A model generated the notes under the pieces. It had not been told where the DNA came from and did not search any database. It saw only the letters and a list, made by a program, of their open reading frames with translations. DNA of 64,000 nt from an uncultured Eubacteriales bacterium (lineage in GTDB: Bacteria > Acidobacteriota > Aminicenantia > Aminicenantales > Aminicenantaceae): the NCBI GenBank assembly GCA_964624145.1, contig CAZUXT010000009.1, positions 12,269 through 76,268 of the forward strand. Direction: 5' to 3'. This document shows, piece by piece, positions 1 through 64,000 of this stretch. Position numbers and translations under genes: made by a program. Positions within the stretch are counted from its first letter, which is position 1; the number at the start of each line of letters is the position of its first letter.

Positions 1-99
1 TTTTAAGTTTTCTTTTTCCCTCTCCAGAGAATGTATGTCGCGTTCTTCCACCATAGGAAGCCCGCGCGTGAGTTTGTGTTTTCGGGAAGGGGCATTCAT
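1..99 (-). CDS. Possible 5' end of a gene running off the left edge (MNAPSRKHKLTRGLPMVEERDIHSLEREKENLK...)
   Basis: Read manually: ATG at 99, open for 33 codons to position 1; no clear RBS; function unknown. Confidence 0.4.
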   Translation of the reverse strand, partial: MNAPSRKHKLTRGLPMVEERDIHSLEREKENLK

Positions 100-103
100 T
101 GAG
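89..103 (+). repeat. 15-bp direct repeat GGGGCATTCATTGAG, copy 1
   Basis: Exact match to 1133-1147; flanking bases differ on both sides. Confidence 0.8.
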
Positions 104-351
104 TTAAATTTTTTCTAATTACTCATAGCTGTATTTTACCAAATTGAAGAATAAATCTCTATGATTTGGTTCGATTCGATTCCTCAGGTTAATCAATCCT
201 ATCCATATTCTCTATTTCATGCGGAATACTTATTGACCGGATATCTCCTTTCGATATATCATAATTCAAACATAACATCACAAAGGGCATAAATTGAACA
301 AAATTGATTCTAAATAAGGGAAATTAAAATGTTTCTTTTAGGGAGAAAGCG

Positions 352-1095
352 ATGAAAGCATGGAAAATCTGTATTCTGATTGGATGTTTGGGATCGATCC
401 TCAGTTGCATGATGTACACAGGATCGGGTCCGAGTAGTTATATCGGCCACCCGTATGCAAACTCTTCTGATCAGGACGAAATAATCATTACAGATGAACT
501 GAAAGAGCTTATCTCTTCAAATCCAAAGCTTAAGATTGTTATTCGGATTGCACAGCCTTCCCAATCAGTTACCAGGGCAGAAAGAGTCATTTCAGATGTA
601 AATATATTCGAAAAAACACTTGTCCGAAACAGTTATATTGTTCGTGATCGGGCACTGCTTGAAAATCTGATGAAATCCGAAAGCGCTGATTATCTCAGCA
701 TCAAGGATAAAATCGATACGGATATTATCATTGAAATCCTAAGAATCGAATTTGGGATTCCTAACCAAGAAAAAAGTTATTTCAATGTGACGACAAACCA
801 GGTCGAAGACTTTCCTATAGAAGAAAACTACATCGACTGTCCCATGGCTAAACTTGAATGCCGGATCACCCTGGTCGATCGAGGACAGTTAGGGGGGATG
901 TTCCTGTTCCATATCACCCGTTGTGACCTTGAGAAGAGAGAGATCATCCTCAACCGCTCCCGGACTTTGATGGGTTGGGTAGAAAAAGAGACCGGTCCTG
1001 CCTTTTTGGTATTGACCATGTCATTAGATGATGAAGAAGTTCGGGAAAGAATCATTGAATATTTTGCCAACCGGTTAATCCAGATTCTTTCCTAA
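352..1095 (+). CDS. Hypothetical lipoprotein (possibly CsgG/LpoB-like fold)
   Basis: 247-aa ORF, GGGAG RBS, signal peptide with ILSC lipobox; the EKTLVRNSYIVRDRALLE segment resembles CsgG-type proteins (weak). Confidence 0.7.
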   Translation: MKAWKICILIGCLGSILSCMMYTGSGPSSYIGHPYANSSDQDEIIITDELKELISSNPKLKIVIRIAQPSQSVTRAERVISDVNIFEKTLVRNSYIVRDRALLENLMKSESADYLSIKDKIDTDIIIEILRIEFGIPNQEKSYFNVTTNQVEDFPIEENYIDCPMAKLECRITLVDRGQLGGMFLFHITRCDLEKREIILNRSRTLMGWVEKETGPAFLVLTMSLDDEEVRERIIEYFANRLIQILS

Positions 1096-1132
1096 GCTCC
1101 CCAATAAAATCTTGTTAATATATCTTGAGGGG

Positions 1133-1147
1133 GGGGCATTCATTGAG
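1133..1147 (+). repeat. 15-bp direct repeat GGGGCATTCATTGAG, copy 2
   Basis: Exact match to 89-103; overlaps the stop codon of the 1140-1829 gene. Confidence 0.8.
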
Positions 1148-1829
1148 ATTCTGTTTTTCCTCTCAGACAGATGTCATCGAAATATCCTGTGTCGTCAAAC
1201 GAACCGACTCCCACCAGGCCGTGGGATAGGGTTGGGTCTTTGGCCGTGAGAATGGGATTTTCCATATCATCCATATAGGCTTTGATTTCTGCGGTGGATG
1301 CATCATAGGTCACTTTGAATTCATGCCAGTTATTATCAATCAAACGAAAAACGGATTCGCCTTCAGGTTCGAAGTTGATTTTCTCCCGGTCTTTTCCGTT
1401 TACAAAGCCGATAATATTGTGCAGGGAGTCGCTTTTTGCTGAGAAATGCACATAGTAGAAATGAGTGGAGTCCTGGAAGTGAAAAAACACGCACATATCC
1501 CGGTAGACATTGGATGGGTCTGTTTTGCATTTGACCCGGCCTGTGAACTGGAACGAAGTGACATCAAAGCCTTTAATAAGGGACCAGGAAGTAGGAGCGC
1601 GGACAACACTCTGTTCGCCCGGTGAAGTGAGTTCGTAAACCATGGAACCTTCACATTCCGTGATTCTCCAGTGGTCAGGATTACGGGACATCCATGCCTC
1701 TGCGGATGGGTGTTCGAAGTCATAACACGCCAGTTCGGGAAGCGGTTCCGGGGATTTCGTCCCGCAGTATAGAAAAAGGGAGAGTGTGAACAGGATTAAG
1801 AGAACTTTTACTGGATATTGTGCGTTCAT
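1140..1829 (-). CDS. Lipoprotein with a concanavalin A-like beta-sandwich (DUF1080/3-keto-disaccharide hydrolase-like) domain
   Basis: Lipobox FLYC; beta-rich pattern WHEFKVTY...PILTAKDPTLSHGLVGVGSFDD...FDDI typical of this fold. Confidence 0.7.
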   Translation of the reverse strand: MNAQYPVKVLLILFTLSLFLYCGTKSPEPLPELACYDFEHPSAEAWMSRNPDHWRITECEGSMVYELTSPGEQSVVRAPTSWSLIKGFDVTSFQFTGRVKCKTDPSNVYRDMCVFFHFQDSTHFYYVHFSAKSDSLHNIIGFVNGKDREKINFEPEGESVFRLIDNNWHEFKVTYDASTAEIKAYMDDMENPILTAKDPTLSHGLVGVGSFDDTGYFDDICLRGKTESQ

Positions 1830-1844
1830 TGTGACCTCCGGCCG

Positions 1845-2831
1845 TTAAACAGGGATCCCGTCTGTATAGCCGGGATTCATCCATTCAAGGCTTTTGCTAT
1901 CAAAAAAAGGTTTGAGGTGAGAGGTCATCTGCTGCATCTTTTCGGCACTCATTGGCTTGAAGTTTCTTACCATTTGGATGTTCTTTTTCAAAACATTCAT
2001 ACCGTCTGTACCTATGACTGCGGCTGAGACATGCTCCAGGTTGAGGGCGTAATAGATCAAATCGTCAGTATTGATATCAGGGACTGTTTCTTTAGGACGG
2101 ATCACTTTCATGACCAGAACGCCCATATTTTTTTTGACAGCTTCGGGAATGGCTTTGTTTTCAAAGTTTTCCTTTCCATCCGAGTAGTGATTGAGCGCGA
2201 TGAGCATGGTGTCAAAATCATAGCGTCTGGCTGCTTCAGCCATGGCTTCAGCGGAGAGATGGCCTGAAAATCCAATAAACCGGGTCGCTTTTTCCTGTTT
2301 CAGTTTCATGAGAGCTTTTAATGCTCCGTTTTCAGCGCCTATTTTGTCGACATCTTCCAGAGAGGTGATCAGATGGATCTGAAGAAGGTCCACATGGTTT
2401 GTTTGAAGGCGTTTGAGGCTTTCTTCGAACTGCCTCATAGCTCCGTCATAAGTCCGTTCTCCGAATTTTGTGGAAAGGAATACTTCATTCCTCCGGTCTT
2501 TGAGTATCAGTCCATACCGTTCTTCAGCGACCACTCCATTATAAACATAGCTGTGGGCGGTGTCCCAGTAGTAAAGGCCATTGTCAAGGGCATGGGTAAG
2601 GATCTCCATGCTTTTTTCCGGATCTTCCACATTACAGAACCGGCTTCCTCCTCCGATCACGATCAAAGGAACCTTGATTCCTGTTTTTCCAAGTATCCGT
2701 GTAGGGAGCCCTTTTGAGTCAAAAACGTTTTTTTTCTTGAAGAGAGATTCACAGGATAGACTGTTGACAGCCAGAGCTGCAGTAAGGGATGTTTTAATAA
2801 AATCACGCCGGTTGAGTTTGTTTTTATTCAT
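1845..2831 (-). CDS. Aldo/keto reductase with Tat signal peptide
   Basis: Start moved to MNKNKLNRRDFIK (ATG 2831, GGGAGA RBS); twin-arginine motif; catalytic D/Y (WDTAHSY), K (LSTK), H (LQIH). Confidence 0.9.
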   Translation of the reverse strand: MNKNKLNRRDFIKTSLTAALAVNSLSCESLFKKKNVFDSKGLPTRILGKTGIKVPLIVIGGGSRFCNVEDPEKSMEILTHALDNGLYYWDTAHSYVYNGVVAEERYGLILKDRRNEVFLSTKFGERTYDGAMRQFEESLKRLQTNHVDLLQIHLITSLEDVDKIGAENGALKALMKLKQEKATRFIGFSGHLSAEAMAEAARRYDFDTMLIALNHYSDGKENFENKAIPEAVKKNMGVLVMKVIRPKETVPDINTDDLIYYALNLEHVSAAVIGTDGMNVLKKNIQMVRNFKPMSAEKMQQMTSHLKPFFDSKSLEWMNPGYTDGIPV

Positions 2832-2967
2832 TTTTATCTCCCTTATCTTGGATAATATAGTGTATTTGCAGAGGCGCTCTATTTCCCCATAAGCCCATGA
2901 AGGAATTATATTAGTTTCACAATAGGGATACAACAGTTAATTTTAGATGAGCAGTGCGGATCAGGCT

Positions 2968-4584
2968 CTAATTAGACTCGGACTCTACTTTGGCTTTATC
3001 CTGGGCCAGGATGGTTCCGGAGATATCAGATAGAGCTTGAAAGTAAGAGACGAAACGTTCGATTTCATCAGCTTGCTCCTGCCCAAGATTATGGGCCCAG
3101 CGGTAGGCTATGGGCTGGTACCAGAGTTCGGCTTCTATGCGAAAGGGGCCTTGATAACCTTGAATCTTGATATTATAAATGATTATGTCTCCACTGCCCT
3201 GAAAATCTTGGTCCTGAGCGGCTCTTCCTCGGACTTCAATATCTTCCTCCGCCGTGGACTTGTCAAATCCTTTGGGCAGGAGCCGGTTGTCCTTAATGTA
3301 TCTCACAGCTGTGAGCAGGACAGTCGTCACTTTGCCATCAGGTCCGCCCAGAATTCCTTCGTAGATCTGAACATCATCAGGCTTTTTAATCTTTGTGTAA
3401 TGGGGTTCAAATAGGTCAGGGTCAGAGTCATTATCGTTTCCTTTGATAGAGCCATCAGAGTTGATGCCCCCAGATTCAAAGATCAAGGCATTGAACCGAT
3501 CATAGACCGTAAAATGAATCCAGGCTCTGCGGGAAGGATAGGCAGAGGGAAGTTTATGGCCCGCTCGATTTTGTATGTTCACTTCTGCCTGAAGTTGTCC
3601 TTCAGATAGGGTTATATTCTCCAGTTTTATCTGTGCTGAAGAGGAACTGAGGTGAGCGGCTGTTCTAAGAGAGGTTGTCTCTAATTCCTGAGGGAGTGCT
3701 TTGACTCCCAGTTCATAACGGTAGCGGTTGAGGATTTTGGGCACAAAAAAGTTACCTCCTCTGAAAACATGGCGGGATACTTCTTCCCGATCTTTTCCCA
3801 CCACTCCGGTAATAGGAGTCATGTCTTCAACTGCGGGCATATGACAGGATTGGCAGCTCCGATGCCCGGGATAGGAGCTGTGCTTCCATTCAAGATAGGG
3901 GACTTGTTCCGGAAGTTCACCGATCACTTCTCCTTTTTCATTGAGGGCATGTGTGTAGAGTGTATGACAGGAGGCGCACAGTTCAGAAGTCTGGATGTGC
4001 GCAGCTTGAGTGGGAAGAAAATCAGATGAGGACTGCATAAGAGCTTTGCGCCCTTCATCGATTTCATAGGGCCCGAAGATCTCTCTTTGTCCCAAAGCTG
4101 TTTTGGTATCTACAACAAATCCAGCTGTGAAGCTTTCTTTTTGACCCAGATTTTCTTTTCTGATTTGATGACACATGGTGCATGAGACGCCATCGGCGGC
4201 TAATCGGTCTTCATAAGTGACCTGTTTTGTAATGGGGAGATGTTCAAAGACTTGGCTTTTTTCCCCTTTGACTTTAGCCAGATACCGTGCCATGGGCATA
4301 TGGCATGCGGAACATTCATGCTGAATGGCATCTGTAGCCATGGAGTGCACTATGGTTTCACGTCGTACAGAAGCCTGCCAGTAAGGGTCTCTTGATGAAT
4401 GCGCCATCATGGATGAGCGCCAGTTAGCTCCAAAAGAGATATCTTCTCCTTTGGGAGTTACAAGCCCGTTATGGCAGGATATGCAGCGGTCTGCTGTATG
4501 GAAAATTTGGGGTAAAGGAACAGCCAAGGCTAAAGTCAATACCAATAGCATTGGAACAATAAGGGAAATATATTTGCGAATCAT
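2968..4584 (-). CDS. Exported pentaheme c-type cytochrome (c554-like multiheme family)
   Basis: Five CxxCH motifs (CISCH, CSACH, CTMCH, CASCH, CQSCH); signal peptide from MIRKYISL (ATG 4584, AAGGA RBS). Confidence 0.9.
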   Translation of the reverse strand: MIRKYISLIVPMLLVLTLALAVPLPQIFHTADRCISCHNGLVTPKGEDISFGANWRSSMMAHSSRDPYWQASVRRETIVHSMATDAIQHECSACHMPMARYLAKVKGEKSQVFEHLPITKQVTYEDRLAADGVSCTMCHQIRKENLGQKESFTAGFVVDTKTALGQREIFGPYEIDEGRKALMQSSSDFLPTQAAHIQTSELCASCHTLYTHALNEKGEVIGELPEQVPYLEWKHSSYPGHRSCQSCHMPAVEDMTPITGVVGKDREEVSRHVFRGGNFFVPKILNRYRYELGVKALPQELETTSLRTAAHLSSSSAQIKLENITLSEGQLQAEVNIQNRAGHKLPSAYPSRRAWIHFTVYDRFNALIFESGGINSDGSIKGNDNDSDPDLFEPHYTKIKKPDDVQIYEGILGGPDGKVTTVLLTAVRYIKDNRLLPKGFDKSTAEEDIEVRGRAAQDQDFQGSGDIIIYNIKIQGYQGPFRIEAELWYQPIAYRWAHNLGQEQADEIERFVSYFQALSDISGTILAQDKAKVESESN

Positions 4585-4588
4585 TGTC

Positions 4589-5746
4589 TTACCATCCTTC
4601 AAAAAATCCGCCGTCGAACCAATCCCAGAGCAGGTAGGCCATGACTTGAATATCCCGGTTCGACGTGAAATTACCGGGGATACGCACGCCAATGTTGAAC
4701 ATGATGTGCTGGCGTGTGTTTAAAGTCACCTGTATTTGGGGCATGATATCCCAATAAATGTTGGACCCGGATTCCAGCTCACCTGAAGCAAGCAGCTCGA
4801 TCATGGGAGACCAGGCACGGCCCCACCAACCTCCGGTAGTGAAAGTTCGGCCTAAAGCCAATCTGAAAAAAGCTTCGGTCTCAGCTTTATCGCTCTGAGC
4901 TGGAAATTCAGCTCCTAATTGAGAGTGGAGAAAAAAGTCTGCGGGAAGGATCTGTCCGTAGGATAAAAAGGGCTCAAAAACGAAAGTGCCTTTTCCAAAA
5001 CCTTGAGCTTCGTCTCCAGTAGGCAGAATGATTTCAGCAGCAGCGCTGAAAATAGAACCGCTTTTTAAGCTGTGAATAAGAGTGCGCTTGACACCCAGAG
5101 CTAAATCTCCAAGATTTGAAGTCCAGTCAGTTATAGGGTCAGCTCCGTTTGCAAGAGTCATTTCGCTCCAGCCAAAAGGAACCTTGACCTCTATTTGATT
5201 GCGGGATCCAAACCTTTGTTCGTACACAAATTCTCCTGAAATTTTATCAAGAGACTCGTTTGTTCCAAAAGTCAATACGGCCTCGTCTTCAGGATAAGCT
5301 TTTTCAGTGATTATGGCCCTGGGAAGATTCAGATCACCTGGAGGCCAATGAGGATCGGAACAGAATGCCTTAATATATTCAACGGCCTTTGTGATTTCTT
5401 CAATGGATAGCACGTTGCCTAAGGCAGGCATCAGTTGAGCAAATCCTCTGACCGGTCCACCTTGGTGAGCTATGGCCACCCAGTCAGGAGAGGGTTCTCT
5501 TGAAGAAAAATTACAATCTGTAAAGTCAGGAAGAGGAGTATCAAATCCGACCCGGCTTTGGGGTTGGCCTTTTCCATCAGGTCCATGACAATTGGCGCAG
5601 GAAGCCAGAAAAATCTCCTTCCCGGTCATATGTTCATACTGGGATTTATCTTGAGTTTTGGTTCCTGCTGAAAGAATAGGAGAAACAGCGGCAGTCAGCA
5701 GAACTGATAGTATTGTAATCCGTATGGAACTCATTTTGTGTTTCAT
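4589..5746 (-). CDS. Monoheme cytochrome c fused to a putative outer-membrane beta-barrel (MetA-pathway/transporter-like)
   Basis: Signal peptide, CANCH with distal LMPA Met; C-terminal part has alternating amphipathic beta-strands and ends in aromatic residues; stop is 4 bp from the pentaheme gene start. Confidence 0.8.
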   Translation of the reverse strand: MKHKMSSIRITILSVLLTAAVSPILSAGTKTQDKSQYEHMTGKEIFLASCANCHGPDGKGQPQSRVGFDTPLPDFTDCNFSSREPSPDWVAIAHQGGPVRGFAQLMPALGNVLSIEEITKAVEYIKAFCSDPHWPPGDLNLPRAIITEKAYPEDEAVLTFGTNESLDKISGEFVYEQRFGSRNQIEVKVPFGWSEMTLANGADPITDWTSNLGDLALGVKRTLIHSLKSGSIFSAAAEIILPTGDEAQGFGKGTFVFEPFLSYGQILPADFFLHSQLGAEFPAQSDKAETEAFFRLALGRTFTTGGWWGRAWSPMIELLASGELESGSNIYWDIMPQIQVTLNTRQHIMFNIGVRIPGNFTSNRDIQVMAYLLWDWFDGGFFEGW

Positions 5747-5838
5747 GCATAAACCCCTTCTCTAAAAAATATCATATGGAAAATACACAATTATTTTATC
5801 TATAATTTAGAATAATTACAAGTATCAATTCCCTTTTT

Positions 5839-8400
5839 TTATTCGTAGCGTAAAGAATCCACAGGATCTGAGTGGGCGGCTTTGAGTGCCTGGAATGTAA
5901 CGGTGATTTGAGCGATGAAAAGAGAGAGAAGAGCTGTTCCCAAAAATATCGTCCAGGAAAGGGGAATCCTGTAAGGAAAGTCACTGAGCCAGTTGTGCAT
6001 CAGAAAATAAGCCACAGGCCAGGCAATAACATTGGCAATAAGAACCCATTTGGCATATTCTTTGGACAGCATAAAAATGATTTTGGTAACAGATGCTCCC
6101 AGAACCTTGCGGATGCCGATTTCTTTGGTCCTTTGCTCGGCCGTGAATGATGCTAGGCCAAAAAGCCCCAGACAGGAAATCACTATAGCCAGAAACGTAA
6201 AGGTCCTGACGATTCCCATTTCCCGTTCCAAACCTCTATAAAGCCGGTCATAGTCTTGATCTAAAAATCTGTATTCAAACGGGAATTCCGGGTTGAATTT
6301 TTTTGCCGCTTCCTTTATGGAAGCAAGGGCTCCGGGGATATCTCCTGGATTCAAACGGATGAACATATAATTGTATTCGCGCATTTGAGGATTGTGATAA
6401 AGAAGAAGAGGGCCGATTTCCCTGTAGACAGGGGTGAAGTGAAAATCCTTGACTACACCTATGACTTGGAGTGCAAGTTCTCCTTGAGAAAGCCGGGCGC
6501 CGATAATGTTATCCAGGCCCATGATTTCAGCGAACCGCTCGTTAATCAGAACATTTGAACCGCTGTTCTCGGTTCCTTTGCGGAAGGATTCTCCTTGTGT
6601 GATTTCCATTTGGAATGTTTCCGGGAAATCAGGGTCCACACCAAAATAAGTGACCAAAGGATTAATATTGGGATCACGGCCTTCCCAATCCCAATCCTGT
6701 CCGTTGTTGTAGATGCCGGTGGGAGAATGAGAGGCCAGGGATATGTTTTTAATGCCCGGATCCTGTAGAAGTTCATGCTTCATGGATGCATAGCTCTTCT
6801 TTAAATTGCCTTCCACCCGGATATAAAGTAGGTGTTCTTTATCAAATCCGAGATTTTTATTTTTTATATATTTGACTTGATTGAAGATGACCAGAGTTCC
6901 GATAATCAACATCACAGAAAGAGAAAACTGCACGACAACCAGAATTTTGCGGAAAAGATCTCCTTTTTTTCCTGAGATGCCTTTTCCTTTCAATACGGCA
7001 GCAGGCCGGAAGCTAGAAAGGAATACAGCCGGATAGATTCCGGCTATGATTCCGGTAAGAACGGTCACAGCTAAGATGCCTAATATTATTTGTCCATTAA
7101 CGAGGCTTAAAAAATACAGGGGTTTGCCGGTCAGTGTTCTGAAAAAGGGCATGAGAAGTCTCACCAAAATCAAGGCTGTAATAAGTGAAATAAAGGTAAA
7201 CAGGACAGATTCTCCAAAAAACTGTTTGGTCACCTGAGTCCTCCTGGCACCCACTACTTTCCGGAGGCCCACTTCTCTTGAGCGCTGAGAAGAGCGGGCT
7301 GTTGTCAGATTCATGAAGTTGATGCATGCGATAATCAATATGAGAAAAGCAATAATGGTGAATATCCGGATCTGTCCTATCCTTCCCCAGACTTGAAGAT
7401 AGACTTGACTAAAAGGATAGAGAAAGGGCTCTGAATTCGTTTCAGGTCTGGATTCCCTGATGCGGTTTGCGATTTTTTTATTAAATGATTCCAGGTTGAA
7501 ATTTTGATCCACTTCAGCGTAGGTTCTGAAAGCAAGATTGTACCAGGTCTCGGTATAGCCCGGTCTCCATACAGTATTGGCAAATTCCAGGGGAATCCAT
7601 ACGCTGAAACGGATTGTAGAGTTATGAGGGATGTCTTTCATCACTCCTACCACTTTGAAATCATACTCTTCATTAATGGTTAAGGTCTTTCCTACAGGAT
7701 TGTCCCGGCCGAAATATTTATCAGCAACGCTTTCGGAAAGAACCAATACATTCGGCCCGGAAAACAGGTCTTCGATCCTTCCTTGGATCAGAGGAAAGGT
7801 GAAGATCTGGAAAATTTCCGGGTCTGCCATTTGTATGAGCTCTTTGAATTTCGTTTCGCCGCTGGTGAAAAGAAATTCTCCCTGACCATTGTTGAATCTG
7901 GCCGTATTGATGATTTCCGGATACTCGGCTTTAAGAGCAGGCCCTATAGCAGGGACAGAACCCATGCCTTCCTCAGTTTCACTCCCATAGTGCTGGATGT
8001 TCCGGACAACATAGAGTGAGTCAATCTTTTCATGAAACTTATCAGTGCTCAGTTCATCCTGCACCCAGAAGAGGATCAAAATACAACAGGCCATGCCGAG
8101 AGCAAGACCTATGATGTTAAGGATCGAATAGGCTTTGTGCCTTCTGATATGACGAAAAGCGATTTTAAGATAATTTTTGAGCATAGCAAAACTCCAGTAA
8201 AAGAAATTTTTAATACTCAGAGGGATGACTTTTAAGACCTGTGACCAATACCAGAGAAAGGCCTTGAATGGTCCTTTTGTCATGAGTTCATACTGAAATC
8301 CCTCTTCAAAGTCTCCTAGTTTTTCACTTTGTTCTTCCCGGCGGAAAATGATTTTGAGCAGATGTTCCGCAAGACGGGGATGCCTTTTTAATTTGCTCAT
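5839..8400 (-). CDS. ABC transporter permease, duplicated MacB/FtsX type (ADOP-like) with N-terminal permease-prefix domain
   Basis: Two MacB-PCD/FtsX repeats (IACINFMNL...REVGLRKVVGA; AEQRTKEIGIRKVLGAS); start set at MSKLK (8400) just after the padR stop. Confidence 0.92.
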   Translation of the reverse strand: MSKLKRHPRLAEHLLKIIFRREEQSEKLGDFEEGFQYELMTKGPFKAFLWYWSQVLKVIPLSIKNFFYWSFAMLKNYLKIAFRHIRRHKAYSILNIIGLALGMACCILILFWVQDELSTDKFHEKIDSLYVVRNIQHYGSETEEGMGSVPAIGPALKAEYPEIINTARFNNGQGEFLFTSGETKFKELIQMADPEIFQIFTFPLIQGRIEDLFSGPNVLVLSESVADKYFGRDNPVGKTLTINEEYDFKVVGVMKDIPHNSTIRFSVWIPLEFANTVWRPGYTETWYNLAFRTYAEVDQNFNLESFNKKIANRIRESRPETNSEPFLYPFSQVYLQVWGRIGQIRIFTIIAFLILIIACINFMNLTTARSSQRSREVGLRKVVGARRTQVTKQFFGESVLFTFISLITALILVRLLMPFFRTLTGKPLYFLSLVNGQIILGILAVTVLTGIIAGIYPAVFLSSFRPAAVLKGKGISGKKGDLFRKILVVVQFSLSVMLIIGTLVIFNQVKYIKNKNLGFDKEHLLYIRVEGNLKKSYASMKHELLQDPGIKNISLASHSPTGIYNNGQDWDWEGRDPNINPLVTYFGVDPDFPETFQMEITQGESFRKGTENSGSNVLINERFAEIMGLDNIIGARLSQGELALQVIGVVKDFHFTPVYREIGPLLLYHNPQMREYNYMFIRLNPGDIPGALASIKEAAKKFNPEFPFEYRFLDQDYDRLYRGLEREMGIVRTFTFLAIVISCLGLFGLASFTAEQRTKEIGIRKVLGASVTKIIFMLSKEYAKWVLIANVIAWPVAYFLMHNWLSDFPYRIPLSWTIFLGTALLSLFIAQITVTFQALKAAHSDPVDSLRYE

Positions 8401-8408
8401 TTTTTGTT

Positions 8409-8729
8409 TTATGTCAGTACCTTCTTGGGGACTTTTTCCCATATGTTCTCATAGACTCTTCGAATCTCCAAAAGGGCTTCTTTTCCCTCGTCGGTTATTT
8501 TGTACAGGTACTTGTGTCTTCCTCCCCGTTCAGGGGTGCTTTCTCCTTTGTGTTTGATCAGATATCCTTTATGAGTCAGTTTGTTCAACGGATCATAAAT
8601 CTGGGCCAGAGACCACTTCACTCCTGTTGCTTCATGGATAAGTTCCCTTATGGATATCCCATAAGCATTTTCTTCCAGTTTTAAAACACTCAGAAGTATG
8701 ATTTCCTCAGCTCTGGATAAAAGTTTCAT
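8409..8729 (-). CDS. PadR family transcriptional regulator
   Basis: 106 aa; AYGISI...IYDPLNKL...GGRHKYLYKITDEG winged-helix pattern; directly upstream of the permease. Confidence 0.93.
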   Translation of the reverse strand: MKLLSRAEEIILLSVLKLEENAYGISIRELIHEATGVKWSLAQIYDPLNKLTHKGYLIKHKGESTPERGGRHKYLYKITDEGKEALLEIRRVYENIWEKVPKKVLT

Positions 8730-8761
8730 GATAGGCCTCTTTTTTTCTTTGTTTTGTGTGC

Positions 8762-8782
8762 ATTTATCGAAATCCGATACAT
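8762..8782. promoter_or_regulatory. Inverted repeat TATCG-N5-CGATA, candidate PadR operator
   Basis: ATTTATCGAAATCCGATACAT palindrome 33-53 bp upstream of the padR start. Confidence 0.55.
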
Positions 8783-8849
8783 ATATACATACGCAGAAGG
8801 TTTCAAAAAGGTTGCCCGAAAAAAAATTCCGGGTGTCTTGGTTTTTAAA

Positions 8850-8904
8850 TGGACTTTGGATTTACAATAGATATAATGAAAAAGACTGAGAAGAAGAAGG
8901 AGGT
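8850..8904 (+). promoter_or_regulatory. Sigma70-like promoter and RBS for the S46 peptidase
   Basis: TGGACT (8850) -16- TATAAT (8872); AAGGAGGT at 8897-8904. Confidence 0.5.
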
Positions 8905-8913
8905 CTGATTGTC

Positions 8914-11067
8914 ATGAAACGATTCCAGTATTGTCTGATATTCATACTCATATTCAGCTTGGCGCTTGTATCCTGGGCTGATGAAGGGATGTGGATGCCC
9001 CATCAGATGAAAGGTCTTAAGCTCAAGGCAAAAGGACTGAAAATGAACCCAGACGACCTGTACAGGGAAGATGGGACTGGGTTGATGAGCGCAGTGGTGA
9101 ATTTGGGAGGGGGGACTGGAGAATTCGTAAGCTTTGAAGGATTGATCCTCACCAATCACCATGTGGCTTTTGGCGCGCTTCAAAGAGCCGCCACAAAGGA
9201 GAAGGATTACATCCAGGATGGATTTATTGCCTGGACAAAAGAAGAGGAGATCCCGGCCCAAGGATATATTGCGGATGTTCTGCTGGGGTATGAAGAGGTC
9301 ACAGACAAAATCATAGCAGAGATAAAACCGGATATGACCTATAGAGAAAAATACGAAGCCATTGATAAGGCAGAAAAGAAGCTCATAGCAGAAGCTGAAA
9401 AAGAGGGAGAAGATATCAGAGCCAGTGTGGCAGCCATGTACAGCGGGAATCAATACTATTTATTCCGGTTCAAGCGCATAAAGGACATCCGTATCGTCTA
9501 TGCTCCTCCAAGGGATCTGGGTAATTTTGGAGGGGATATTGATAACTGGATGTGGCCGAGACACACATGCGACTTCAGCTTTTTGAGAGCGTATGTATCT
9601 CCGGAGAATAAAGGAGTGGATTACAGCAAAGACAATGTTCCGTATCAGCCGAAATCAGTGCTTAAGATCTCTACAAAAGGATTTAAAGAAGGGGAATTTT
9701 CTTTTGTGATGGGCTATCCCGGGAGGACGTACAGAAACAGCACACTCGCAGAGCTTAGTCTTGACCTGAGAAACATGAAAGAAAGAATGGACTTGTATAA
9801 GGATATCATTGCTTTCTTCGAACAAGCAGGCAAAGACGACAGAGAGGTGCAGATCAAGTATGCCAGCCTCATCAAAGGCCTGAACAATGGCCTTAAGAAC
9901 TATCAGGGTAAATTTGAGGGAATAGCCAGAATCAATTTGCTTGAGACAAAAGAAAACCAGGAAAAGAGTTTTATGGAGTGGGTGAAGGATAAGCCGGAAA
10001 GGGAAGAACTGTACGGCAATGTACTTGAGGGCATCTCCGTTTTCATGGAAAATTATGCAGCCTTTGATAAGAAAAACACACTTCTGGGAAGGATGGTCAG
10101 CTCTTATTTCGGATCCGCTCTCCTATCGCAGGCCTATACCATTTTTCGTACGGTTGAGGAGAAAGAAAAACCGGACATGGAAAGGGAAACGGCATATCAG
10201 GAGAGGAATATTCCTTTAATAAAGATGCGGATCCAGCTTGCTGACAGAGGATTTGACCTGGAAGCGGACAGGGCTTTTTTCAAGCACCAGCTAAAAAAGC
10301 TTAAAGATTATCCTGAGGAACAGATACCGAACGCGTTAAAGGAGCTTGTATCCAAAGGATCCGGAAAGGCTATTGATGACTTTGTGGATACCCTCTATAA
10401 CAACACCATTCTTGCTGATACGAAAAAAAGGCTCGAGCTTATTGATATGACGAGAGAAGAACTTATGAAAATCAAAGACCCACTTATCCAACTGGCTTCA
10501 GAACTTGAAAAAGAGATGGAAGAGCTCAGAGAAAAAGAAAAAGCTCTGGGACAGGAAAGGCAGGAACTCAAGAAAGCCTATCTGTCTGGCCTTCTGGAGA
10601 AGGAGGAGGGGAGAATCGCACCAGATGCCAACTCGACCATTCGTTTCACTTACGGATTCATTGAGGGCTACAGCCCCAGAGATGCAGTGTATTATGAATC
10701 CCAGACCACGTTGAGCGGTGTTCTGGAAAAAGATACCGGAGAATTCCCGTTCCGGGTACCTGAGAAGATCAAAGAACTCTATGAATCCAGGGATTACGGG
10801 CTTTATGAAGACAAGAAGCTCAATGATATCCCGGCCTGCTTCTTGAACACAACCAGTGTGACCGGAGGGAATTCCGGCTCTCCAACTCTTAATGCCAGAG
10901 GCGAACAGATAGGTATTATCTTTGATATGACCTATGAGAGTGTGACCGCTGATTATTATGAGGTTCCGGAGCTGCAGCGGACCATCAGTGTGGATATACG
11001 GTATGTGCTTTTTGTTACAGAGAAATTTTCAGGAGCCGAACACATTATAAAAGAGCTGGGTTTGTAA
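8914..11067 (+). CDS. S46 family dipeptidyl-peptidase (DPP7/DPP11-like)
   Basis: Signal peptide then DEGMW; TNHH (His), FGGDIDNWMWPRHT (Asp), GGNSGSP (Ser). Confidence 0.95.
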   Translation: MKRFQYCLIFILIFSLALVSWADEGMWMPHQMKGLKLKAKGLKMNPDDLYREDGTGLMSAVVNLGGGTGEFVSFEGLILTNHHVAFGALQRAATKEKDYIQDGFIAWTKEEEIPAQGYIADVLLGYEEVTDKIIAEIKPDMTYREKYEAIDKAEKKLIAEAEKEGEDIRASVAAMYSGNQYYLFRFKRIKDIRIVYAPPRDLGNFGGDIDNWMWPRHTCDFSFLRAYVSPENKGVDYSKDNVPYQPKSVLKISTKGFKEGEFSFVMGYPGRTYRNSTLAELSLDLRNMKERMDLYKDIIAFFEQAGKDDREVQIKYASLIKGLNNGLKNYQGKFEGIARINLLETKENQEKSFMEWVKDKPEREELYGNVLEGISVFMENYAAFDKKNTLLGRMVSSYFGSALLSQAYTIFRTVEEKEKPDMERETAYQERNIPLIKMRIQLADRGFDLEADRAFFKHQLKKLKDYPEEQIPNALKELVSKGSGKAIDDFVDTLYNNTILADTKKRLELIDMTREELMKIKDPLIQLASELEKEMEELREKEKALGQERQELKKAYLSGLLEKEEGRIAPDANSTIRFTYGFIEGYSPRDAVYYESQTTLSGVLEKDTGEFPFRVPEKIKELYESRDYGLYEDKKLNDIPACFLNTTSVTGGNSGSPTLNARGEQIGIIFDMTYESVTADYYEVPELQRTISVDIRYVLFVTEKFSGAEHIIKELGL

Positions 11068-11076
11068 ACAAATTTC

Positions 11077-12744
11077 TCATAATAAATAAACCGCAGCAAG
11101 GCCCAAAATTCCGACAACAACCACATAATAAACAGTGGGCAAAATGGTTTTGCGAAGGATGGATCCTTCCTGGCCTAAAATGCCTACAGTGGCTGAAGCA
11201 GCCACCACGTTGTGGATAGCCACCATGTTGCCTGCAGCCGCGCCCACAGCTTGAAGGGCGACGACCACTGCCCCTGATATCATCAGTGTATCCGCCACAC
11301 TGAACTGGAACAGACTGAACATGAGATTGCTCACTGTGTTGCTTCCGGCAATAAAAGCTCCAAGAGCTCCAATGGATGGTGCAAAAAGAGGCCAGATTTT
11401 TCCCACATTTGCAGCCACCCATTGGGCCATAGCCACGGGCATGCCGGGCAGTCCTGCGGCATTAATGCCTGAGTTCATATAGATTCTGACCATGGGTACG
11501 GTGAAAATCAAAACAAAGCCAGCGCCTAAGAGCATTCGGCTCGACTCAGTGAGGGCGGCCCTGAAGCTTGAGATCTTCATTCGATGGATAAGTAACGTCA
11601 ATAGAGACACACCGATAAGAATGGTTCCGGGCAGATACAATGGAGTTGTGGAAGGAGTGATCCCGGTTTCAAACACATCGCTCCATTTTATACTCACTGA
11701 CTGGAGAAAATGGCCTACCGGAAAATGGGGAAGACGTGTAAGCACCAGAATAACGGCCATTAAAATATAGGGAGTCCAGGCAAGCCAGTCAGGCAGTGTT
11801 TTTCCAGTTTGGCTGTCCAGATTCACATCAATGGTCCCTTTCCATTTAGAATCCCATTCACTTTGAGGAGAGAAATCCCAATGGTCTTTAGGAAGCAGAA
11901 ATTTTTTCTTGGCAGCAAAGGTAACCAGAGCAAGCCCAAAAAGAGCCCCTAGTAATGAGGGGAATTCAGGGCCTAGTAAGAGGCCGGTTAATGTGTAGGG
12001 AATAGTGAAAGCCAGTCCGCTGAACAGAGCAAACGGAAATATAGAAATCCCTTCTGACCAGGATTTTTTTGAGCCAAAAAAACGGGTCAGCATAATAATC
12101 ATGAGAAAAGGAATCAAAGTTCCTGTGATGCCGTGGAACAGAGCTGAATGGGCTGTAATGGTTTGCAGATAACTGTCAAAATCGGTACCTGCGGCTTTGA
12201 GTTGGGCCATGACCTCAGGATTCTGGAGGCCGCCCCTCACCCCGATCAATATGGGTGTACCGCAAGCTCCAAAAGTAACGGCAGTGGATTGGGTCATCAT
12301 CCCGATCATAACGGCGGCCATGGCTGGAAAGCCCAGAGCTACCATAAGAGGAGCGGCGATAGCTGCGGGAGTGCCAAATCCAGCGGAGCCTTCAATAAAC
12401 GAACCGAAAAGCCAGGCAATGATTATGACTTGAACCCGGCGGTCAGGGCTGATGTTTGTGAAACCTCTGCGAATAGAAGATAAAGCCCCGGAATGCTTTA
12501 GAGTGTTTAATAGAAGGATGGCACCGAAAATAATCCAGAGTATGTCAAAGGTAATGAAGAGGCCCTGTATAGTGGAAGCAGCCACTCGAGCCAAATCGAC
12601 CCTCCAGATGGTCAGGCTTAACAAAACGGTCAAAGCAAAGACCATGGGCATAGCTTTTTTTGCAGGAAGACGAAAACCAACAAGAAGGACCGCTGCCGCC
12701 AGAATTGGAATAAATGCCAAAAAGGCTTGAACAGGGAGACTCAT
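11077..12744 (-). CDS. lctP: L-lactate permease
   Basis: Multi-TM protein; [24 protein letters not shown] and [13 protein letters not shown] family motifs. Confidence 0.93.
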
Positions 12745-12942
12745 TTTGTTTCAGTAACTCCTTAGATGATTATAAATACAATTTATCAAAAACCCTGATT
12801 GAAATGAAGCGGCAATTTCAAGGGATTGCCCCTTTTGTCAGCCATCACGCCCATAAAAAAACAGAAGGTTATTGAATGGATTCTTTCAGTTTGTTCTGAT
12901 ATTATCTGGTTTTGCCATAATGATACATAGAGACCTTAGTTG

Positions 12943-13101
12943 ATGGGTATTCTTTTTAGCGGAGTGGCTGGTATTATGGTCTACATAGGTTTGGATGAGC
13001 TGCTGCCTACCAGCAGGGCTTACGGCAAGGGGCATGACAGTATTTTAGGCTTGGTGAGCGGAATGCTGGTCATGGCCTTGAGCCTGCTGTTGATGAGATA
13101 G
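12943..13101 (+). pseudogene. zupT: 3' remnant of a ZIP-family zinc transporter (last two TM helices only)
   Basis: Manual translation [52 protein letters not shown] matches the ZupT C-terminus; in-frame TAG at 12937 upstream; rest of gene absent. Confidence 0.8.
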
Positions 13102-13142
13102 TACATTTGTCTCATTTTTGATAATTAGTATGTTCGTCCTAT
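13099..13142 (+). promoter_or_regulatory. Conserved motif copy A (TAGTACATTTGTCTCATTT, 13099-13117) plus degenerate second repeat (TAGTATGTTCGTCCTAT, 13126-13142)
   Basis: 17/19 identical to each of the copies at 31786-31804 (-) and 37866-37884 (+). Confidence 0.75.
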
Positions 13143-13209
13143 AGAAAGGGCTGTCTTTTCTGTGGTAAAAATGTTTTCTGAAGAAAAATCAACACGAGGA
13201 GACTGAAAA

Positions 13210-13269
13210 ATGAGAAAAAAAAATCAGTTTATGCTGGATTATCTCAGGGAGCTGGGCAACGATCAATAG
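13210..13269 (+). CDS. 19-aa small ORF MRKKNQFMLDYLRELGNDQ, in frame with the downstream protease
   Basis: GAGGAG RBS at about 13196-13201; TAG at 13267-13269 is immediately followed by the GTG at 13270 in the same frame. Confidence 0.45.
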   Translation: MRKKNQFMLDYLRELGNDQ

Positions 13270-14337
13270 GTGACGGGACGGATGAAAAAAATAAAAATAA
13301 AGCGGGTCTTTGTTTTCCTTTTCTTTACTTTTCTCTTATCTTGGGGTTTTGACTGGTTGGTCATAGGCCTTGGAGGATCCGGCGCTTTCCGCAGCCTGAG
13401 CATGAGTCCATGGGGTATGCTTGTTCCTGCTCTGGTCGCCATTGTTCTCCAGATGTTTTTCTATAAAGACAGCCCTATATATTATCAGACCTATAAAGAA
13501 AAGCCGCGCTGGATCTTTTTAGGTTTCATGATCCTTACTGTAGTTTATGGGATTCTGACACTTCTTGCAGTATTTAACCCGGGATCCGGACAGATCTTCC
13601 AGGGTCTGGGAGCCCTCCTGTTTACGCTTTGGATTTTAGGGGTGTTTTTTATTCGCGGTCAAAGCAGTGAGGGGGCATTTGAACGGGCCGGATTGAAGCT
13701 GGGAAATGTGAAGATAGCGCAGCGTTTTATAGGGGGTATCCTGCTGTTTTTTCTCCTGCAGGCTGGTTTTAATCTCATTTTCAAGCTGGGTCCTTTTGTG
13801 GGCAGGATTGAACGCATATACGGCCTGCCCATCCCCTCATCTTTATATGTTCCGGCCCTGATCGTTCTATTTGTTCTGGTTGCTGTTATCGGAGTGCCAT
13901 TAAGCGGAATAGCCGGGGTTTTCGGTGAAGAGTACGGCTGGCGCGGTTTTTTGCAGTCTGAATTAACCAAGCTCGGGAATCTCAAAGGGGTTCTGTTGGT
14001 TGGTTTGATCTGGGGAATTTGGCATTTTCCCATTATTTTAAGAGGCATCCATACCTATCCGCCGTCTGTTTTGGGTCTTTTTTTAGGGGTGATATTTTTT
14101 GTATTATGGGGAATCATTCAGGGTTATGCGGTGATCAAAACCGGAAGCATCTGGGTTGCTGCCTTTATGCACGGTCTGGTGAACAGTGTGTACGGTTTTA
14201 TGCTTTCGTATGTGGTGAGACCTGAAAACAGGGTTTTTTCTTTCGGACTGGGAATTTACGGCATAGTCTGTCTGCTGATTGTGGTGGGATGGATTCTCCG
14301 GGATCCGGTCTGGAAAAAAGAAAACAAAGGGATATAA
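13270..14337 (+). CDS. CPBP (CAAX/Abi) intramembrane glutamic protease
   Basis: GEEYGWRGF, WGIWHFP and FMHGLVN motifs; multi-TM; start may be GTG 13270 or ATG 13282. Confidence 0.93.
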   Translation: MTGRMKKIKIKRVFVFLFFTFLLSWGFDWLVIGLGGSGAFRSLSMSPWGMLVPALVAIVLQMFFYKDSPIYYQTYKEKPRWIFLGFMILTVVYGILTLLAVFNPGSGQIFQGLGALLFTLWILGVFFIRGQSSEGAFERAGLKLGNVKIAQRFIGGILLFFLLQAGFNLIFKLGPFVGRIERIYGLPIPSSLYVPALIVLFVLVAVIGVPLSGIAGVFGEEYGWRGFLQSELTKLGNLKGVLLVGLIWGIWHFPIILRGIHTYPPSVLGLFLGVIFFVLWGIIQGYAVIKTGSIWVAAFMHGLVNSVYGFMLSYVVRPENRVFSFGLGIYGIVCLLIVVGWILRDPVWKKENKGI

Positions 14338-14403
14338 CCACATATATTTCTGCTCTGCAACTTTTTTTCTTAACCGCTTTTTAACAAATCTTTTACATCC
14401 TCC

Positions 14404-14421
14404 TGACAACTTAGTGTGTCA
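14404..14421. promoter_or_regulatory. TGACA-N8-TGTCA palindrome upstream of the epimerase/SDR pair
   Basis: Inverted repeat 60-78 bp upstream of ATG 14482; regulator unknown. Confidence 0.35.
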
Positions 14422-14481
14422 ACCCTCCTAGATTAAGTGTAGGTACCTGAAAAAGGGAAAAAATCTTAGGAGGTGTGTGAA

Positions 14482-15495
14482 ATGTCAGGAACAAAGGTAT
14501 TTGTTACCGGGGCAGATGGTCTTTTAGGAAGCCATCTCGTCAGAGAGCTTTTAAAAAAGGGGTTTTCGGTCAAAGCGCTCATTCATCCGAAAAGCACATC
14601 CCGGAGCTTGGAGGGATTGGATATTGAAACCGTTAAAGGCGATCTTTTAAACGGAGGCAGCTCCCTTGCCGGGGCGCTCTATGGATGCCGCTATCTCTTC
14701 CACTGTGCGGCAATGACGGATATTTGGGGTGATCCGGATTTAATCTGGAAGATTAATTTCGACGGGACCCGAAAGATATTGGATGCCTCTCTTAAGGCTA
14801 AGATCGAGCGTGTGGTCTATGTGGGGTCAGCCAGTTCCTATCAGTTCGGCACCTATGAGAACCCCGGGGACGAACAGGCTCCCTTTCCCAATGCTTATAG
14901 AGGCGTTGCCTATATGGAATCAAAGTACAAGGCATCGGGATTGGTCCGAAGTTATGTGAGAAAATACGACTTGGATGCTGTGATCGTTGCTCCCACCTTT
15001 ATGTTTGGAGCCTATGATTCAAGGCCCAGTTCCGGAGAGCTTATCCGGCAGTATATCAGCAGGGATATCCGGATTGTGCCTCCAGGCGGAAGGAATTTCG
15101 TCAATGCCAGAGATGCGGCCAAAGCCATGGTCTCCTCACTTTTTAATGGGAGGACAGGACAAAGCTATATTTTGGGAGGTTTGAATATGAGCTACTTTGA
15201 TTTTTTCTCTACCGTATTCCGGATTGCGGAGAAAAAACCTCCCCGCCTCGTTATTCCAAAGGTTCTCATGCGTTTCGGAGGGTTGTTTGGTTCTTTATCC
15301 GGAAAGATATCCAAAAGAAAACCGGTTCTTGAGGAGAGACTAGCCAAGTTTTCCTGTATACGCGCCTACTACAGTTCAGCGAAAGCCAATCAGGAATTGA
15401 ACATGCAGGAGACCAATATCGAGACAACCATTTCAGAATCCATACAGAGTCTTCAAGATTATGGATTTCTTAACGGTAATGGGAGGGAGTTGTGA
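14482..15495 (+). CDS. NAD-dependent epimerase/dehydratase (HpnA/dihydroflavonol reductase-like extended SDR)
   Basis: VTGADGLLG Rossmann motif, FHCAA, YMESK; AGGAGG RBS before ATG 14482. Confidence 0.92.
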   Translation: MSGTKVFVTGADGLLGSHLVRELLKKGFSVKALIHPKSTSRSLEGLDIETVKGDLLNGGSSLAGALYGCRYLFHCAAMTDIWGDPDLIWKINFDGTRKILDASLKAKIERVVYVGSASSYQFGTYENPGDEQAPFPNAYRGVAYMESKYKASGLVRSYVRKYDLDAVIVAPTFMFGAYDSRPSSGELIRQYISRDIRIVPPGGRNFVNARDAAKAMVSSLFNGRTGQSYILGGLNMSYFDFFSTVFRIAEKKPPRLVIPKVLMRFGGLFGSLSGKISKRKPVLEERLAKFSCIRAYYSSAKANQELNMQETNIETTISESIQSLQDYGFLNGNGREL

Positions 15496-16310
15496 GTGCA
15501 TTCAGCAACAAAGTAGCGGTCGTGAGTGGTTCGAGCCGGGGTGTCGGATTTGCATTGGCCAGAGCTTTAGTAGAGAAAGGGGCCAGGGTCGTGATCAATG
15601 CAAGAGGAGGGAGGCGTTTGGAACAGTCGAAATCAAAGCTTTTAAAAATGGGAGGAGACGTAGAAGCCGTGTGCGGAGATGTAGGCGTCTGGGAGGATGC
15701 GCAAAGGATCGTTCAAACAGCCATCGCTAAATACGGACAGCTCGATATTTTGATCAACAATGCCGGTGTATCCATGCGCGGCCGTTTTGACCGGCTTTCC
15801 TACGAAGTCTGCAGGCAGCTGGTGGATACGAATTTGATGGGAGGCGTATTTCTCACAAAAGCAGCCATCGATTCTATCATCCAATCCAAAGGACAGATTG
15901 TATTTATATCCTCTATTTCCGGTTTGTTTGGCCTTCCTCAGGCCTCTCTCTACTGTGCATGTAAAGGAGCTCTGACCTATTTTTGTGGTTCACTGCGTAT
16001 GGAGCTCGCTTCTTACGGGGTGCATATAGGAGTGATCTATCTTGGATTTACGGAGCACGACCCTGAAAAAAGGATTTTAGCGGCAAATGGCTTCCTGGTG
16101 CCTTCGAATCGGCCGGAACATCATACACAAAAACAGGCAGCCGGTATAATACTCAAGGCAATGGAAAAGCGAAAAAAGAAAATTGTCATGACGCCCTTGG
16201 GAAAATTTGGGTGGATCGCTCACCGGATTTCTCCTGCTCTGTCCGAAAAAATCATCCTTAAAGCGCAGTCGTGTAAATGGAAGGCCTATAAACAATTTAT
16301 GGGCTCGTAG
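15492..16310 (+). CDS. Classical short-chain dehydrogenase/reductase
   Basis: SGSSRGVG, NNAG, YCACK catalytic motif; GTG start overlaps the upstream stop. Confidence 0.93.
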   Translation: MSAFSNKVAVVSGSSRGVGFALARALVEKGARVVINARGGRRLEQSKSKLLKMGGDVEAVCGDVGVWEDAQRIVQTAIAKYGQLDILINNAGVSMRGRFDRLSYEVCRQLVDTNLMGGVFLTKAAIDSIIQSKGQIVFISSISGLFGLPQASLYCACKGALTYFCGSLRMELASYGVHIGVIYLGFTEHDPEKRILAANGFLVPSNRPEHHTQKQAAGIILKAMEKRKKKIVMTPLGKFGWIAHRISPALSEKIILKAQSCKWKAYKQFMGS

Positions 16311-16424
16311 CGGAAGAGGTTGAGACCTTATGGCTGTTAAGGGAAATTTCCTTTTTGTCAAAGAAACAGATAAGATGGAAAATATCATCATTGTCAAATA
16401 CCGATGTGAGAATGAGCATTTTTC

Positions 16425-16453
16425 TTGACACTTTTTTGATTTGCTGATATTCT
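16425..16453 (+). promoter_or_regulatory. Sigma70 promoter for the kinase gene
   Basis: TTGACA (16425) -17- TATTCT (16448), with TGn extended -10. Confidence 0.65.
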
Positions 16454-16472
16454 TCTCTTTCAGGGGATTGGG

Positions 16473-19400
16473 ATGGCCATCAAATGCCCGAAGTGTCATT
16501 ATGAGAATCCTGAGGGGACCTCTTTTTGCGGAAAATGCGGGACCCAGCTTGGTCCGGACGCAGGTCCTACCCAGACTATGGAAACCCCAACCACAGCGCT
16601 TCACATAGGCACCACATTTGCCAAAAGATATGAGATTCTGGAAGAACTGGGCAGAGGAGGCATGGGAGAGGTCTTTAGGGTCAAGGATGAAAAACTTGAT
16701 GAAGAGATGGCCCTCAAGGTCGTCAAACCCGAGATCGCTGCCCGCAAAGAGATCATTGAGCGCTTCAAGAATGAACTAAAGCTTTCCCGGAAGATCGCCC
16801 ACAGGCATGTCTGCCGGATGTATGACCTGAATGAAGAGGGAGAGACTCCTTACATCACTATGGAATATGTCAGAGGGGAGGACCTTAAAAGCCTGATCCG
16901 GAAAAAAGGGAAATTAAGTGAAAAGCAAGCGGTCGCTGTAGCCAAGCAGGTGTGTGAGGGGCTGGCTGAAGCCCATGAGCTGGGAGTGGTGCACAGGGAT
17001 CTCAAACCCCAGAACATCATGATCGATGAGAGGAACCATGCCAAGATCATGGATTTTGGCATCGCCCGCCTGGTTGAGGCTCCGGGAGTCACCCAGTCCG
17101 GGATGATGATCGGGACGCCGGATTACATGTCCCCTGAGCAGGCGGACGGAGAAGAGGCAGACCAGGTATCTGACATCTATTCTTTGGGAGTGATCCTCTA
17201 TGAGATGGTGACAGGGAGTGTTCCTTTTAAAGGGGATACAGCTTTGAGTGTGGCTCTCAAACACAAGACAAAGCTTCCTCCGAACCCAAAAAAGCTCAGT
17301 CCTGAGATTTCAGATGATCTGAGAAGGTTGATTCTGATCTGTATGGAGAAGGAACGGGAGAGGAGATATCAATCCGCTGAGGCCCTGCTGAACGATCTGC
17401 GTAATATCGAAGATGGACTGCCGCTCGGCACAAAGATAAAACCCCGTAGAAAGATGTTTTTGGCCCCCTTTCTCCGGAAGAGATTTCTCATTCCGGCTGT
17501 GGTTCTCACCCTTGCCGTTATCGCTGTCGTTATCTGGCAGCTTTTTCCAGGAAAAGGCGCGGCTGCTCCTCTGATCGAAAACTCTATAGCGGTCATAAGC
17601 TTCGAGAACCTGACCGGTGATGAAGCCAATGATATGCTGCAGCGGGCCATTCCCAATCTTGTGATCACCAATTTGGAAAACACCGGACTGCTTCATGTGG
17701 CCACCTGGGAACGCCTGCAGGATCTGATGAAACAGGTGGGCAGAGAGAATGAGGAAACCATTGATAAAGACCTGGGATTCGAGCTCTGCCGCAGGGAAGG
17801 CATCGAATCCATTGTGCTGGGCAGTGTGATGAAGGTGGGAGATGTATTCGCAACCGATGTCAAGGTCTTCGATGTGGCAACCAAAGAACTCATCAAAAGC
17901 GCCAGTTCTCAGGGCGAGGGAATCGACAGCATCATCAACACCCAGATCAGTGAACTCAGCAGGGAGATCGCCCTGGGAGTCGGTATCACCAGGCAGGAGA
18001 TAGCCTCAGCCGACCTTGATGTCTCCGAGTATACCACCACATCCATGGAGGCTTACAGCTATTTTATCAAAGGAAGAGAGGATTGGTACAATCAATATAC
18101 AAAGGATGCCATAACCCGTCTCGAGAAAGCTGTGGAGCTCGATCCCAATTTTGCTGTGGCTTATTTGTATCTCGGATGGTCATACGGTCTGATTCAAGAT
18201 TATAAAAAACAAAGAGAAAACTATGAAAAGGCTAAAGAACTTTCGGAAACGATTATCCTTACAGAAAAAGAAAAGCTTATGATCGATACGCTATTTGCCG
18301 AGTCTGAAGAGAAGTATTTGGAGATTTTGAACACCATTGTTGCAAAATACCCAAGAGACAAATGGGCGCATCTGGAGTTGAGCAAGCATTACAGAAAAAA
18401 TGATATATACTCCGAAGTCATCAAACATTCAGAAATCGTGTTGGCTCTCGATCCTTCCTGGGGAGATGCGTATGAGGAGCTGGCCTTTGCCTATGCGAAC
18501 ACAGGAGATAATGAAAAGGCTCTTGAATATCTGCAGAAGTATTCTGCTGCTATTCCCGGAGATCCCAGCGCGAATCTTACGACAGGCCATTTTTATGTAA
18601 AGATGGGAAAGATCGATGACGCCATTAGAAAATTCAAGGATGCTCTGGATATTAAACCTGACTTTAATATCGAGAATTTTATCGCTTATGCCTATGCCAT
18701 GAAAGAAGATTATACAGAGACTTTTCAATGGATGGACAAATACATTACAAACGCTCCCTCGGAAAGCAAAAAAGCTGATACAGGATATACTTTCAAGGGA
18801 TTTTATCACTACATACTTGGAAACTCCAAACAGGCTGTCGAATATCTGCAAAGAGCATTTGAAACCCCCTGGTTCGGTTTCAGTAGAAATCCTAGAGCTG
18901 AATATATCATGGCTGATGTCAATTATGAGAGCGGCAAATACGATTTATGCCGGGATCAATTCCAGCGTTGGCATGATCGGTGTCAGGAAAAAACTCCCCA
19001 AGAAGCAGTAGCTAGTCGGAGTTATAATTCCTTTTGGCTCCACTGTCCTTTGGGGGCAATTGAGTTAAAACGTGGTAACATCGATTCTGCCCGGTTACAA
19101 CTGAAAAAGATGGAAGACTTGTTGCCCAAAATAACGACCCCCCAAAAATGGGAAGGGTATTACTGGCTTCTCGGCCAGATATTGCTGGCTGAGAAATCAT
19201 ATGACGAAGCCATATCAGTTCTCAAAGACGCTCCACGTTTGAAAATGCCCTGGATATGGCTCACCCAGAATATCATCACTTATAACATGTTAAACATCGA
19301 TTCCTTTTTAGCACAGGCTTATAAGGAAAATGGGGATCTGGACCAGGCCATAGAGGTCTATGAGCGATTGACAGATCCCAATCCAGAAAACAGGGATGGA

Positions 19401-19577
19401 CGGCTCATCCGTCCTGAGAATTACTATTACCTAGGTGAACTGTACGAAAAAAAAGGGAAGAAAGCCAAAGCTATCGCCTCGTACGAAAAATTCCTCGATC
19501 TCTGGAAGGATGCTGACATGAGAACAGAAGAGCGCGAGAAGGCGAGACAAAGGCTGGCTGTGCTGAAGAATCTTTAA
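16473..19577 (+). CDS. Hanks-type Ser/Thr protein kinase: zinc ribbon, kinase, TM helix, TolB-N/FlgO-like domain, TPR array
   Basis: CPKC...CGKC; GRGGMG, ALK, HRDLKPQN, DFG, GTPDYMSPE; TM LIPAVVLTLAVIAVVIW; multiple TPRs. Confidence 0.96.
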   Translation: MAIKCPKCHYENPEGTSFCGKCGTQLGPDAGPTQTMETPTTALHIGTTFAKRYEILEELGRGGMGEVFRVKDEKLDEEMALKVVKPEIAARKEIIERFKNELKLSRKIAHRHVCRMYDLNEEGETPYITMEYVRGEDLKSLIRKKGKLSEKQAVAVAKQVCEGLAEAHELGVVHRDLKPQNIMIDERNHAKIMDFGIARLVEAPGVTQSGMMIGTPDYMSPEQADGEEADQVSDIYSLGVILYEMVTGSVPFKGDTALSVALKHKTKLPPNPKKLSPEISDDLRRLILICMEKERERRYQSAEALLNDLRNIEDGLPLGTKIKPRRKMFLAPFLRKRFLIPAVVLTLAVIAVVIWQLFPGKGAAAPLIENSIAVISFENLTGDEANDMLQRAIPNLVITNLENTGLLHVATWERLQDLMKQVGRENEETIDKDLGFELCRREGIESIVLGSVMKVGDVFATDVKVFDVATKELIKSASSQGEGIDSIINTQISELSREIALGVGITRQEIASADLDVSEYTTTSMEAYSYFIKGREDWYNQYTKDAITRLEKAVELDPNFAVAYLYLGWSYGLIQDYKKQRENYEKAKELSETIILTEKEKLMIDTLFAESEEKYLEILNTIVAKYPRDKWAHLELSKHYRKNDIYSEVIKHSEIVLALDPSWGDAYEELAFAYANTGDNEKALEYLQKYSAAIPGDPSANLTTGHFYVKMGKIDDAIRKFKDALDIKPDFNIENFIAYAYAMKEDYTETFQWMDKYITNAPSESKKADTGYTFKGFYHYILGNSKQAVEYLQRAFETPWFGFSRNPRAEYIMADVNYESGKYDLCRDQFQRWHDRCQEKTPQEAVASRSYNSFWLHCPLGAIELKRGNIDSARLQLKKMEDLLPKITTPQKWEGYYWLLGQILLAEKSYDEAISVLKDAPRLKMPWIWLTQNIITYNMLNIDSFLAQAYKENGDLDQAIEVYERLTDPNPENRDGRLIRPENYYYLGELYEKKGKKAKAIASYEKFLDLWKDADMRTEEREKARQRLAVLKNL

Positions 19578-19618
19578 AAACGAGGGGAGAAAGAAGAGAG
19601 GCACATCAATAGAAGAAT

Positions 19619-20827
19619 CTATTTTTTTCCTTTTTTGAGGAGGGAGGAGGCAGCGATGTTGGCGATTTTGCTGCGCAGAGAGACCACAGAGCCCTGGTCA
19701 TCCGGGTGCACTCTGTTCGTAAGAAGAATGATATAAATTTGAGTTTCAGGGTCTATCCACAGGGACGTTCCGGTGTAACCTGTATGGCCGAAAGAGGAAG
19801 CGCCGAAAAGATCCCCCCCAGTAGAAGAATAAGCGGAATCCAGGTCCCAGCCGTATCCGCGTCCTGCGAAGGGGGCCTGACTGCAGATCTCAGTCATCCT
19901 CTCTACAGCCAGGGGGCTTAAGATCCTGGTTTCCCTGTATGTGCCTTTGTTGAGAAGCATCCAGGCAAAGATGGCCAGATCATCGGCTGTGGAAAAAAGC
20001 CCTGCGTTACCGGACACTCCTCCCAAAAGCCGTGCCAGAGGGTCATGCACCACTCCTTTGAGATAGAGCTCCTTAGTGACTTCAGTGGGAACACACTTTT
20101 CTTTCAGTTCCTCGGGAGGATTGTAGAGAGTGTGATGCATGCCCAGAGGGAGAAATATGTTTTCTCTCGAGAACTCGGCCAAATTTTGTCCGGTTATCTG
20201 TTTGATAATAGAGGAGAGACATATGAATCCCAGACAGGAATAGTGAAATTCTTCTCCTGGAGGATTTGTCTTGTCCAGGGCAGCGATATAGGCGATCAGA
20301 TTCTCAAGCGTGCAGAAGCTTCCAAAATGGGCAGTGATGTTTTCATCCTGTATATAAGGAGGAAGTCCTGATGTGTGGGTCAGAAGATGCCATATTCGGG
20401 CGTCTTCTCCGATTTCACCCAGTTCATCCGTGAAGGGTTTGAATCCAGGGATATAGTCCTTCACTTTCTCCCTCAAATGAAGCTTGCCTCTCTCAACCAG
20501 AATCATGATGGAAGTCGCTGTGGCCACAGGCTTGGTGAGCGAGGCCAGGTCAAAGAGCATGCCCTGTTCCATAGGTCGGGGCTCGGGCACCAGTTGGGAA
20601 TTTCCATAGGTGTTGCGGAAGATGACCTTGTCCTTTCTTCCCACCAGCACCACAGCGCCGGGAATATCTTTGTTTTCAATGGATAGCTGGATAATGTCAT
20701 TAATCCTCAAGAGGTGTTCACTGGATATTTCCTCTTTTCCCGGTTCAAGCTCAATGGATCGGTGGGTCCGGCACTGAGAGAAAAGCAAGAAAAGACAGAT
20801 AAGAAAGAAAAAGCTCAATTTACGCAT
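19619..20827 (-). CDS. Serine hydrolase lipoprotein (beta-lactamase/AmiE-like family)
   Basis: Lipobox FSQC; ASLTK (SxxK), YSC, HTGYTG. Confidence 0.9.
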   Translation of the reverse strand: MRKLSFFFLICLFLLFSQCRTHRSIELEPGKEEISSEHLLRINDIIQLSIENKDIPGAVVLVGRKDKVIFRNTYGNSQLVPEPRPMEQGMLFDLASLTKPVATATSIMILVERGKLHLREKVKDYIPGFKPFTDELGEIGEDARIWHLLTHTSGLPPYIQDENITAHFGSFCTLENLIAYIAALDKTNPPGEEFHYSCLGFICLSSIIKQITGQNLAEFSRENIFLPLGMHHTLYNPPEELKEKCVPTEVTKELYLKGVVHDPLARLLGGVSGNAGLFSTADDLAIFAWMLLNKGTYRETRILSPLAVERMTEICSQAPFAGRGYGWDLDSAYSSTGGDLFGASSFGHTGYTGTSLWIDPETQIYIILLTNRVHPDDQGSVVSLRSKIANIAASSLLKKGKK

Positions 20828-21090
20828 GGTTTCCTTTTGAAAGTATATTATAAGAATTCATGACTGGATAGAAAAGAAATAATTATAAGGACATTACTAT
20901 TTTCTTGCGGATAGAACAGGTTGATTATTGCCCCCATATATGATATAAAATGAGACACTTTTTAAAGGAAGATCAGGAAGGAACACATAGATATTTCCCC
21001 TTAGGGAGGAGAATTCCGTTAAAGAGGCAGGGAAATCCTTCTGCTCTTGAATCTTTCCATATAAAGAGCAGAACCGAGTGGAGTGAATGA

Positions 21091-22788
21091 TTGTTTGACT
21101 CAATTTTAGATTTTTTTTCAAAGATCCCGGCAATCCATCTGAATGTATTGATCCTTTTAGGATTAGCCTTGTTCGGAGGGACTTATGGGGGGCGTTTGTT
21201 CCAGAAACTGCGGATACCTCAGGTAGTGGGATATATTGCCGTGGGAATTCTTCTCGGTAAGACCGGAGCCAACATAGTCAATGAGCAGGTTATGGAATCG
21301 TTCCAGATTTTCAATTATTTTGCACTGGGTCTTATTGGGTTCACCATCGGAGGAGAATTAAAAAAAGAGACTTTTTTAAAATACGGAAGACAGATCATTT
21401 ATGTACTTCTGTTTGAAGGGATTGCTGCGTTCGTTCTCGTTACGGTTCTAGTGGGTGTGGTGGGAAGTCTATTGCTGGATGATACAAGTACGGCCTGGGC
21501 GTTGGGACTCCTGTTGGGGGCTATCGCTTCTGCCACAGCACCGGCTGCCACCACAAATGTTTTATGGGAATACAAGAGTAAAGGACCTTTGACCACCACT
21601 ATCCTCGGTATTGTGGCCATGGACGATGGACTGGCTCTTTTGCTTTTTGCCGTAGCCTCCAGCATAGCCGGGCTTATATTGGGAAACGGGAGCAGCAGTA
21701 TGCTGGGGACATTCATCTCTCCCCTGTATGAAATCACCGGTTCCATATGTATCGGTGTGTTTTCAGGATATGTGTTGAGCAGGATACTTAAAAGTCATAG
21801 TGAGAGAGAAAGAGTGCTTGCGTTTTCTGTGGGAATTGTGCTCCTAGTTTTAGGGGTAGCGCTTCTTTTTGGATTTGATATTCTGCTGGCATCAATGTCC
21901 CTGGGAGTGACGGTTGTCAATTTGACTCCTAGGAAAAGCAAGGACATGTTTGACCTGCTCAAAGGCTTTACTCCTCCTATTTTTGTCCTGTTCTTTGTTT
22001 TAGTCGGGGCCGAACTGAACTTAAGTTATATGAATGTCCCACTTGTATTGATAGCTGTGGTCTACCTTATAGGAAGAACAACCGGAAAAATGGCGGGTTC
22101 GACCGTTGGAGCGCGTATTTCCAAGGCTTCAAAATCAGTCCGGAAATATTTGCCATTATGCCTTTTCAGCCAGGCAGGTGTGGCTATAGGTCTTTCTATT
22201 CTGGCAGGACATAAATTTCCCGGAGAAATCAGCAGCGCTATTGTTATCATCATCATCTCTACGGTCTTTGTTCTTGAATTGGCAGGGCCGCCCTTTGTTA
22301 AAATGGCTGTGACAAAAGCCGGAGAAGTTGGGCTCAATGTAACGGAGGAGGATTTGATAAGGCAAAGCAAAGTAAAGGATATCATGGATAAGAATCCTCC
22401 TGTCATCTATGAAAATACATGTTTAAATAAAATTCTGGAGATATTCAGCAGCCATGATAATCTCTACTATCCTGTGGTGAACAAAGACAAATACCTCATG
22501 GGGATTATGTCCATTGATCATCTGAAACAAACCTTCATGCTTTCAGGATTGAATGAGTTTCTGTTAGCTTATGACTTGATGGAACCGGTCATTGCCGTCA
22601 CTCACCCTGAAACGTCTATGACTGAAGCAAAGGAAGAGATGGAAAGAAACCGCATGCAGTGCCTTCCGGTCGTGACAGAGGATGACAAATTGGTCGGATT
22701 CATCGAGTCCCGTTCCATACAGAGGCTCATATCAATCAAAATTGCAGAACTGGAAAGAAAGTCATTGGATCTGGAAGCCGGGAAATGA
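21091..22788 (+). CDS. Cation:proton antiporter with C-terminal CBS pair
   Basis: About 12 TM helices, GIVAMDDG motif; two CBS repeats in the last about 130 aa; TTG start. Confidence 0.9.
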   Translation: MFDSILDFFSKIPAIHLNVLILLGLALFGGTYGGRLFQKLRIPQVVGYIAVGILLGKTGANIVNEQVMESFQIFNYFALGLIGFTIGGELKKETFLKYGRQIIYVLLFEGIAAFVLVTVLVGVVGSLLLDDTSTAWALGLLLGAIASATAPAATTNVLWEYKSKGPLTTTILGIVAMDDGLALLLFAVASSIAGLILGNGSSSMLGTFISPLYEITGSICIGVFSGYVLSRILKSHSERERVLAFSVGIVLLVLGVALLFGFDILLASMSLGVTVVNLTPRKSKDMFDLLKGFTPPIFVLFFVLVGAELNLSYMNVPLVLIAVVYLIGRTTGKMAGSTVGARISKASKSVRKYLPLCLFSQAGVAIGLSILAGHKFPGEISSAIVIIIISTVFVLELAGPPFVKMAVTKAGEVGLNVTEEDLIRQSKVKDIMDKNPPVIYENTCLNKILEIFSSHDNLYYPVVNKDKYLMGIMSIDHLKQTFMLSGLNEFLLAYDLMEPVIAVTHPETSMTEAKEEMERNRMQCLPVVTEDDKLVGFIESRSIQRLISIKIAELERKSLDLEAGK

Positions 22789-23531
22789 CAGATAAGGTAT
22801 ATACACAAAAGTTTACGGTTCGCAACTTTGATGTGGATTTTAGGGGAAAACTGAAACTGGAGATGCTGTTGAATTTCCTTCAGGAATCCGCTGCTGAACA
22901 TGCCTTTGCCTTAGGCCTTTCCGGAGAGGAGCTGCTGAAAAAAAATCTTGCCTGGATTCTTTCTAGGTATCACATAGAGATCGATCATTACCCGAAGAAG
23001 GGAGAAACCATTGAGGTTAAGACCTGGCCCTGTCTGATCAAGGGGATTTTTACCCTGAGAGAATATGAAATACACACTTCAAAATCAATAGCAGCGAAAG
23101 CCACATCATCCTGGATGGCTGTGGATTTAAAAAAGAAAAAGCCTGTAAAAATAAAGGAGCACCTCCCTTCCTTTACAATGTATGAAAAAAGGGCTGTAAA
23201 TGATGAGTTTAAGCGTCTTCCGGATTTTAATAAAAGTGACCTGGAGTTAAGGTTTCCCGTATTAAAAGCAGACCTTGATTTTAACCGTCATGTGAATAAT
23301 GTTGTTTATATCAAGTGTGCGGTGGAGACAGTGCCTGAAAAAGTCATAATGAATTCGAGATTGACCAGAATAGAGGTCAATTATAGAAACGAGACTTTTT
23401 ACGGAGATTGGATCACATCCCGCACGCAAATAGTCAGAGCAGGGGAATGCCCTCAGTACATACATCAACTTATCAGAGAAAGCGACGGACAGGAAATAGC
23501 GCGCTTGAGAACAGAATGGACTGATTTATAA
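22785..23531 (+). CDS. Acyl-ACP thioesterase (FatA/B-like double hot-dog)
   Basis: DLDFNRHVNN catalytic motif; LQESAAEHA; ATGA overlap with the antiporter. Confidence 0.93.
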   Translation: MTDKVYTQKFTVRNFDVDFRGKLKLEMLLNFLQESAAEHAFALGLSGEELLKKNLAWILSRYHIEIDHYPKKGETIEVKTWPCLIKGIFTLREYEIHTSKSIAAKATSSWMAVDLKKKKPVKIKEHLPSFTMYEKRAVNDEFKRLPDFNKSDLELRFPVLKADLDFNRHVNNVVYIKCAVETVPEKVIMNSRLTRIEVNYRNETFYGDWITSRTQIVRAGECPQYIHQLIRESDGQEIARLRTEWTDL

Positions 23532-23544
23532 TAGTATCTCATTC

Positions 23545-23569
23545 CTGAACAGAAGCGAAGGCTGTTCAG
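23545..23569. terminator. Hairpin between convergent genes
   Basis: CTGAACAG-N9-CTGTTCAG perfect 8-bp stem; no clear U-tract. Confidence 0.45.
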
Positions 23570-23572
23570 AGG

Positions 23573-25711
23573 TCAAATCTGGAGGCTCTTCATTGTTTCT
23601 ATGGCTCTCTGGGCCGCTCTTTTCAGGATGTTTCTGGGTGAATCTGTGTTTTTTGCTTTTTCCATAAACAGAATATCTGATGGATCGCCGCATTTTCCCA
23701 GGGCAGTTAAAGCTTCTGCTTGGACCAGGTAGCTGTTATCTTTCAAAAATATTTGTTTGAAAAATGCCCTTAACTCCTTTTTTTTGTAGTTCCCCAGGGC
23801 ATTGACGGCCGCTGCTCTCACTTTTGAGCTTTTATCTTTATAAATTTTTTTAAGCACAGAGATTAGTTCCGGATTTTCCATTTTCCCCAGGGTTTTGACC
23901 GCACTTTGCCGGACACTCCAAAAAGAATCTTTTTCAGCCGCTTCAATCAATGAGGACACGGTTTTTGGGTTTGACTTGTGGTTGTAAAGCTCTGATGCGG
24001 CCCACATCCTTCCGATCACATCGTCATTTTTGAGTTGGTAAAGGAGTTCATCCGGAGTTTTGTCAAAGGACCATTCTTTAAGCAGAAAATTGCCTTTATC
24101 AAACCGGACCATAAGAGGCTTTGAACCGATTTTAAAAGAGAATTTATTTTCTTTTTTATCTATCCAGATTTTTTTTGTAAAAGTTTTTTTCTCTGTTGTC
24201 ACTTCCACTATGACAGGGAGTGTAAAAACAGGAACCCCCTTGGAAAAATCTTGTGTTTGATTGATGGTTAAGGTCAGTTCTTTGGCTGTTGGGTCCCATT
24301 TTTTGTTTATTTCAAACACAGGATGACCCGGTTTAAAGATCCACTGATCAAAAAACCAGCCCAGGTTCTGTCCGGTTGCCTCTTTAATGGAGGTTATTAA
24401 GTCATGAGTGTCCACAACCTGGAAAGCATGTTTGGTGATGAAATGATTGAGCGCTCTGAAAAAAGGTTTTTCTCCCATGATAAAACGCAGCATATGAAGG
24501 ACCACAGCTCCTTTAGGATAGGTATGGCCGTCCATTATATCCCAGGGATTGTTGTATCTGTTAAACACAATAGGCCTTATGTATCTGTGATGAGCTTCTG
24601 CCAAATAACTGTCTTTCTTTTGTTTGAGATTCACAGCTCCTTCATCATCTCCAAGGTCATGATTGATGTACAGATATTCTGAATAAGTGGCAAAACTCTC
24701 ACTCAACCAGACATGGCTCCATGTCCGTTCAGTCACTGTATCGCCCCACCATTGGTGAGCCAGCTCATGAGCGACTAGAGAATCACTTGAAAAGTCCTTT
24801 TCAGCTTTTTGGTCATGGATAGTCGCATCTCCCAGTATGGTCGCACTGGCGTTTTCCAGGCCTCCGCCAAAACCGGCGATGCATATTTGGGCGTATTTGG
24901 CCCATGGATAAGTAAATCCGAATTTTTTATTGTAAAAGGAGATCATGTCCGGGGTCTTGCCAAAACTGCGCATGGCACCCGGTATATCCTTTTCGTAGAC
25001 CCAGTACTCCACTGGGAGCCCATCCAGAGAGACTCTGATTATTTCATAAGGCCCGGCTGTGAGGGTGATCAAATAGGAAGAAATGGGGAGCTCCTGGGAA
25101 TAGTAGTAGGTCTTGATGTTTGACTGTTCATCATGCTCTGTCTTTTTTAGCTCTCCGTTTGACAGGACTTTGTAGTCCTCTTTGACCGTGGCAATAAGTT
25201 CATGGGTTGCTTTATCATTCGGGAAGTCATAACAGGGGAACCAGTGATGGGCTTTTTCAGGCCAGGAATAAGTATTGATTTGAGGAGGGTGATCGGGTGT
25301 TTCGTTAACAAATATAAGTCCGTTTTTTGGATTTTCTTCATGGTATTTGATTGTGAGATCGATTATTTCTCCGTAATCACGGGCTTTTTTTAAGTTTATG
25401 ATTAATTTTTCATCTTTGTGCAGAAAATCAAGGGGGATTTTCGCTGGATTTATGACCGAAGTGACCGTAAAATCCGCTGCGTCAAGGACACACTGATTGA
25501 AATCATCTTTGAGAGAGGAGAGAGTGATGGTGGTTTCTCCCCAGTATGTCTTTTTTTTCTCATCGAATCTGAACTTAAGAAGATAGTGAATCACATCATA
25601 ATCACGGCTTCTTTCGAACTGCTGTTCTCTATGGTATATGTCAGCTTCTAGAGCGAACAAAGAATTCACGGAAAGAATGAATACGGCTATCAAGATTTTT
25701 ATTTTTTTCAT
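23573..25711 (-). CDS. M1 family aminopeptidase with C-terminal HEAT repeats
   Basis: Signal peptide; GGLEN; HELAH-x18-E zinc motif; YPKG; HEAT repeats. Confidence 0.94.
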   Translation of the reverse strand: MKKIKILIAVFILSVNSLFALEADIYHREQQFERSRDYDVIHYLLKFRFDEKKKTYWGETTITLSSLKDDFNQCVLDAADFTVTSVINPAKIPLDFLHKDEKLIINLKKARDYGEIIDLTIKYHEENPKNGLIFVNETPDHPPQINTYSWPEKAHHWFPCYDFPNDKATHELIATVKEDYKVLSNGELKKTEHDEQSNIKTYYYSQELPISSYLITLTAGPYEIIRVSLDGLPVEYWVYEKDIPGAMRSFGKTPDMISFYNKKFGFTYPWAKYAQICIAGFGGGLENASATILGDATIHDQKAEKDFSSDSLVAHELAHQWWGDTVTERTWSHVWLSESFATYSEYLYINHDLGDDEGAVNLKQKKDSYLAEAHHRYIRPIVFNRYNNPWDIMDGHTYPKGAVVLHMLRFIMGEKPFFRALNHFITKHAFQVVDTHDLITSIKEATGQNLGWFFDQWIFKPGHPVFEINKKWDPTAKELTLTINQTQDFSKGVPVFTLPVIVEVTTEKKTFTKKIWIDKKENKFSFKIGSKPLMVRFDKGNFLLKEWSFDKTPDELLYQLKNDDVIGRMWAASELYNHKSNPKTVSSLIEAAEKDSFWSVRQSAVKTLGKMENPELISVLKKIYKDKSSKVRAAAVNALGNYKKKELRAFFKQIFLKDNSYLVQAEALTALGKCGDPSDILFMEKAKNTDSPRNILKRAAQRAIETMKSLQI

Positions 25712-25720
25712 AGCTGCGCC

Positions 25721-27817
25721 CTACTTTTTTTGAAGTTTATCCAGAATATCTTTGACATCTTTTTGTTCAGGATTAAGTTGTAATGATTTTTTGAACATTT
25801 TTACAGCCATCTCTTTTTTCCCGAATTCAAAATAGATATATCCGGCTTGTTTGTGGGCTTCCGCATTGTCCGGGAACAATTCAAGGGCAATGTCTGTAAG
25901 CAGAAGGAGTTCTTCTGTTTTTTCCGCGCTTTTTAGTTTTTCTGAAAAGGAAGCAAAATGATTAAGGCTTATGGGATCTAAAGAGTGAGATTTTTTATAA
26001 TATTCAAGGGAATTTTGATCCTCCTTTTTAAGCACAGAACATTCAGCTAAAAGAAGCAAAGTAAAGGGCTGGTCCGGGTATATCTCGGAACTTTTCTGCA
26101 GGAGATCCATAGCCCTGTCGATTTGGTTTTTTTGAACGAAAGCGTAGGCCGCCCCTGTAATTTCTTCAGAAAAATCCGGATAAATGCGGGCTTCCGAAGA
26201 AAGTTTTTTGAGTTTTTGGAGAAGGGAGTCAAGGTCAGTTTCAGTAGTGATGTGCATGGTGCGCCAATCATCTGAATAGGTGCGCTTCCAGTCTTCTTGT
26301 AAAGAACGTATTGTGTTTGTGATTTCTTTTCTGAATCTATAGTCTGATGAAAGTTTGCTGAAGTCAGAAAAAAAGGCCAGAGGGCCTGATTGGTGATACT
26401 CTTTAAGCTTGGATTTTCCGTACGCCCCTTCAAGATAGGATGCCATATAAGCTCCGATTCGGATAAAAGGCTTTCCCTCTGAAGGATGGATTCCATTTTT
26501 TAGCTTGTTTTTTGCTTTTTCAAAATTTGTTTTCAATGCGTTTTTTCGTGCGTATTGATTGAGATAGTCAAATGCCCGGCTGACCTCTTTTCTGGTTCCT
26601 GCAGCCTGTAGGCCGAAGTAGTCATATCTGCTGAGTCCGTAGTCAAACACCTGGGAGAGGGCATTGTAGATGGCCTGTTCAAAAGGATCAGAGACAAAAG
26701 CTTTGGAGTTTAAATCCTGGTTCAGGATAAGTTCGGACAGGGCATTCACATAAGGGGAAAGATTTGCCTCCTCCAAATTAGCTCCAACCGCAATGACAAA
26801 ATTTTCAGTGGGGAATATGAGAAGCTGCGTTTTTGTCTCCGGTTGTGAGCCGCTGTGGCTGGCATTGAAGTGACCTTTTAAAGGGGCAACCCTCCATCCC
26901 ATTCCATACCAGGTTGATTGCCCTTCCCTGGTCGCCATTGAAGTAAAAACCGAATCCCATGCTTCCGGTTTTAGTATCTTTTTCTCACAGACTCCTTTTC
27001 CGTATTTTAAAAGGTCTATCACCGTGGACCGGGTTCCTCCTGCGGCAAACCGGCTTGAAATGTCAACGAATTCAGAATTTTTGATTTCCCCGTTTATAAG
27101 GCGGTAGCCCTGGACTCTATTGGGGATGAGGTCTTCAGGGGAGTCCATTCTTGAGGCATTCATGCCTAAAGGTTTGAAGACGATCTTTGTGATACATTCT
27201 CCGAAAGGCCGGCCTGAAGCGTTCTCCACAACCGCTCCGAGCAGATTGAATCCATAACTGGAATAATGGTATTTGGTTCCCGGCTCTGCCACCAGGTCAA
27301 AATCTTTAAACACGGAAAGGGCCTGCTCTGTGTTCATGTGATCCTTGAAATGACCTTCTTTGTCGTAGTCTTTGTAGTGGCTGATCCCACTTAGATGGCC
27401 CAGAAGCTGGCGTACGGTCACAGGCCACTTTTTTTTGGGAAAATCAGGGACATAAGTCTGGACTTCCTCGTCCAGGTCGATTTTTCCGTCTTCCACTAAC
27501 TTGAGAACAGCAATAGCCGTGAATGTTTTGGAGACCGAAGCCATACGATAAGAGCTTTGGGGTTGGGCTTTTACCTTGTTTTCAAGGTCTGCATACCCGA
27601 ATCCCCTGGCCCAGGTAAAGTCGTCTTTCATAAAGCCTATGGAAAGACCGGGGATTTTATTGCTGTGCATCTTTTTTTCAACATACTGTTCGAATTTTTT
27701 GATGGCATTGCCATAGTCCTGAGGGGCCTGTAGAGTGCCTGGGTTCGAATACAGGCCCGGATTTAGAAAGAATGTACAGAGGAATGTCAGAAAAAAGGTT
27801 ACTGTTTTTTTAGTCAT
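25721..27817 (-). CDS. Serine hydrolase (beta-lactamase family) with C-terminal helical/TPR region
   Basis: Signal peptide; ASVSK, YSS, HSG; TPR-like C-terminus. Confidence 0.9.
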   Translation of the reverse strand: MTKKTVTFFLTFLCTFFLNPGLYSNPGTLQAPQDYGNAIKKFEQYVEKKMHSNKIPGLSIGFMKDDFTWARGFGYADLENKVKAQPQSSYRMASVSKTFTAIAVLKLVEDGKIDLDEEVQTYVPDFPKKKWPVTVRQLLGHLSGISHYKDYDKEGHFKDHMNTEQALSVFKDFDLVAEPGTKYHYSSYGFNLLGAVVENASGRPFGECITKIVFKPLGMNASRMDSPEDLIPNRVQGYRLINGEIKNSEFVDISSRFAAGGTRSTVIDLLKYGKGVCEKKILKPEAWDSVFTSMATREGQSTWYGMGWRVAPLKGHFNASHSGSQPETKTQLLIFPTENFVIAVGANLEEANLSPYVNALSELILNQDLNSKAFVSDPFEQAIYNALSQVFDYGLSRYDYFGLQAAGTRKEVSRAFDYLNQYARKNALKTNFEKAKNKLKNGIHPSEGKPFIRIGAYMASYLEGAYGKSKLKEYHQSGPLAFFSDFSKLSSDYRFRKEITNTIRSLQEDWKRTYSDDWRTMHITTETDLDSLLQKLKKLSSEARIYPDFSEEITGAAYAFVQKNQIDRAMDLLQKSSEIYPDQPFTLLLLAECSVLKKEDQNSLEYYKKSHSLDPISLNHFASFSEKLKSAEKTEELLLLTDIALELFPDNAEAHKQAGYIYFEFGKKEMAVKMFKKSLQLNPEQKDVKDILDKLQKK

Positions 27818-27839
27818 TTCGTTTATAATACATGTTATC

Positions 27840-27869
27840 TTGACAAAAGAAAACGAAAAGCCTTAACAT
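27840..27869 (+). promoter_or_regulatory. Candidate sigma70 promoter for the aldehyde dehydrogenase
   Basis: TTGACA (27840) -18- TAACAT (27864). Confidence 0.5.
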
Positions 27870-27936
27870 TTTGCCTTAAAAAAGGACGCACAAAATAGTA
27901 ATACTGGTGTCGAAAAATCTTAAAGGGAAGGTTTAG

Positions 27937-29583
27937 ATGATCGAGGAACATCTCTTCATTCAAAATAAATGGAAGAGATCAGCAGAGTCAATCGATTCAA
28001 TCAATCCAGCCACTATCGAGCCCATAGGCAGGGCTGGATTGGGATCACAGAAGGACTGCATGGAAGCCATCCAAGCAGCCAAACAAGCGTATCCATCTTG
28101 GAAAGAGAGACCGCTTCAATCAAAAAAAGCCATTTTTAGAAAAGCCAAACAAATACTGCTGGAAAGATACATTGAAATAAGCCAGTTGATCACCGAAGAA
28201 AAAGGATCTCCTCTGCTTGAATCCATGGTCATGGAGGTTATCAGTTCATTGGAGTCCCTGGATTATTATGTCCATAATATGGATGCTCTTCTCAAACCGG
28301 AGAAAATGAAGCATCATATGGTTCTTTTCAATCATAAAAAAGGCTCTTTTCAATACTGTTCTCTGGGACCTATGCTGGTGATATCACCCTGGAATTTTCC
28401 TTTTATGATTCCTTTTTTGGATGTGGTCTCTGGATTAACGGCAGGAAACACTGTGGTGCTCAGACCTTCATCCACCACTCCTTTTTGCGGGCTTTTTATT
28501 GGAGAGGTATTTAAGGAAGCGGGCCTTCCCCCGGGAGTTTTGAACATTGTGCCGTGCCCGGTCAAACAGGCAGAAGAAATGATCACTCATCCGGATATCC
28601 AATTGATATCGTTCACAGGAAGCACATCCACAGGGAAGAGAATCATGGAGCTGGCCAGCCAAAACTTGACCCATATTCATTTGGAATTAGGGGGAAAGGA
28701 TCCTATGATCGTGCTCAAGGATGCGGATATCCAAAGAGCTGTATCAGGGGCTGTCTGGGGAGCCTTTGTCAACTGCGGACAGAGCTGCGGTTCGGTGGAG
28801 AGAGTATATGCGGAGAAGAGCATCGCCTCTGAATTCACACAAAAAGTGGTGGAACTAACAAAAAAACTGAAGATAGGAAATCCCTTACATGAAGGGATTG
28901 ACATTGGACCCACGACCACTCTTAATCAACTGGAAACAGTGGAGGAACATCTTCAGGATGCCCGAAATAAGGGAGCTGAAATCATATACGGAGGAGAAAG
29001 AATAAAGGAGCTGCCCGGATATTTTATCCGTCCTTCGGTTTTATCCCGGGTTGACCATTCCATGAAAATCATGATTGAGGAGACCTTTGGACCGGTTCTT
29101 CCTATCATGAGTTTTTCTGATCTTGAGGAAGCCGCCGCTTTGGCAAACGATTCGCATTACGGGCTGACCGCATCGGTGTGGACAAAAAACCGGAACAAGG
29201 CCCTGAAGATGGCAGATCTGATCTCCACGGGGACAGTGACTATCAATGACCATATGTCCTCTTATTCAGAGCCAGGGGCTGTTTGGGGCGGAATCAAACA
29301 AACCGGAATCGGCCGAAGCCATGGTCCTATTGGATTTAAGGAACTGGTCTATGCTAAATTTATCAGCCGGGATTTCAGCAAAAACAAAAATTTGCTTTGG
29401 TGGTATCCCTATGACAAAGGATTTTTTGAAGTCATAAAAAAGTCTTTTCCCTTGTTTTATTCAGCCCGGCGAGGAAAGAGAGTTAAAACATTAGTCTCAA
29501 TGATACCTTTCTTGTCAAAGATAAAAAAAAGAAGCCCTGTTTTTAATTTCATCAAGGGAATTCCCCGGATACTGAAAAAATGA
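27937..29583 (+). CDS. Aldehyde dehydrogenase family protein
   Basis: PWNFP, FTGST, LELGGKDP (Glu), GQSC (Cys), EETFGP. Confidence 0.95.
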   Translation: MIEEHLFIQNKWKRSAESIDSINPATIEPIGRAGLGSQKDCMEAIQAAKQAYPSWKERPLQSKKAIFRKAKQILLERYIEISQLITEEKGSPLLESMVMEVISSLESLDYYVHNMDALLKPEKMKHHMVLFNHKKGSFQYCSLGPMLVISPWNFPFMIPFLDVVSGLTAGNTVVLRPSSTTPFCGLFIGEVFKEAGLPPGVLNIVPCPVKQAEEMITHPDIQLISFTGSTSTGKRIMELASQNLTHIHLELGGKDPMIVLKDADIQRAVSGAVWGAFVNCGQSCGSVERVYAEKSIASEFTQKVVELTKKLKIGNPLHEGIDIGPTTTLNQLETVEEHLQDARNKGAEIIYGGERIKELPGYFIRPSVLSRVDHSMKIMIEETFGPVLPIMSFSDLEEAAALANDSHYGLTASVWTKNRNKALKMADLISTGTVTINDHMSSYSEPGAVWGGIKQTGIGRSHGPIGFKELVYAKFISRDFSKNKNLLWWYPYDKGFFEVIKKSFPLFYSARRGKRVKTLVSMIPFLSKIKKRSPVFNFIKGIPRILKK

Positions 29584-29644
29584 ACAACCGGGCTTAAACA
29601 ATATCCCACGCTGAATGCAGGGGATTTGAAGATCAAAGAATAAT

Positions 29645-31534
29645 CTATTGAAGCAGGCGGTAAATCAGGATTCTGTTGTCAATAAAGGTGGGAATGACAA
29701 TAAGGTTTTTATGGGGAATAATGAGAAAATTAGCCATTGGAATTCCTTTATTCGTGGAATCCAGCATTTTTGTAATCACACCTTCTGCAGTAATTCTGTA
29801 CAGCCTTCCCTGGTTATGGGAAATCCATATATGACCTTGACCATCTGCTTCAATTCCATCGATCAAACCATCGGAAAACCGGGCTATCCGTTTAATTTTT
29901 TTGGTTTTCAAGTCAATGCTTTTAACTGAGGAGTCCCCGTTACATCCCACAATCAACTGTCCCCTCACGATCTCAATTCCATTTGGCCTAACCACCTGAC
30001 CTGAATCCAGCCATTCTTGAAGAGACCCTCTGTCTTGGGAGACTTGAAATATTTGGCTGGCTCGGAAATCAGACACAAATATATTTCCCTGTTCGTCAAT
30101 TGTGATGTCATTTAAACTAACCGCTTTTTTATAGACATGCCTCACTATTTGTTCGGTATCATCAGTCTTTATCTGCACCAGGGCATTTGGTTCCACAATC
30201 CACAAAGTTTCTCCATCCACAGCCATGCCCATGGGATTATTCAGTCCTTTCAGCCAATGAGGATCGACTTTTTTCTGGCTTAAGTCAAGCCGGCTGACAG
30301 ACTGCAAGTTTCGACCCCCACTCGGACGGTAACCATCATAATTGGAGATGTAAACACAATCATGGATACGGTCATAACACGCGGTTTCCGGTATGGCAAA
30401 GAGACTCGGTGATTCCCAGACTCTTTCCAGAGAGCCATGAACCATTTCCTGGTCCGCTCTTTGCAGAATAAATCCCCATCCGCCAAATACATCTGCCAAA
30501 ACTATGAAAATTTCGTTATTTCCTTTCCTTAACGGAAGATAGAGAGTATCAAACAAACCTACAGTTCCTAAAAATCCTGAATCCCGGCTGGTGTACCCGC
30601 TGTTCCCGCTGAATATGGGTTGTCCATTGCAAAAAACGAAAATCACATCACTATAGCCCAGGTTGAAAGGCTTGACTCCATCTTGATCTGCTTTGAAGTT
30701 GGTTTTGGCATAGATCAGATAGGGTCTGTTCTGGGCCGTGACTTCCTTGGCGACATCCACTATTCCCGATGGACTGGATTTAACGGATTTCCAGTTGATC
30801 TTTTCGAACATTTTTTCTGAAGGATACCTATCCAGAGGACAATGGTCATAATAGTCCAAAGGTTGAGAGATATCCCAGTCGGTCATAATATTGGAAGGTG
30901 TGACAAGATAAGGAAGAGGGGGAAAGTCTGTTGGTTCCTGGAGAGTGTATGAGAAATTAGAAAAATAGGCAGAGCCGTCTTCCGGGCTTAAGAGCCCTAT
31001 TTTTCCTTTACTTAACCCATGCTCCAGATGAAAAATTTCCAGGTTCGGCTTATCTGAATTCCCGATAAAAACCTGGCCTCGATCTCCCATGACTTCCAGG
31101 CGAATATGAATCCATTCTCCTTCTGGTATGGATAAAGGAGCGGTGTATCCTGTTCCTGTGTATAACTGCCATCCGTCAATCCCGTTTATAGTAGGCACAT
31201 ACTGAAGGGCATCCTCATAGAGTCCGGCCCGGTGGGGGCGGATATAAACTCTCTCCCGGTTAAACTGGGATTGCATGCGGAAAATAATTCCAGGGTATGA
31301 GCGCCTGCCATCAACAGCCACATCCACTTCAATAATCCCGTCTTCGAATTCGATTCCTTTCAATAAAGCTGTCCCCATAAAAGCTTTTCTGCCCAGGTGA
31401 TCGACTATTTTTCCTGAAAAAATCTGCCAGTTTTCTGAATTAAAATCATTATTTCCTGTTTCTGCTTGGACTGTGGTCAAAAAAATGATCAATAAGCACA
31501 GAATCAAACATTTAGTCTTCATATGAATAGCCAT
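29645..31534 (-). CDS. Exported modular protein: ConA-like/DUF1080 domain, beta-sandwich linker domain, SMP-30/gluconolactonase-like propeller
   Basis: AGGAGG RBS; signal peptide; WIHIRLEV...GKIGL...YFSNF; C-terminal PET, LNNPMG, LNDITID, PNGI, IDGI blades. Confidence 0.75.
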   Translation of the reverse strand: MAIHMKTKCLILCLLIIFLTTVQAETGNNDFNSENWQIFSGKIVDHLGRKAFMGTALLKGIEFEDGIIEVDVAVDGRRSYPGIIFRMQSQFNRERVYIRPHRAGLYEDALQYVPTINGIDGWQLYTGTGYTAPLSIPEGEWIHIRLEVMGDRGQVFIGNSDKPNLEIFHLEHGLSKGKIGLLSPEDGSAYFSNFSYTLQEPTDFPPLPYLVTPSNIMTDWDISQPLDYYDHCPLDRYPSEKMFEKINWKSVKSSPSGIVDVAKEVTAQNRPYLIYAKTNFKADQDGVKPFNLGYSDVIFVFCNGQPIFSGNSGYTSRDSGFLGTVGLFDTLYLPLRKGNNEIFIVLADVFGGWGFILQRADQEMVHGSLERVWESPSLFAIPETACYDRIHDCVYISNYDGYRPSGGRNLQSVSRLDLSQKKVDPHWLKGLNNPMGMAVDGETLWIVEPNALVQIKTDDTEQIVRHVYKKAVSLNDITIDEQGNIFVSDFRASQIFQVSQDRGSLQEWLDSGQVVRPNGIEIVRGQLIVGCNGDSSVKSIDLKTKKIKRIARFSDGLIDGIEADGQGHIWISHNQGRLYRITAEGVITKMLDSTNKGIPMANFLIIPHKNLIVIPTFIDNRILIYRLLQ

Positions 31535-31734
31535 TTGAATCCTCCTTTTTTATTCATGATCATTATTTTTTGTTGCTTCTCAGGCACAGTGAGATTTTTT
31601 TTATATCCGAAGCTGCAGCACCTGAAAACAAACAATATGATTATAATGACAACAATAATAAATGTCATGATATCAAGTAAAGAGTCTCGTGTCTTATTTT
31701 TGAACGGATTATACTTTTTTTTCCCCACAGCCAT
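31519..31734 (-). CDS. Possible small single-TM protein (71 aa)
   Basis: Hydrophobic stretch IMTFIIVVIIIILFVF; overlaps the next gene by 16 nt; no RBS. Confidence 0.4.
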   Translation of the reverse strand: MAVGKKKYNPFKNKTRDSLLDIMTFIIVVIIIILFVFRCCSFGYKKNLTVPEKQQKIMIMNKKGGFKWLFI

Positions 31735-31761
31735 AGATTAGGGCATTTATTTTAATTTCCA

Positions 31762-31804
31762 ATAGGACAAACATCACTAATACTGAAATAAGACAAAAGT
31801 ACTA
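31762..31804 (-). promoter_or_regulatory. Conserved motif copy B (TAGTACTTTTGTCTTATTT, 31804-31786) plus second repeat (TAGTGATGTTTGTCCTAT, 31779-31762)
   Basis: Near-identical to copies A and C; lies in the divergent intergenic region of the propeller-LuxR gene. Confidence 0.75.
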
Positions 31805-31869
31805 AATGCTGGAAAAACATACTTTTATGAGTATAATGATTCGATAACCGTTTTATTTATTCAAAACAA

Positions 31870-34593
31870 ATGAAACCCAACAACTCATATCTTGTGAGAC
31901 AAAAAAAAAGAATGGCCTTGCACCTGGTCGCCTTATGTATGATTCTTCCACCGCTGTTATCCGGTCCTGCCCAAAACAATTTGAAATTCAATCACTTATC
32001 TGTTGAAGAAGGGCTCTCAAATAGCCAGGTGAACTGCATGCTTCAGGACAGCAGGGGATTCTTTTGGATCGGAACCCAGGATGGACTGAACCGCTTTGAT
32101 GGCCATTCCTTTGTGGTTTTTCAGAAACAACAGAGTAATCCCAATTCAATTTCCGGAAACGGAGTCTGGGCCTTATGTGAAGACAGAAAGGGAAATATAT
32201 GGATAGGCACTTATGGACAGGGTTTAAATAAACTGAATACCCGGACCGGACAGTTTACTCATTATAAAAATGTCAAAGGAGATCCGCATTCATTATGTGA
32301 TAACCGGGTTGTCACTCTGTTTGAAGATTCGCATGAAAGGATATGGGTGGGAACAGATCAGGGTGGTTTCTGCTGGTTCGAACCAAAAGAGGCAATTTTC
32401 CAACAACCCGAAGAAATAAAGAACAGAAAAAACAATAGAGGAAGCCGGATCTTCTGTTTTCTTGAAGATGATCCGGGGGAGATCTGGATTGGTTCGGACT
32501 CAGGGATTTTAAGATATGAGCCTGAAACCGGGATATTCTCAGATGTCTTTGACTCGGCTCATAAAGAATCCTTTTCTTTAAACAGGGGGGTTTTTGATAT
32601 CTTAAAGGAAGAAAACGGCCGGATATGGTTAGGTCTCCGGCATGGTATCCTGGAATTCGATCCGGAGAAAAAGAGGGGTTTCCTGTATCCCTTTGATCCT
32701 GATTATAAAACTGACTCCAGCGTTGATCTTTGGGAGGATTCATCCGGAATTATTTGGTCAGTCCGCGGAAGCGCGGGGTTAGAACGGGTGGATCGTGAAA
32801 ATAAAAATCTAATTCACTATCCGATAGATCCCTATGATCCCTATGGTTTGAGCACTGATGAGCTCTCATGTCTATTTGAGGATAAATCAGGTTTGTTATG
32901 GATAGGAACCAATGACGGGATATTCCAGTTGAATGAAAGGCGGTTCTCAATCACTCATTACTACCAGAAATTACAAGACAAAATAAGCTTGAGTGATAAC
33001 AGAGTGGCTGCTATTCTTGAAGATAGTTCTGGTTTTCTCTGGTTCGGAACATCAGAAGGATTGAGCCAGTTTGACCGCAAATCCAACAAATTTATTCACT
33101 TTCAGCAAGGATTCCCCAATTCCATCAGCCAGAACCAGGTGTGGGCTTTGGAGGAAGATATCAACAAAAGATTGTGGATAGGCACTTTTGGTGAAGGAGT
33201 GTATCTCCTAGACCTCAAAACAGGGAAACTCACACATTTTCGAAATAGGCCTAACGATCCAAAGAGTTTGAGTCATGATGTGGCCTTAGAAATATATAGG
33301 GATCACAAAAGAAGGATGTGGGTGGGAACAGACGGAGGGGGACTGAATTTGTATGACAAAGAAGAAAACGGCTTTATCCGTTTTCAGCATGATCCAAGAA
33401 ATCCTTCTTCCATCGGCAGTGATATTGTCATGGACATCATGCAGGATCAAAAGGGCTATTATTGGGTAGCAACGTGGGGTGGAGGACTGAACCGGTTTGA
33501 TGGACAAACCAACAATTTTACGCATTTCAATCATGATTCTGAAGACCCAGATTCACTGAGCTTTGATATTGTCCTTTGTGTTATAGAAGATAAGAAAGGA
33601 AATATCTGGGCAGGAACGTATGGCGGTGGGTTGAACAGGTTGAATCCCGAATCCGAAACATTCAATCACTTTACAGTGGAGGACGGCCTTCCCAATAATA
33701 ATGTTTTGGGAATACTGGAAGACTCTCAGGGTGTTCTGTGGTTCAGCACTTATTCGGGGTTGGCTCGATTTAATCCGGATAGTCAGGCTTGTATTACCTT
33801 TAATCAACAGGATGGAATTCTAAGTAACGAGTTCAATATCGGAGCCTATTATAAGACGCGTCAAGGAGAGCTTTTTTTTGGTGGGAAAAAGGGTGTCTCG
33901 GCTTTCTTCCCTGAAGATTTAAAGAAGAGTACTTTTCTACATCCTCTTCGTTTTAGCTCTCTTGAGATATTTGGGAAAGAGGGTGGAAAAGAATACTTTA
34001 TTTCAGAGAAAACAAAAGTAAAAATTTCTTATAAAGATTCTTTCCAGTTGAGTTTCTCCTCTATGGATTACAACAATTCAGACAAAAATCAATACGCTTA
34101 TAAGATGGGAGGATACCAGGCTGATTGGATTGAACTGGGGAATAAAAACACCCTCACTTTTGCCAATTTAAAACCTGGTTCTTATAAATTAAGAGTGAAA
34201 GGCACAAACAGTGACGGAGTATGGAATCCGGAGGAGGCTTCTCTTGCCATTCATGTCTCGCCGCCTTTCTGGGGTACCTGGTGGTTTCGTGCTTTCATTG
34301 TTCTTATCGGAGCGGCCTTGTTAATTAACTGGCACCAAAACCGGATGCAGAGGTTAACGAGACGTTTGAAAACTGAAGCCCAGGTAGAACGCTTGTGTTT
34401 GAAATATAAAATATCTGAAAGGGAGATCGAGATCATAAAGTTATTATTAAGGGGCTTTAATAGGGCTCAGGTTGCGGATAAACTCTTTATTTCAGAATTA
34501 ACGGTGAGAAACCATATCTATTCTATATATAAAAAACTGGGCATAAAGAATCGAGCCCAGTTGTTGGAGCTCTTCCGCTATATGGACCGTTAG
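31870..34593 (+). CDS. Transmembrane sensor-regulator: two-component-type beta-propeller repeats, Y_Y_Y domain, TM helix, LuxR-type HTH
   Basis: About 14 Reg_prop repeats (D.kG.lWiGT.g.GL); YAYKMGG...LKPGSYKLRVKG...PPFWGTWWF; C-terminal ISERE...RAQVADKLFISELTVRNHIYSIYKKLGIKNR; no H-box, ATPase or receiver domain. Confidence 0.92.
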   Translation: MKPNNSYLVRQKKRMALHLVALCMILPPLLSGPAQNNLKFNHLSVEEGLSNSQVNCMLQDSRGFFWIGTQDGLNRFDGHSFVVFQKQQSNPNSISGNGVWALCEDRKGNIWIGTYGQGLNKLNTRTGQFTHYKNVKGDPHSLCDNRVVTLFEDSHERIWVGTDQGGFCWFEPKEAIFQQPEEIKNRKNNRGSRIFCFLEDDPGEIWIGSDSGILRYEPETGIFSDVFDSAHKESFSLNRGVFDILKEENGRIWLGLRHGILEFDPEKKRGFLYPFDPDYKTDSSVDLWEDSSGIIWSVRGSAGLERVDRENKNLIHYPIDPYDPYGLSTDELSCLFEDKSGLLWIGTNDGIFQLNERRFSITHYYQKLQDKISLSDNRVAAILEDSSGFLWFGTSEGLSQFDRKSNKFIHFQQGFPNSISQNQVWALEEDINKRLWIGTFGEGVYLLDLKTGKLTHFRNRPNDPKSLSHDVALEIYRDHKRRMWVGTDGGGLNLYDKEENGFIRFQHDPRNPSSIGSDIVMDIMQDQKGYYWVATWGGGLNRFDGQTNNFTHFNHDSEDPDSLSFDIVLCVIEDKKGNIWAGTYGGGLNRLNPESETFNHFTVEDGLPNNNVLGILEDSQGVLWFSTYSGLARFNPDSQACITFNQQDGILSNEFNIGAYYKTRQGELFFGGKKGVSAFFPEDLKKSTFLHPLRFSSLEIFGKEGGKEYFISEKTKVKISYKDSFQLSFSSMDYNNSDKNQYAYKMGGYQADWIELGNKNTLTFANLKPGSYKLRVKGTNSDGVWNPEEASLAIHVSPPFWGTWWFRAFIVLIGAALLINWHQNRMQRLTRRLKTEAQVERLCLKYKISEREIEIIKLLLRGFNRAQVADKLFISELTVRNHIYSIYKKLGIKNRAQLLELFRYMDR

Positions 34594-34642
34594 AGTTTCT
34601 ATTGGTGTTTGTTTTCAGAGTCTTTATAGGTCCATAGATTCT

Positions 34643-35266
34643 TCAGTAATTTTTTGATTTGAATAGCTTAGGAAAATATTTCCCTGTTTTCTTGATGTAA
34701 TTTTGATAGTCTTCACCGAACCTCTCCAGCAGTTGTTTTTCTTCATAGGGGGACCTAACAAGGCAGACAATAACAGAAACAGCTATTAAGAGGATTCCAA
34801 GAGCCCAGTTTGAGGTGATTAAAAAAGCGGAGACCATGAACGGAATGAAAGCCACATTTATGGGATGCCTTAGGTAGCTGTAGACTCCTGTGGTTATGAG
34901 TGAATGGTTTTTATGGAATCCTCTGGTTCCATGATATTCGGTTTTGATTGAACGGAAAGCCCACCAGAAAAAACCCATTGAAAAGCCTAGAAGTATAAGC
35001 CCTATCCAGTTTATCAGCAGGGGAAAGTCCAGATATGCCCAGGAAAAATAAGTTTTTGGAAGCAGCCACTCTATAAGGAACACATAACCGGGGAAGCCCA
35101 GGATGCCCCGAATCCATAATAATGATTTTAATTCGGTTTTGTGGGCATTGAATTCATCAAAAGAGCACTGGTGTTTATTTTGAGCTCTTTTTGTCGCATT
35201 CTTAGTGAATACAATGATGAGAGTAAAGGCGCTAATAAAAACGGCTTTAAATATCCATATAACCAT
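34643..35266 (-). CDS. Isoprenylcysteine carboxyl methyltransferase (ICMT/PEMT) family membrane protein
   Basis: LITTGVYSYLRHP, EEKQLLERFGEDY...TGKYFP. Confidence 0.9.
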   Translation of the reverse strand: MVIWIFKAVFISAFTLIIVFTKNATKRAQNKHQCSFDEFNAHKTELKSLLWIRGILGFPGYVFLIEWLLPKTYFSWAYLDFPLLINWIGLILLGFSMGFFWWAFRSIKTEYHGTRGFHKNHSLITTGVYSYLRHPINVAFIPFMVSAFLITSNWALGILLIAVSVIVCLVRSPYEEKQLLERFGEDYQNYIKKTGKYFPKLFKSKNY

Positions 35267-35301
35267 GATTCTCTTCCTTTCTTTTTATTGATCGTTTCAT
35301 T

Positions 35302-36360
35302 TTAGATGCTATTAAAATTTAAAAAAGACTCTTTTATCTTTTCATGAAAATCAAAGAGAAAGTCTGATCTCATCCAGTAAATATCCGACTTTCCATTTTG
35401 TGGTTCTTTATGGATTCTCCGCAGAAGATCCAGGGAAAGCTGATCATGGCTGAGCTGGTCTGAGAATTTATTTCTTGAGGCTCCAAAAAAGAAATATTTT
35501 CCATCAGGCGACACATACTGAGAGGAGGCATTTTGCTCAGGTTCGTTAACTTTTTCACCAAGATTAATGCCTTCTGACCAGTTGTCATTTTTATCTCGAA
35601 AAAAGATATAGTGATCAGATAATCCGGGTGATACGGAATCATCTCGGCCTGCTACACAGGCTATCAAGAAACGTTCCTCTGGATCAATAAAGGCATTGTA
35701 TGGATTTCCTTTTTCGTTGATTTCCTTTGGCAGTAATTCTGGTTCCCTATATTTACCGTTGATATATTCAGATCGGAAGATGTTTGTTTTTCCTGAATTT
35801 TTATCAGAACGTGTGAAATAGAGAGTTCTTTGATGAGTAACTGAGGGATAGTATTCGTTATTGTCCGTATTAATCGGAAAACCGATATTATAAACTTTTC
35901 CCCAGGTGCCGTTATCAAGCCGGTCGACTGCCCAGATATTTTGATAGAACCAACCGGGTTTGGGTTCTTTTCCTTCAGGAGGTCGGGTGCAGAGAAAAAG
36001 AAGCCTTTTTCCGTCCGGAGTGACATGTGGTTCCAGATAGAGACACCTTGGGTCCCTGGCAAATGAAGCCACTTCTAAAGGACTCCATGTGCTGTCTTTA
36101 TATTGAGTGTAAATAATGGTGGCATAGAATCCGTAAGCCACTCCGAAATACATCTCCTTTCCGTCCGGTGTCATAGTCACGTCTCTCTCAAAGCAACCTG
36201 TTGAAACAGTCCCGGGCTTAAAAATTTCCGGATCATCTCCGGGTGTTGCCTGTCCAAAATATTCATTTTCAACTAAGGGAATGGATTCCTTTTTTTCACA
36301 ACTCATAAAAATAAAAATGAAGAGGATGATTAAAAGCAATGTGATGACGACTCTGGTCAT
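35302..36360 (-). CDS. PD40/TolB-like beta-propeller lipoprotein
   Basis: Lipobox FMSC; repeats MTPDGKEMYF, VTPDGKRLLF, VSPDGKYFFF; start MTRVV with AAGGAG RBS. Confidence 0.85.
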   Translation of the reverse strand: MTRVVITLLLIILFIFIFMSCEKKESIPLVENEYFGQATPGDDPEIFKPGTVSTGCFERDVTMTPDGKEMYFGVAYGFYATIIYTQYKDSTWSPLEVASFARDPRCLYLEPHVTPDGKRLLFLCTRPPEGKEPKPGWFYQNIWAVDRLDNGTWGKVYNIGFPINTDNNEYYPSVTHQRTLYFTRSDKNSGKTNIFRSEYINGKYREPELLPKEINEKGNPYNAFIDPEERFLIACVAGRDDSVSPGLSDHYIFFRDKNDNWSEGINLGEKVNEPEQNASSQYVSPDGKYFFFGASRNKFSDQLSHDQLSLDLLRRIHKEPQNGKSDIYWMRSDFLFDFHEKIKESFLNFNSI

Positions 36361-36433
36361 GAGTGTTTTCTCCTTATCTGTAATGATTCCAGATTTATCA
36401 AGAATCAAGTTTTCTAAAATAGAAAAACTTGGT

Positions 36434-37816
36434 TTAATGGATCACCTTCTCAAGGACCACGCTGCGTCTTAAAAACTGGAGTTCGATTTGATCCACGACA
36501 CCCATATCGCTCCTGTAAAACGAAACTTTCCAAGGATCATGATCACAGTAAAACGTATCTTTGCCTATGGGGTATATTTTATTCAGGCTGTTATCATCAA
36601 GCATTAGACATCCGTCAGAGATAAAAATGTTGACTCCAGCCCTATCGGGAGCTTCTTTCCAGGAATAAAACCCCACATATTCGTCATATAGACTTGGATC
36701 CATGGGAATGGGCTCAGGCCTTACCCAATCATATTCCATAGGTGTTTTCCCGTATTGGTCCTTTGCGCTCATGGGCACACCTTTTTGTTTGAGCATTTCA
36801 TAGAGATGGCGGTGACCGCATTTGGCTGCTAAATGCAGGGCATTCCATCCTTCTTTGGTTGTTTCTTTGGGGCTGGCACCTTTTTCAAATAAAAAGAGTA
36901 CGGCCTCTTTATTGCCGCGCTGCACAGCTCTCAGCATGGGTGTGTACTCACCAAAAATATCCTTCACTTTTAAGCAGGGGGCTCCTCCCTTAGAGAACAA
37001 GAGTTCCAGCATATCTGGACGGTCGTGCTGGCAGACGCAGTGCATGGATGTGGTACTGGCACGGGTTATGATATTAACATCAGCTCCTAATTTGATAAGA
37101 TACTGAAAAATATCCCATTTGCTGTAAGCTGCAGACAAAGTGAGAGGAGTGTGTCCGACCAGACTGTCTTTGGCATTCAATAGGTTTTGGTGGGAAGATA
37201 GAATGGATTTGACATTTTCGAGATTTCCGTCCCGGACCGCTTTATGGATATCAGGATAAGTGGCTTCATTTATTTCAATCTTCTTCAGCGCATACTTAAG
37301 TATTGGATCCTCAGCAGGAGGAAGGTCAGAGGCACAGGGCTGAATGATATGTTCAGGAATGACACCTCTACCGAAGTGGGGAGGAGATTTGCTGTCCAGC
37401 AGGACATAACCCAGAGGGATGCTTATCCTGTGTGAATTGAGAAAATGGGAGTGATTGAGAGATGGTTTGATTTCAGTATGACCGCAGCGGATAGAGCTCA
37501 CAAATGGTGCCAGAAGGCGGTAAAATTGCATTTCTGTCATTTCACGGTCAAGTTCTTTTTTAATTGCATTGGTTTGATCATTAAATCCATCCGGGCTTAT
37601 GTAAGCATAGAGATGACCGTGAGCCTGTTTTAAGGTGGTGACAAGTGCATTGAAATCTTGCTCAAGTTCTGTCGGAGTGTATTTTTTTTCCGGATTATAG
37701 GGATGGGAGATATTTTCATTTGAACAATTAAAGAAAAGAACAATCAATACACAAAGAATCATGAAAAGTATTTTTCTGCGTTGCATTTCAAAACCTACGG
37801 TATTTTTTTGGATCAT
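36434..37816 (-). CDS. Lipoprotein: S41 peptidase N- and C-terminal remnants, ankyrin repeats, DUF3471-like domain
   Basis: Lipobox FFNC; S41-like YTPTELEQDF...CGHT joined to GRGVIPEH...DPILKYALK; ankyrins GHTPL, TPMLRAV, GWNALHLAA, GKTP; start may be 37786. Confidence 0.8.
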   Translation of the reverse strand: MIQKNTVGFEMQRRKILFMILCVLIVLFFNCSNENISHPYNPEKKYTPTELEQDFNALVTTLKQAHGHLYAYISPDGFNDQTNAIKKELDREMTEMQFYRLLAPFVSSIRCGHTEIKPSLNHSHFLNSHRISIPLGYVLLDSKSPPHFGRGVIPEHIIQPCASDLPPAEDPILKYALKKIEINEATYPDIHKAVRDGNLENVKSILSSHQNLLNAKDSLVGHTPLTLSAAYSKWDIFQYLIKLGADVNIITRASTTSMHCVCQHDRPDMLELLFSKGGAPCLKVKDIFGEYTPMLRAVQRGNKEAVLFLFEKGASPKETTKEGWNALHLAAKCGHRHLYEMLKQKGVPMSAKDQYGKTPMEYDWVRPEPIPMDPSLYDEYVGFYSWKEAPDRAGVNIFISDGCLMLDDNSLNKIYPIGKDTFYCDHDPWKVSFYRSDMGVVDQIELQFLRRSVVLEKVIH

Positions 37817-37865
37817 TCATGGTAACTGAATGTATAAAATAGGGGAGTTAAAGGAGTCATGTAAA

Positions 37866-37919
37866 TAGTACTTTTGTCTCAATTTGAAATTGAAGGTTCA
37901 AATTGAAAAAGATTATGAT
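37866..37919 (+). promoter_or_regulatory. Conserved motif copy C (TAGTACTTTTGTCTCAATT, 37866-37884) followed by a candidate promoter
   Basis: Motif ends 5 bp upstream of TTGAAG (37890) -18- TATGAT (37914). Confidence 0.72.
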
Positions 37920-37975
37920 AAAAATAAGTATATCTTTTATTTTATTCGGGAATATTCATAAAAAGTGAGGTTATT

Positions 37976-40738
37976 ATGAACATTTCAATAAAGATGCAAG
38001 TATGGATTTTGATGGCTTTGATGGGGTTCTTTTTTTTCCTCAATCCTTTCATTCACGGTGAAGTTAATGATTCTTATCATGACGGAACAGATGTTGTTTT
38101 TGCCTGCATGATCGATCCCGGTTCAAATGAAATGGAGACCATAATATGGGTGAAAAGCATTCGAAAATTCGGGGGAAAGTATGCTTCAAATCCGGTTTGG
38201 ATCTTTGTTCCCAACAGTATTGATCCTATCACTGCTTATACCCGGAGACATCTGGAAGAACTGGATGCCGTATTGTTTTGCTTTAAAGCTGATGAACGTA
38301 TTCTGCGGTTTCCTTTTGCGGCCAAAGTCCTGGCTTCAGCAGAAGCAGAGAAGAGAGCCAAAGGAAAATATGGACTTCTGGCATGGATGGACCCGGATAA
38401 TATCTTTGTGAATGAACCGGTCGAATTTGAAATTTCTCCGGAAAAGGCATTGGCTTACAGACCGGTCCACCACATCAACATAGGCAGCAGATACCATGAG
38501 CCGCTTGATGAGTTCTGGAGTTTGGTTTATAAAGACTGCCGTGTCCCTGATGAAAAAGTTTTTTTCATGAAGCCAACCGTTGAAGAAGAGCTCATAAGGC
38601 CGTATTTCAATGCAGGTCATTTGCTTTTGAGGCCTGAGAAAGGGATTTTAAGTACCTGGGCAGAAACGTTTCACAGGCTGTACAGGAAACCGGAGTATGT
38701 TGAGTTTTACAAAAAAGATATCCGCTATGCCATTTTCGTTCACCAGGCTGTTTTATCTGCCGTCATTCTGGCAGAATTAGAGAATAAAGAACTAAGGGAG
38801 TTCCCATCAAAATACAACTACACACTCAACCTTTATCACCAGATACCGGTCCATCGAAGGATTAAGAAGTTAAATGATTTAACCTCAGTCAGAATAGACT
38901 CGTATGACCTTCCTCAATATTGGAGATCTCTCATGGAGATCGATGAGCCTCTGAAAAGCTGGATGGATGAACAGTTCCGGTTCAAGGGTGTGGAAATACT
39001 GGCCTATTTTGGTCATAAAACCGGAGCTAATAATTTCTTGAACAGAGATATGTATGAACAATTCGGTTGGAATGTCACTATAGCAGGGCTTAGAGAGTCT
39101 GTGGAGGGTTGTGATTTCTATGCCAAATCCCTCAAAGTGAAACCGTTTATTCCTGAGGTCAGATTGGATGAAATAACAAATATCGGTCATTATGATGCGT
39201 TGGCTGTGATGCCGGTTTCGTCTTATTTTAATAAAGATCCTTACAGGGATTTACTGGATAATCCCCGGGCAATGGAAAAGGTAAAGGAAGCAGTCATGGG
39301 AAACATTCCTGTGTCCACCATTTGTTCCGGGGCGAGGGTTCTTGCTGCCGCAGGGGTTATCAATGGAAAAAAGATACTGGGACAGCCCCCATTCAAAGAG
39401 GAATATGCTCAAGCCGGGGCTGTTTATCTGGGTAAGGATTTTCCTCCTCAGATCGAAGGCAGCATTCTCACCGGGACGCGTGATCAGTATTATCATTATG
39501 TTATTTCCCTTGCTTTGTCTACCATGATCGAACAAAGAGGCCAGAGAGGAAAGCACAAATCCGAACCAGAAAAAGATATCATTTTTGCCCGAGATGCCCG
39601 TGTGGTGAAAAAAGGAGCTGCCTGGCAAAAAATAGTGGGTGGATTCGGAGCTGACGGGGGGAGAGATGTGGCTGAAACAGATGAGGGCGGATTGATTGTA
39701 ACTGGATATACGTTTTCCCAGGGATCAGGGGATGCTGATATTCTGGTTGTTAAAACTGATTCAAAAGGAGAAATGCAGTGGGCCCGGACTTTTGGGGGAG
39801 CCGGGACTGAATATGGAAATGATTGTGAAGTACTGAGGGATGGTTATTTGATAACAGGATACACCACATCATTCGGAGCCGGATCTAAGGATGTGTATGT
39901 CATCAAAATTGATAAAGATGGAGAAGTGATTTGGGGAAAAACTTATGGGGGTCAAAGCTGGGATGTCGGGATGGCCTCCTGTGAGACAGACAAGGGCTAT
40001 ATGATATGCGGATTCACTCATTCCTTTGGAAAAGGAGAGGAAGATATCTATCTTATGAATCTTGACCGAGAAGGAAATCAGGTCTGGTGGAAAACTTACG
40101 GGGGAGAACGGTTTGAATTTGGAAATTCTATTGATAAACTTGAAAGCGGGAATTATATTATCGGTGCTTCAACAGGAACGTTCGGAAAAGGCAACTGCGA
40201 TATGTATTTGATTGAGGTTGATAAAGAGGGGAATGAAATCTGGGCCAACTCCATAGGAGGACAATTAGAAAGCGCTCTGCCTGAAGCGGGCCGGACTTTT
40301 TTTGACTGGAGCTCAAAAATGAAACTCTGTTCAGATGAAGGGATTGTTTCAGTCGGTTACTCCAATGCCAGAGATATTATGAATGTTTTTGTGGTTAAAA
40401 CAGACAAAAAGGGAAATCTGTTGTGGGGGCAAAACCTGGGGAACAGCCCTTTTTACGACTACGGCTTTTCCATTGATGAAACAGTTCAAGGGGATTATGT
40501 GGTTTGCGGAGCCTCCAAATCTGTTGATGGGAACAATGAATTGTTTTTAGCGTTTCTGGACAGAGACGGAAGGGTTATTCTAAAATATGTCTACGGTGGT
40601 CCGGGTTCTGATTGGGGAAAGGCGGTCTGTGTCAAGAAGAACGGAGAGATTATCATAGCAGGCCATACGAATTCAGATAACTTCGGATCTTACGAATTAT
40701 TCCTTATGGAGCTGGAAGACTGGGAGTTAAATGAATAA
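37976..40738 (+). CDS. Exported fusion: GT-A/GT8-like domain, DJ-1/PfpI domain, beta-propeller repeats
   Basis: Signal peptide; MDPD and YFNAG motifs; DJ-1 YDALAVMP...STICSG; repeats W.ktyGG...d.g in the C-terminal about 370 aa. Confidence 0.75.
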   Translation: MNISIKMQVWILMALMGFFFFLNPFIHGEVNDSYHDGTDVVFACMIDPGSNEMETIIWVKSIRKFGGKYASNPVWIFVPNSIDPITAYTRRHLEELDAVLFCFKADERILRFPFAAKVLASAEAEKRAKGKYGLLAWMDPDNIFVNEPVEFEISPEKALAYRPVHHINIGSRYHEPLDEFWSLVYKDCRVPDEKVFFMKPTVEEELIRPYFNAGHLLLRPEKGILSTWAETFHRLYRKPEYVEFYKKDIRYAIFVHQAVLSAVILAELENKELREFPSKYNYTLNLYHQIPVHRRIKKLNDLTSVRIDSYDLPQYWRSLMEIDEPLKSWMDEQFRFKGVEILAYFGHKTGANNFLNRDMYEQFGWNVTIAGLRESVEGCDFYAKSLKVKPFIPEVRLDEITNIGHYDALAVMPVSSYFNKDPYRDLLDNPRAMEKVKEAVMGNIPVSTICSGARVLAAAGVINGKKILGQPPFKEEYAQAGAVYLGKDFPPQIEGSILTGTRDQYYHYVISLALSTMIEQRGQRGKHKSEPEKDIIFARDARVVKKGAAWQKIVGGFGADGGRDVAETDEGGLIVTGYTFSQGSGDADILVVKTDSKGEMQWARTFGGAGTEYGNDCEVLRDGYLITGYTTSFGAGSKDVYVIKIDKDGEVIWGKTYGGQSWDVGMASCETDKGYMICGFTHSFGKGEEDIYLMNLDREGNQVWWKTYGGERFEFGNSIDKLESGNYIIGASTGTFGKGNCDMYLIEVDKEGNEIWANSIGGQLESALPEAGRTFFDWSSKMKLCSDEGIVSVGYSNARDIMNVFVVKTDKKGNLLWGQNLGNSPFYDYGFSIDETVQGDYVVCGASKSVDGNNELFLAFLDRDGRVILKYVYGGPGSDWGKAVCVKKNGEIIIAGHTNSDNFGSYELFLMELEDWELNE

Positions 40739-42089
40739 AATCATTGATGCTTTTTCAAAAGCAGCTAAAAAATATTTAAAGAATATTGATCAAAGAAAGG
40801 TCTTTCCTTCGAAACTGGATAGGGAACAAATGAAGTCTTTGGATGTGCCTCTTCAAAAGCATTCCCTGAATCCGTTAGATGTTTTGTATGAATTGGATCT
40901 ATACGGATCCCCGGCTACAGTGGCCAGCACCGGCAGGAGGTATTTTGGTTTTGTCATAGGAGGGGCGCTGCCGGCGGCCTTAGCAGTGAATCTGCTAGCA
41001 GGAGTTTGGGACCAGAATGCAGGTATTGAAGCGGCCTCTCCTATTTCTTCGTATATAGAGAGCATTTGCCGCAAGTGGCTCATTGATGTCTTGAATTTAC
41101 CCTCAGAAACAGAGGTGGGTTTTGTTTCAGGGGCCACTATGGCTAATTTTACGTGCCTGGCTTCTGCCCGACACGCTTTATTGAAAAATAAAGGATGGGA
41201 TGTGGAAAAGGATGGCCTTTACAATGCCCCCCGCATAAAAGTCATTGTGGGGGAAGAAGCACATGTGAGTATTCTCAAGGCCTTGAGCCTGCTTGGTTTG
41301 GGAAGGGATCAGGTCATCCGGGTTCCTGTGGATAATCAGGGAAGGATGATAGCCGAAAAGATCCCGATCGACTCAGATCCTACCATTATCTGCACTCAGG
41401 CAGGGAATGTGAATTCCGGGTCCTTTGATCCCATTGAAAAGATATGCGATAAAGCGCATTCCTTAAATGCATGGGTGCATGTAGATGGTGCTTTTGGTCT
41501 GTGGGCTGCGGCATCCTCAAGATTTATATCTCTAACACAAGGACTCCACAAGGCAGACTCCTGGGGCACGGATGCTCATAAATGGCTTAATGTTCCGTAT
41601 GACAGCGGCATTGCTTTTGTGCGGAACAAAAGTCATCTTGTCTCTTCCATGTCCACTGATGCGGCTTATTTGGTATCCGGGAAGAAACGCGAACCCTATC
41701 ACTATGTTCCTGAAATATCACGGAGAGCACGGGGTCTGGAAATATGGGCTGCTCTGCGTTCTCTCGGGAAAAACGGCCTGGCAGAGCTGCTCGAATCCAA
41801 TTGTGATGGCGCGCTTTTATTTGCGGAGAGATTAAGTGAAGCCGGGCTTGAAATAATCAATGATGTGGTATTGAATCAAGTTTTGGTTTCTTTTGGTGAT
41901 TCTGAAACCACGAAAAGGATTATACAGAGGATTCAGGAGGATGGTACATGCTGGTGTGGCGGGACTGAATGGCAGGGCCGGACAGCTATGAGAATCAGTG
42001 TCTCATCCTGGAGGACGACACTCAAGGATATTGAACAAAGCGCTGAACTGATAATAAGGATCGCTGAAGAGGAAATCAAAAGGGGATAA
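40731..42089 (+). CDS. PLP-dependent group II amino-acid decarboxylase
   Basis: HVDGAFG, DAHKWLNVPY (PLP lysine), RYFGFVIGG. Confidence 0.92.
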   Translation: MNKIIDAFSKAAKKYLKNIDQRKVFPSKLDREQMKSLDVPLQKHSLNPLDVLYELDLYGSPATVASTGRRYFGFVIGGALPAALAVNLLAGVWDQNAGIEAASPISSYIESICRKWLIDVLNLPSETEVGFVSGATMANFTCLASARHALLKNKGWDVEKDGLYNAPRIKVIVGEEAHVSILKALSLLGLGRDQVIRVPVDNQGRMIAEKIPIDSDPTIICTQAGNVNSGSFDPIEKICDKAHSLNAWVHVDGAFGLWAAASSRFISLTQGLHKADSWGTDAHKWLNVPYDSGIAFVRNKSHLVSSMSTDAAYLVSGKKREPYHYVPEISRRARGLEIWAALRSLGKNGLAELLESNCDGALLFAERLSEAGLEIINDVVLNQVLVSFGDSETTKRIIQRIQEDGTCWCGGTEWQGRTAMRISVSSWRTTLKDIEQSAELIIRIAEEEIKRG

Positions 42090-42128
42090 AAAAGCTTTGG
42101 GGAATCTCAGTTATCATTGGATTTTGTT

Positions 42129-42158
42129 TTGACTTTATGTTTTTTTTCTATGTATCAT
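42129..42158 (+). promoter_or_regulatory. Candidate sigma70 promoter for the C1 peptidase
   Basis: TTGACT (42129) -18- TATCAT (42153). Confidence 0.5.
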
Positions 42159-42267
42159 TGATTTATCTGGAATTTCCATGAAAAACGGATATGCTCAGAT
42201 TTTTGTTTTTATTTTGATCGGTGAACAGTCCAGTTTGGATTGAAAAAATCATCCTGTGGGAGGTATT

Positions 42268-43413
42268 ATGAAGATCAAAAATCACACAAAATACATGATC
42301 ATTGGATTTTTGGCTTTTGGATTTTTTCTTTCATCAGCTTTTATACAGGCTGAAGAGGGGAACAAGGCCTATCAGTTCACTGTCACTCAGGAGATCAAGC
42401 ACACTCCGGTAAAAAACCAGGCACGGACCGGGACCTGCTGGTGCTTCTCAACCGTCTCCTTTATTGAATCCGAAGCCATGCGCCTGGGGGGTGAAGCCAT
42501 GGACTTATCTGAAATGTATGTTGTTCATTACAATTACCAGAAAAAGGCAGAAAACTACATCCGGATGCACGGCACAGCTAACTTCGGACAGGGAGGATTG
42601 AGCCATGATGTCATGAATCGGTTCCGGGAAAACGGAATCGTACCCGAGTCAGTGTATGGCGGAATGAGGCTGGGTGTGGACTATCATGACCATGGGGAGA
42701 TGTCCCGGGTTTTGAAGGCGATCGTTGACGGAGTGCTTTCATCGAGGCGCCCCACTATACAGTGGAAAGCGGCTTTTGAGGGGGCACTGAACGCCTATCT
42801 GGGTGTGCCGCCGGAAAGTTTTAAATACGAAGGCAAAACCTACACTCCGCGTTCTTTTGCTGAAGAAAAAGTCAAAATCAATCCGGATGACTATGTGGAG
42901 CTCACTTCCTATACATATGCGCCCTTTTACAGCCCATGCATTTTGAAAATACCTGACAACTGGTGCTACGGCGGTGATTTTTACAATGTCCCCATCGATG
43001 ACTTGGAGCGGGCTGTGGACTATGCGCTTGAAAACGGATATTCCTTCGTCTGGGACGGAGATGTCAGTGAGCAGTATTTTTCGAGCCGGGACAATGGATA
43101 TGCTATTCTTCCCAAGGAGGAACCTGAAGGCGAGATCACAGAACCGGTGGAAGAAATGAAGGTGAATCAAAAAAACCGCCAGGAGACCTTTGACAGCTTT
43201 CATACTACTGACGACCACTTGATGCACGTCGTAGGTCTTGCAAAGGATCAAAACGGAAACACGTACTATTATATTAAGAATTCCGGCGGAGCTAATGGTG
43301 TTTATAAGGGATACCTTTATATGTCCAAACCCTACTTTCGTATGAAGACCACTGCTGTCATGGTTCATAAGGATGCGCTGCCACCTGATTTGGAAGAAAA
43401 ATTAGGGCTTTAA
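42268..43413 (+). CDS. C1 family cysteine aminopeptidase (bleomycin hydrolase/PepC-like)
   Basis: QARTGTCWCFS (Gln, Cys), DDHLMH (His), KNS (Asn); signal peptide; GGAGG RBS before ATG 42268. Confidence 0.93.
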   Translation: MKIKNHTKYMIIGFLAFGFFLSSAFIQAEEGNKAYQFTVTQEIKHTPVKNQARTGTCWCFSTVSFIESEAMRLGGEAMDLSEMYVVHYNYQKKAENYIRMHGTANFGQGGLSHDVMNRFRENGIVPESVYGGMRLGVDYHDHGEMSRVLKAIVDGVLSSRRPTIQWKAAFEGALNAYLGVPPESFKYEGKTYTPRSFAEEKVKINPDDYVELTSYTYAPFYSPCILKIPDNWCYGGDFYNVPIDDLERAVDYALENGYSFVWDGDVSEQYFSSRDNGYAILPKEEPEGEITEPVEEMKVNQKNRQETFDSFHTTDDHLMHVVGLAKDQNGNTYYYIKNSGGANGVYKGYLYMSKPYFRMKTTAVMVHKDALPPDLEEKLGL

Positions 43414-43426
43414 AGGGAACTGAACA

Positions 43427-44980
43427 CTATTTAGTCACTTCGATCCCTACAGCAGCACCGGCATTACGCCACTCTGATTTCATAAATCCTTCTGAAGCAA
43501 GGTCTACCTGTACATGTAAAAAATGCTCTCCTCCGTCTTTTTCTACACTCCATGCATGAAGTCTGTATTTTATTCGGTTAGGACCGTTGGCAGCTCCTAA
43601 TACTCTGACAGAGGAAGGATTCTCAAATTCTGATGGCAGCTTGACAGAGAACAGGACTCTGTCATTGAACATGTTCTTCCTAAAAGCCAGATAGTCGTGG
43701 AATGTATCTGTGAAAATCGCCTTGTATTCCGGATTGTTCATGATAGCCCCGATAATGAGCTTTTCGGGTTCGCGGTCAATTGTGATTTCCAAGGGCTTTT
43801 CAACCGGGAGGGGCTTTAGTAATCTCAGGGATGGGTCCCCGAAGAGCACTCTGCTGGCTGTTCCTTTGAGCATGATTTCAGTTGGTGTCCATTGGGGGGA
43901 AATCATTCCGTTGGACAGATTCTCGAAATCGGGCAGCCGGCCTTTATTACCGAGTACGACTCCGTCATAAGTGTACTTGATGACCTCACCCAGAGAGGCT
44001 CCTTTCAAGGACATGTGCTCCATCTCCTGATAAACAGGCATGCCGTGGTCCGGGTGCAGGGAGGCCAGATATCCGATCACATTATTTTGAAGGAGATTCG
44101 AGCAGAACGACCTGTCCTTTTCGACTTTTTTCTCTATGATTGTGCCGTCCGGTCCGAACATTTCAAAATATTTTCCGACAACACCAGTGTAGCAGGCTCC
44201 GCTGAAGCACACACACGGAGAAAATCCAGTGTCCGGTACCTGTTCGGCAGTCATGCCATTGTCGATTTGCCCTGGATGCCCGTGCCCTCCGAAATGAAGG
44301 ATACCGGCTCCGCTCATTGAATCCAGATGTTTTTGACTTATCCCCCCGGTCCCATGGGAAAGGGTCTCCAGTTCCATGGCTTTTCCCAGAACAGGGACGA
44401 AATTGGAATGGGAAAATTTATGGAAAGAGTTTTCTCCTGCCTGCATATTGGGACCGAGATTGTCGATCATCTTTGCAGGGATCCGAAGCTCTCCGGAAAC
44501 AGCTTTGGATATTCTCTTAACAAAATCAGCCGCTGCTTTGGGGGAGGCGCCTGTTATAAAGCCTGTTCTTGTATCCATAAAAGGGTCTTCATCCAGGCGG
44601 GAACACATGGTCAACCATTTCCACCCGAAATTTACGTCAAGCTCCTGCGGGAGAATGAATACCTGAACATAATAAGGAGTGATTTCTTTGAGCGCAGACT
44701 CTAGCGAAGATAAATCATAGGGATTAAAAATTTCTGATCGTGCTTCCGGGTGCAGTTTGCGGCTTTCTCTCAGGGCCTCTCCATATTCCATGGAGGCTTT
44801 TTCCGTAGAAAGGATCAAGAAAGAGGGGCTGCTGTCCAGTTCAGCGTAAAGGACCTTCTCTTTATCTTCCCCAGCACAACCTGTCATGCTTATGATGAAA
44901 AAGAAAATGCCTAAAGCTGTAAAAGTCTTAGTTAAAATTTGTTTGCTTGTATGGATGTACGCATGAATTTTTTTTGCCAT
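43427..44980 (-). CDS. Lipoprotein with a probable clan CD (C25 gingipain-like) His-Cys domain
   Basis: Lipobox MTGC; LHFGGHG and FSGACYTG in the spacing seen in C25 peptidases. Confidence 0.65.
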   Translation of the reverse strand: MAKKIHAYIHTSKQILTKTFTALGIFFFIISMTGCAGEDKEKVLYAELDSSPSFLILSTEKASMEYGEALRESRKLHPEARSEIFNPYDLSSLESALKEITPYYVQVFILPQELDVNFGWKWLTMCSRLDEDPFMDTRTGFITGASPKAAADFVKRISKAVSGELRIPAKMIDNLGPNMQAGENSFHKFSHSNFVPVLGKAMELETLSHGTGGISQKHLDSMSGAGILHFGGHGHPGQIDNGMTAEQVPDTGFSPCVCFSGACYTGVVGKYFEMFGPDGTIIEKKVEKDRSFCSNLLQNNVIGYLASLHPDHGMPVYQEMEHMSLKGASLGEVIKYTYDGVVLGNKGRLPDFENLSNGMISPQWTPTEIMLKGTASRVLFGDPSLRLLKPLPVEKPLEITIDREPEKLIIGAIMNNPEYKAIFTDTFHDYLAFRKNMFNDRVLFSVKLPSEFENPSSVRVLGAANGPNRIKYRLHAWSVEKDGGEHFLHVQVDLASEGFMKSEWRNAGAAVGIEVTK

Positions 44981-45169
44981 TATGCCCTTTCCTTTATTGT
45001 GATTTTTGTTTTGATTTTCTCTATCCCTGAGCCTTTCTTAATCATAAACAGGACAAATGCAGTGCGTCAAGTCCCATTTAAAATGAGTTTGGATCGAGGT
45101 CAGGGTAATGGAGATGATTATTTTGGTTGAAAAAAAGAGCGAATTGTCTTAAATTAAAAAAAAGGGGTT

Positions 45170-46900
45170 GTGGGACACATGAAAAGGACTTCTTTCTTCA
45201 GAAAAAGCAGAGAGGATTTTTCACGTTCTGTTTTGGCCTCCTTGGTTTTTCACATCCTTATCATTATCCTGGTCTGTGTGGTCACCCATCGGGTATCCAT
45301 AACAACAAGAGAGATCAATCCCCATGATACCAAAGCCTTTATCAAAGCTTTGGCAGAGATCCAGGAAGAAATGTTTCCAAACCAGAACATCAAGGAAACG
45401 GATCCGCAGGCGGCTTTCTCCAATGAGGAATTTTTTAGAATACTGGAAGGAGTTCGGATCCCGGATTTAAATCTCAGCGAAAAGCAAAAAATAGAATTCT
45501 ATAAAAACATGCTCAAAAGATATATGGTTTCAGAAAATGCCGGTGAAGAATATGAGGCTCCGGAATTAAACAAAAAAGACATATCAACATTGTTTAAACA
45601 AACAGAGAGCATTCAACTGGATTCCGGTGGAAAGATCTACAGCTCAAGAAATTATTCAGATGGCAGCAAAAATTTCTTTTATCTTCCTCAACAGGATATT
45701 AACACCCTTAAGCGTTTAAGAAGGTTTGAGGATATGGAGAGAACACAAATGCACGTACGGGGAAAAAGGGTCAAATTGGATACGGAAGAAGGAGTCAAAT
45801 TCATTCCTGAAACGTATTATTTCAGGGAAAGCCCTTATGAAGACATTCTAGCCCAGGGAGCAGAGCTGTTTTTTATAACCCGGGGATTCCCGAGCTTAGG
45901 AGAAAGCTCCCTCTTTGAAGGAAGAGATAGAAACAGAGCCGTGGATTCATTTTTAAAGGGATTATCTCCGAATTTTCAGGTGGTTTATCTTTATGAGGAT
46001 TTGTCCACTCCATCCCCGCTTTTATCCGAGTCCCGGAAGAAGAAACAGGCTTTGAACATATCTTCAGGCAGCATAAACAGGATTTTGGATGATTTGATGG
46101 AACTAAAGGAGGACCAGCAGTTTTTTCATTTCAAACAGAATTATCTGGATCAGTATCATCCTGACAAAGGGAATCTGGCTCAACTCCTGCGGGAATTCAT
46201 ATACAACAATCAAAGCAATATCATCATAATGGTCGATGATATAACCGGTGCGTTTGCTTTTGTTGAAGAACTCTATTTCAACAAACCCATGGATACCTAT
46301 CTTGCCCGTTACTGGAAACAATTTCCTCAGACACAGACAGGTGTGGAATGTTTGTTCTGCCTGGCTTCCTTTTATGACTTTGAGAGGAGGGGATTGACGT
46401 ATCTTTTCCGTTCTTATGACAAAGCCAAAGAGCTGGTTTCACAAAAATACTACAGAGTAGATGCTTTTAACAAAAAAGCAAAAGCTTATGTGGTTAAAGA
46501 GATGTATGAGACATTGATTTCTGCTTTGATGAAAAAAGGTTATGAGACAGAGATGAGTATTGTTAGAGAGTACTTTGAGGAAGAAGAGAACTTGTACAGG
46601 ATGATTTGTGAGACCGGAGGCCGGAATAGAGACAGGGCCCTTTATTCCTGGGGAAGACTTTATTGGGATCAAAAGGAATACGATCTGGCACTCGAAAAGT
46701 GGGATCAAATCAAAGATTTCTCATCTTTTGAAATTTCTGATGAAATAAGGGATGTTCTGGAAAGCTCTATGGAAAAAGACACTCTTGTTTATTGGCTTGA
46801 TAAAATATTCATAAGAGAATCAAATGAAAGCAATGAGAAGCTTTTGAAAAGGCTCCTCAAATACCACAGATGGGCAAAAAGAGCGGAAAAGGAACAGTGA
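45170..46900 (+). CDS. Hypothetical membrane-anchored protein with TonB/TolA-like N-terminal helix and C-terminal TPR-like region
   Basis: 576-aa ORF; TM SVLASLVFHILIIILV contains SxxxH; ALYSWGRLYWDQKEYDLALEKW; start GTG 45170 or ATG 45179. Confidence 0.7.
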   Translation: MGHMKRTSFFRKSREDFSRSVLASLVFHILIIILVCVVTHRVSITTREINPHDTKAFIKALAEIQEEMFPNQNIKETDPQAAFSNEEFFRILEGVRIPDLNLSEKQKIEFYKNMLKRYMVSENAGEEYEAPELNKKDISTLFKQTESIQLDSGGKIYSSRNYSDGSKNFFYLPQQDINTLKRLRRFEDMERTQMHVRGKRVKLDTEEGVKFIPETYYFRESPYEDILAQGAELFFITRGFPSLGESSLFEGRDRNRAVDSFLKGLSPNFQVVYLYEDLSTPSPLLSESRKKKQALNISSGSINRILDDLMELKEDQQFFHFKQNYLDQYHPDKGNLAQLLREFIYNNQSNIIIMVDDITGAFAFVEELYFNKPMDTYLARYWKQFPQTQTGVECLFCLASFYDFERRGLTYLFRSYDKAKELVSQKYYRVDAFNKKAKAYVVKEMYETLISALMKKGYETEMSIVREYFEEEENLYRMICETGGRNRDRALYSWGRLYWDQKEYDLALEKWDQIKDFSSFEISDEIRDVLESSMEKDTLVYWLDKIFIRESNESNEKLLKRLLKYHRWAKRAEKEQ

Positions 46901-46918
46901 ACGCTTTCTTGTTAAGAG

Positions 46919-47566
46919 TTAGCTTTTGCGGATTCTTATCTCAACGCGCCGGTTCTTCTGCCGTCCTTCCGGATTGTCAGAGCCGTCAGGATTGGTATTG
47001 GGAGCTACGGGTTCGCTTTCTCCCTTGCCCGAGGTCTCTATTCTCTTCGAGTCAATGCCTGCTTGATCTATCAGCCATTGCTTGACCGATTCGGCCCTCT
47101 TTTTTGATAATTCCAGGTTGTAAGATTCAGACCCTTTGGAATCTGTATGACCTATGATGCTGACCGGATGCTGATAAGCACTGATGACTTCTCCTACTTT
47201 GGATAGCGTCTCTTCAGCGTCCTTGCGGATGGTCCATTTGTCAAAGTCAAAGAGAATATCACCGGGAAGTTCGATCCTGTAATCGGTTTCGGTTTCCTCG
47301 GCTCCGAGTTCTTTGAGAGTGGCCTGGATTTTCTCAATCCGGGCTGTCAGGCTCCTGGTGATGCCTTCGATTGTCAGGACTTTATATGTGAGCTCAAGGG
47401 CTCCTCTCTCAGGTCCCAGGGCTTTCAAGGCTTCAATGGCTTTCTGATGAGCCTCCGGAGGTATGGTGATTTCCTCTTCTTCCAGAGCGAAGGAAGGGGA
47501 TGCTTTCCCGCTCCAGAACAACAGGAGGCTTAATGCAAGCAGACATAAAGTTGTTTTGGCTCTCAT
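46919..47566 (-). CDS. OmpA family (OmpA_C-like peptidoglycan-binding) protein
   Basis: Signal peptide; LFDFDK, GHTDSKG...NLELSKKRA, RQKNRRVEI. Confidence 0.93.
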   Translation of the reverse strand: MRAKTTLCLLALSLLLFWSGKASPSFALEEEEITIPPEAHQKAIEALKALGPERGALELTYKVLTIEGITRSLTARIEKIQATLKELGAEETETDYRIELPGDILFDFDKWTIRKDAEETLSKVGEVISAYQHPVSIIGHTDSKGSESYNLELSKKRAESVKQWLIDQAGIDSKRIETSGKGESEPVAPNTNPDGSDNPEGRQKNRRVEIRIRKS

Positions 47567-47591
47567 TTTTTATTTGGTTCGGGTTTTGCCC

Positions 47592-48062
47592 TCAGTTCAG
47601 AGGAACCTCTTCGAAAGGAAAGAAACCGGGTATATTGATATCGATGGCTTCGGGATTGTCAGCAGGAACCGGAAATTTTACCCAGAAACCAGATGATGAG
47701 CCCGAATCAATAGAGAAATGGTATCGGCCGCCCTCCCAGTCTTTTTCTTTGGGACCGGCGATATACTGGCCTTCTGAGTCTTTTAAGGGGAAATACTTCT
47801 TCTGATTGGTAGGATCGATGACATAGCAGTCTTTGAAATAGAACTCCACTATTTGTGAATCATCGCCTGTGTTGCGGATTTTGAATCGGAGTGTCAGGAT
47901 GTCATTGCGGATACTGATTTTTGTCAGATCAGCTTCCAACCCCTCCCAAATGTCACTTTCCTGAGTTTGGATGACATCGGCTGCTGCAAAAAGGCCAAAG
48001 GCAAGGGCCACGATGCCGAAAAAGGCACTCAAGACAGATTTCATGGAAAACTCCTTTCTCAA
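47592..48062 (-). CDS. Exported beta-sandwich protein, likely partner of the OmpA-family protein
   Basis: Signal peptide; IDPTNQKKYFPLKDSEG...WVKFPVP...IPGFFPFEEVPL; 25 bp from the ompA-family gene. Confidence 0.7.
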   Translation of the reverse strand: MRKEFSMKSVLSAFFGIVALAFGLFAAADVIQTQESDIWEGLEADLTKISIRNDILTLRFKIRNTGDDSQIVEFYFKDCYVIDPTNQKKYFPLKDSEGQYIAGPKEKDWEGGRYHFSIDSGSSSGFWVKFPVPADNPEAIDINIPGFFPFEEVPLN

Positions 48063-48143
48063 TTAATTATGTGAATTTCCTTATTCAGATCTAAGGATTT
48101 GATGGCTTCAATCATTTTTTGTCGTTTGGATGCTGCATTATTG

Positions 48144-48173
48144 ATAATACATGGAATAAAAATGGGTTGTCAA
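48144..48173 (-). promoter_or_regulatory. Sigma70 promoter for the 48062/47566 operon
   Basis: Minus strand TTGACA (48173-48168) -18- TATTAT (48149-48144). Confidence 0.6.
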
Positions 48174-48218
48174 TACCAAATCCCTTTCCTTTTAACCGGC
48201 TTGATTAACCTGAACTAT

Positions 48219-49307
48219 TCACAGGTTAATTGAAATCCGGTTTTGATTGTTCCTGAGAAATTCGATGACTTTGACCGATCCGGAAGGAAAGGGATAATTT
48301 TTAAACTCCCGGAGGGTGACCCATCTGAGCGCTTGGTTGTTTGCCTTGGGTGTTCCGTGCAGTGTGCAGAGAAAGGCATGGAGAGTCACACGGAATTGAG
48401 TGTAGGAGTGCGTTACCTGTGTAAGAATTTTTTTTTCTTTTACCTCCAATCCGAGCTCTTCTTTGATTTCTCTGTAAAGGGCCTGAGCAGGTGTTTCTCC
48501 TCTTTTGATTTTTCCCCCCGGAAACTCCCATAGGTCTGCCATAAGCCCCTTGGAGGGTCTTTTTTGGATCAAATAATGATTGTTTTGTTTGATGATTCCA
48601 AGGACCGCTTCGATTTTGTGAAAATTCCTTTTTTTGGGCTTGGGGATGATTTCCTGGGTTCCCTCTTGATAAGCCTGACAGAATTCCTGAAAAGGGCAGA
48701 GAAGGCAGGATGGATTTTGAGGCCGGCAGACCAGGGCGCCCAGTTCCATAAAAGCCTGATTGAAAAGGCTTGATTTACGGGGAAGGAAAAGAGAACGCAG
48801 AAACGGTTTGAGAATTTTATCCACGGAAGGATTGGCTTCCCGGTGCAGTCCTTTAAGCCTCATCAGCACACGGCGCACGTTTGCATCCAATACAGGATAG
48901 GGCTTGTTGAAAGCAAAACTAAGGACTGCCGCGGTCGTGTACGGGCCAAAACCGGGGAGACTTCCCAGGGACTGGTAGGTTTCCGGGATGAGGCCTTTGT
49001 GTTTTTCCATAATAATCTGCGAGGCGCGGTAAAGGTTTTTGGCTCTCTGGTAATAACCCAATCCTTCCCAGGCTTTGAGAACCTTTTGAAGAGGAGCCTG
49101 GCTTAGGGCTTTGATATCCGGAAAGAGTTGAAACCATTTTCGATAATAGGGGATGACTGTCTGGACAGTGGTCTGCTGGAGCATGATTTCAGAAACCCAT
49201 ATTTTATACGGATCTTTGGTTTCTCTCCAGGGGAGTTTTCTTTGATTGCGGCTGTACCAATGCAGCAATCTTTCCTGGAATGTGCGGTTCTCCTTTTTTG
49301 GAAGCAC
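48219..49307 (-). CDS. mutY: A/G-specific adenine glycosylase with C-terminal Nudix domain
   Basis: WVSEIMLQQT, GLGYYQRA, HhH, LDANVRRV, C-x6-C-x2-C-x5-C FeS motif, WEFPGG Nudix region. Confidence 0.96.
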   Translation of the reverse strand: MLPKKENRTFQERLLHWYSRNQRKLPWRETKDPYKIWVSEIMLQQTTVQTVIPYYRKWFQLFPDIKALSQAPLQKVLKAWEGLGYYQRAKNLYRASQIIMEKHKGLIPETYQSLGSLPGFGPYTTAAVLSFAFNKPYPVLDANVRRVLMRLKGLHREANPSVDKILKPFLRSLFLPRKSSLFNQAFMELGALVCRPQNPSCLLCPFQEFCQAYQEGTQEIIPKPKKRNFHKIEAVLGIIKQNNHYLIQKRPSKGLMADLWEFPGGKIKRGETPAQALYREIKEELGLEVKEKKILTQVTHSYTQFRVTLHAFLCTLHGTPKANNQALRWVTLREFKNYPFPSGSVKVIEFLRNNQNRISINL

Positions 49308-49378
49308 GGTTCAAATCAACCTTTATTATTCAAGATCCAACTTTTCGGAAGTTTAATCAAATTCCGGGTCAATCTCTT

Positions 49379-52072
49379 TCAGTTTAAATTTATTTGCAGG
49401 CTTTGCCCTTTTTGAATTTCCACGGGTTCTTCGAAGACCAGTTTGTACTGGTTCTGATCTGATATTAACCGGCACTTTACGGGTATGGAATCAAGAGTGC
49501 ATGTTTTTAAGGATTTCCAGGGATAGGAGGGTGAAAAAGACAACTGCTTCAGCTCCAGGCTTCCAAATGCGACGTTGAGGGCCGCATTTTTGGAATCCAC
49601 AGTACAGCTTCCCCAGCCCCTGCCGGTTGACCAGAATGTATGAAAATCGTGTTCATTTATTTTCGGGAAGAATGAAAGCGTGTGATCCACTCCGTCATAC
49701 TGAAATCCGGAAAGAGCCAGCATCACAGCCCATGAAGCCATAGCCCTTGCATAATGATGCCCGCATTCCAGTTCATCCCAGGGGTTCCGGTTAAATCCAC
49801 TGTAGCGTTCTCTGGTTGATTGGACGATTTTCAATCCTTTATCAATATGTCCGGCATATATAAGGGAAGCGGCCACCTGATACTCAATGCCTGTCCAAAC
49901 TTCATCTGAATAAACAAAGGGAAGGGCCGGCCGGTTTCCTTTGGGCCATGAACAGAGCAGAAGTCCTGCCTCATTATTCAGAGCATACACACGCTGCACA
50001 TTTGAGAAACGGCTGAGCTCCTCAAAAAAGTTGTAACGGAATATGGAAGAAAGAGCCTTGTCCACGTGAGATTTTTCCAGCACATATCCCAGGTTTGTGA
50101 CAAAAGCGAGATACTGGCCCAACAATTGATCTGACAGGCATCCTGATCCGTATTGATATTTGGGATAGGATTCTTTCGGGGATTTGAGATGTTCGGGAAT
50201 GGTCAATCCGTCTAGCACTTGCACATTCTGGATGTAGTATTCTCCGTTCCATAACATCTCGTCATAGGCTTTGGAGCCCTGCTTGAAAAGTTTTCTGTAA
50301 AGCTGGGCTTTATTTTTTTCTCCTAAGGCTTCAGCCATTTCTGCAGATGCTTTAAGGGCTGCCAGATACAGGGAGCCGGTCATGGTGTTAGGCCCGTAGT
50401 ATTCAATATCATAGGTGTTGTGCTGCTCTGCCTCCATGACTCCGTTTTGATCAGGGTCCCACGGCATTTTTAGCAGTTCCTGCTGCCATTTGAGTCCTTC
50501 TTCGACCTCTCCGACTCCGTTCCACGCAAATTCAAGTGCTTTTTTTACCTGAGGCCATAACTTCTTAAGCCAATCCGTATCTCCTGAGAGCTTCCACTCG
50601 CGATAAACCCTTACGATATTTCCCATCTGCCCGTCTGTACAGGGTTTGAATTTCCACCAGTAAGGCCCGAGGGGTATAAGGGTCCTGAAGACCTGATAGC
50701 CGTTATCAAAGGTGTTGTGCAGGAAATCCGTTTCTCTGAAGCTCCGCTCCAGGGAAGGGAAGAGATAGGCCATGGTGTTTTCGTAGTTCCAGACATGGGT
50801 GCAGTTCATGGGGCAGGAACCTCTAATGTCTGCAAGGCCCTCGAAACCAAAAGCTTTGCCTTCTTCCGTGCGCATAAGAAGATTGGTTTTAAGAGAGGAG
50901 GCCTGTGATGATACGGCATCTATGACATAAGGGGGATAAGTTGAAGAAAAGAGGAGGTCATGAAAGGCCTTTGTGTCCTCATAAAGCCCAGAGATATTTG
51001 TGATGAGATAGAAGGCTGCATCCAGGGAGCCCTGGTATTGTGTGGAGTAATAGTTCCGGAATCTTTTGCCTTTGACCTCTTTTTCCCTGTTCCAGTAATT
51101 TTCCCTGTTTGGAAAATACCATGTCAGGTAAAAAGGGATGATCTTTTCTTCTCCGGGTTTGAGTTCGACCTGAACAAGGAGTGAGGCTGCGTCACTCTGT
51201 CCCTCCTGAGATTCCTGGGCGTCTTTCACTTCTTCTATTTGTCCGTCATCTGAAAAATCGTCCCAGAAAACATGAGCGTTGTCCCACCATCCTCCCCTGT
51301 ACCATCTTGTCTGTGCCTTCGTTCTTTTTCCTGTGGTGCAGATTGTGATATTTCCGTATTCCAGGGAATCCGGCTTTGCCCGGTTTGAACTCATTCTGAT
51401 TCCGCGGAAAGAGTCCGTTTCAGTATATTCATTGAGGTTTTTCCCATAAGTTATATTTCCGTTCTCATTTTCCGTTTTTATAAGATTCTGCATGCTGAAG
51501 GCTATGGAGACCATAACCGTGCTTTTCTTTTCGTTTTTGAGCTTCCAGTTAAACACAGCCCCTGGGATCCCGCTTCTTTCAGGGTCCAAAGGAATAAAAG
51601 GATTGTATGTTTCCAGTATGACTTTCACCGGGATATCTTTGTCTTTGAATTCAAGCCATGCAAAGGGATATTCACCCATGAAAGAGACTTCATCAAAGCG
51701 GGAAACCCCCGGAAGCTGCATTCTCGGGATACCTCCCCATGCCACATAAGGAGGGAGAAGCTCCCGTTCAAGTATTTTTGCAAAGGGAGTTTGGCCCTCA
51801 CATCCGGCCCATATGGAGAAAAAGGTCAGGTTCGGAGAAATGCCTTTTGCCGGGCGGTTGAAGATTTCCATTTCTCGGATTTCTCCTCTTCCACCGATGG
51901 TGATATTGCCTGTTCCTAATCCGCCCACCGGAAAAGCAATGGTTCTGAGATCTTCACCGGTATAGATCCTTGTTTTCGGATTGTCCGGAGATTTTCCTTC
52001 TGCGGATATATTCGCGGGATGGATGACTACGATGATAAGGATTAGGGACAGAATGAAAGATAATTTTTTCAT
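49379..52072 (-). CDS. GH116 glycoside hydrolase (non-lysosomal glucosylceramidase-like), exported
   Basis: PVGGLGTG, MNCTHVWNYE, DGQMG, EQHNTYD, SDQLLGQ, SDEVWTGIEY, ECGHHYARAMASW. Confidence 0.93.
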   Translation of the reverse strand: MKKLSFILSLILIIVVIHPANISAEGKSPDNPKTRIYTGEDLRTIAFPVGGLGTGNITIGGRGEIREMEIFNRPAKGISPNLTFFSIWAGCEGQTPFAKILERELLPPYVAWGGIPRMQLPGVSRFDEVSFMGEYPFAWLEFKDKDIPVKVILETYNPFIPLDPERSGIPGAVFNWKLKNEKKSTVMVSIAFSMQNLIKTENENGNITYGKNLNEYTETDSFRGIRMSSNRAKPDSLEYGNITICTTGKRTKAQTRWYRGGWWDNAHVFWDDFSDDGQIEEVKDAQESQEGQSDAASLLVQVELKPGEEKIIPFYLTWYFPNRENYWNREKEVKGKRFRNYYSTQYQGSLDAAFYLITNISGLYEDTKAFHDLLFSSTYPPYVIDAVSSQASSLKTNLLMRTEEGKAFGFEGLADIRGSCPMNCTHVWNYENTMAYLFPSLERSFRETDFLHNTFDNGYQVFRTLIPLGPYWWKFKPCTDGQMGNIVRVYREWKLSGDTDWLKKLWPQVKKALEFAWNGVGEVEEGLKWQQELLKMPWDPDQNGVMEAEQHNTYDIEYYGPNTMTGSLYLAALKASAEMAEALGEKNKAQLYRKLFKQGSKAYDEMLWNGEYYIQNVQVLDGLTIPEHLKSPKESYPKYQYGSGCLSDQLLGQYLAFVTNLGYVLEKSHVDKALSSIFRYNFFEELSRFSNVQRVYALNNEAGLLLCSWPKGNRPALPFVYSDEVWTGIEYQVAASLIYAGHIDKGLKIVQSTRERYSGFNRNPWDELECGHHYARAMASWAVMLALSGFQYDGVDHTLSFFPKINEHDFHTFWSTGRGWGSCTVDSKNAALNVAFGSLELKQLSFSPSYPWKSLKTCTLDSIPVKCRLISDQNQYKLVFEEPVEIQKGQSLQINLN

Positions 52073-52224
52073 TTTTTCCCCCTATAAATAATGTCTATCA
52101 TATCCAGATATGCTTATACCAGAGGAGAGAATTTATGTCAAAAAAATTAATCTTTTTTGAATGGGGCTATTGACATTTTTGACCTTATATTTCGCATATG
52201 TTATTAAATGAACAGGGAGAGCCC

Positions 52225-53985
52225 ATGAAAGATAACAGTGATCCGATTCTATCCGAAGTCATTTTAAACGCGTTTCAATCCATATCAGAAGAGATGAGCG
52301 TATCTCTTATCAGATCTGCTTATTCAACGAATATAAAAGAGAGAAAGGACTGTTCCTGCGCGATTTTTGACAAAAGAGGACAGCTTGTTGCTTTGGCTGA
52401 GAACATTCCCATACACCTCGGTTCCATGCAGGGATTGATGGACACAATCGGTAGAAACTCAAGTGATTGGGAATTCAGGCCGGGTGACATCTTGATTGCT
52501 AATGATCCCTATTTAGGAGGGGGGTCACATCTGCCTGATGTGACTTTGGTAAAACCAGTTTTTATAAACAAAGGCCTGATAGGATTCACTGCTAATATAG
52601 CTCACTGGACAGATGTGGGGGGACGCACTCCGGGAGCGGGAACTGCCGGAGATGCCACGGAGATTTTCCAAGAGGGGATTCGCATCCCACCGTCCAGACT
52701 TTTTATGGAAGAGAATTTACGGAAAGACCTGTGGAATACCATTCTTTCCAACGTAAGGAACAGAAAAGAAAGGGAAGGAGACCTCAGAGCCCAGGTTGCT
52801 TCATTGAAGTTAGGGGAGAGAAGGTTGGTAGAAGTCTATGAAACATACGGGAAAGACACAGTCCGAACCGTGATTAAAGATATTTATCAGTACAGTCAGA
52901 AATGGATGGAGGAAATCTTACGAAAGATCCCCCCTGGTTCTTGTATGTTTGAGGATATTATGGATGATGATGGCGTGGAAAAAGAGCGTCTCAAGATCAA
53001 AGTGACTGTTCGAATAGCACACACGCCCACACCGTCCATAGAGTTTGATTTCTTAGGAACAGACCGCCAGGCTTCGGGAGGGATCAACATGGTCTGGCCG
53101 GCGCTGCTGGCGACGGTTTGTTATTCCGTAAAAGCCATTATTGGTCCTGAAATACCTATGAATCATGGATTCATGAGACCTGTTAGGATTAAAGCTCCCA
53201 AAGGCACTTTAGTCAATGCTGTTGAGCCGGCAGCGGTTGGAGGAAGGACAGACACAGCCCAACGAGTGGTGGATGCCATAATGGGGGCTTTTTCAAAAAG
53301 ACTGCCCAAAAAAGTCACGGCAGCTTCTAACGGAGCCACTACAGCCATCATATTCGGGGGAACAAAAGCTCGGTCAGGAAGAGATTTTGTGTATGTTGAA
53401 GCGCTAGGCGGGGGCATGGGTGCGCGGAACACTAAGGACGGACAGGATGGGATTCAGGTGAATATAACAAACACCTCTAATCTTCCTGTAGAAGCCATGG
53501 AAATGGAATATCCTTTGCGGGTTCTCACTTATGAGCTGGTTCCTGATTCAGGAGGCCCCGGCCGTTTTAGAGGAGGTCTTAGTATCCGGAAAGATATCAG
53601 GGCCTTAGTCCCCCTCTTATTTTCAGCGCACTCAGACAGACATGAAGTGGCCCCTTGGGGTCTCTTTGGCGGGAAGCCGGGGGGAAAAGGGCGCTTTGTT
53701 CTCTACAGAAAGGCAGGAAAAGAGGAAAGATTAAAATCAAAACCTTCAGGAATACCCATTGATAAAGGTGATGTTTTGACCTTTCGGACAGCAGGGGGCG
53801 GAGGCTGCGGTCCGCCTTTTGACAGAGACCTCGAAAGTGTGCGGAGCGATTATCTGAACGGAAAAATCACAGGAGAGAAAGCAAAGTCCGAATACGGAGT
53901 CGTTCTCACAGAAAAAGGAGAGATTGACTCCTGTGCGACCGGAAAATTAAGAGAAAAGGAAAGAAAAAAGAGAAGGGAAAAATGA
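52225..53985 (+). CDS. Hydantoinase B/oxoprolinase family protein
   Basis: SAYSTNIKERKDCSCA, PIHLGSM, NDPYLGGSHLPD, DSGGPGRFRGG; start MKDNS with GGGAG RBS (ORF track starts at 52198). Confidence 0.94.
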   Translation: MKDNSDPILSEVILNAFQSISEEMSVSLIRSAYSTNIKERKDCSCAIFDKRGQLVALAENIPIHLGSMQGLMDTIGRNSSDWEFRPGDILIANDPYLGGGSHLPDVTLVKPVFINKGLIGFTANIAHWTDVGGRTPGAGTAGDATEIFQEGIRIPPSRLFMEENLRKDLWNTILSNVRNRKEREGDLRAQVASLKLGERRLVEVYETYGKDTVRTVIKDIYQYSQKWMEEILRKIPPGSCMFEDIMDDDGVEKERLKIKVTVRIAHTPTPSIEFDFLGTDRQASGGINMVWPALLATVCYSVKAIIGPEIPMNHGFMRPVRIKAPKGTLVNAVEPAAVGGRTDTAQRVVDAIMGAFSKRLPKKVTAASNGATTAIIFGGTKARSGRDFVYVEALGGGMGARNTKDGQDGIQVNITNTSNLPVEAMEMEYPLRVLTYELVPDSGGPGRFRGGLSIRKDIRALVPLLFSAHSDRHEVAPWGLFGGKPGGKGRFVLYRKAGKEERLKSKPSGIPIDKGDVLTFRTAGGGGCGPPFDRDLESVRSDYLNGKITGEKAKSEYGVVLTEKGEIDSCATGKLREKERKKRREK

Positions 53986-56066
53986 GAGCAGCTGTCGATA
54001 TCGGAGGAACATTCACTGATATCATTATCTATGATGAGGAGATGGAAATATATTGGAGATCCAAAGTGCCCTCATCTCCGGATAATCCTGAAAAAGCCTT
54101 TATAAGAGGATTGATGAAAGCTGTTGAGACTGCAGACAGAGATATATCCTCCATAAGCACGATCACCCATGGAACCACCATAGTGACAAATTCTCTGCTT
54201 GAAGGAAAGATTTCCAAAGTGGGACTCATCATAACCAAAGGCTTTAAAGATATTTTGGAAATCGGCAGGCAGCAGCGTCCTGATTTATACGATTTGATGA
54301 AGGACCGGAAAAAACCTCTGGTTCCGAGGTGTCTTGTAGAAGAGGTCAAGGAAAGGATAACAGCCGAAGCGGATGTTCAAACCCCTTTAGACAAAGAAAA
54401 TGCGAGAAATAAACTAGAAAGACTCAATAACAGGGCGATCGAAGCATTGGCAGTGGTTTTTCTTTTCTCATTTACTAAATCGAAACATGAGCAAGAGATA
54501 AAAGAGCTGGCAAAAAAGATACTGGGAAACAAGCCTGTGTACCTATCCAGTGAGATTTCTCCAGAGTTTCGCGAGTATGAACGGGCCTCCACAACGGTCA
54601 TTGCCGCCTCAGTCGGGCCTAAAGTTAAGAATTATTTAAGAGCTCTTAGAAAGAATCTGTGCGTCCAAGGATGGAACTCCGGAAATCTGAACATCATGCA
54701 TTCGGGAGGCGGAGTATCAACTCCTGAACAAGCAGAGGAACAGCCTCAAACCCTGATTGAATCCGGGCCTGCTGCGGGCCTGATCGGCGCTTCGTTCCTC
54801 TCTGAAATGCTTGGAATGGATAAAGTCATTGCGTTTGATATGGGCGGGACTACGGCCAAAGCAGGTATGATATTGGGCCATGAGCTTGTCTGCACTCCTG
54901 AATATGAAGTGGGAGGAGAGCTTCATTTTTCCGGAAGACAGAAAGGAAGCGGGTATACTGTGAGAACACCGATGATAGATGTTGTGGAGTGTGGAGCAGG
55001 GGCAGGAAGCATAGCCTGGATCGATAAAGGGGGTCATGTTAAGGTAGGCCCTCAAAGCGCCGGAGCTGTTCCTGGTCCAGCGTGTTATGGAAAAAAAGGG
55101 AAGGAACCCACTGTGACAGATGCACATCTTATTCTTGGAAGGCTTTCGGAAAGTAATTTCCTGGGCGGGGAAATAAAGATCGATAAGGCTCTGGCAGAGA
55201 ACGCAATTTTAAGAAGGTTGTGTGGTCCTTTAAAGATGGATGAGGAAGAGGCAGCATCAGGGATCATAGCGATCGCCAATGCCAGCATGCTCCGTATTCT
55301 TAGGCTTTTGACTATTTCTAGGGGTTATGATCCCAGGGATTTCACATTGATAGCGTATGGAGGCGCTGGTCCGCTTCATGCCTGCGAACTGGCAGAAAAG
55401 ATGCTGATATCCAGGGTCATCATCCCGCAAATGGCTGGGCTTTTTTCCAGTCTGGGGCTTCTTTTTTCGGATATGAGCACGGATTTTGTTGAAACAGTGA
55501 TGGTCGCTTTAGAAGGAAATACAAAAAAGATCAATAAGGCTATCTCTTCTCTGCAAAAAAAGGCTGGCACGTGGTTTGAGGGAAAGAAGGTGTCTGAGTC
55601 CAACAGAAAGGTCCTTGTTAGTGCAGATATGAGACTTTTCCGACAGAACTATGAATTAAACATACATATTCCTGTCTATCCGATATCAGAATCCGACATG
55701 GATGAAATAAAATCGGCATTTCATAATAAGCACGAACAAATATACGGACACAAAGCTCCTGAGGAAAACATTCAGGTTGTCAGCTTGAGAATAAGGGCAA
55801 TAGAAGTGAGAAAAAAACCTGTTTTAATTCAAGTGCGGAAATCTGAAAAGGATAGGATTCCGAAACGGCAAGGGACCAGAAATGTGTGGTTTGAAGACAA
55901 GCAAATGAAGTCGAAAATATACAGCCGCGATAAATTGCTGTACGGACATCATATAAACGGGCCAGCTATTATAGAAGAGAGAGAGTCAACGACTGTTTTA
56001 GGTCCGGATTGGAATGCAAAGGTAGATGAATGGGGAAACTTGGTTTTAAAGATACAGAAGGAATGA
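53982..56066 (+). CDS. Hydantoinase A/oxoprolinase family protein
   Basis: VDIGGTFTD, HGTT, ESGPAAG, FDMGGTT, GAGAGSIA, PACYG, FGGAG-like YGGAGPLH; ATGA overlap. Confidence 0.95.
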   Translation: MRAAVDIGGTFTDIIIYDEEMEIYWRSKVPSSPDNPEKAFIRGLMKAVETADRDISSISTITHGTTIVTNSLLEGKISKVGLIITKGFKDILEIGRQQRPDLYDLMKDRKKPLVPRCLVEEVKERITAEADVQTPLDKENARNKLERLNNRAIEALAVVFLFSFTKSKHEQEIKELAKKILGNKPVYLSSEISPEFREYERASTTVIAASVGPKVKNYLRALRKNLCVQGWNSGNLNIMHSGGGVSTPEQAEEQPQTLIESGPAAGLIGASFLSEMLGMDKVIAFDMGGTTAKAGMILGHELVCTPEYEVGGELHFSGRQKGSGYTVRTPMIDVVECGAGAGSIAWIDKGGHVKVGPQSAGAVPGPACYGKKGKEPTVTDAHLILGRLSESNFLGGEIKIDKALAENAILRRLCGPLKMDEEEAASGIIAIANASMLRILRLLTISRGYDPRDFTLIAYGGAGPLHACELAEKMLISRVIIPQMAGLFSSLGLLFSDMSTDFVETVMVALEGNTKKINKAISSLQKKAGTWFEGKKVSESNRKVLVSADMRLFRQNYELNIHIPVYPISESDMDEIKSAFHNKHEQIYGHKAPEENIQVVSLRIRAIEVRKKPVLIQVRKSEKDRIPKRQGTRNVWFEDKQMKSKIYSRDKLLYGHHINGPAIIEERESTTVLGPDWNAKVDEWGNLVLKIQKE

Positions 56067-56115
56067 GCAGATAGATATTGTGTCCCTGTTTGTTTTTGAG
56101 TAGTATTAGAAGGTC

Positions 56116-57054
56116 ATGAGTGAGAAGAAAATAAAAAATAAAGATGAGGAATTTGATCAGACCTCAAACACATCCATAACCGGTTTGGTGGGCAGAAAAC
56201 CCAAAAAAGCATATCTTTTTTTTCTGTCAGGTCCTATGCAGGGCCGGTTGTTCCCTCTTTCCTTGGGAACCACATTATTAGGGCGAGGACAGGAATGCGA
56301 TATTGTGATAAAAGACAACAGGGTTTCGAGAAAACACATAAAATTGGAATTAAGCAGTGAAAAGACGGTCATAGAAGACCAGAAAAGCACGAACGGGACA
56401 TTCGTGAACGGGAAAAAAATAAAACGAAGAACCCTGAGACAAAACGACAAGGTTCATATAAGCCCCACTACGATTTTCAAGTTCTCCTTAGCCGATGAAG
56501 ATGAAAAGGTCGCTATAGATGAGCTGTATGAACTGGGAGTCCATGACCCCCTTACCGGAGCATATATTAAGAGATATTTGATTGAGCGCTTGAAAGAGGA
56601 AATGAGTCACTCAAAAAGATTTAGAATACCCCTTTCTTTGGTCATGATAGATATTGACCATTTCAAAGAAATCAATGATACCCACGGACGTCTGGCAGGT
56701 GATTATGTGCTCATAAAAGCAGCGGAATTCCTGAAGTCAGTATGCAGGAAAGAAGATGTTTTGGCCCGTTACGGAGGGGAAGAATTCTTAATGATACTGA
56801 GGAATACGGATGAAGAAGGAGCTGTGTTGCAGGCAGAACGGATTCGTAAGGAAATAGCCCGGACATCCATAGTCTCTGAAGGGAATAAAATAGATATAAC
56901 CATCAGCCTGGGAGTCGCCAGTATTCAGGGTGGTTCGGAAGGTGAAGATTACAAAAAATTCATCAAGGAGGCTGACCGAAGCCTGTATCAATCAAAAAAA
57001 CAGGGAAGGAACCGCACAACTAAAGCTTCAGAGCTAGACCACAAGCCGATGTGA
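56116..57054 (+). CDS. FHA-GGDEF diguanylate cyclase
   Basis: FHA: LGR, SRKH, STNGT; GGDEF: DIDHFKEIND, RKED I-site, GGEEF. Confidence 0.93.
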   Translation: MSEKKIKNKDEEFDQTSNTSITGLVGRKPKKAYLFFLSGPMQGRLFPLSLGTTLLGRGQECDIVIKDNRVSRKHIKLELSSEKTVIEDQKSTNGTFVNGKKIKRRTLRQNDKVHISPTTIFKFSLADEDEKVAIDELYELGVHDPLTGAYIKRYLIERLKEEMSHSKRFRIPLSLVMIDIDHFKEINDTHGRLAGDYVLIKAAEFLKSVCRKEDVLARYGGEEFLMILRNTDEEGAVLQAERIRKEIARTSIVSEGNKIDITISLGVASIQGGSEGEDYKKFIKEADRSLYQSKKQGRNRTTKASELDHKPM

Positions 57055-57070
57055 AATTCAGATATGGCTT

Positions 57071-57162
57071 GTGCTCGCTAAAGATTTTTAACGTCATTCT
57101 TCGTACTGTGTTCTCGGCTGCTGCGCAACTCCCCCCGTCCACACCTGAATTTCAGTAGGCAC
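57071..57162. other. 92-bp intergenic element with imperfect terminal inverted repeats
   Basis: GTGCTCGCTAAA...TTCAGTAGGCAC: 10 of the outer 12 positions pair if G-U is allowed. Confidence 0.4.
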
Positions 57163-57194
57163 TCTTCAATCTCGACTTGAAACAAAAAAATGTC

Positions 57195-57253
57195 TTGACA
57201 GGAGAAAAAATTTTATGATAAATTTAACCAAAAGGTTAAACTAATTGGTTGGT
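57195..57253 (+). promoter_or_regulatory. Promoter with overlapping TetR-type operator palindromes
   Basis: TTGACA (57195) -18- TGn-TAAATT (57219); perfect TTTAACC-N4-GGTTAAA (57223-57240) and imperfect AACTAATTGGTT just downstream. Confidence 0.7.
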
Positions 57254-57257
57254 TAAA

Positions 57258-57878
57258 ATGAATAAAAGACAGGATTCGGCAAAACAAAGGATTTTAAAAA
57301 GCGCTGTAGAGGAATTTGCAAAACACGGATTCTGGGGAGCCCGTGCCAGCCGCATTGCTAATGGAGCGGGTATCAATAAGGCCATGATTTTTTATTATTT
57401 CTCATCAAAGGAAAACCTGTACCGGGTGATCATAGAAGATACCCTGAGAGACCTTCTTGAAGATGTCCAGAAAACCATAATTAAGACAGATGATCCGGAG
57501 AAACTATTTGAAGTGCTTCCTGAGGTATACATAAGATTTTTCAGTAAAAATCGGTTCCTGGCAAAAATTATTATCCATGATTTGGTGCAGAATCCGGATC
57601 ATATTTCCGCAATCATAGCGGAGATATTCAAGCACGCTTCTTATAAGCCCCAAATCATATTCAGGGAAATGGTGCGTGACTGGTATGAAAAGGGCATTAT
57701 TTCTGAATCAGATCCGGTTCATGTCATTTTGAACATCATGCCTCCATCACTTTTTTGTTTCATAGGTCTTCCTATGGTGGAGGCTGTTTTGGATAGAAAG
57801 ATAGACATAAATGATCAGTTTATTGAAGACAGGATAAAAAGCGTGGTTAATCTCATAAAGAGAGGTATGCTAAAATGA
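57258..57878 (+). CDS. TetR/AcrR family regulator
   Basis: ILKSAVEEFAKHGF...IANGAGINKAMIFYYFSSKENLY. Confidence 0.94.
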   Translation: MNKRQDSAKQRILKSAVEEFAKHGFWGARASRIANGAGINKAMIFYYFSSKENLYRVIIEDTLRDLLEDVQKTIIKTDDPEKLFEVLPEVYIRFFSKNRFLAKIIIHDLVQNPDHISAIIAEIFKHASYKPQIIFREMVRDWYEKGIISESDPVHVILNIMPPSLFCFIGLPMVEAVLDRKIDINDQFIEDRIKSVVNLIKRGMLK

Positions 57879-59194
57879 AAAAAATAATCTCTTTTTTATC
57901 AATTTTTCTTCTTTTATTTCTGTTTATGGATGCGTTTGAAAAAACAAGTCTCAAACAGGCGGTTGAAGACGGATTAAAGATGAGCGGTTCTTATAAAAAC
58001 CGGTTTCTTTCGGAAAAAGAAGCCGGGCTGCGGGTAGAGCAGTCTTTAAAGGATAAGCTGTTCAGTTTGGATTTCAACGCTAACTATTTGTATAGATCCG
58101 ATATAATGACCATTGAATTTCCAGGAGTTGTTATACCGGGATTGATCTCAGTGCCCGGACAGAGTTATGAGGCAGGACTCTATCATAATTATGACCTTTC
58201 CATTTCCCTCAGCCAGCCGCTGTTCATGGGAGGGATCCTTTCCCGCAGAGTGGAAATGGAGAAGGTACGGGAAGCTGTAGAAGCGAACCAGACTGATCTG
58301 GAAAGAGATTCTTTAGTAGACCTCATCAAGTCTTCTTTTTATGATTATCAAATACTCATAAGCCAGAAAAAAGCTGTTTTGAGCCTGAGACAGGCTCTTG
58401 AGCTCCACAGTCAGAAACTGAGCGACCTTTATACGGAAGGCCTGGTGAAAAAAACTGACCTTTTAGAGACAAAGTCAAGCCTTGAAGAGACGGATATGAA
58501 CATCAATGGATTAGACCAGGCCATTGATAAGGTCAGAATAGATTTTCACAGAATGTGCGGTCATTATCCTGAAGAAATCGATCCGGACTATAAAGAGGCA
58601 GAGCAGAGTGAGGGGCAGGCCCTTGATTACTTTAAAAACAACCATCCGGTGTTAAAGACCATGCAGAACCAGAAAAAAGTCCTTGAGATTCAGAAAAAGA
58701 TCATTTCCGGAAAATATCTCCCCAGTATAAACGGATTTGCAGAACTGCATTACGGAAAACCCGGGATAGATTACTTTGCCAAGGAATGGTCTCTTTATTT
58801 CCAGGGCGGAGTGGTATTGAAAGTGCCTGTTTTCGACTGGAATAAGGGGGCTTGTGAGAAAAATCTCATAGATGTCAGCATCCGAAAACTTGAGAATCAG
58901 AGGGATGACTTTGTAAAGGATGTAGCAAAAACTTTGAGACAGCTTTATTCAGTCAAAGAATCATTGAATCAAAAGAAGGCAAACATTGAGAACATGATCG
59001 CCTACTCTAAAGAAGATGCTGAGCTTAAAAAAGAATTATATGAGGAAAAACAGCTCCCTAATGTGGACTATCTGGCTGCTCTTCAGTCAGAGAAGAAGTA
59101 CGAAGCTATGAAGCACGAACTGTCCCTGCAGATAGAGAAGGTCAATGTAAAGATAAACACTTTAATAAGTCGGACAAAGGAGTATGGGCAATGA
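57875..59194 (+). CDS. TolC family outer-membrane efflux protein
   Basis: Signal peptide; LSQPLFMGG, KVPVFDWNKG; position in the efflux operon. Confidence 0.9.
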   Translation: MKKIISFLSIFLLLFLFMDAFEKTSLKQAVEDGLKMSGSYKNRFLSEKEAGLRVEQSLKDKLFSLDFNANYLYRSDIMTIEFPGVVIPGLISVPGQSYEAGLYHNYDLSISLSQPLFMGGILSRRVEMEKVREAVEANQTDLERDSLVDLIKSSFYDYQILISQKKAVLSLRQALELHSQKLSDLYTEGLVKKTDLLETKSSLEETDMNINGLDQAIDKVRIDFHRMCGHYPEEIDPDYKEAEQSEGQALDYFKNNHPVLKTMQNQKKVLEIQKKIISGKYLPSINGFAELHYGKPGIDYFAKEWSLYFQGGVVLKVPVFDWNKGACEKNLIDVSIRKLENQRDDFVKDVAKTLRQLYSVKESLNQKKANIENMIAYSKEDAELKKELYEEKQLPNVDYLAALQSEKKYEAMKHELSLQIEKVNVKINTLISRTKEYGQ

Positions 59195-60090
59195 AAAAAA
59201 GAGTCATTTTTATATCGGGCTTGATCCTTGTACTGGTTTCAGCTTCGTGTAAAAGCAAGGAGGCTGAACCAATCAAAGCATCCGGAGTCGTGGACGGAGA
59301 TGTCATAACCGTCAAAACTCTGGTGGGAGGCAGTGCGGATAAAGTAAGCATCAGGGAAGGAGCCAGAGTCAGCAAAGGGGATATCTTGGTTGAAGTCAAT
59401 TCTGAAAAGCTTCTGGTCCAAATGCAGGGTTTGGATATCAAGGAAAAACAGCTTCCGGTCAGCAGAAAAAAGTTAGAGAGTAGAAAGGTTTTTTTACGTT
59501 CGAATCTTGATTATTGGGAAAATCAGGTCCAAAAATTTAAAAGGCTCAATCAAAAAGAATCGATCTCAGAAGATGAAGTAAGAAAAGCTGAACTGAAGTT
59601 AGAAGAAGTCAAAACATCTCTGTTTGAAGTCAACCAAACTTTATCCGAGCTTTCCATCCAATCCGAAAGTATAAAAAATCAAAAGGAACAGTTAATGCTT
59701 CAAATACAGGATCATATTGTCACATCTCCTGTTGCAGGAGTCATTCTGGAGAGATTTGTCTCTCAGGGAGAGACCGTTTTTCCGGGCTCAGTAGTGGCAG
59801 ATGTCCTTAATCTGGACAGTCTTTTTATTGAGACGTTTTTAGAGGAAAGAGAGATGAGCGGGCTCCTCCTAGGTCAGGAGGTTTCCATTTTATTGGATGG
59901 TGAACAGACTCCATTCAAAGGTGAGATCATCAACTTTGGAAGGGAAGCTGAATTTTCCCCTAAATATATCATTTCTGAAAAAGAACGAAAATCGCTTCTT
60001 TATAAGGTAAAAATACGTATCAAAGGCCATACGGAAAAATTCAAGCTCGGGATGCCGGTTACGGTCGTCATCAACGGGCCAACAGTATAG
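59191..60090 (+). CDS. HlyD family periplasmic adaptor (YbhG-like), lipoprotein
   Basis: Lipobox SASC; lipoyl halves, coiled coil, AEFSPKY...LYKVKI. Confidence 0.92.
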   Translation: MKKRVIFISGLILVLVSASCKSKEAEPIKASGVVDGDVITVKTLVGGSADKVSIREGARVSKGDILVEVNSEKLLVQMQGLDIKEKQLPVSRKKLESRKVFLRSNLDYWENQVQKFKRLNQKESISEDEVRKAELKLEEVKTSLFEVNQTLSELSIQSESIKNQKEQLMLQIQDHIVTSPVAGVILERFVSQGETVFPGSVVADVLNLDSLFIETFLEEREMSGLLLGQEVSILLDGEQTPFKGEIINFGREAEFSPKYIISEKERKSLLYKVKIRIKGHTEKFKLGMPVTVVINGPTV

Positions 60091-60092
60091 AC

Positions 60093-60992
60093 ATGCTTGC
60101 TGTTAAAAATCTTTTTAAAGCATTCGGCTCTATCAGGGCGGTTGATGGAGTTTCTTTTTCAGCCCGGAGAGGAAAGATCACCATCATAGCCGGTGCAGAC
60201 GGAGCAGGGAAATCAACAATTTTTAAAATCATTCTGGGGCTTATAAGGAAAGACAGAGGAGAAATTTTTATTGATGATTCCCCGATCAACGGAAATTTTT
60301 CCAGAGTGACTGATGTAACAGGATATATGCCGGAGCGCTTCTCTCTTTATACAGACCTTACGGTGGAAGAAAATATGGATTTTTTTGCGGATATCCAGCA
60401 GGTTGAGACAGGAAGGAAAAAGGACTTAAAAAACCGTCTTTTGGAAAGAACTGGAATGCTTCCCTTCAGAAAAAGGCGGGCCGGGGCCTTATCCGGCGGA
60501 ATGAAGCAGAAACTAGCTTTATCCACAATTCTGCTGTCTTCTCCGGAAGTGCTGATCTTAGATGAGCCCACCACCGGAGTCGACCCTCTCTCCAGGATAG
60601 AATTTTTTAAAATAATGGATGATTTAAAGAAAGAGGGGAAAACAATCGTTATGGCTACTCCTTATCTTGATGAAGCTGAAAAAGGAGACTTTATCATTTT
60701 TATCAGGAAGGGAAAAAACATAAAGCAGGGGGGCATAAGAGAAATTAAAGATAATTTTCCGGAAAAGATGTTTCGGATTCTTCCGGCAGGAAATATATTC
60801 GAAACATTAAAGGAACTCAATTCAAAAAAAGGAATCAGAGCTCATTTCTATATAAGGGGACGTTATATAAAATGCCTGTTCTCCGGGGATTCTGATTTTT
60901 TAGCCAGTATCAAGGCCAAGGAGATCAAGGAAGAGAAGCCTTCACTCGAGGATATATACCTTTATTATGAAAGAGGTGTGAAGGATGATTGA
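60093..60992 (+). CDS. ABC transporter ATP-binding protein (YbhF N-half-like)
   Basis: GADGAGKST, LSGGMKQK, ILDEPT. Confidence 0.95.
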   Translation: MLAVKNLFKAFGSIRAVDGVSFSARRGKITIIAGADGAGKSTIFKIILGLIRKDRGEIFIDDSPINGNFSRVTDVTGYMPERFSLYTDLTVEENMDFFADIQQVETGRKKDLKNRLLERTGMLPFRKRRAGALSGGMKQKLALSTILLSSPEVLILDEPTTGVDPLSRIEFFKIMDDLKKEGKTIVMATPYLDEAEKGDFIIFIRKGKNIKQGGIREIKDNFPEKMFRILPAGNIFETLKELNSKKGIRAHFYIRGRYIKCLFSGDSDFLASIKAKEIKEEKPSLEDIYLYYERGVKDD

Positions 60993-61749
60993 ACGCAGCG
61001 AAGACTCCATGGGGAATAAGAATGATATGATTGTTGCCAGGCAGCTCACGAAGAGATTCGGACGTTTTACGGCTGTAGATGCTGTGGACTTTCATATCAA
61101 AAAGGGGGAAATCTTGGGTTTTTTAGGGCCTAACGGCGCAGGAAAGACCACGACCATTAAAATGATGACAGGACTCCTGCGCATAACATCCGGAAATGTC
61201 TGGGTGAAGGGTTACGAAGTGACAAAAAATCTCAAACGGATCAAGAAATTCATCGGGTATATGTCCCAGAAATTTTCCCTTTATCCATTATTGAATGCTT
61301 ATGAAAATATTGAGTTTTGCGGAGGTGTTTCAGGAGTTCCCAGAAAGATCATAAAAGAAAAAAAAGAATTGATCACAGAAGAAATTCCACGGGAAATACT
61401 CACTCAAAGAGTCAAAGATATCCCTCCGGGAATAAGACAGCGCGTGGCCCTTTTTTCATGCCTTATTTCAGATCCGGAGATCATTCTTCTTGATGAGCCC
61501 ACTTCCGGAGTGGACCCGGAAGTGAGAAGAGAGTTCTGGGTAAAAATTTATGACCTGAAGAAAAAAGGCAAAACCATACTTGTGACCACGCATAACCTGG
61601 ATGAGGCGGAGTATGCGGACCGGATACTCATCATCCATAAAGGAAGGATCGTGCTTGAGGGAGAACCTTCTGAATTGATGAGGGCTGAAAAAACCGAATC
61701 CATGGAAAGACTTTTCAGGGAAGCAGTGACAGACCATGAAACGAACTAA
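60985..61749 (+). CDS. ABC transporter ATP-binding protein with degenerate signature (YbhF C-half-like)
   Basis: [13 protein letters not shown] in place of LSGG, LLDEPT, TTH. Confidence 0.93.
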
Positions 61750-62860
61750 AGCGGTTATACTTAAAGAGGTTTATCACATATTGAGAGACCCTAAAAGTCT
61801 GGTCATCCTTTTTTTGCTTCCTATCATTATGATCCTCATATTCGGATACTCTCTTTCGTTTGACTTAGAGAACATAGAGACCGTGATCATTGATTATTCT
61901 CAAAGCGAGCTTTCAAGGTCACTTGTACGGGAGTTTTCCAATAACCGTTATTATTCCGTAACCCGGATGGTCAGAGGAAAGCAAGGCCAGGATCCTGAGG
62001 AAACCGCTGAAGAAATGCTTAAATCCGGAAGTATCAAACAGTTCATCATCATCCCTCATGACTTCTCGGACCGGATAACAAAGAATCAAACATCAAATTT
62101 GGGTGTTGTCATAGACGGAAGTGATTCCAACATCGCCAACATAGTCCATCAGTACAACGAAATGCTGTTTTATGATTTTATTTCAGAACTAAAGGACATA
62201 AAAGACATTCTTAAAATAAGCACAAAACTGTATTTCAATCCTGAAAATAAAAGCGCCTTTTATATCATTCCCGGGCTTGTGGCGGTGATAATGATTATGA
62301 TATCCGCGCTTCTGACGTCCTTGAGCGTTGCCAGAGAGAAAGAGACGGGCTCTATTGAACTTCTCTTTATATCACCCTTGAAGTCCCATGAGATCGTACT
62401 CGGAAAAACGACCCCTTATGTGCTCATTGCTTTACTGGAAGGGGCTGTGATCCTTACTTTTGCCCGCACCGTATTTCATATACCTTTTAGGGGAAACCTG
62501 TTGATACTGCTGGTTTTTTCTCTCCTTTATATTGTGACCGGACTTTCCCTAGGCATTACCATCTCCACAATGGCATCGACCCAGAAGGTCGCCATGATTG
62601 CCGCGCTTCTTATCACCCTGCTTCCTTCCATCCTTCTTTCCGGATTTATTTTTCCTCTTGATTCGCTGTCATCTATACTGAGAGCCTTTTCTTATATTGT
62701 TCCGGCAACTTATTTTCTGGAAGTTATAAGGGGAGTGATTCTTAAAGGATCGGCCATGAAATATTTTGCGTTTCAAGGCCTGATGCTTTTAGGCTTCAGT
62801 CTGTTGTTTTTGGCTATCGCCTCTGTTAAATTCAGTCAACAAAGAAAGGCACGGAAATGA
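61736..62860 (+). CDS. ABC-2 type permease (YbhS-like)
   Basis: [17 protein letters not shown]...[20 protein letters not shown]. Confidence 0.94.
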
Positions 62861-63960
62861 GAGTCTTTTATCTTTTCAAAAAAGAGCTGATAGAGATCTT
62901 GAGACAAAGGGAAATGCTTGTTCTGATATTTATCGCTCCCATTCTTCAGACTATTGTCCTTGGTTATGTGGTCACCACTGATGTGAAAAACATTCCTGTG
63001 CAGGTTGTCAATCTTTCAGAGAGCAGGGCTGCCTTCAGAATCGTGAACCGTATCAATCATTCATCGCTCTTTGATGTGAGAAAAGTCTCTCGCTCTCCGG
63101 AAGATGCGGTTTCCATTTTCAAGAAAGGCGCATCCAAAGCCATTATTGTTTTACGGGACAGCTTTGAAGCAGGGAACAGGAACATCCGTTACCCGGAGGT
63201 CCAGATTCTCATGGACGGCATCGATGCCAATACGGCCGGTATCGCAGCCGGATATTTTAATGGAATAGTCAGGCATTATATAATGACGGATATCAAACAA
63301 AAAGGTTTTCAGCTCCCATTGGAGAGCCAAATGGTCATACGGTTCAATCCTGATTTGGAAAGCATCAATTATATGGGGCCGGGGATTGTGGCCCTTCTTC
63401 TCACCATGATTTCCGTGTTTTTGACTTCCATAGGGATTGTAAGGGAAAAGGAACAGCAAACCATGGAAACTCTTTTGATTTCCAGGCTGACCCCCATAGA
63501 GATCTTTATCGGCAAAGCGCTTCCTATGGCTCTGTTGGGCCTTATAGAGATGGGAATAGGGATTGTGGTGGTCATTCTGGTTTTTGGCATACAAATAAGG
63601 GGAAGTATTTTGTATCTTTTCATTGCAGCCGTGATTTTTTTATTCGCTACTCTTTCCTATGCTCTTCTCATATCAACTCTGTGCACCAGCCAGCAGCAGG
63701 CGCTGTTTTTTTCATGGTTTTCCCTGGTTACGTTTCTTCTTCTTTCCGGGCTTTTCACTCCGATTGAGAATATTCCGCGAGCTTTCCGGTGGCTTGCGGA
63801 TATAAATCCCCTTAGATATTTGATCCGGATTATCAGGGAGTTGTTCTTAAAGGGAAATGATATTACTTATTTTACAAAAGACCTCTTGATCATGACAGGG
63901 ATCACGGTTGTTATTTTGTCTCTGTCTCTTGTTAACTTTAAGCGCATGGTCTCTAAATGA
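62857..63960 (+). CDS. ABC-2 type permease (YbhR-like)
   Basis: [40 protein letters not shown]. Confidence 0.94.
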
Positions 63961-64000
63961 CCAGGATTAGAATTTACTTTTGTTTGAGCTTGGAGAGGAA

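Follow-up and report, generated by a model that had tools for sequence, protein, structure and literature searches.

The genes considered here lie around three copies of a short repeat (sites A, B and C; Table 1) in a 64,000 nt stretch of DNA, hereafter the window. [quoted passage not shown] It has a signal or transmembrane (TM) segment at residues 14–34, an HTCS-like tandem propeller, a Y_Y_Y domain (733–796), a TM segment (800–820) and a GerE helix-turn-helix (HTH; 849–899); the segments at 14–34 and 800–820 are the only two hydrophobic ones. The Pfam hits are to Reg_prop repeats (E 3e-61), Y_Y_Y (E 1e-18) and GerE (E 8e-15), and none is to HisKA, HATPase_c or receiver domains. The sensor matches those of HTCS proteins (BT4663 4a2l, E 2e-111; 3v9f, E 4e-93; 3ott, E 5e-40), and the HTH matches VpsT, GerE (1fse, E 2e-8), DevR (1zlj/1zlk, E 5e-5 to 9e-5) and VraR. 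Just one other DNA-binding gene is present in the window, coding for a TetR and located beside its own efflux operon.

Table 1. Repeat sites, candidate promoters and neighbouring genes in the window, from left to right.
Feature	Position	Strand	Basis or remark
Site A box 1 (TAGTACATTTGTCTCAT + TT)	13099..13117	+	19-mer search, PWM; same place in L206, L105
Site A box 2 (TAGTATGTTCGTCCTAT)	13126..13142	+	27 bp after box 1; PWM 19.7 bits
Candidate target promoter, site A	13142..13172	+	TAGAAA (-35-like) abutting box 2, then (T)AAAAAT (-10-like); inferred
CPBP/Rce1-like membrane protease	13282-14337	+	downstream of site A
NAD-dependent epimerase	14473-15495	+	downstream of site A
Short-chain dehydrogenase (SDR)	15492-16310	+	downstream of site A
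Exported 629-aa protein	29645..31534	-	second gene downstream of site B
Conserved small transmembrane peptide (..RDSLLDI.TFII..ILFVFRCCS..)	31519..31734	-	first ORF downstream of site B
Candidate target promoter, site B	31735..31762	-	TTGGAA 31762-31757, 16-nt spacer, TAATCT 31740-31735; inferred
Site B box 2 (AGTGATGTTTGTCCTAT)	31762..31778	-	PWM; CCTATTGG invariant across orthologues
Site B box 1 (TAGTACTTTTGTCTTAT + TT)	31786..31804	-	19-mer search, PWM
Regulator promoter, sigma-70-like, TGGAAA-16-TATAAT	31810..31837	+	-35 lies 5 nt from site B box 1
Propeller-LuxR membrane-spanning one-component regulator, 907 aa	31870..34593	+	profile and structure-homologue matches
Divergent operon: ankyrin-repeat (Ank) lipoprotein, PD40 lipoprotein, PEMT/ICMT membrane methyltransferase	34643..37816	-	adjoins site C
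Candidate divergent Ank-operon promoter, TTTACA-18-TATTTT	37836..37865	-	promoter scan; -35 abuts box C
Site C single box (TAGTACTTTTGTCTCAA + TT), no box 2	37866..37884	+	19-mer search, PWM
Candidate promoter of 920-aa gene, TTGAAG-18-TATGAT	37890..37919	+	promoter scan
Exported 920-aa protein with DJ-1/PfpI domain, then PLP-dependent decarboxylase	37976..42089	+	downstream of site C

The three genes downstream of site A (13282..16310) are in the same order in a related lineage, L206. An earlier note on this DNA had measured 111 bp from site A to an ATG at 13210; the distance is correct, but this ATG opens a 19-codon ORF whose frame is lost in the syntenic L206 region, and the CPBP gene starts at 13282. 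We note that a truncated ZupT gene ends within site A, its TAG stop codon being formed by the first three bases of box 1. To the left of site B a DUF1080/SMP-30 gene had been named as a target, but the ORF for a conserved small TM peptide precedes it and overlaps its start. The peptide has a size range of 43–71 aa, and a Pfam search found no family for it; the 629-aa protein itself has weak, sub-threshold matches to the DUF1080/3-keto-disaccharide hydrolase and SMP-30/SGL propeller families. The other two distances first given, 65 bp between site B and the propeller-LuxR ATG (31870) and 110 bp between site C and the ATG at 37976, are as we find them.

A check of the whole window places all three 19-mers at the coordinates and on the strands originally reported, each with a single base departing from the consensus. 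A search at ≤3 mismatches gives three matches where 0.03 are expected, and none of 100 shuffled sequences reached three. All three lie in the non-coding 6% of the window, which is unlikely by chance (about 2e-4) because ~94% of the window is coding. The repeat unit is a 16–17 bp pseudo-palindromic box, wAGKAC-wTTT-GKCCTAT, with a GKAC-N4-GKCC core; the inverted half-sites in AGKAC-N4-GKCCT are about 10 bp apart centre-to-centre, and the palindrome is imperfect. Sites A and B each consist of two boxes in direct repeat 26–27 bp apart, the second being the related repeat described previously, and site C has one box. The start-to-start spacing is 27 bp at A and 26 bp in register at B, with a 1-nt indel. 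A PWM made from all boxes finds these five in the window and a 14.7-bit match within an ORF at 42302, and the five are the only boxes outside ORFs at ≥14.7 bits.

Orthologues of propeller-LuxR that are 54–86% identical to it are present in seven lineages, and in all seven the two-box element adjoins the regulator gene in a constant orientation, although the flanking DNA has diverged; box 1 is the regulator-proximal box in every orthologous intergenic region. When six of these regions are aligned (regulators 54–72% identical) the 13-nt core of site B box 1, TAGTACTTTTGTC, and CCTATTGG in box 2 are invariant, with a mean column identity of 53%, and the seventh lineage (L210) retains the two-box element with two substitutions in the box 1 core. 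Site A is conserved at syntenic positions in L206 and L105, and at site C 23 nt are identical at the orthologous position in L199, L204 and L212. All copies are intergenic and point to the downstream gene, the sole exception being site A in L105, which points at the 3′ end of a convergent gene and has no obvious target. The scan for the motif covered about 200 kb of the window's lineage and gives 1–3 sites per 20–64 kb. The motif is present at none of 80 loci of distant regulator homologues (30–39% identical), is absent from the vicinity of a 48% homologue of the 629-aa protein in another organism, and has no hits in viral contigs; in 185,579 species genomes it was found in one Aminicenantes MAG, together with one likely chance hit. 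Its range matches that of the close regulator orthologues, and the motif is lineage-restricted.

The sequence comparisons indicate that the three-copy motif is a real and evolutionarily conserved promoter element under purifying selection. The scattered repeat that the earlier note had set against its own proposal is not what is seen: copies are promoter-associated and conserved, and there is no repeat-like spread in the ~200 kb scanned. It is also very improbable that the copies mark the ends of a mobile or invertible element or serve it as recombination sites. Such an element would account for A (+) and B (−) facing each other as inverted repeats flanking 18.7 kb, and for the perfect 17-bp inverted repeat that an Ank-directed site and site C form around a 251-bp segment in L199. 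However, no transposase, integrase or invertase was found in the window or related loci, the DNA between the sites shows ordinary conserved chromosomal synteny, the three L199-lineage contigs agree in orientation, viral contigs give no hits, and the footprint is confined to the boxes. That the conserved sequence acts as structured RNA, in a 5′ leader or a small RNA, and not as a DNA site is hardly credible. Pairing between box 1 and box 2 can be drawn in the L199 Ank site (TGTCTCA/TGAGACA) and in L202 and L203 (GTCCTT/AAGGAC), but sites A and B of the window lack it, no consensus structure emerges when 11 copies are folded with RNAalifold, and there is no match in Rfam; the apparent pairing arises because the boxes are pseudo-palindromes.

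The position of the boxes relative to candidate promoters is informative. The last base of box 2 is also the first of a -35-like hexamer in all 12 two-box copies, with a -10-like hexamer 16–19 nt after it. The promoter-proximal box would thus run right up to a weak -35-like hexamer, TTGGAA or TAGAAA, and this abutment puts the two boxes at about -43 (proximal) and about -69.5 (distal), which would be the layout of an activator-dependent promoter; that box 2 abuts so weak a hexamer fits activation. On these patterns the boxes would serve in activation, not repression, and the promoter and start sites are predicted ones; the promoter assignments are weak because -10-like hexamers are easily found in AT-rich DNA. 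Since 26–27 bp is ~2.5 helical turns, the two boxes are on opposite helix faces, an unusual arrangement for cooperative tandem binding. At site B the predicted transcription start is on or adjoins the small-peptide start codon, so the mRNA may lack a leader, as it may in L199, L201 and L210; in these three and the window the codon is 6–7 nt past the -10. At site A an untranslated leader of ~100 nt would separate the putative promoter from the CPBP start.

Site C departs from this layout with respect to the 920-aa gene, its box centre being at about -52. The promoter scan recovers the candidate -35 noted previously just after the site, and a second candidate promoter is on the other side, so that site C lies between two divergent ones. 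Because the box abuts the -35 of the Ank-PD40-PEMT operon, this operon is as likely a target as the 920-aa gene; the Ank gene of L199, a sister lineage, has a full two-box site of its own. The -35s of the regulator and Ank promoters both flank box 1, at sites B and C respectively.

Could the two boxes themselves be the -35 and -10 of a promoter for an alternative sigma factor, of the ECF type or another? They are two conserved blocks with fixed spacing upstream of exported or membrane-protein genes, and ECF -10 elements resemble GTC/CGTC-like cores of the kind present in the boxes. We nonetheless regard this as improbable, as box 2 repeats box 1 in degenerate form (near-identical in L208) and is not a distinct element, equivalent positions are 26–27 bp apart compared with ~20 bp between ECF -35 and -10 core starts, the 13-nt invariant core exceeds the length of a sigma element, and the single box of site C is conserved as such. 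No sigma or anti-sigma gene was found in the window.

Probably, then, the boxes are operators of the adjacent propeller-LuxR regulator, through which it would control its own gene and a few others, coding for exported and membrane proteins, as a small regulon. The regulator is most likely the protein that binds them. One box would have room for one dimer of a GerE/LuxR-type HTH, and the C-terminal 100 aa are 72–90% identical among the orthologues, compared with 54–72% overall, as would be expected if the DNA target had not changed. The protein would respond to a periplasmic ligand and then activate targets at all three sites: the CPBP-epimerase-SDR genes from site A, the divergent small-TM-peptide/629-aa operon from site B, where its own promoter might also be modulated, and the 920-aa DJ-1-domain gene, the divergent Ank-PD40-PEMT operon, or both, from site C. 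The earlier note's proposal of activator sites for this regulator is supported in part by the conserved adjacency in seven lineages and by the BguR precedent (below), the sites being predicted ones, and its target details need revision: the CPBP, 629-aa and 920-aa genes do lie downstream, but the TM peptide is first after site B and the Ank operon may equally be the target of site C.

The binder could instead be another factor of this lineage, such as a global regulator, a second GerE protein (319 aa) encoded in L199 and L212, or a 102-aa Fis-type HTH protein (HTH_8) of L207 and L208, with the propeller-LuxR gene merely one of the targets. In L207 and L208 the best two-box copies are directly upstream of the HTH_8 gene, no LuxR gene is within the 7.5 kb covered, and a degenerate copy is upstream of the second GerE gene in L212. 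The L207/L208 copies thus suggest that another lineage-specific factor could bind, and they also fit a regulon with members away from the regulator gene. We think binding by such a factor unlikely, although not far-fetched, because neither the 319-aa GerE nor the HTH_8 gene is present in the window and its flanks, the propeller-LuxR gene is the sole neighbour that recurs across lineages (seven), and the box geometry suits a GerE dimer.

[quoted passage not shown] The likeness of the window regulator is by architecture: the two have similar size (907 vs 940 aa) and the same order of signal peptide, HTCS-like tandem beta-propeller, Y_Y_Y, one TM helix, short linker and GerE HTH, and both are without HisKA, HATPase or receiver domains. 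A conserved motif also lies between regulator gene and first target gene in both, the comparison being of position alone. BguR is tied to Bacteroidota beta-glucan PULs (SusC/D, GH16/GH17/GH30/GH144), whereas no SusC/D or GH16/GH17/GH30/GH144 genes were found beside the window regulator, whose putative targets are a small TM peptide, exported proteins and a CPBP protease, with no PUL nearby. Further differences are that the window lineage probably falls outside the Bacteroidota, an Aminicenantes MAG being the nearest named genome, and that its promoters look sigma-70-like, with Shine-Dalgarno sites. The window regulator shares the BguR architecture and is not a BguR orthologue in a functional sense. 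Its periplasmic sensor is homologous to those of the Bacteroides hybrid two-component systems (BT4663, BT3049, BT4673), but these use a phosphorelay to an AraC-type output, whereas the window regulator has no kinase or receiver and a GerE HTH.

In joining a periplasmic sensor to a cytoplasmic DNA-binding domain in one membrane protein the regulator resembles ToxR/TcpP, CadC and SusR, although ToxR and CadC have winged-helix domains at the N-terminus and its own GerE HTH is at the C-terminus. ToxR and TcpP typically have a small membrane partner encoded with them (ToxS, TcpH), and the first target gene in the window likewise codes for a conserved small TM peptide; a partner role for it would be speculation by analogy. 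It is doubtful that the locus as a whole would be the first BguR-like operator and regulon prediction outside the Bacteroidota (probably in Aminicenantes), with an HTCS-type sensor wired to a few envelope proteins and not to a PUL, a 43–71 aa TM peptide as first target, probably on a leaderless mRNA and acting as a feedback partner like ToxS/TcpH, and two GerE dimers 2.5 turns apart tethering promoters to the membrane.

The HTH is also homologous to those of NarL/FixJ-family regulators with a GerE HTH (DosR/DevR, LuxR), although the window regulator is neither a soluble response regulator nor an autoinducer receptor. In class II activation by LuxR the lux box is at -42.5 and overlaps the -35, as the proximal box of the two-box sites would. 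Unlike the DosR/DevR and LuxR sites, the window boxes are imperfect palindromes oriented by a T-tract and arranged as direct repeats 26–27 bp apart. The DosR/DevR box is TTSGGGACTWWAGTCCCSAA, with GGAC-N4-GTCC geometry (PMC2275270). The GKAC-N4-GKCC core has the same half-site geometry, and most boxes match the GGAC-N4-GTCC core at 6–7 of 8 positions.

The 19-bp motif is present in three copies in the window (sites A, B and C; Table), located where the earlier note had placed them, and a scan with the consensus allowing up to three mismatches finds exactly these three, against 0.03 expected. None of 100 dinucleotide-preserving shuffles gives three matches, and all three copies are intergenic, though ~94% of the window is coding. 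The second related repeat reported at A and B is also there, 26–27 bp downstream of the first copy. With a position weight matrix (PWM) built from all of the motif copies found later, high scores in the 64 kb are confined to the five boxes of A, B and C and one exception, a 14.7-bit match at 42302 within an ORF. Extension of the window via identical proteins, by ~10 kb on the right and ~4 kb on the left, yielded no further motif copies. The distances of 111 bp (A to an ATG), 110 bp (C to an ATG) and 65 bp (B to the start of the divergent propeller-LuxR regulator gene) are correct, but the ATG following A is not the gene start it was taken for; it begins an ORF of only 19 codons, the frame of which is not kept in the syntenic locus L206, and the CPBP gene starts at 13282.

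Alignment of all copies defines a unit of 16–17 bp, wAGKAC-wTTT-GKCCTAT, an imperfect palindrome (AGKAC and GKCCT) flanking an oriented T-tract. A full site consists of two such units (box 1 and box 2) in direct repeat, 26–27 bp start-to-start. The units are nearly identical in L208 (TAGTACTTTTGTCC and AAGTACTTTTGTCC), and in the other copies the left half (TAGTAC) is best kept in box 1 and the right half (GTCCTAT) in box 2. In all twelve two-box copies the last base of box 2 is the start of a -35-like hexamer (TTGGAA, TTGGCA or TAGAAA) and a -10-like hexamer lies 16–19 nt beyond it, although AT-rich DNA yields -10-like hexamers cheaply; these positions place the two boxes near -43 (box 2) and -69.5 (box 1). 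At the B-type promoter the first downstream ORF begins 6–7 nt past the -10 in L199, L201, L210 and the window (where GTG fits as start codon). The N-termini are consistent and the arrangement suggests a leaderless transcript, so the mRNA of the small membrane peptide encoded there may lack a leader. The regulator gene has a good sigma-70-like promoter, TGGAAA-16-TATAAT, with its -35 on the other side of box 1. Site C is a single box between two divergent candidate promoters, one for the 920-aa gene (TTGAAG-18-TATGAT), for which the site breaks the box-at--35 rule, and one for the ankyrin operon, with its -35 directly adjoining the box. Immediately 3′ of box C is a 9-bp inverted repeat, CAATTTGAA-N8-TTCAAATTG, which overlaps the candidate -35 there and is not conserved in L199.

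The possibility that the boxes are themselves a promoter for an alternative sigma factor is very unlikely, given that box 2 copies box 1, the spacing is wrong, and a single box suffices at site C. A Bacteroidota-type promoter (-33 TTTG / -7 TAnnTTTG), suggested by TACTTTTG in box 1, was rejected because conservation reaches far past those elements, local promoters are sigma-70-like, 12 of 43 genes have a Shine-Dalgarno site (an enrichment over the 10% background), and the closest genome is that of an Aminicenantes MAG.

Features in the window and in comparison loci
Feature	Location	Strand	Remarks
Site A	window 13099-13117	+	19-mer
Site B	window 31804-31786	-	19-mer
Site C	window 37866-37884	+	19-mer
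Regulator	window 31870-34593	+	propeller-LuxR protein, 907 aa
Small TM peptide	window 31519-31734	-	candidate target, first ORF after site B
629-aa protein			DUF1080/SGL-like; candidate target, site B
CPBP protease	window, start 13282		candidate target, site A
920-aa protein			DJ-1-domain; candidate target, site C
Ankyrin + PD40 lipoproteins			candidate targets, divergent at site C
PEMT/ICMT methyltransferase			candidate target
Two-box copy	L207 1577-1621	-	upstream of 102-aa Fis-type gene
Two-box copy	L208 2335-2379	+	upstream of 102-aa Fis-type gene
Degenerate two-box copy	L212 ~5118-5162	-	upstream of second GerE gene
Inverted repeat, 9 bp	window 37884-37906	+	3′ of box C
Inverted repeat, 17 bp	L199 14330-14346 and 14598-14614		Ank-directed site and C-type box
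Box-like pair	L002 9750-9786		Aminicenantes JdFR-78
ZupT/ZIP remnant	window 12934-13101	+	codons 247-301 only
Ser/Thr kinase, 1034 aa	window 16473-19577	+	zinc ribbon and TPR repeats

A search of 185,579 species genomes yields no close relative of the regulator (39% identity at best), and a large protein collection contains orthologues at 72, 71, 56 and 54% identity. On the contigs of all of these the two-box element adjoins the regulator gene in the same orientation, as it does in L205 (a metagenome contig with an orthologous N-terminus) and in L210, the closest relative, where box 2 is intact and box 1 has two substitutions. In a six-way alignment with a mean column identity of 53%, no long block is invariant other than TAGTACTTTTGTC and CCTATTGG. 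Upstream of the orthologous 920-aa gene in L199, L204 and L212, site C is represented by 23 identical bases amid diverged flanks; in this lineage a full two-box site belongs to the ankyrin gene itself. Site A is kept behind the stop codon of the zinc transporter gene zupT in L206 and L105, and in L105 it points at the 3′ end of a gene convergent to it. That the copies are mobile or invertible DNA is highly improbable, and transposon and inverton readings alike were rejected: no recombinase was found, synteny is kept and orientation is constant. A structured RNA is an even more remote explanation for the conserved sequence, as RNAalifold gave no consensus fold and there is no Rfam match. We note that in L199, L204 and L212 the Ank-directed site and the C-type box are the arms of a perfect 17-bp inverted repeat. 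The 251-bp segment they enclose is absent from the window; there is no recombinase nearby, and the orientation is identical on all three contigs.

The motif is lineage-restricted. Across the ~200 kb of the lineage that was scanned, all copies are intergenic and gene-directed with the sole exception of site A in L105. The motif is absent upstream of 30–39% regulator homologues (80 loci); a crude search for analogous direct repeats there missed even the positive control and so says nothing on their presence. The motif is likewise missing next to a homologue of the 629-aa protein (48%) from another organism. The two-box pattern occurs at five loci in metagenome contigs, in no viral contigs, and among species-genome contigs only in L105 (an Aminicenantes MAG) and in one likely chance match, L209, a Bacteroidales MAG in which the second block is no copy of the first. 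Matches to the 19-mer in species genomes, among those listed, are single and scattered in unrelated taxa at about chance level. In Aminicenantes JdFR-78, TAGTGACAAATTTTGTCA (a palindrome) and TAGTGACAGAAATTGT, 22 bp apart, precede a propeller-LuxR homologue of 37% identity by ~240 nt, and this suggestive pair may represent a related operator whose spacing differs.

The regulator has Pfam matches to Reg_prop repeats, Y_Y_Y and GerE, and none to a kinase or receiver domain. Its sensor is homologous to periplasmic domains of known structure from three Bacteroides hybrid two-component systems (BT4663, BT3049 and BT4673), and its last 60 residues to GerE, VpsT, DevR and VraR. There are only two hydrophobic segments (14-34 and 800-820), and the protein is thus predicted to cross the membrane once with ~85 cytoplasmic residues, mostly HTH. 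Among orthologues the C-terminal 100 residues are 72–90% identical, compared with 54–72% for the whole protein; a conserved C-terminus under a diverging sensor would fit an unchanged DNA target. The architecture is that of BguR of Formosa agariphila, which has been proven to activate a laminarin PUL and for which a motif of its own was predicted in the same regulator-adjacent intergenic position. Membrane-spanning one-component regulators with HTCS-like sensors were recognised as a class only in 2026 and reported as nearly restricted to Bacteroidota and beta-glucan PULs, whereas the window regulator is from a different, probably Aminicenantes, lineage and has non-PUL candidate targets. The box core GKAC-N4-GKCC resembles, in half-site geometry, the DosR/DevR box GGAC-N4-GTCC (PMC2275270).

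The boxes are very likely transcription-factor sites of some kind, and this regulator is probably what binds them; the proposal of the earlier note that these are its sites is reasonable and now better supported, though still a prediction. The boxes would be operators for dimers of the membrane-tethered GerE regulator. The proximal box overlaps a poor -35 in the class II layout that LuxR also uses at its lux box, a second dimer would occupy the distal box, and activation of the candidate targets is the predicted outcome; the sign of regulation is suggested by position and the BguR precedent only. Box 1 would also touch two further -35 elements, those of the regulator and ankyrin promoters, and both promoters are therefore probably co-regulated. 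The 26–27 bp spacing is ~2.5 helical turns, so the two boxes would be on opposite faces of the DNA, which may count against binding by this regulator, as may the orientation of site A in L105 and the layout of site C. Binding by a different transcription factor is unlikely but has some evidence behind it. The best two-box copies (L207 and L208) are upstream of a 102-aa Fis-type (HTH_8-like) HTH gene in another lineage, with no LuxR gene found within the available 7.5 kb, and in L212 a second GerE gene (319-aa, GerE/sigma70_r4-like), absent from the window, is preceded by a degenerate copy in which TTGGTACTTTTATACTAAT comes 27 nt after TAGGATTTTAGTCTCAT. This copy and gene may alternatively represent a regulatory cascade in the sister lineage. 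No new kind of mechanism is involved, and this is a standard comparative-genomics regulon prediction; what is new is a BguR-like regulator, probably of Aminicenantes, with non-PUL targets and a well-defined candidate operator. It places this architecture in a poorly known, uncultured lineage with a sharply defined, easily testable site, offers probes of how a membrane-tethered protein with a very short cytoplasmic tail (~85 aa) recognises DNA, and the motif gives a route to regulon definition in MAGs.

All of the candidate targets are membrane or exported proteins. The small peptide is a single-pass membrane protein of 43–71 aa (..K.R[DE]SLLDI.TFII...ILFVF.CCS) encoded by the first ORF after B in five lineages (the window, L199, L201, L202 and L210); it matches no Pfam family and may partner the membrane regulator. 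Near site A, ~775 bp is deleted from the window relative to L206, including the ZupT promoter and first 246 codons; L206 and L105 retain the complete gene (301 and 313 aa, respectively). In the window as in both of these loci, motif A opens with the gene's TAG stop codon. The Ser/Thr kinase gene lies between SDR and beta-lactamase-family genes that are adjacent at the syntenic place in L206, and it thus represents an insertion or deletion difference.

Follow-up and report, generated by a model that had tools for sequence, protein, structure and literature searches.

The regulator described here, a 907-aa protein encoded within the 64-kb window (the whole stretch of DNA that we analysed, 64,000 nucleotides long), appears to be a transcription factor of the BguR type, one-component and anchored in the membrane, in which the signal is coupled directly through the transmembrane (TM) helix to a LuxR-type helix-turn-helix (HTH). 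We assign this reading a probability of roughly 0.6. Its first part, a membrane-tethered regulator of the one-component kind, had been proposed in an original prediction made from the letters of the DNA, and is now backed by the domains, the topology, intact orthologues, independent assemblies and the precedent of BguR.

A Pfam search of the 907-aa protein found Reg_prop repeats in 10 stretches (E 3.4e-61) and a GerE domain at aa 849-899 that scored 54.7 bits against a gathering cut-off of 23.5. In the PDB, the sensor aligned to the periplasmic sensors of hybrid two-component systems (HTCS) 4A2L, 3V9F and 3OTT with E-values from 2e-111 to 5e-40, the best alignment being that to 4A2L, the solved periplasmic part of BT4663, a Bacteroides HTCS (E 2e-111), and the HTH matched VpsT, GerE, ChrA and DosR. 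Hydropathy analysis revealed two hydrophobic segments only, aa 15-33 and aa 801-822, the second of which is the sole internal hydrophobic segment between sensor and output. Since the basic residues NRMQRLTRRLK follow this helix, the C-terminus, which comprises only 85 residues beyond the helix, is expected to be cytoplasmic. Pfam, hydropathy and PDB homology agree with the domain order that had been predicted, namely Reg_prop propellers and Y_Y_Y, one TM helix and a LuxR HTH. The predicted lack of a histidine kinase or receiver also held, with no match to HisKA, HATPase_c or Response_reg in the regulator at E<=0.1 in Pfam and NCBIfam in agreement. No second LuxR HTH is encoded within the window. 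The features discussed below are listed in the table.

Table. Features of the regulator gene, its neighbours and the bipartite motif, in positions of the window.
Feature	Position	Strand	Basis or remark
Gene of the 907-aa regulator, comprising sensor, TM helix, linker and LuxR HTH	31870..34593	+	ORF list, Pfam, NCBIfam
Hydrophobic stretch near the N-terminus after RQKKR: aa 15-33, a signal peptide or signal anchor	31912..31968	+	hydropathy
Periplasmic tandem beta-propeller sensor (Reg_prop repeats), ~aa 40-732	31987..34065	+	Pfam, PDB homology
Y_Y_Y domain, aa 733-796, membrane-proximal beta-sandwich	34066..34257	+	PF07495 E 1.2e-18; AF2
Single TM helix, aa 801-822, after conserved PPFWxTWWF junction	34270..34335	+	hydropathy, family conservation
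Cytoplasmic helical linker, aa 823-848, length invariant across family	34336..34413	+	family spacing counts, AF2
GerE/LuxR-type HTH, aa 849-899, conserved recognition helix TV[KR]NHIY	34414..34566	+	PF00196, PDB, AF2
Sigma-70-like promoter candidate for regulator gene, TGGAAA-16-TATAAT	31810..31837	+	consensus scan 10/12
Conserved bipartite motif ATAGGACAAACAT-N15-AAGACAAAAGTACTA, divergent intergenic region, candidate regulator operator	31762..31804	+	conserved boxes, five loci
Second full motif copy, oriented toward CPBP gene	13099..13142	-	motif scan; L178 arrangement
Third motif copy, second box only GAGACAAAAGTACTA, oriented toward 920-aa gene 37976..40738	37866..37880	-	motif scan
71-aa protein with a single TM helix, encoded divergently from the regulator	31519..31734	-	stop overlaps ATG (ATGA) of next gene
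629-aa exported protein: weak DUF1080/3-keto-disaccharide-hydrolase match and NHL/SGL-like propeller	29645..31534	-	Pfam, PDB
CPBP/Rce1-like intramembrane protease, 355 aa, ~9 TM, EEYGWR motif	13270..14337	+	PF02517 E 5e-17

The genes that diverge from the regulator are conserved with its orthologues. Homologues of the small TM protein measure 68 aa in L081 and L082, of which the L082 ORF has been called as a gene, and 43 aa in L084, and an orthologue of the 629-aa exported protein, 78% identical, occupies the same position in L081. The latter protein has propeller matches in the PDB and is a likely target of the regulator. We rejected the small TM ORF as a family-wide trait, as nine Aminicenantes paralogues lack it upstream and it is specific to the orthologue group. 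Paralogue loci adjoin M14 peptidases, a sigma-54 activator and other genes, and the divergent neighbours of 622-762 aa considered there as homologues of the 629-aa protein turned out to be a sigma-54 activator, M14 peptidases and a Big_7 protein. Further neighbours in the window include an ICMT-like methyltransferase and peptidases. CaaX processing, considered in view of the CPBP and ICMT-like pair and a CC motif in the small protein, was discarded because the cysteines are not at the C-terminal CaaX position. Searches of the 64 kb for Rfam families and tRNAs found none, and no RNA-seq run contains the regulator region. The annotated ORFs of the window include neither a SusC/D pair nor PUL genes, and the nearest glycoside hydrolase, a GH116, lies 15 kb from the regulator. 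A glycan is a plausible ligand by homology, though not one indicated by the gene context. With no PUL context and a host outside the Bacteroidota, we do not carry glycan sensing over to this regulator.

We next consider the bipartite motif in the divergent intergenic region. Both boxes are identical upstream of all five orthologue loci, which encode four distinct proteins, and lie within about 150 bp of the regulator start at each of them; the spacers and flanks have diverged. The 13-mer of the motif occurred in none of 169 other, unrelated loci, and the three copies in the 64-kb window compare with 0.46 expected. The full copy in front of the CPBP gene agrees with the original prediction that this protease carries the same upstream motif, albeit in the opposite relative orientation, the motif pointing toward the CPBP gene and away from the regulator gene. 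In L178, a CPBP orthologue (90% identical) is preceded by the motif in an equal arrangement, and the third copy has an equivalent in L081 at 14598-14612. The two boxes form a direct repeat with the consensus AGGACAAAAGTACT and a spacing of 25-27 bp, which is unusual for one LuxR-type dimer. In addition, L081 and L085 retain the promoter elements TATAAT and GTGACA. We tentatively regard the intergenic motif as the operator of the regulator; it would sit directly upstream of the sigma-70-like promoter of the regulator gene and would also precede the divergent operon. Through the other copies, the CPBP gene and the 920-aa DJ-1/propeller gene might belong to the regulon as well.

Since the motif points away from the regulator and is also present where no such regulator is nearby, it could belong to another factor. 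Direct tethered coupling would then still hold, but the motif would be a promoter or operator for an alternative sigma factor or other transcription factor, and its place next to the regulator would reflect no more than its role in driving the divergent small-ORF operon. Consistent with this account, TAGTACWTTTGTC always reads toward a downstream gene: in the window the CPBP gene, the 920-aa gene or the small ORF, in L081 an Ank gene, in L179 and L181 Fis-like genes and in L177 a 269-aa gene. Relative to the regulator gene, the motif points away. Three of these (L177, L179 and L181) are metagenome contigs without such a regulator nearby, and the box spacing varies from 25 to 27 bp, as promoter elements do. 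On the other hand, TAnnTTTG is not enriched upstream of the window genes (3 sense versus 4 antisense matches in 4 kb), so the motif is not a housekeeping promoter type. Furthermore, the motif is kept at five of five loci, including L083 and L084 with different genes downstream of the regulator, and distant regulon sites are to be expected for an autoregulated regulator. We regard the involvement of another factor as possible but on balance unlikely. The same counts (3 versus 4), together with the absence of the 13-mer from the 169 loci, led us to reject a Bacteroidota-type promoter (-33 TTTG / -7 TAnnTTTG), considered because the boxes contain TAnnTTTG.

An indication of how the signal might cross the membrane comes from the segment between the TM helix and the HTH. 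The distance from H822 to S849 is 27 residues in 102 of the 104 family representatives and that from W805 to E852 is 47 aa in 100 of the 104, an invariance that is partly favoured by the selection of sequences through a homology search. The linker had been put at about 20 residues, a figure that needs minor correction to 26-27 aa. An AF2 model of a monomer fragment, computed from an 18-sequence alignment, predicts that aa 804-845 form a single continuous helix (pLDDT block means ~87-96 over most of it) that ends 4 residues before HTH helix 1; Y_Y_Y was modelled as beta-strands (pLDDT 74-88) and the HTH as four helices. The heptad pattern of the linker is not clean enough for a coiled-coil claim. 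Fixed spacing and a continuous predicted helix favour direct mechanical coupling over proteolytic release. In the mechanism we propose, the regulator would be a dimer in which a periplasmic ligand shifts the two membrane-proximal Y_Y_Y/TM helices against each other, comparable to the scissor-blade model put forward for BT4663. Rigid helices would relay this shift to both HTHs, and the HTH pair would gain or lose an arrangement competent for DNA binding while the membrane tether is kept.

Release of the HTH by proteolysis had been offered as an alternative. Ligand binding would here make the regulator accessible to cleavage at site 1 and within the membrane, for which the co-regulated CPBP protease might be responsible, and either the freed LuxR HTH of ~85 aa would act in the cytoplasm or a TcpP-like destruction would serve as the off switch. 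A single-pass protein with a short cytoplasmic output would suit such a scheme, as would the upstream motif that the CPBP/Rce1-like gene shares with the regulator and that is kept at the CPBP orthologue. A common motif speaks at most for co-regulation, not for cleavage of the regulator by the protease, and the CPBP gene lies 18 kb off, with none near the orthologues in L081, L083 and L084. No anti-sigma-type or PDZ-protease partner adjoins the regulator and no proteolysis is mentioned for BguR. Proteolytic release is also disfavoured because the linker length is invariant and the predicted helix continuous, features of a register-dependent link rather than a cleavable tether. We therefore consider cleavage improbable.

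Among the family representatives, R851, E852, G862, T878, K889 and the recognition helix TV(K/R)NH(I)Y are at least 96% conserved, and this conservation of core residues and recognition helix supports a regulator HTH competent for DNA binding. The tethered HTH could alternatively be a membrane decoy without DNA binding, which sequesters or frees a soluble or polytopic LuxR-family partner via the GerE dimerization helix. Other membrane-bound LuxR HTH proteins, with an HTH closely resembling that of the regulator, do occur in related genomes, among them a 319-aa polytopic protein in L081 that is 54% identical across the HTH and 313-aa proteins at up to 62% identity. However, the strong conservation of the recognition-helix residues, the genetic behaviour of BguR as a direct activator and the lack of a partner gene within the 64-kb window make a decoy very improbable.

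The architecture is intact and widely distributed. The regulator sequence was found identical in at least eight salt-marsh metagenome runs, and contigs from four independent salt-marsh runs span positions 31400-34700, including the TM-HTH junction, without gaps or joints. Four distinct orthologues (P0002-P0005, at five loci) share 54-72% identity with equal length and domains. A domain-architecture search, suggested with the original prediction, found a widespread design: 194 cluster representatives at the 50% identity level match the C-terminal module (Y_Y_Y-TM-linker-GerE) at E<=1e-30, about 100 of them as full-length proteins of 850-1020 aa. A profile search for named family members and their taxonomy yielded only short fragments with uninformative names, and the relatives retrieved in the family searches included no Flavobacteriia BguR; L137 (Maribacter), considered as a BguR-type relative, is a histidine kinase. 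Although the closest database homologues of the sensor are mostly fused to histidine kinase (HK), hybrid HK, SpoIIE or GGDEF outputs, the notion of a non-functional regulator, left by decay of a hybrid two-component system or by an assembly that lost a kinase/receiver segment, is refuted by the unbroken contigs, by the exact architecture kept in diverged orthologues and by a family of at least 194 clusters with conserved HTH residues.

Taken together, what is new at this locus is a host that is probably Aminicenantes-like, the lack of a SusC/D or PUL context, the invariant TM-HTH spacing, the directional bipartite motif at every orthologue and the conserved divergent small membrane protein. 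It is conceivable, if doubtful, that in the Aminicenantes-like orthologues a BguR-like sensor was redeployed outside glycan/PUL control and both autoregulates and drives a small regulon via the direct repeat. Such a regulon, in an equally speculative extension, would comprise the operon of the small TM and exported propeller proteins, the CPBP protease and the DJ-1/propeller protein, with the micro-membrane protein and the regulator forming a ToxR/ToxS-like two-protein module. More broadly, the ATP-independent tethered design appears well established in non-PUL contexts of Aminicenantes/Acidobacteriota-type sediment bacteria. The invariant TM-to-HTH spacing is a concrete, testable constraint on phosphorelay-free transmembrane signalling, and the short module of Y_Y_Y, TM, 27-aa helix and HTH, together with a candidate operator, would offer a compact system in which to study or engineer direct transmembrane control of transcription.

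Among known systems, the Bacteroides HTCS (BT4663, 4A2L/4A2M; 3V9F, 3OTT) have a homologous sensor of Reg_prop double propeller and Y_Y_Y, followed by a TM helix. This sensor is assumed to dimerize and to rearrange like scissors, as we suppose by analogy for the regulator. In contrast, the HisKA, HATPase_c, REC and AraC output of HTCS are all absent from the regulator, in which a helix of 26-27 aa leads straight to the LuxR HTH. The likeness to ToxR and CadC that had been predicted stands as an analogy of logic, shared also by TcpP: single-pass proteins with sensing outside, tethered DNA binding and no phosphotransfer. It goes no further because topology and HTH class are reversed or different. 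In ToxR and CadC, an OmpR-type winged helix at the N-terminus is cytoplasmic and the C-terminal domain periplasmic, the opposite order to that of the regulator, and neither their sensor fold nor their HTH class corresponds to that of the regulator, which is of the GerE/LuxR type. The conserved small membrane-protein neighbour recalls the partners ToxS and TcpH in its gene position. SusR, the Bacteroides starch regulator and the sole comparable case cited in the BguR paper (bioRxiv 10.64898/2026.01.10.698779), is likewise a membrane-associated one-component protein without phosphorelay domains and acts as an activator; unlike the regulator, it is PUL-linked, and its sensor and DNA-binding domains are unrelated.

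Finally, we compare the regulator with BguR (UniProt T2KMC4), the beta-glucan utilization regulator of Formosa agariphila KMM3901 with homologues in marine Bacteroidota, which was described in 2026 as a first example of this design (bioRxiv 10.64898/2026.01.10.698779). Compared by architecture, both proteins consist of a signal peptide, tandem beta-propeller, Y_Y_Y, single TM helix, alpha-helical linker and C-terminal GerE HTH, both are devoid of HisKA, HATPase_c and REC, and both genes have a conserved motif in the adjoining intergenic region. They are similar in size (940 aa for BguR, 907 aa for the regulator), and the regulator lies inside the length window of 850-1050 aa that the BguR authors screened together with a BguR HMM match over at least 70% of the HMM length (bioRxiv 10.64898/2026.01.10.698779). 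Deletion of BguR abolished growth on laminarin, and RNA-seq showed PUL transcripts 70-110-fold higher in the wild type than in the mutant (bioRxiv 10.64898/2026.01.10.698779), from which BguR emerges as an activator without a phosphorelay. The two differ in setting. BguR is tied to a beta-glucan PUL, and the context of SusC/D and of GH16/17/30/144 and related families seen in Bacteroidota is missing at the regulator locus. Its neighbours are instead the small TM protein and the DUF1080/propeller protein, along with peptidases and an ICMT-like methyltransferase. Literature searches on Reg_prop with GerE, or Aminicenantes with LuxR, returned nothing relevant. Given the BguR precedent and the widespread module family, the novelty implied in the original prediction was overstated: the design is already described, and the regulator is an ordinary member of that family. 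BguR was reported to be 94-98% Bacteroidota (bioRxiv 10.64898/2026.01.10.698779), whereas the regulator comes from a probable Aminicenantes/Acidobacteriota-like host of salt marsh. Where that report presents the wiring of such a sensor to a LuxR output as essentially a matter of Bacteroidota and beta-glucan PULs, the regulator and its full-length relatives, roughly 100 or more in number, suggest that it is not so confined.

As originally predicted, the regulator joins a Reg_prop and Y_Y_Y sensor through one transmembrane (TM) helix to a LuxR helix-turn-helix (HTH), with no histidine kinase or receiver domain, as Pfam, NCBIfam and hydropathy analysis agree. Pfam identified ten Reg_prop stretches (E 3.4e-61) and, even at E 0.1, no HisKA, HATPase_c or Response_reg domain in the protein, while NCBIfam returned LuxR-type HTH matches only, at the C-terminus. 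Hydropathy analysis revealed two hydrophobic segments, and the basic stretch following the second places the C-terminal 85 residues in the cytoplasm. The linker from TM helix to Pfam HTH is short, as anticipated, but comprises 26-27 residues rather than the estimated 20 or so. By sequence comparison, the sensor is clearly homologous to the periplasmic domains of Bacteroides hybrid two-component systems (HTCS), matching the solved domains 4A2L/BT4663 (E 2e-111), 3V9F (E 4e-93) and 3OTT (E 5e-40).

Features of the regulator, its neighbours and the bipartite motif (nucleotide positions are those of the window; aa, regulator residues)
Feature	Position	Strand	Remarks
Regulator ORF	31870..34593	+	907 aa encoded
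Hydrophobic segment 1	aa 15-33		after RQKKR; signal peptide or anchor; hydropathy
Y_Y_Y domain	aa 733-796		Pfam
Hydrophobic segment 2 (TM helix)	aa 801-822		then basic stretch; hydropathy
GerE/LuxR HTH	aa 849-899		Pfam, 54.7 bits vs cut-off 23.5
Bipartite motif	31762-31804		ATAGGACAAACAT-N15-AAGACAAAAGTACTA; intergenic region by regulator
Sigma-70-like promoter of regulator	31810-31837		TGGAAA-16-TATAAT; conserved in L081 and L085
71-aa single-TM protein	31734..31519	-	divergent from regulator
629-aa ORF	29645..31534	-	in-frame ATG overlaps 71-aa ORF stop (ATGA)
Motif, full second copy	13099-13142		upstream of CPBP ORF
CPBP ORF	13270..14337	+	Rce1-like CPBP protease; PF02517, E 5e-17
Motif, third copy (box 2 only)	37866-37880		upstream of 920-aa DJ-1/PfpI + propeller gene

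Both boxes of the bipartite motif are kept upstream of the regulator gene at all five orthologue loci (L081-L085), while spacers and flanks diverge. The CPBP protease gene indeed carries the same upstream motif, in a full copy, and a 90% identical CPBP orthologue keeps this arrangement. At the syntenic locus L081, the box 2-only site has its equivalent, and another full copy faces an ankyrin gene. The window contains three copies of the 15-mer (0.46 expected), the 13-mer is absent from all 169 unrelated loci, and the only genome match for the bipartite motif was an Aminicenantes MAG. Since TAnnTTTG is not enriched upstream of window genes, the motif is not a general promoter type. It is directional, TAGTACWTTTGTC reading toward the downstream gene in every case; at the regulator locus this gene is the divergent small ORF, and TAGTACWTTTGTC points away from the regulator, with box 2 ending five bases upstream of the -35 hexamer of the regulator's sigma-70-like promoter. 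In metagenome contigs, the motif also lies ahead of a 269-aa protein and of small Fis-like proteins where no regulator is close by. Two of these contigs, L181 (2335-2377, -) and L179 (1579-1621, +), have nearly identical boxes (AGGACAAAAGTACT twice, 26 bp apart) ahead of an approximately 100-aa Fis-like protein and then a 244-aa membrane protein, which suggests a direct repeat as the element's fundamental form. The most economical reading is that the motif is a candidate operator of an autoregulated regulon; recognition by a different factor, and not by the regulator, is less likely but a serious alternative.

Several further observations concern the CPBP side. Of a ZIP/ZupT zinc transporter, window 12934-13101 (+) retains just the final 55 codons, which match residues 259-313 of the complete 313-aa gene in the comparable contig L175 at 94.5% identity and stop immediately before the motif; because L175 and a second such contig, L178, have a full-length transporter at this position, the stretch is a deletion remnant. 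Downstream of the motif lies a conserved leader, GAAGAAAA(A)TC.ACA..AGGAGA (window 13210-13269, +; L175 about 4850-4930, -), followed by a tiny ORF of 19 aa in the window and 6 aa in L175. In L175, motif and leader have no CPBP gene after them and lie between two convergent gene ends, beside an N run. Eukaryotic CaaX post-prenylation processing uses two enzyme families, Rce1-type proteases and isoprenylcysteine carboxyl methyltransferases (ICMT). An ICMT-like gene (34643-35266, -; NF040696 E 1e-26; PEMT/ICMT Pfam) is convergent to the regulator, and the 71-aa protein has a conserved CC pair, not at the CaaX position.

The distance from juxtamembrane W805 to E852 in the HTH is 47 residues in 100 of 104 family representatives, and 102 have 27 residues in the linker from H822 to S849, each representative coming from a different 50%-identity cluster of a set picked by homology, which somewhat favours ungapped alignments. 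AF2 modelling of the C-terminal fragment (monomer, 18-sequence alignment, mean pLDDT 83) predicted one uninterrupted helix over aa 804-845, with pLDDT block means of about 87-96 over most of the span, leaving a gap of four residues before helix 1 of a GerE domain with the canonical four helices. Within the family, hardly any variation occurs in the recognition helix, TV(K/R)NH(I)Y, or in the HTH core residues. A helix continuous and fixed in length suggests that periplasmic rearrangement is coupled mechanically, and in a register-dependent manner, to HTH geometry. It argues against the alternative offered in the original prediction, a flexible tether merely cut by proteolysis, which is disfavoured; the core interpretation, a one-component, membrane-tethered regulator with direct coupling, is supported.

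An assembly artefact or a decayed HTCS is ruled out by independent-run contigs and orthologues of the same architecture. At least eight salt-marsh metagenome runs contained the region (each with at least 0.89 of sampled 31-mers), and in four of them contigs spanned 31400-34700, TM-HTH junction included, free of gaps and joints and with one substitution. The orthologues, from other samples, comprise four distinct proteins (54-72% identity, 896-929 aa) with the same Pfam set. The refuting condition originally set, deletion of a kinase/receiver segment, therefore does not hold.

A distribution search of the kind that the original prediction called for compared the C-terminal 212 aa (Y_Y_Y, TM, linker, GerE) with 1.84 billion cluster representatives and recovered 194 of these at E<=1e-30, about 100 of them full-length (850-1020 aa); almost all of the best 150 were single contiguous matches reaching the protein C-terminus. 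The nearest loci in species-representative genomes were mostly Candidatus Aminicenantes MAGs (L095-L104; 39-49% identity, ORFs mostly about 860-924 aa), with one Acidobacteriota MAG locus (L044). The sensor module is promiscuous in output fusion, its best full-length matches including fusions to SpoIIE phosphatase, GGDEF, histidine kinase, hybrid kinase, sigma-54 AAA+ and AraC-only outputs. Separately, L081 11214-12173 (+) encodes a 319-aa polytopic membrane protein, absent from the window, whose C-terminal LuxR HTH is 54% identical to that of the regulator; the database contains many similar proteins of about 313 aa (HTH identity <=62%), so the lineage has several kinds of membrane-tethered LuxR regulators. 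Judging by its hydantoinase B, which shares 92% identity with its counterpart in one MAG and 63-66% with those in Aminicenantes MAGs, and by the only genome match of the motif, the window too appears to derive from an Aminicenantes-like bacterium.

Both divergent neighbours are kept at L081 and L082, the 629-aa protein at 78% identity and the small ORF as a called gene; the latter is also present in L084 and was not found at nine Aminicenantes paralogue loci. The 629-aa protein matches DUF1080/3-keto-disaccharide-hydrolase weakly and also contains an NHL/SGL-type propeller. Among annotated window ORFs, no SusC/D or polysaccharide utilization locus (PUL) surrounds the regulator, which is accompanied by an aldehyde dehydrogenase, M1, S46 and C1 peptidases, beta-lactamase-fold proteins, the ICMT-like methyltransferase, and PD40, ankyrin and DJ-1 proteins. 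Paralogue neighbours include M14 carboxypeptidases, a sigma-54 activator, an O-antigen-ligase-like protein and an NYN protein. This context points to no particular ligand, and homology makes a glycan at most a prior expectation. At two of seven Aminicenantes paralogue loci (L095 1030-2655; L104 2-3559), M14 zinc carboxypeptidase genes immediately precede the regulator gene, a hint that some members may be tied to the metabolism of peptides and not of glycans. The sole glycan-related gene immediately adjoining the regulator module is a GH106 (alpha-L-rhamnosidase family) gene in L081 (2386-4353, +), between the aldehyde dehydrogenase and 629-aa genes and absent in the window, whose only clear glycoside hydrolase among annotated ORFs is an 897-aa GH116 beta-glucosidase-2-like protein 15 kb from the regulator (49379-52072, -). 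Elsewhere the window encodes a 1034-aa protein with N-terminal zinc ribbon, Ser/Thr protein kinase domain and long TPR array (16473-19577, +), and, next to a MacB/FtsX-type permease (5839-8442), a 574-aa protein (2968-4692, -) whose matches to MtrC/MtrF-like multihaem cytochromes are weak.

The proposed ToxR/CadC-like logic holds as analogy only, because topology and HTH class are reversed. The domain order is exactly that of BguR of Formosa agariphila, which has a signal peptide, two propellers, Y_Y_Y, one TM, a helical linker and GerE, without a phosphorelay (10.64898/2026.01.10.698779; 2026 preprint). Deletion of bguR abolished growth on laminarin and left PUL transcripts 70-110-fold below wild-type levels, which makes BguR an activator; its homologues are reported to be 94-98% Bacteroidota and always within beta-glucan PULs (10.64898/2026.01.10.698779). 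Together with a 2023 survey listing Y_Y_Y among the commonest non-DNA-binding domains of transmembrane transcription regulators (PMC10269533), this means that the design principle originally predicted was right but already described. To this the locus adds a context outside Bacteroidota and PULs, the invariant linker, the candidate operator and the small conserved membrane neighbour.
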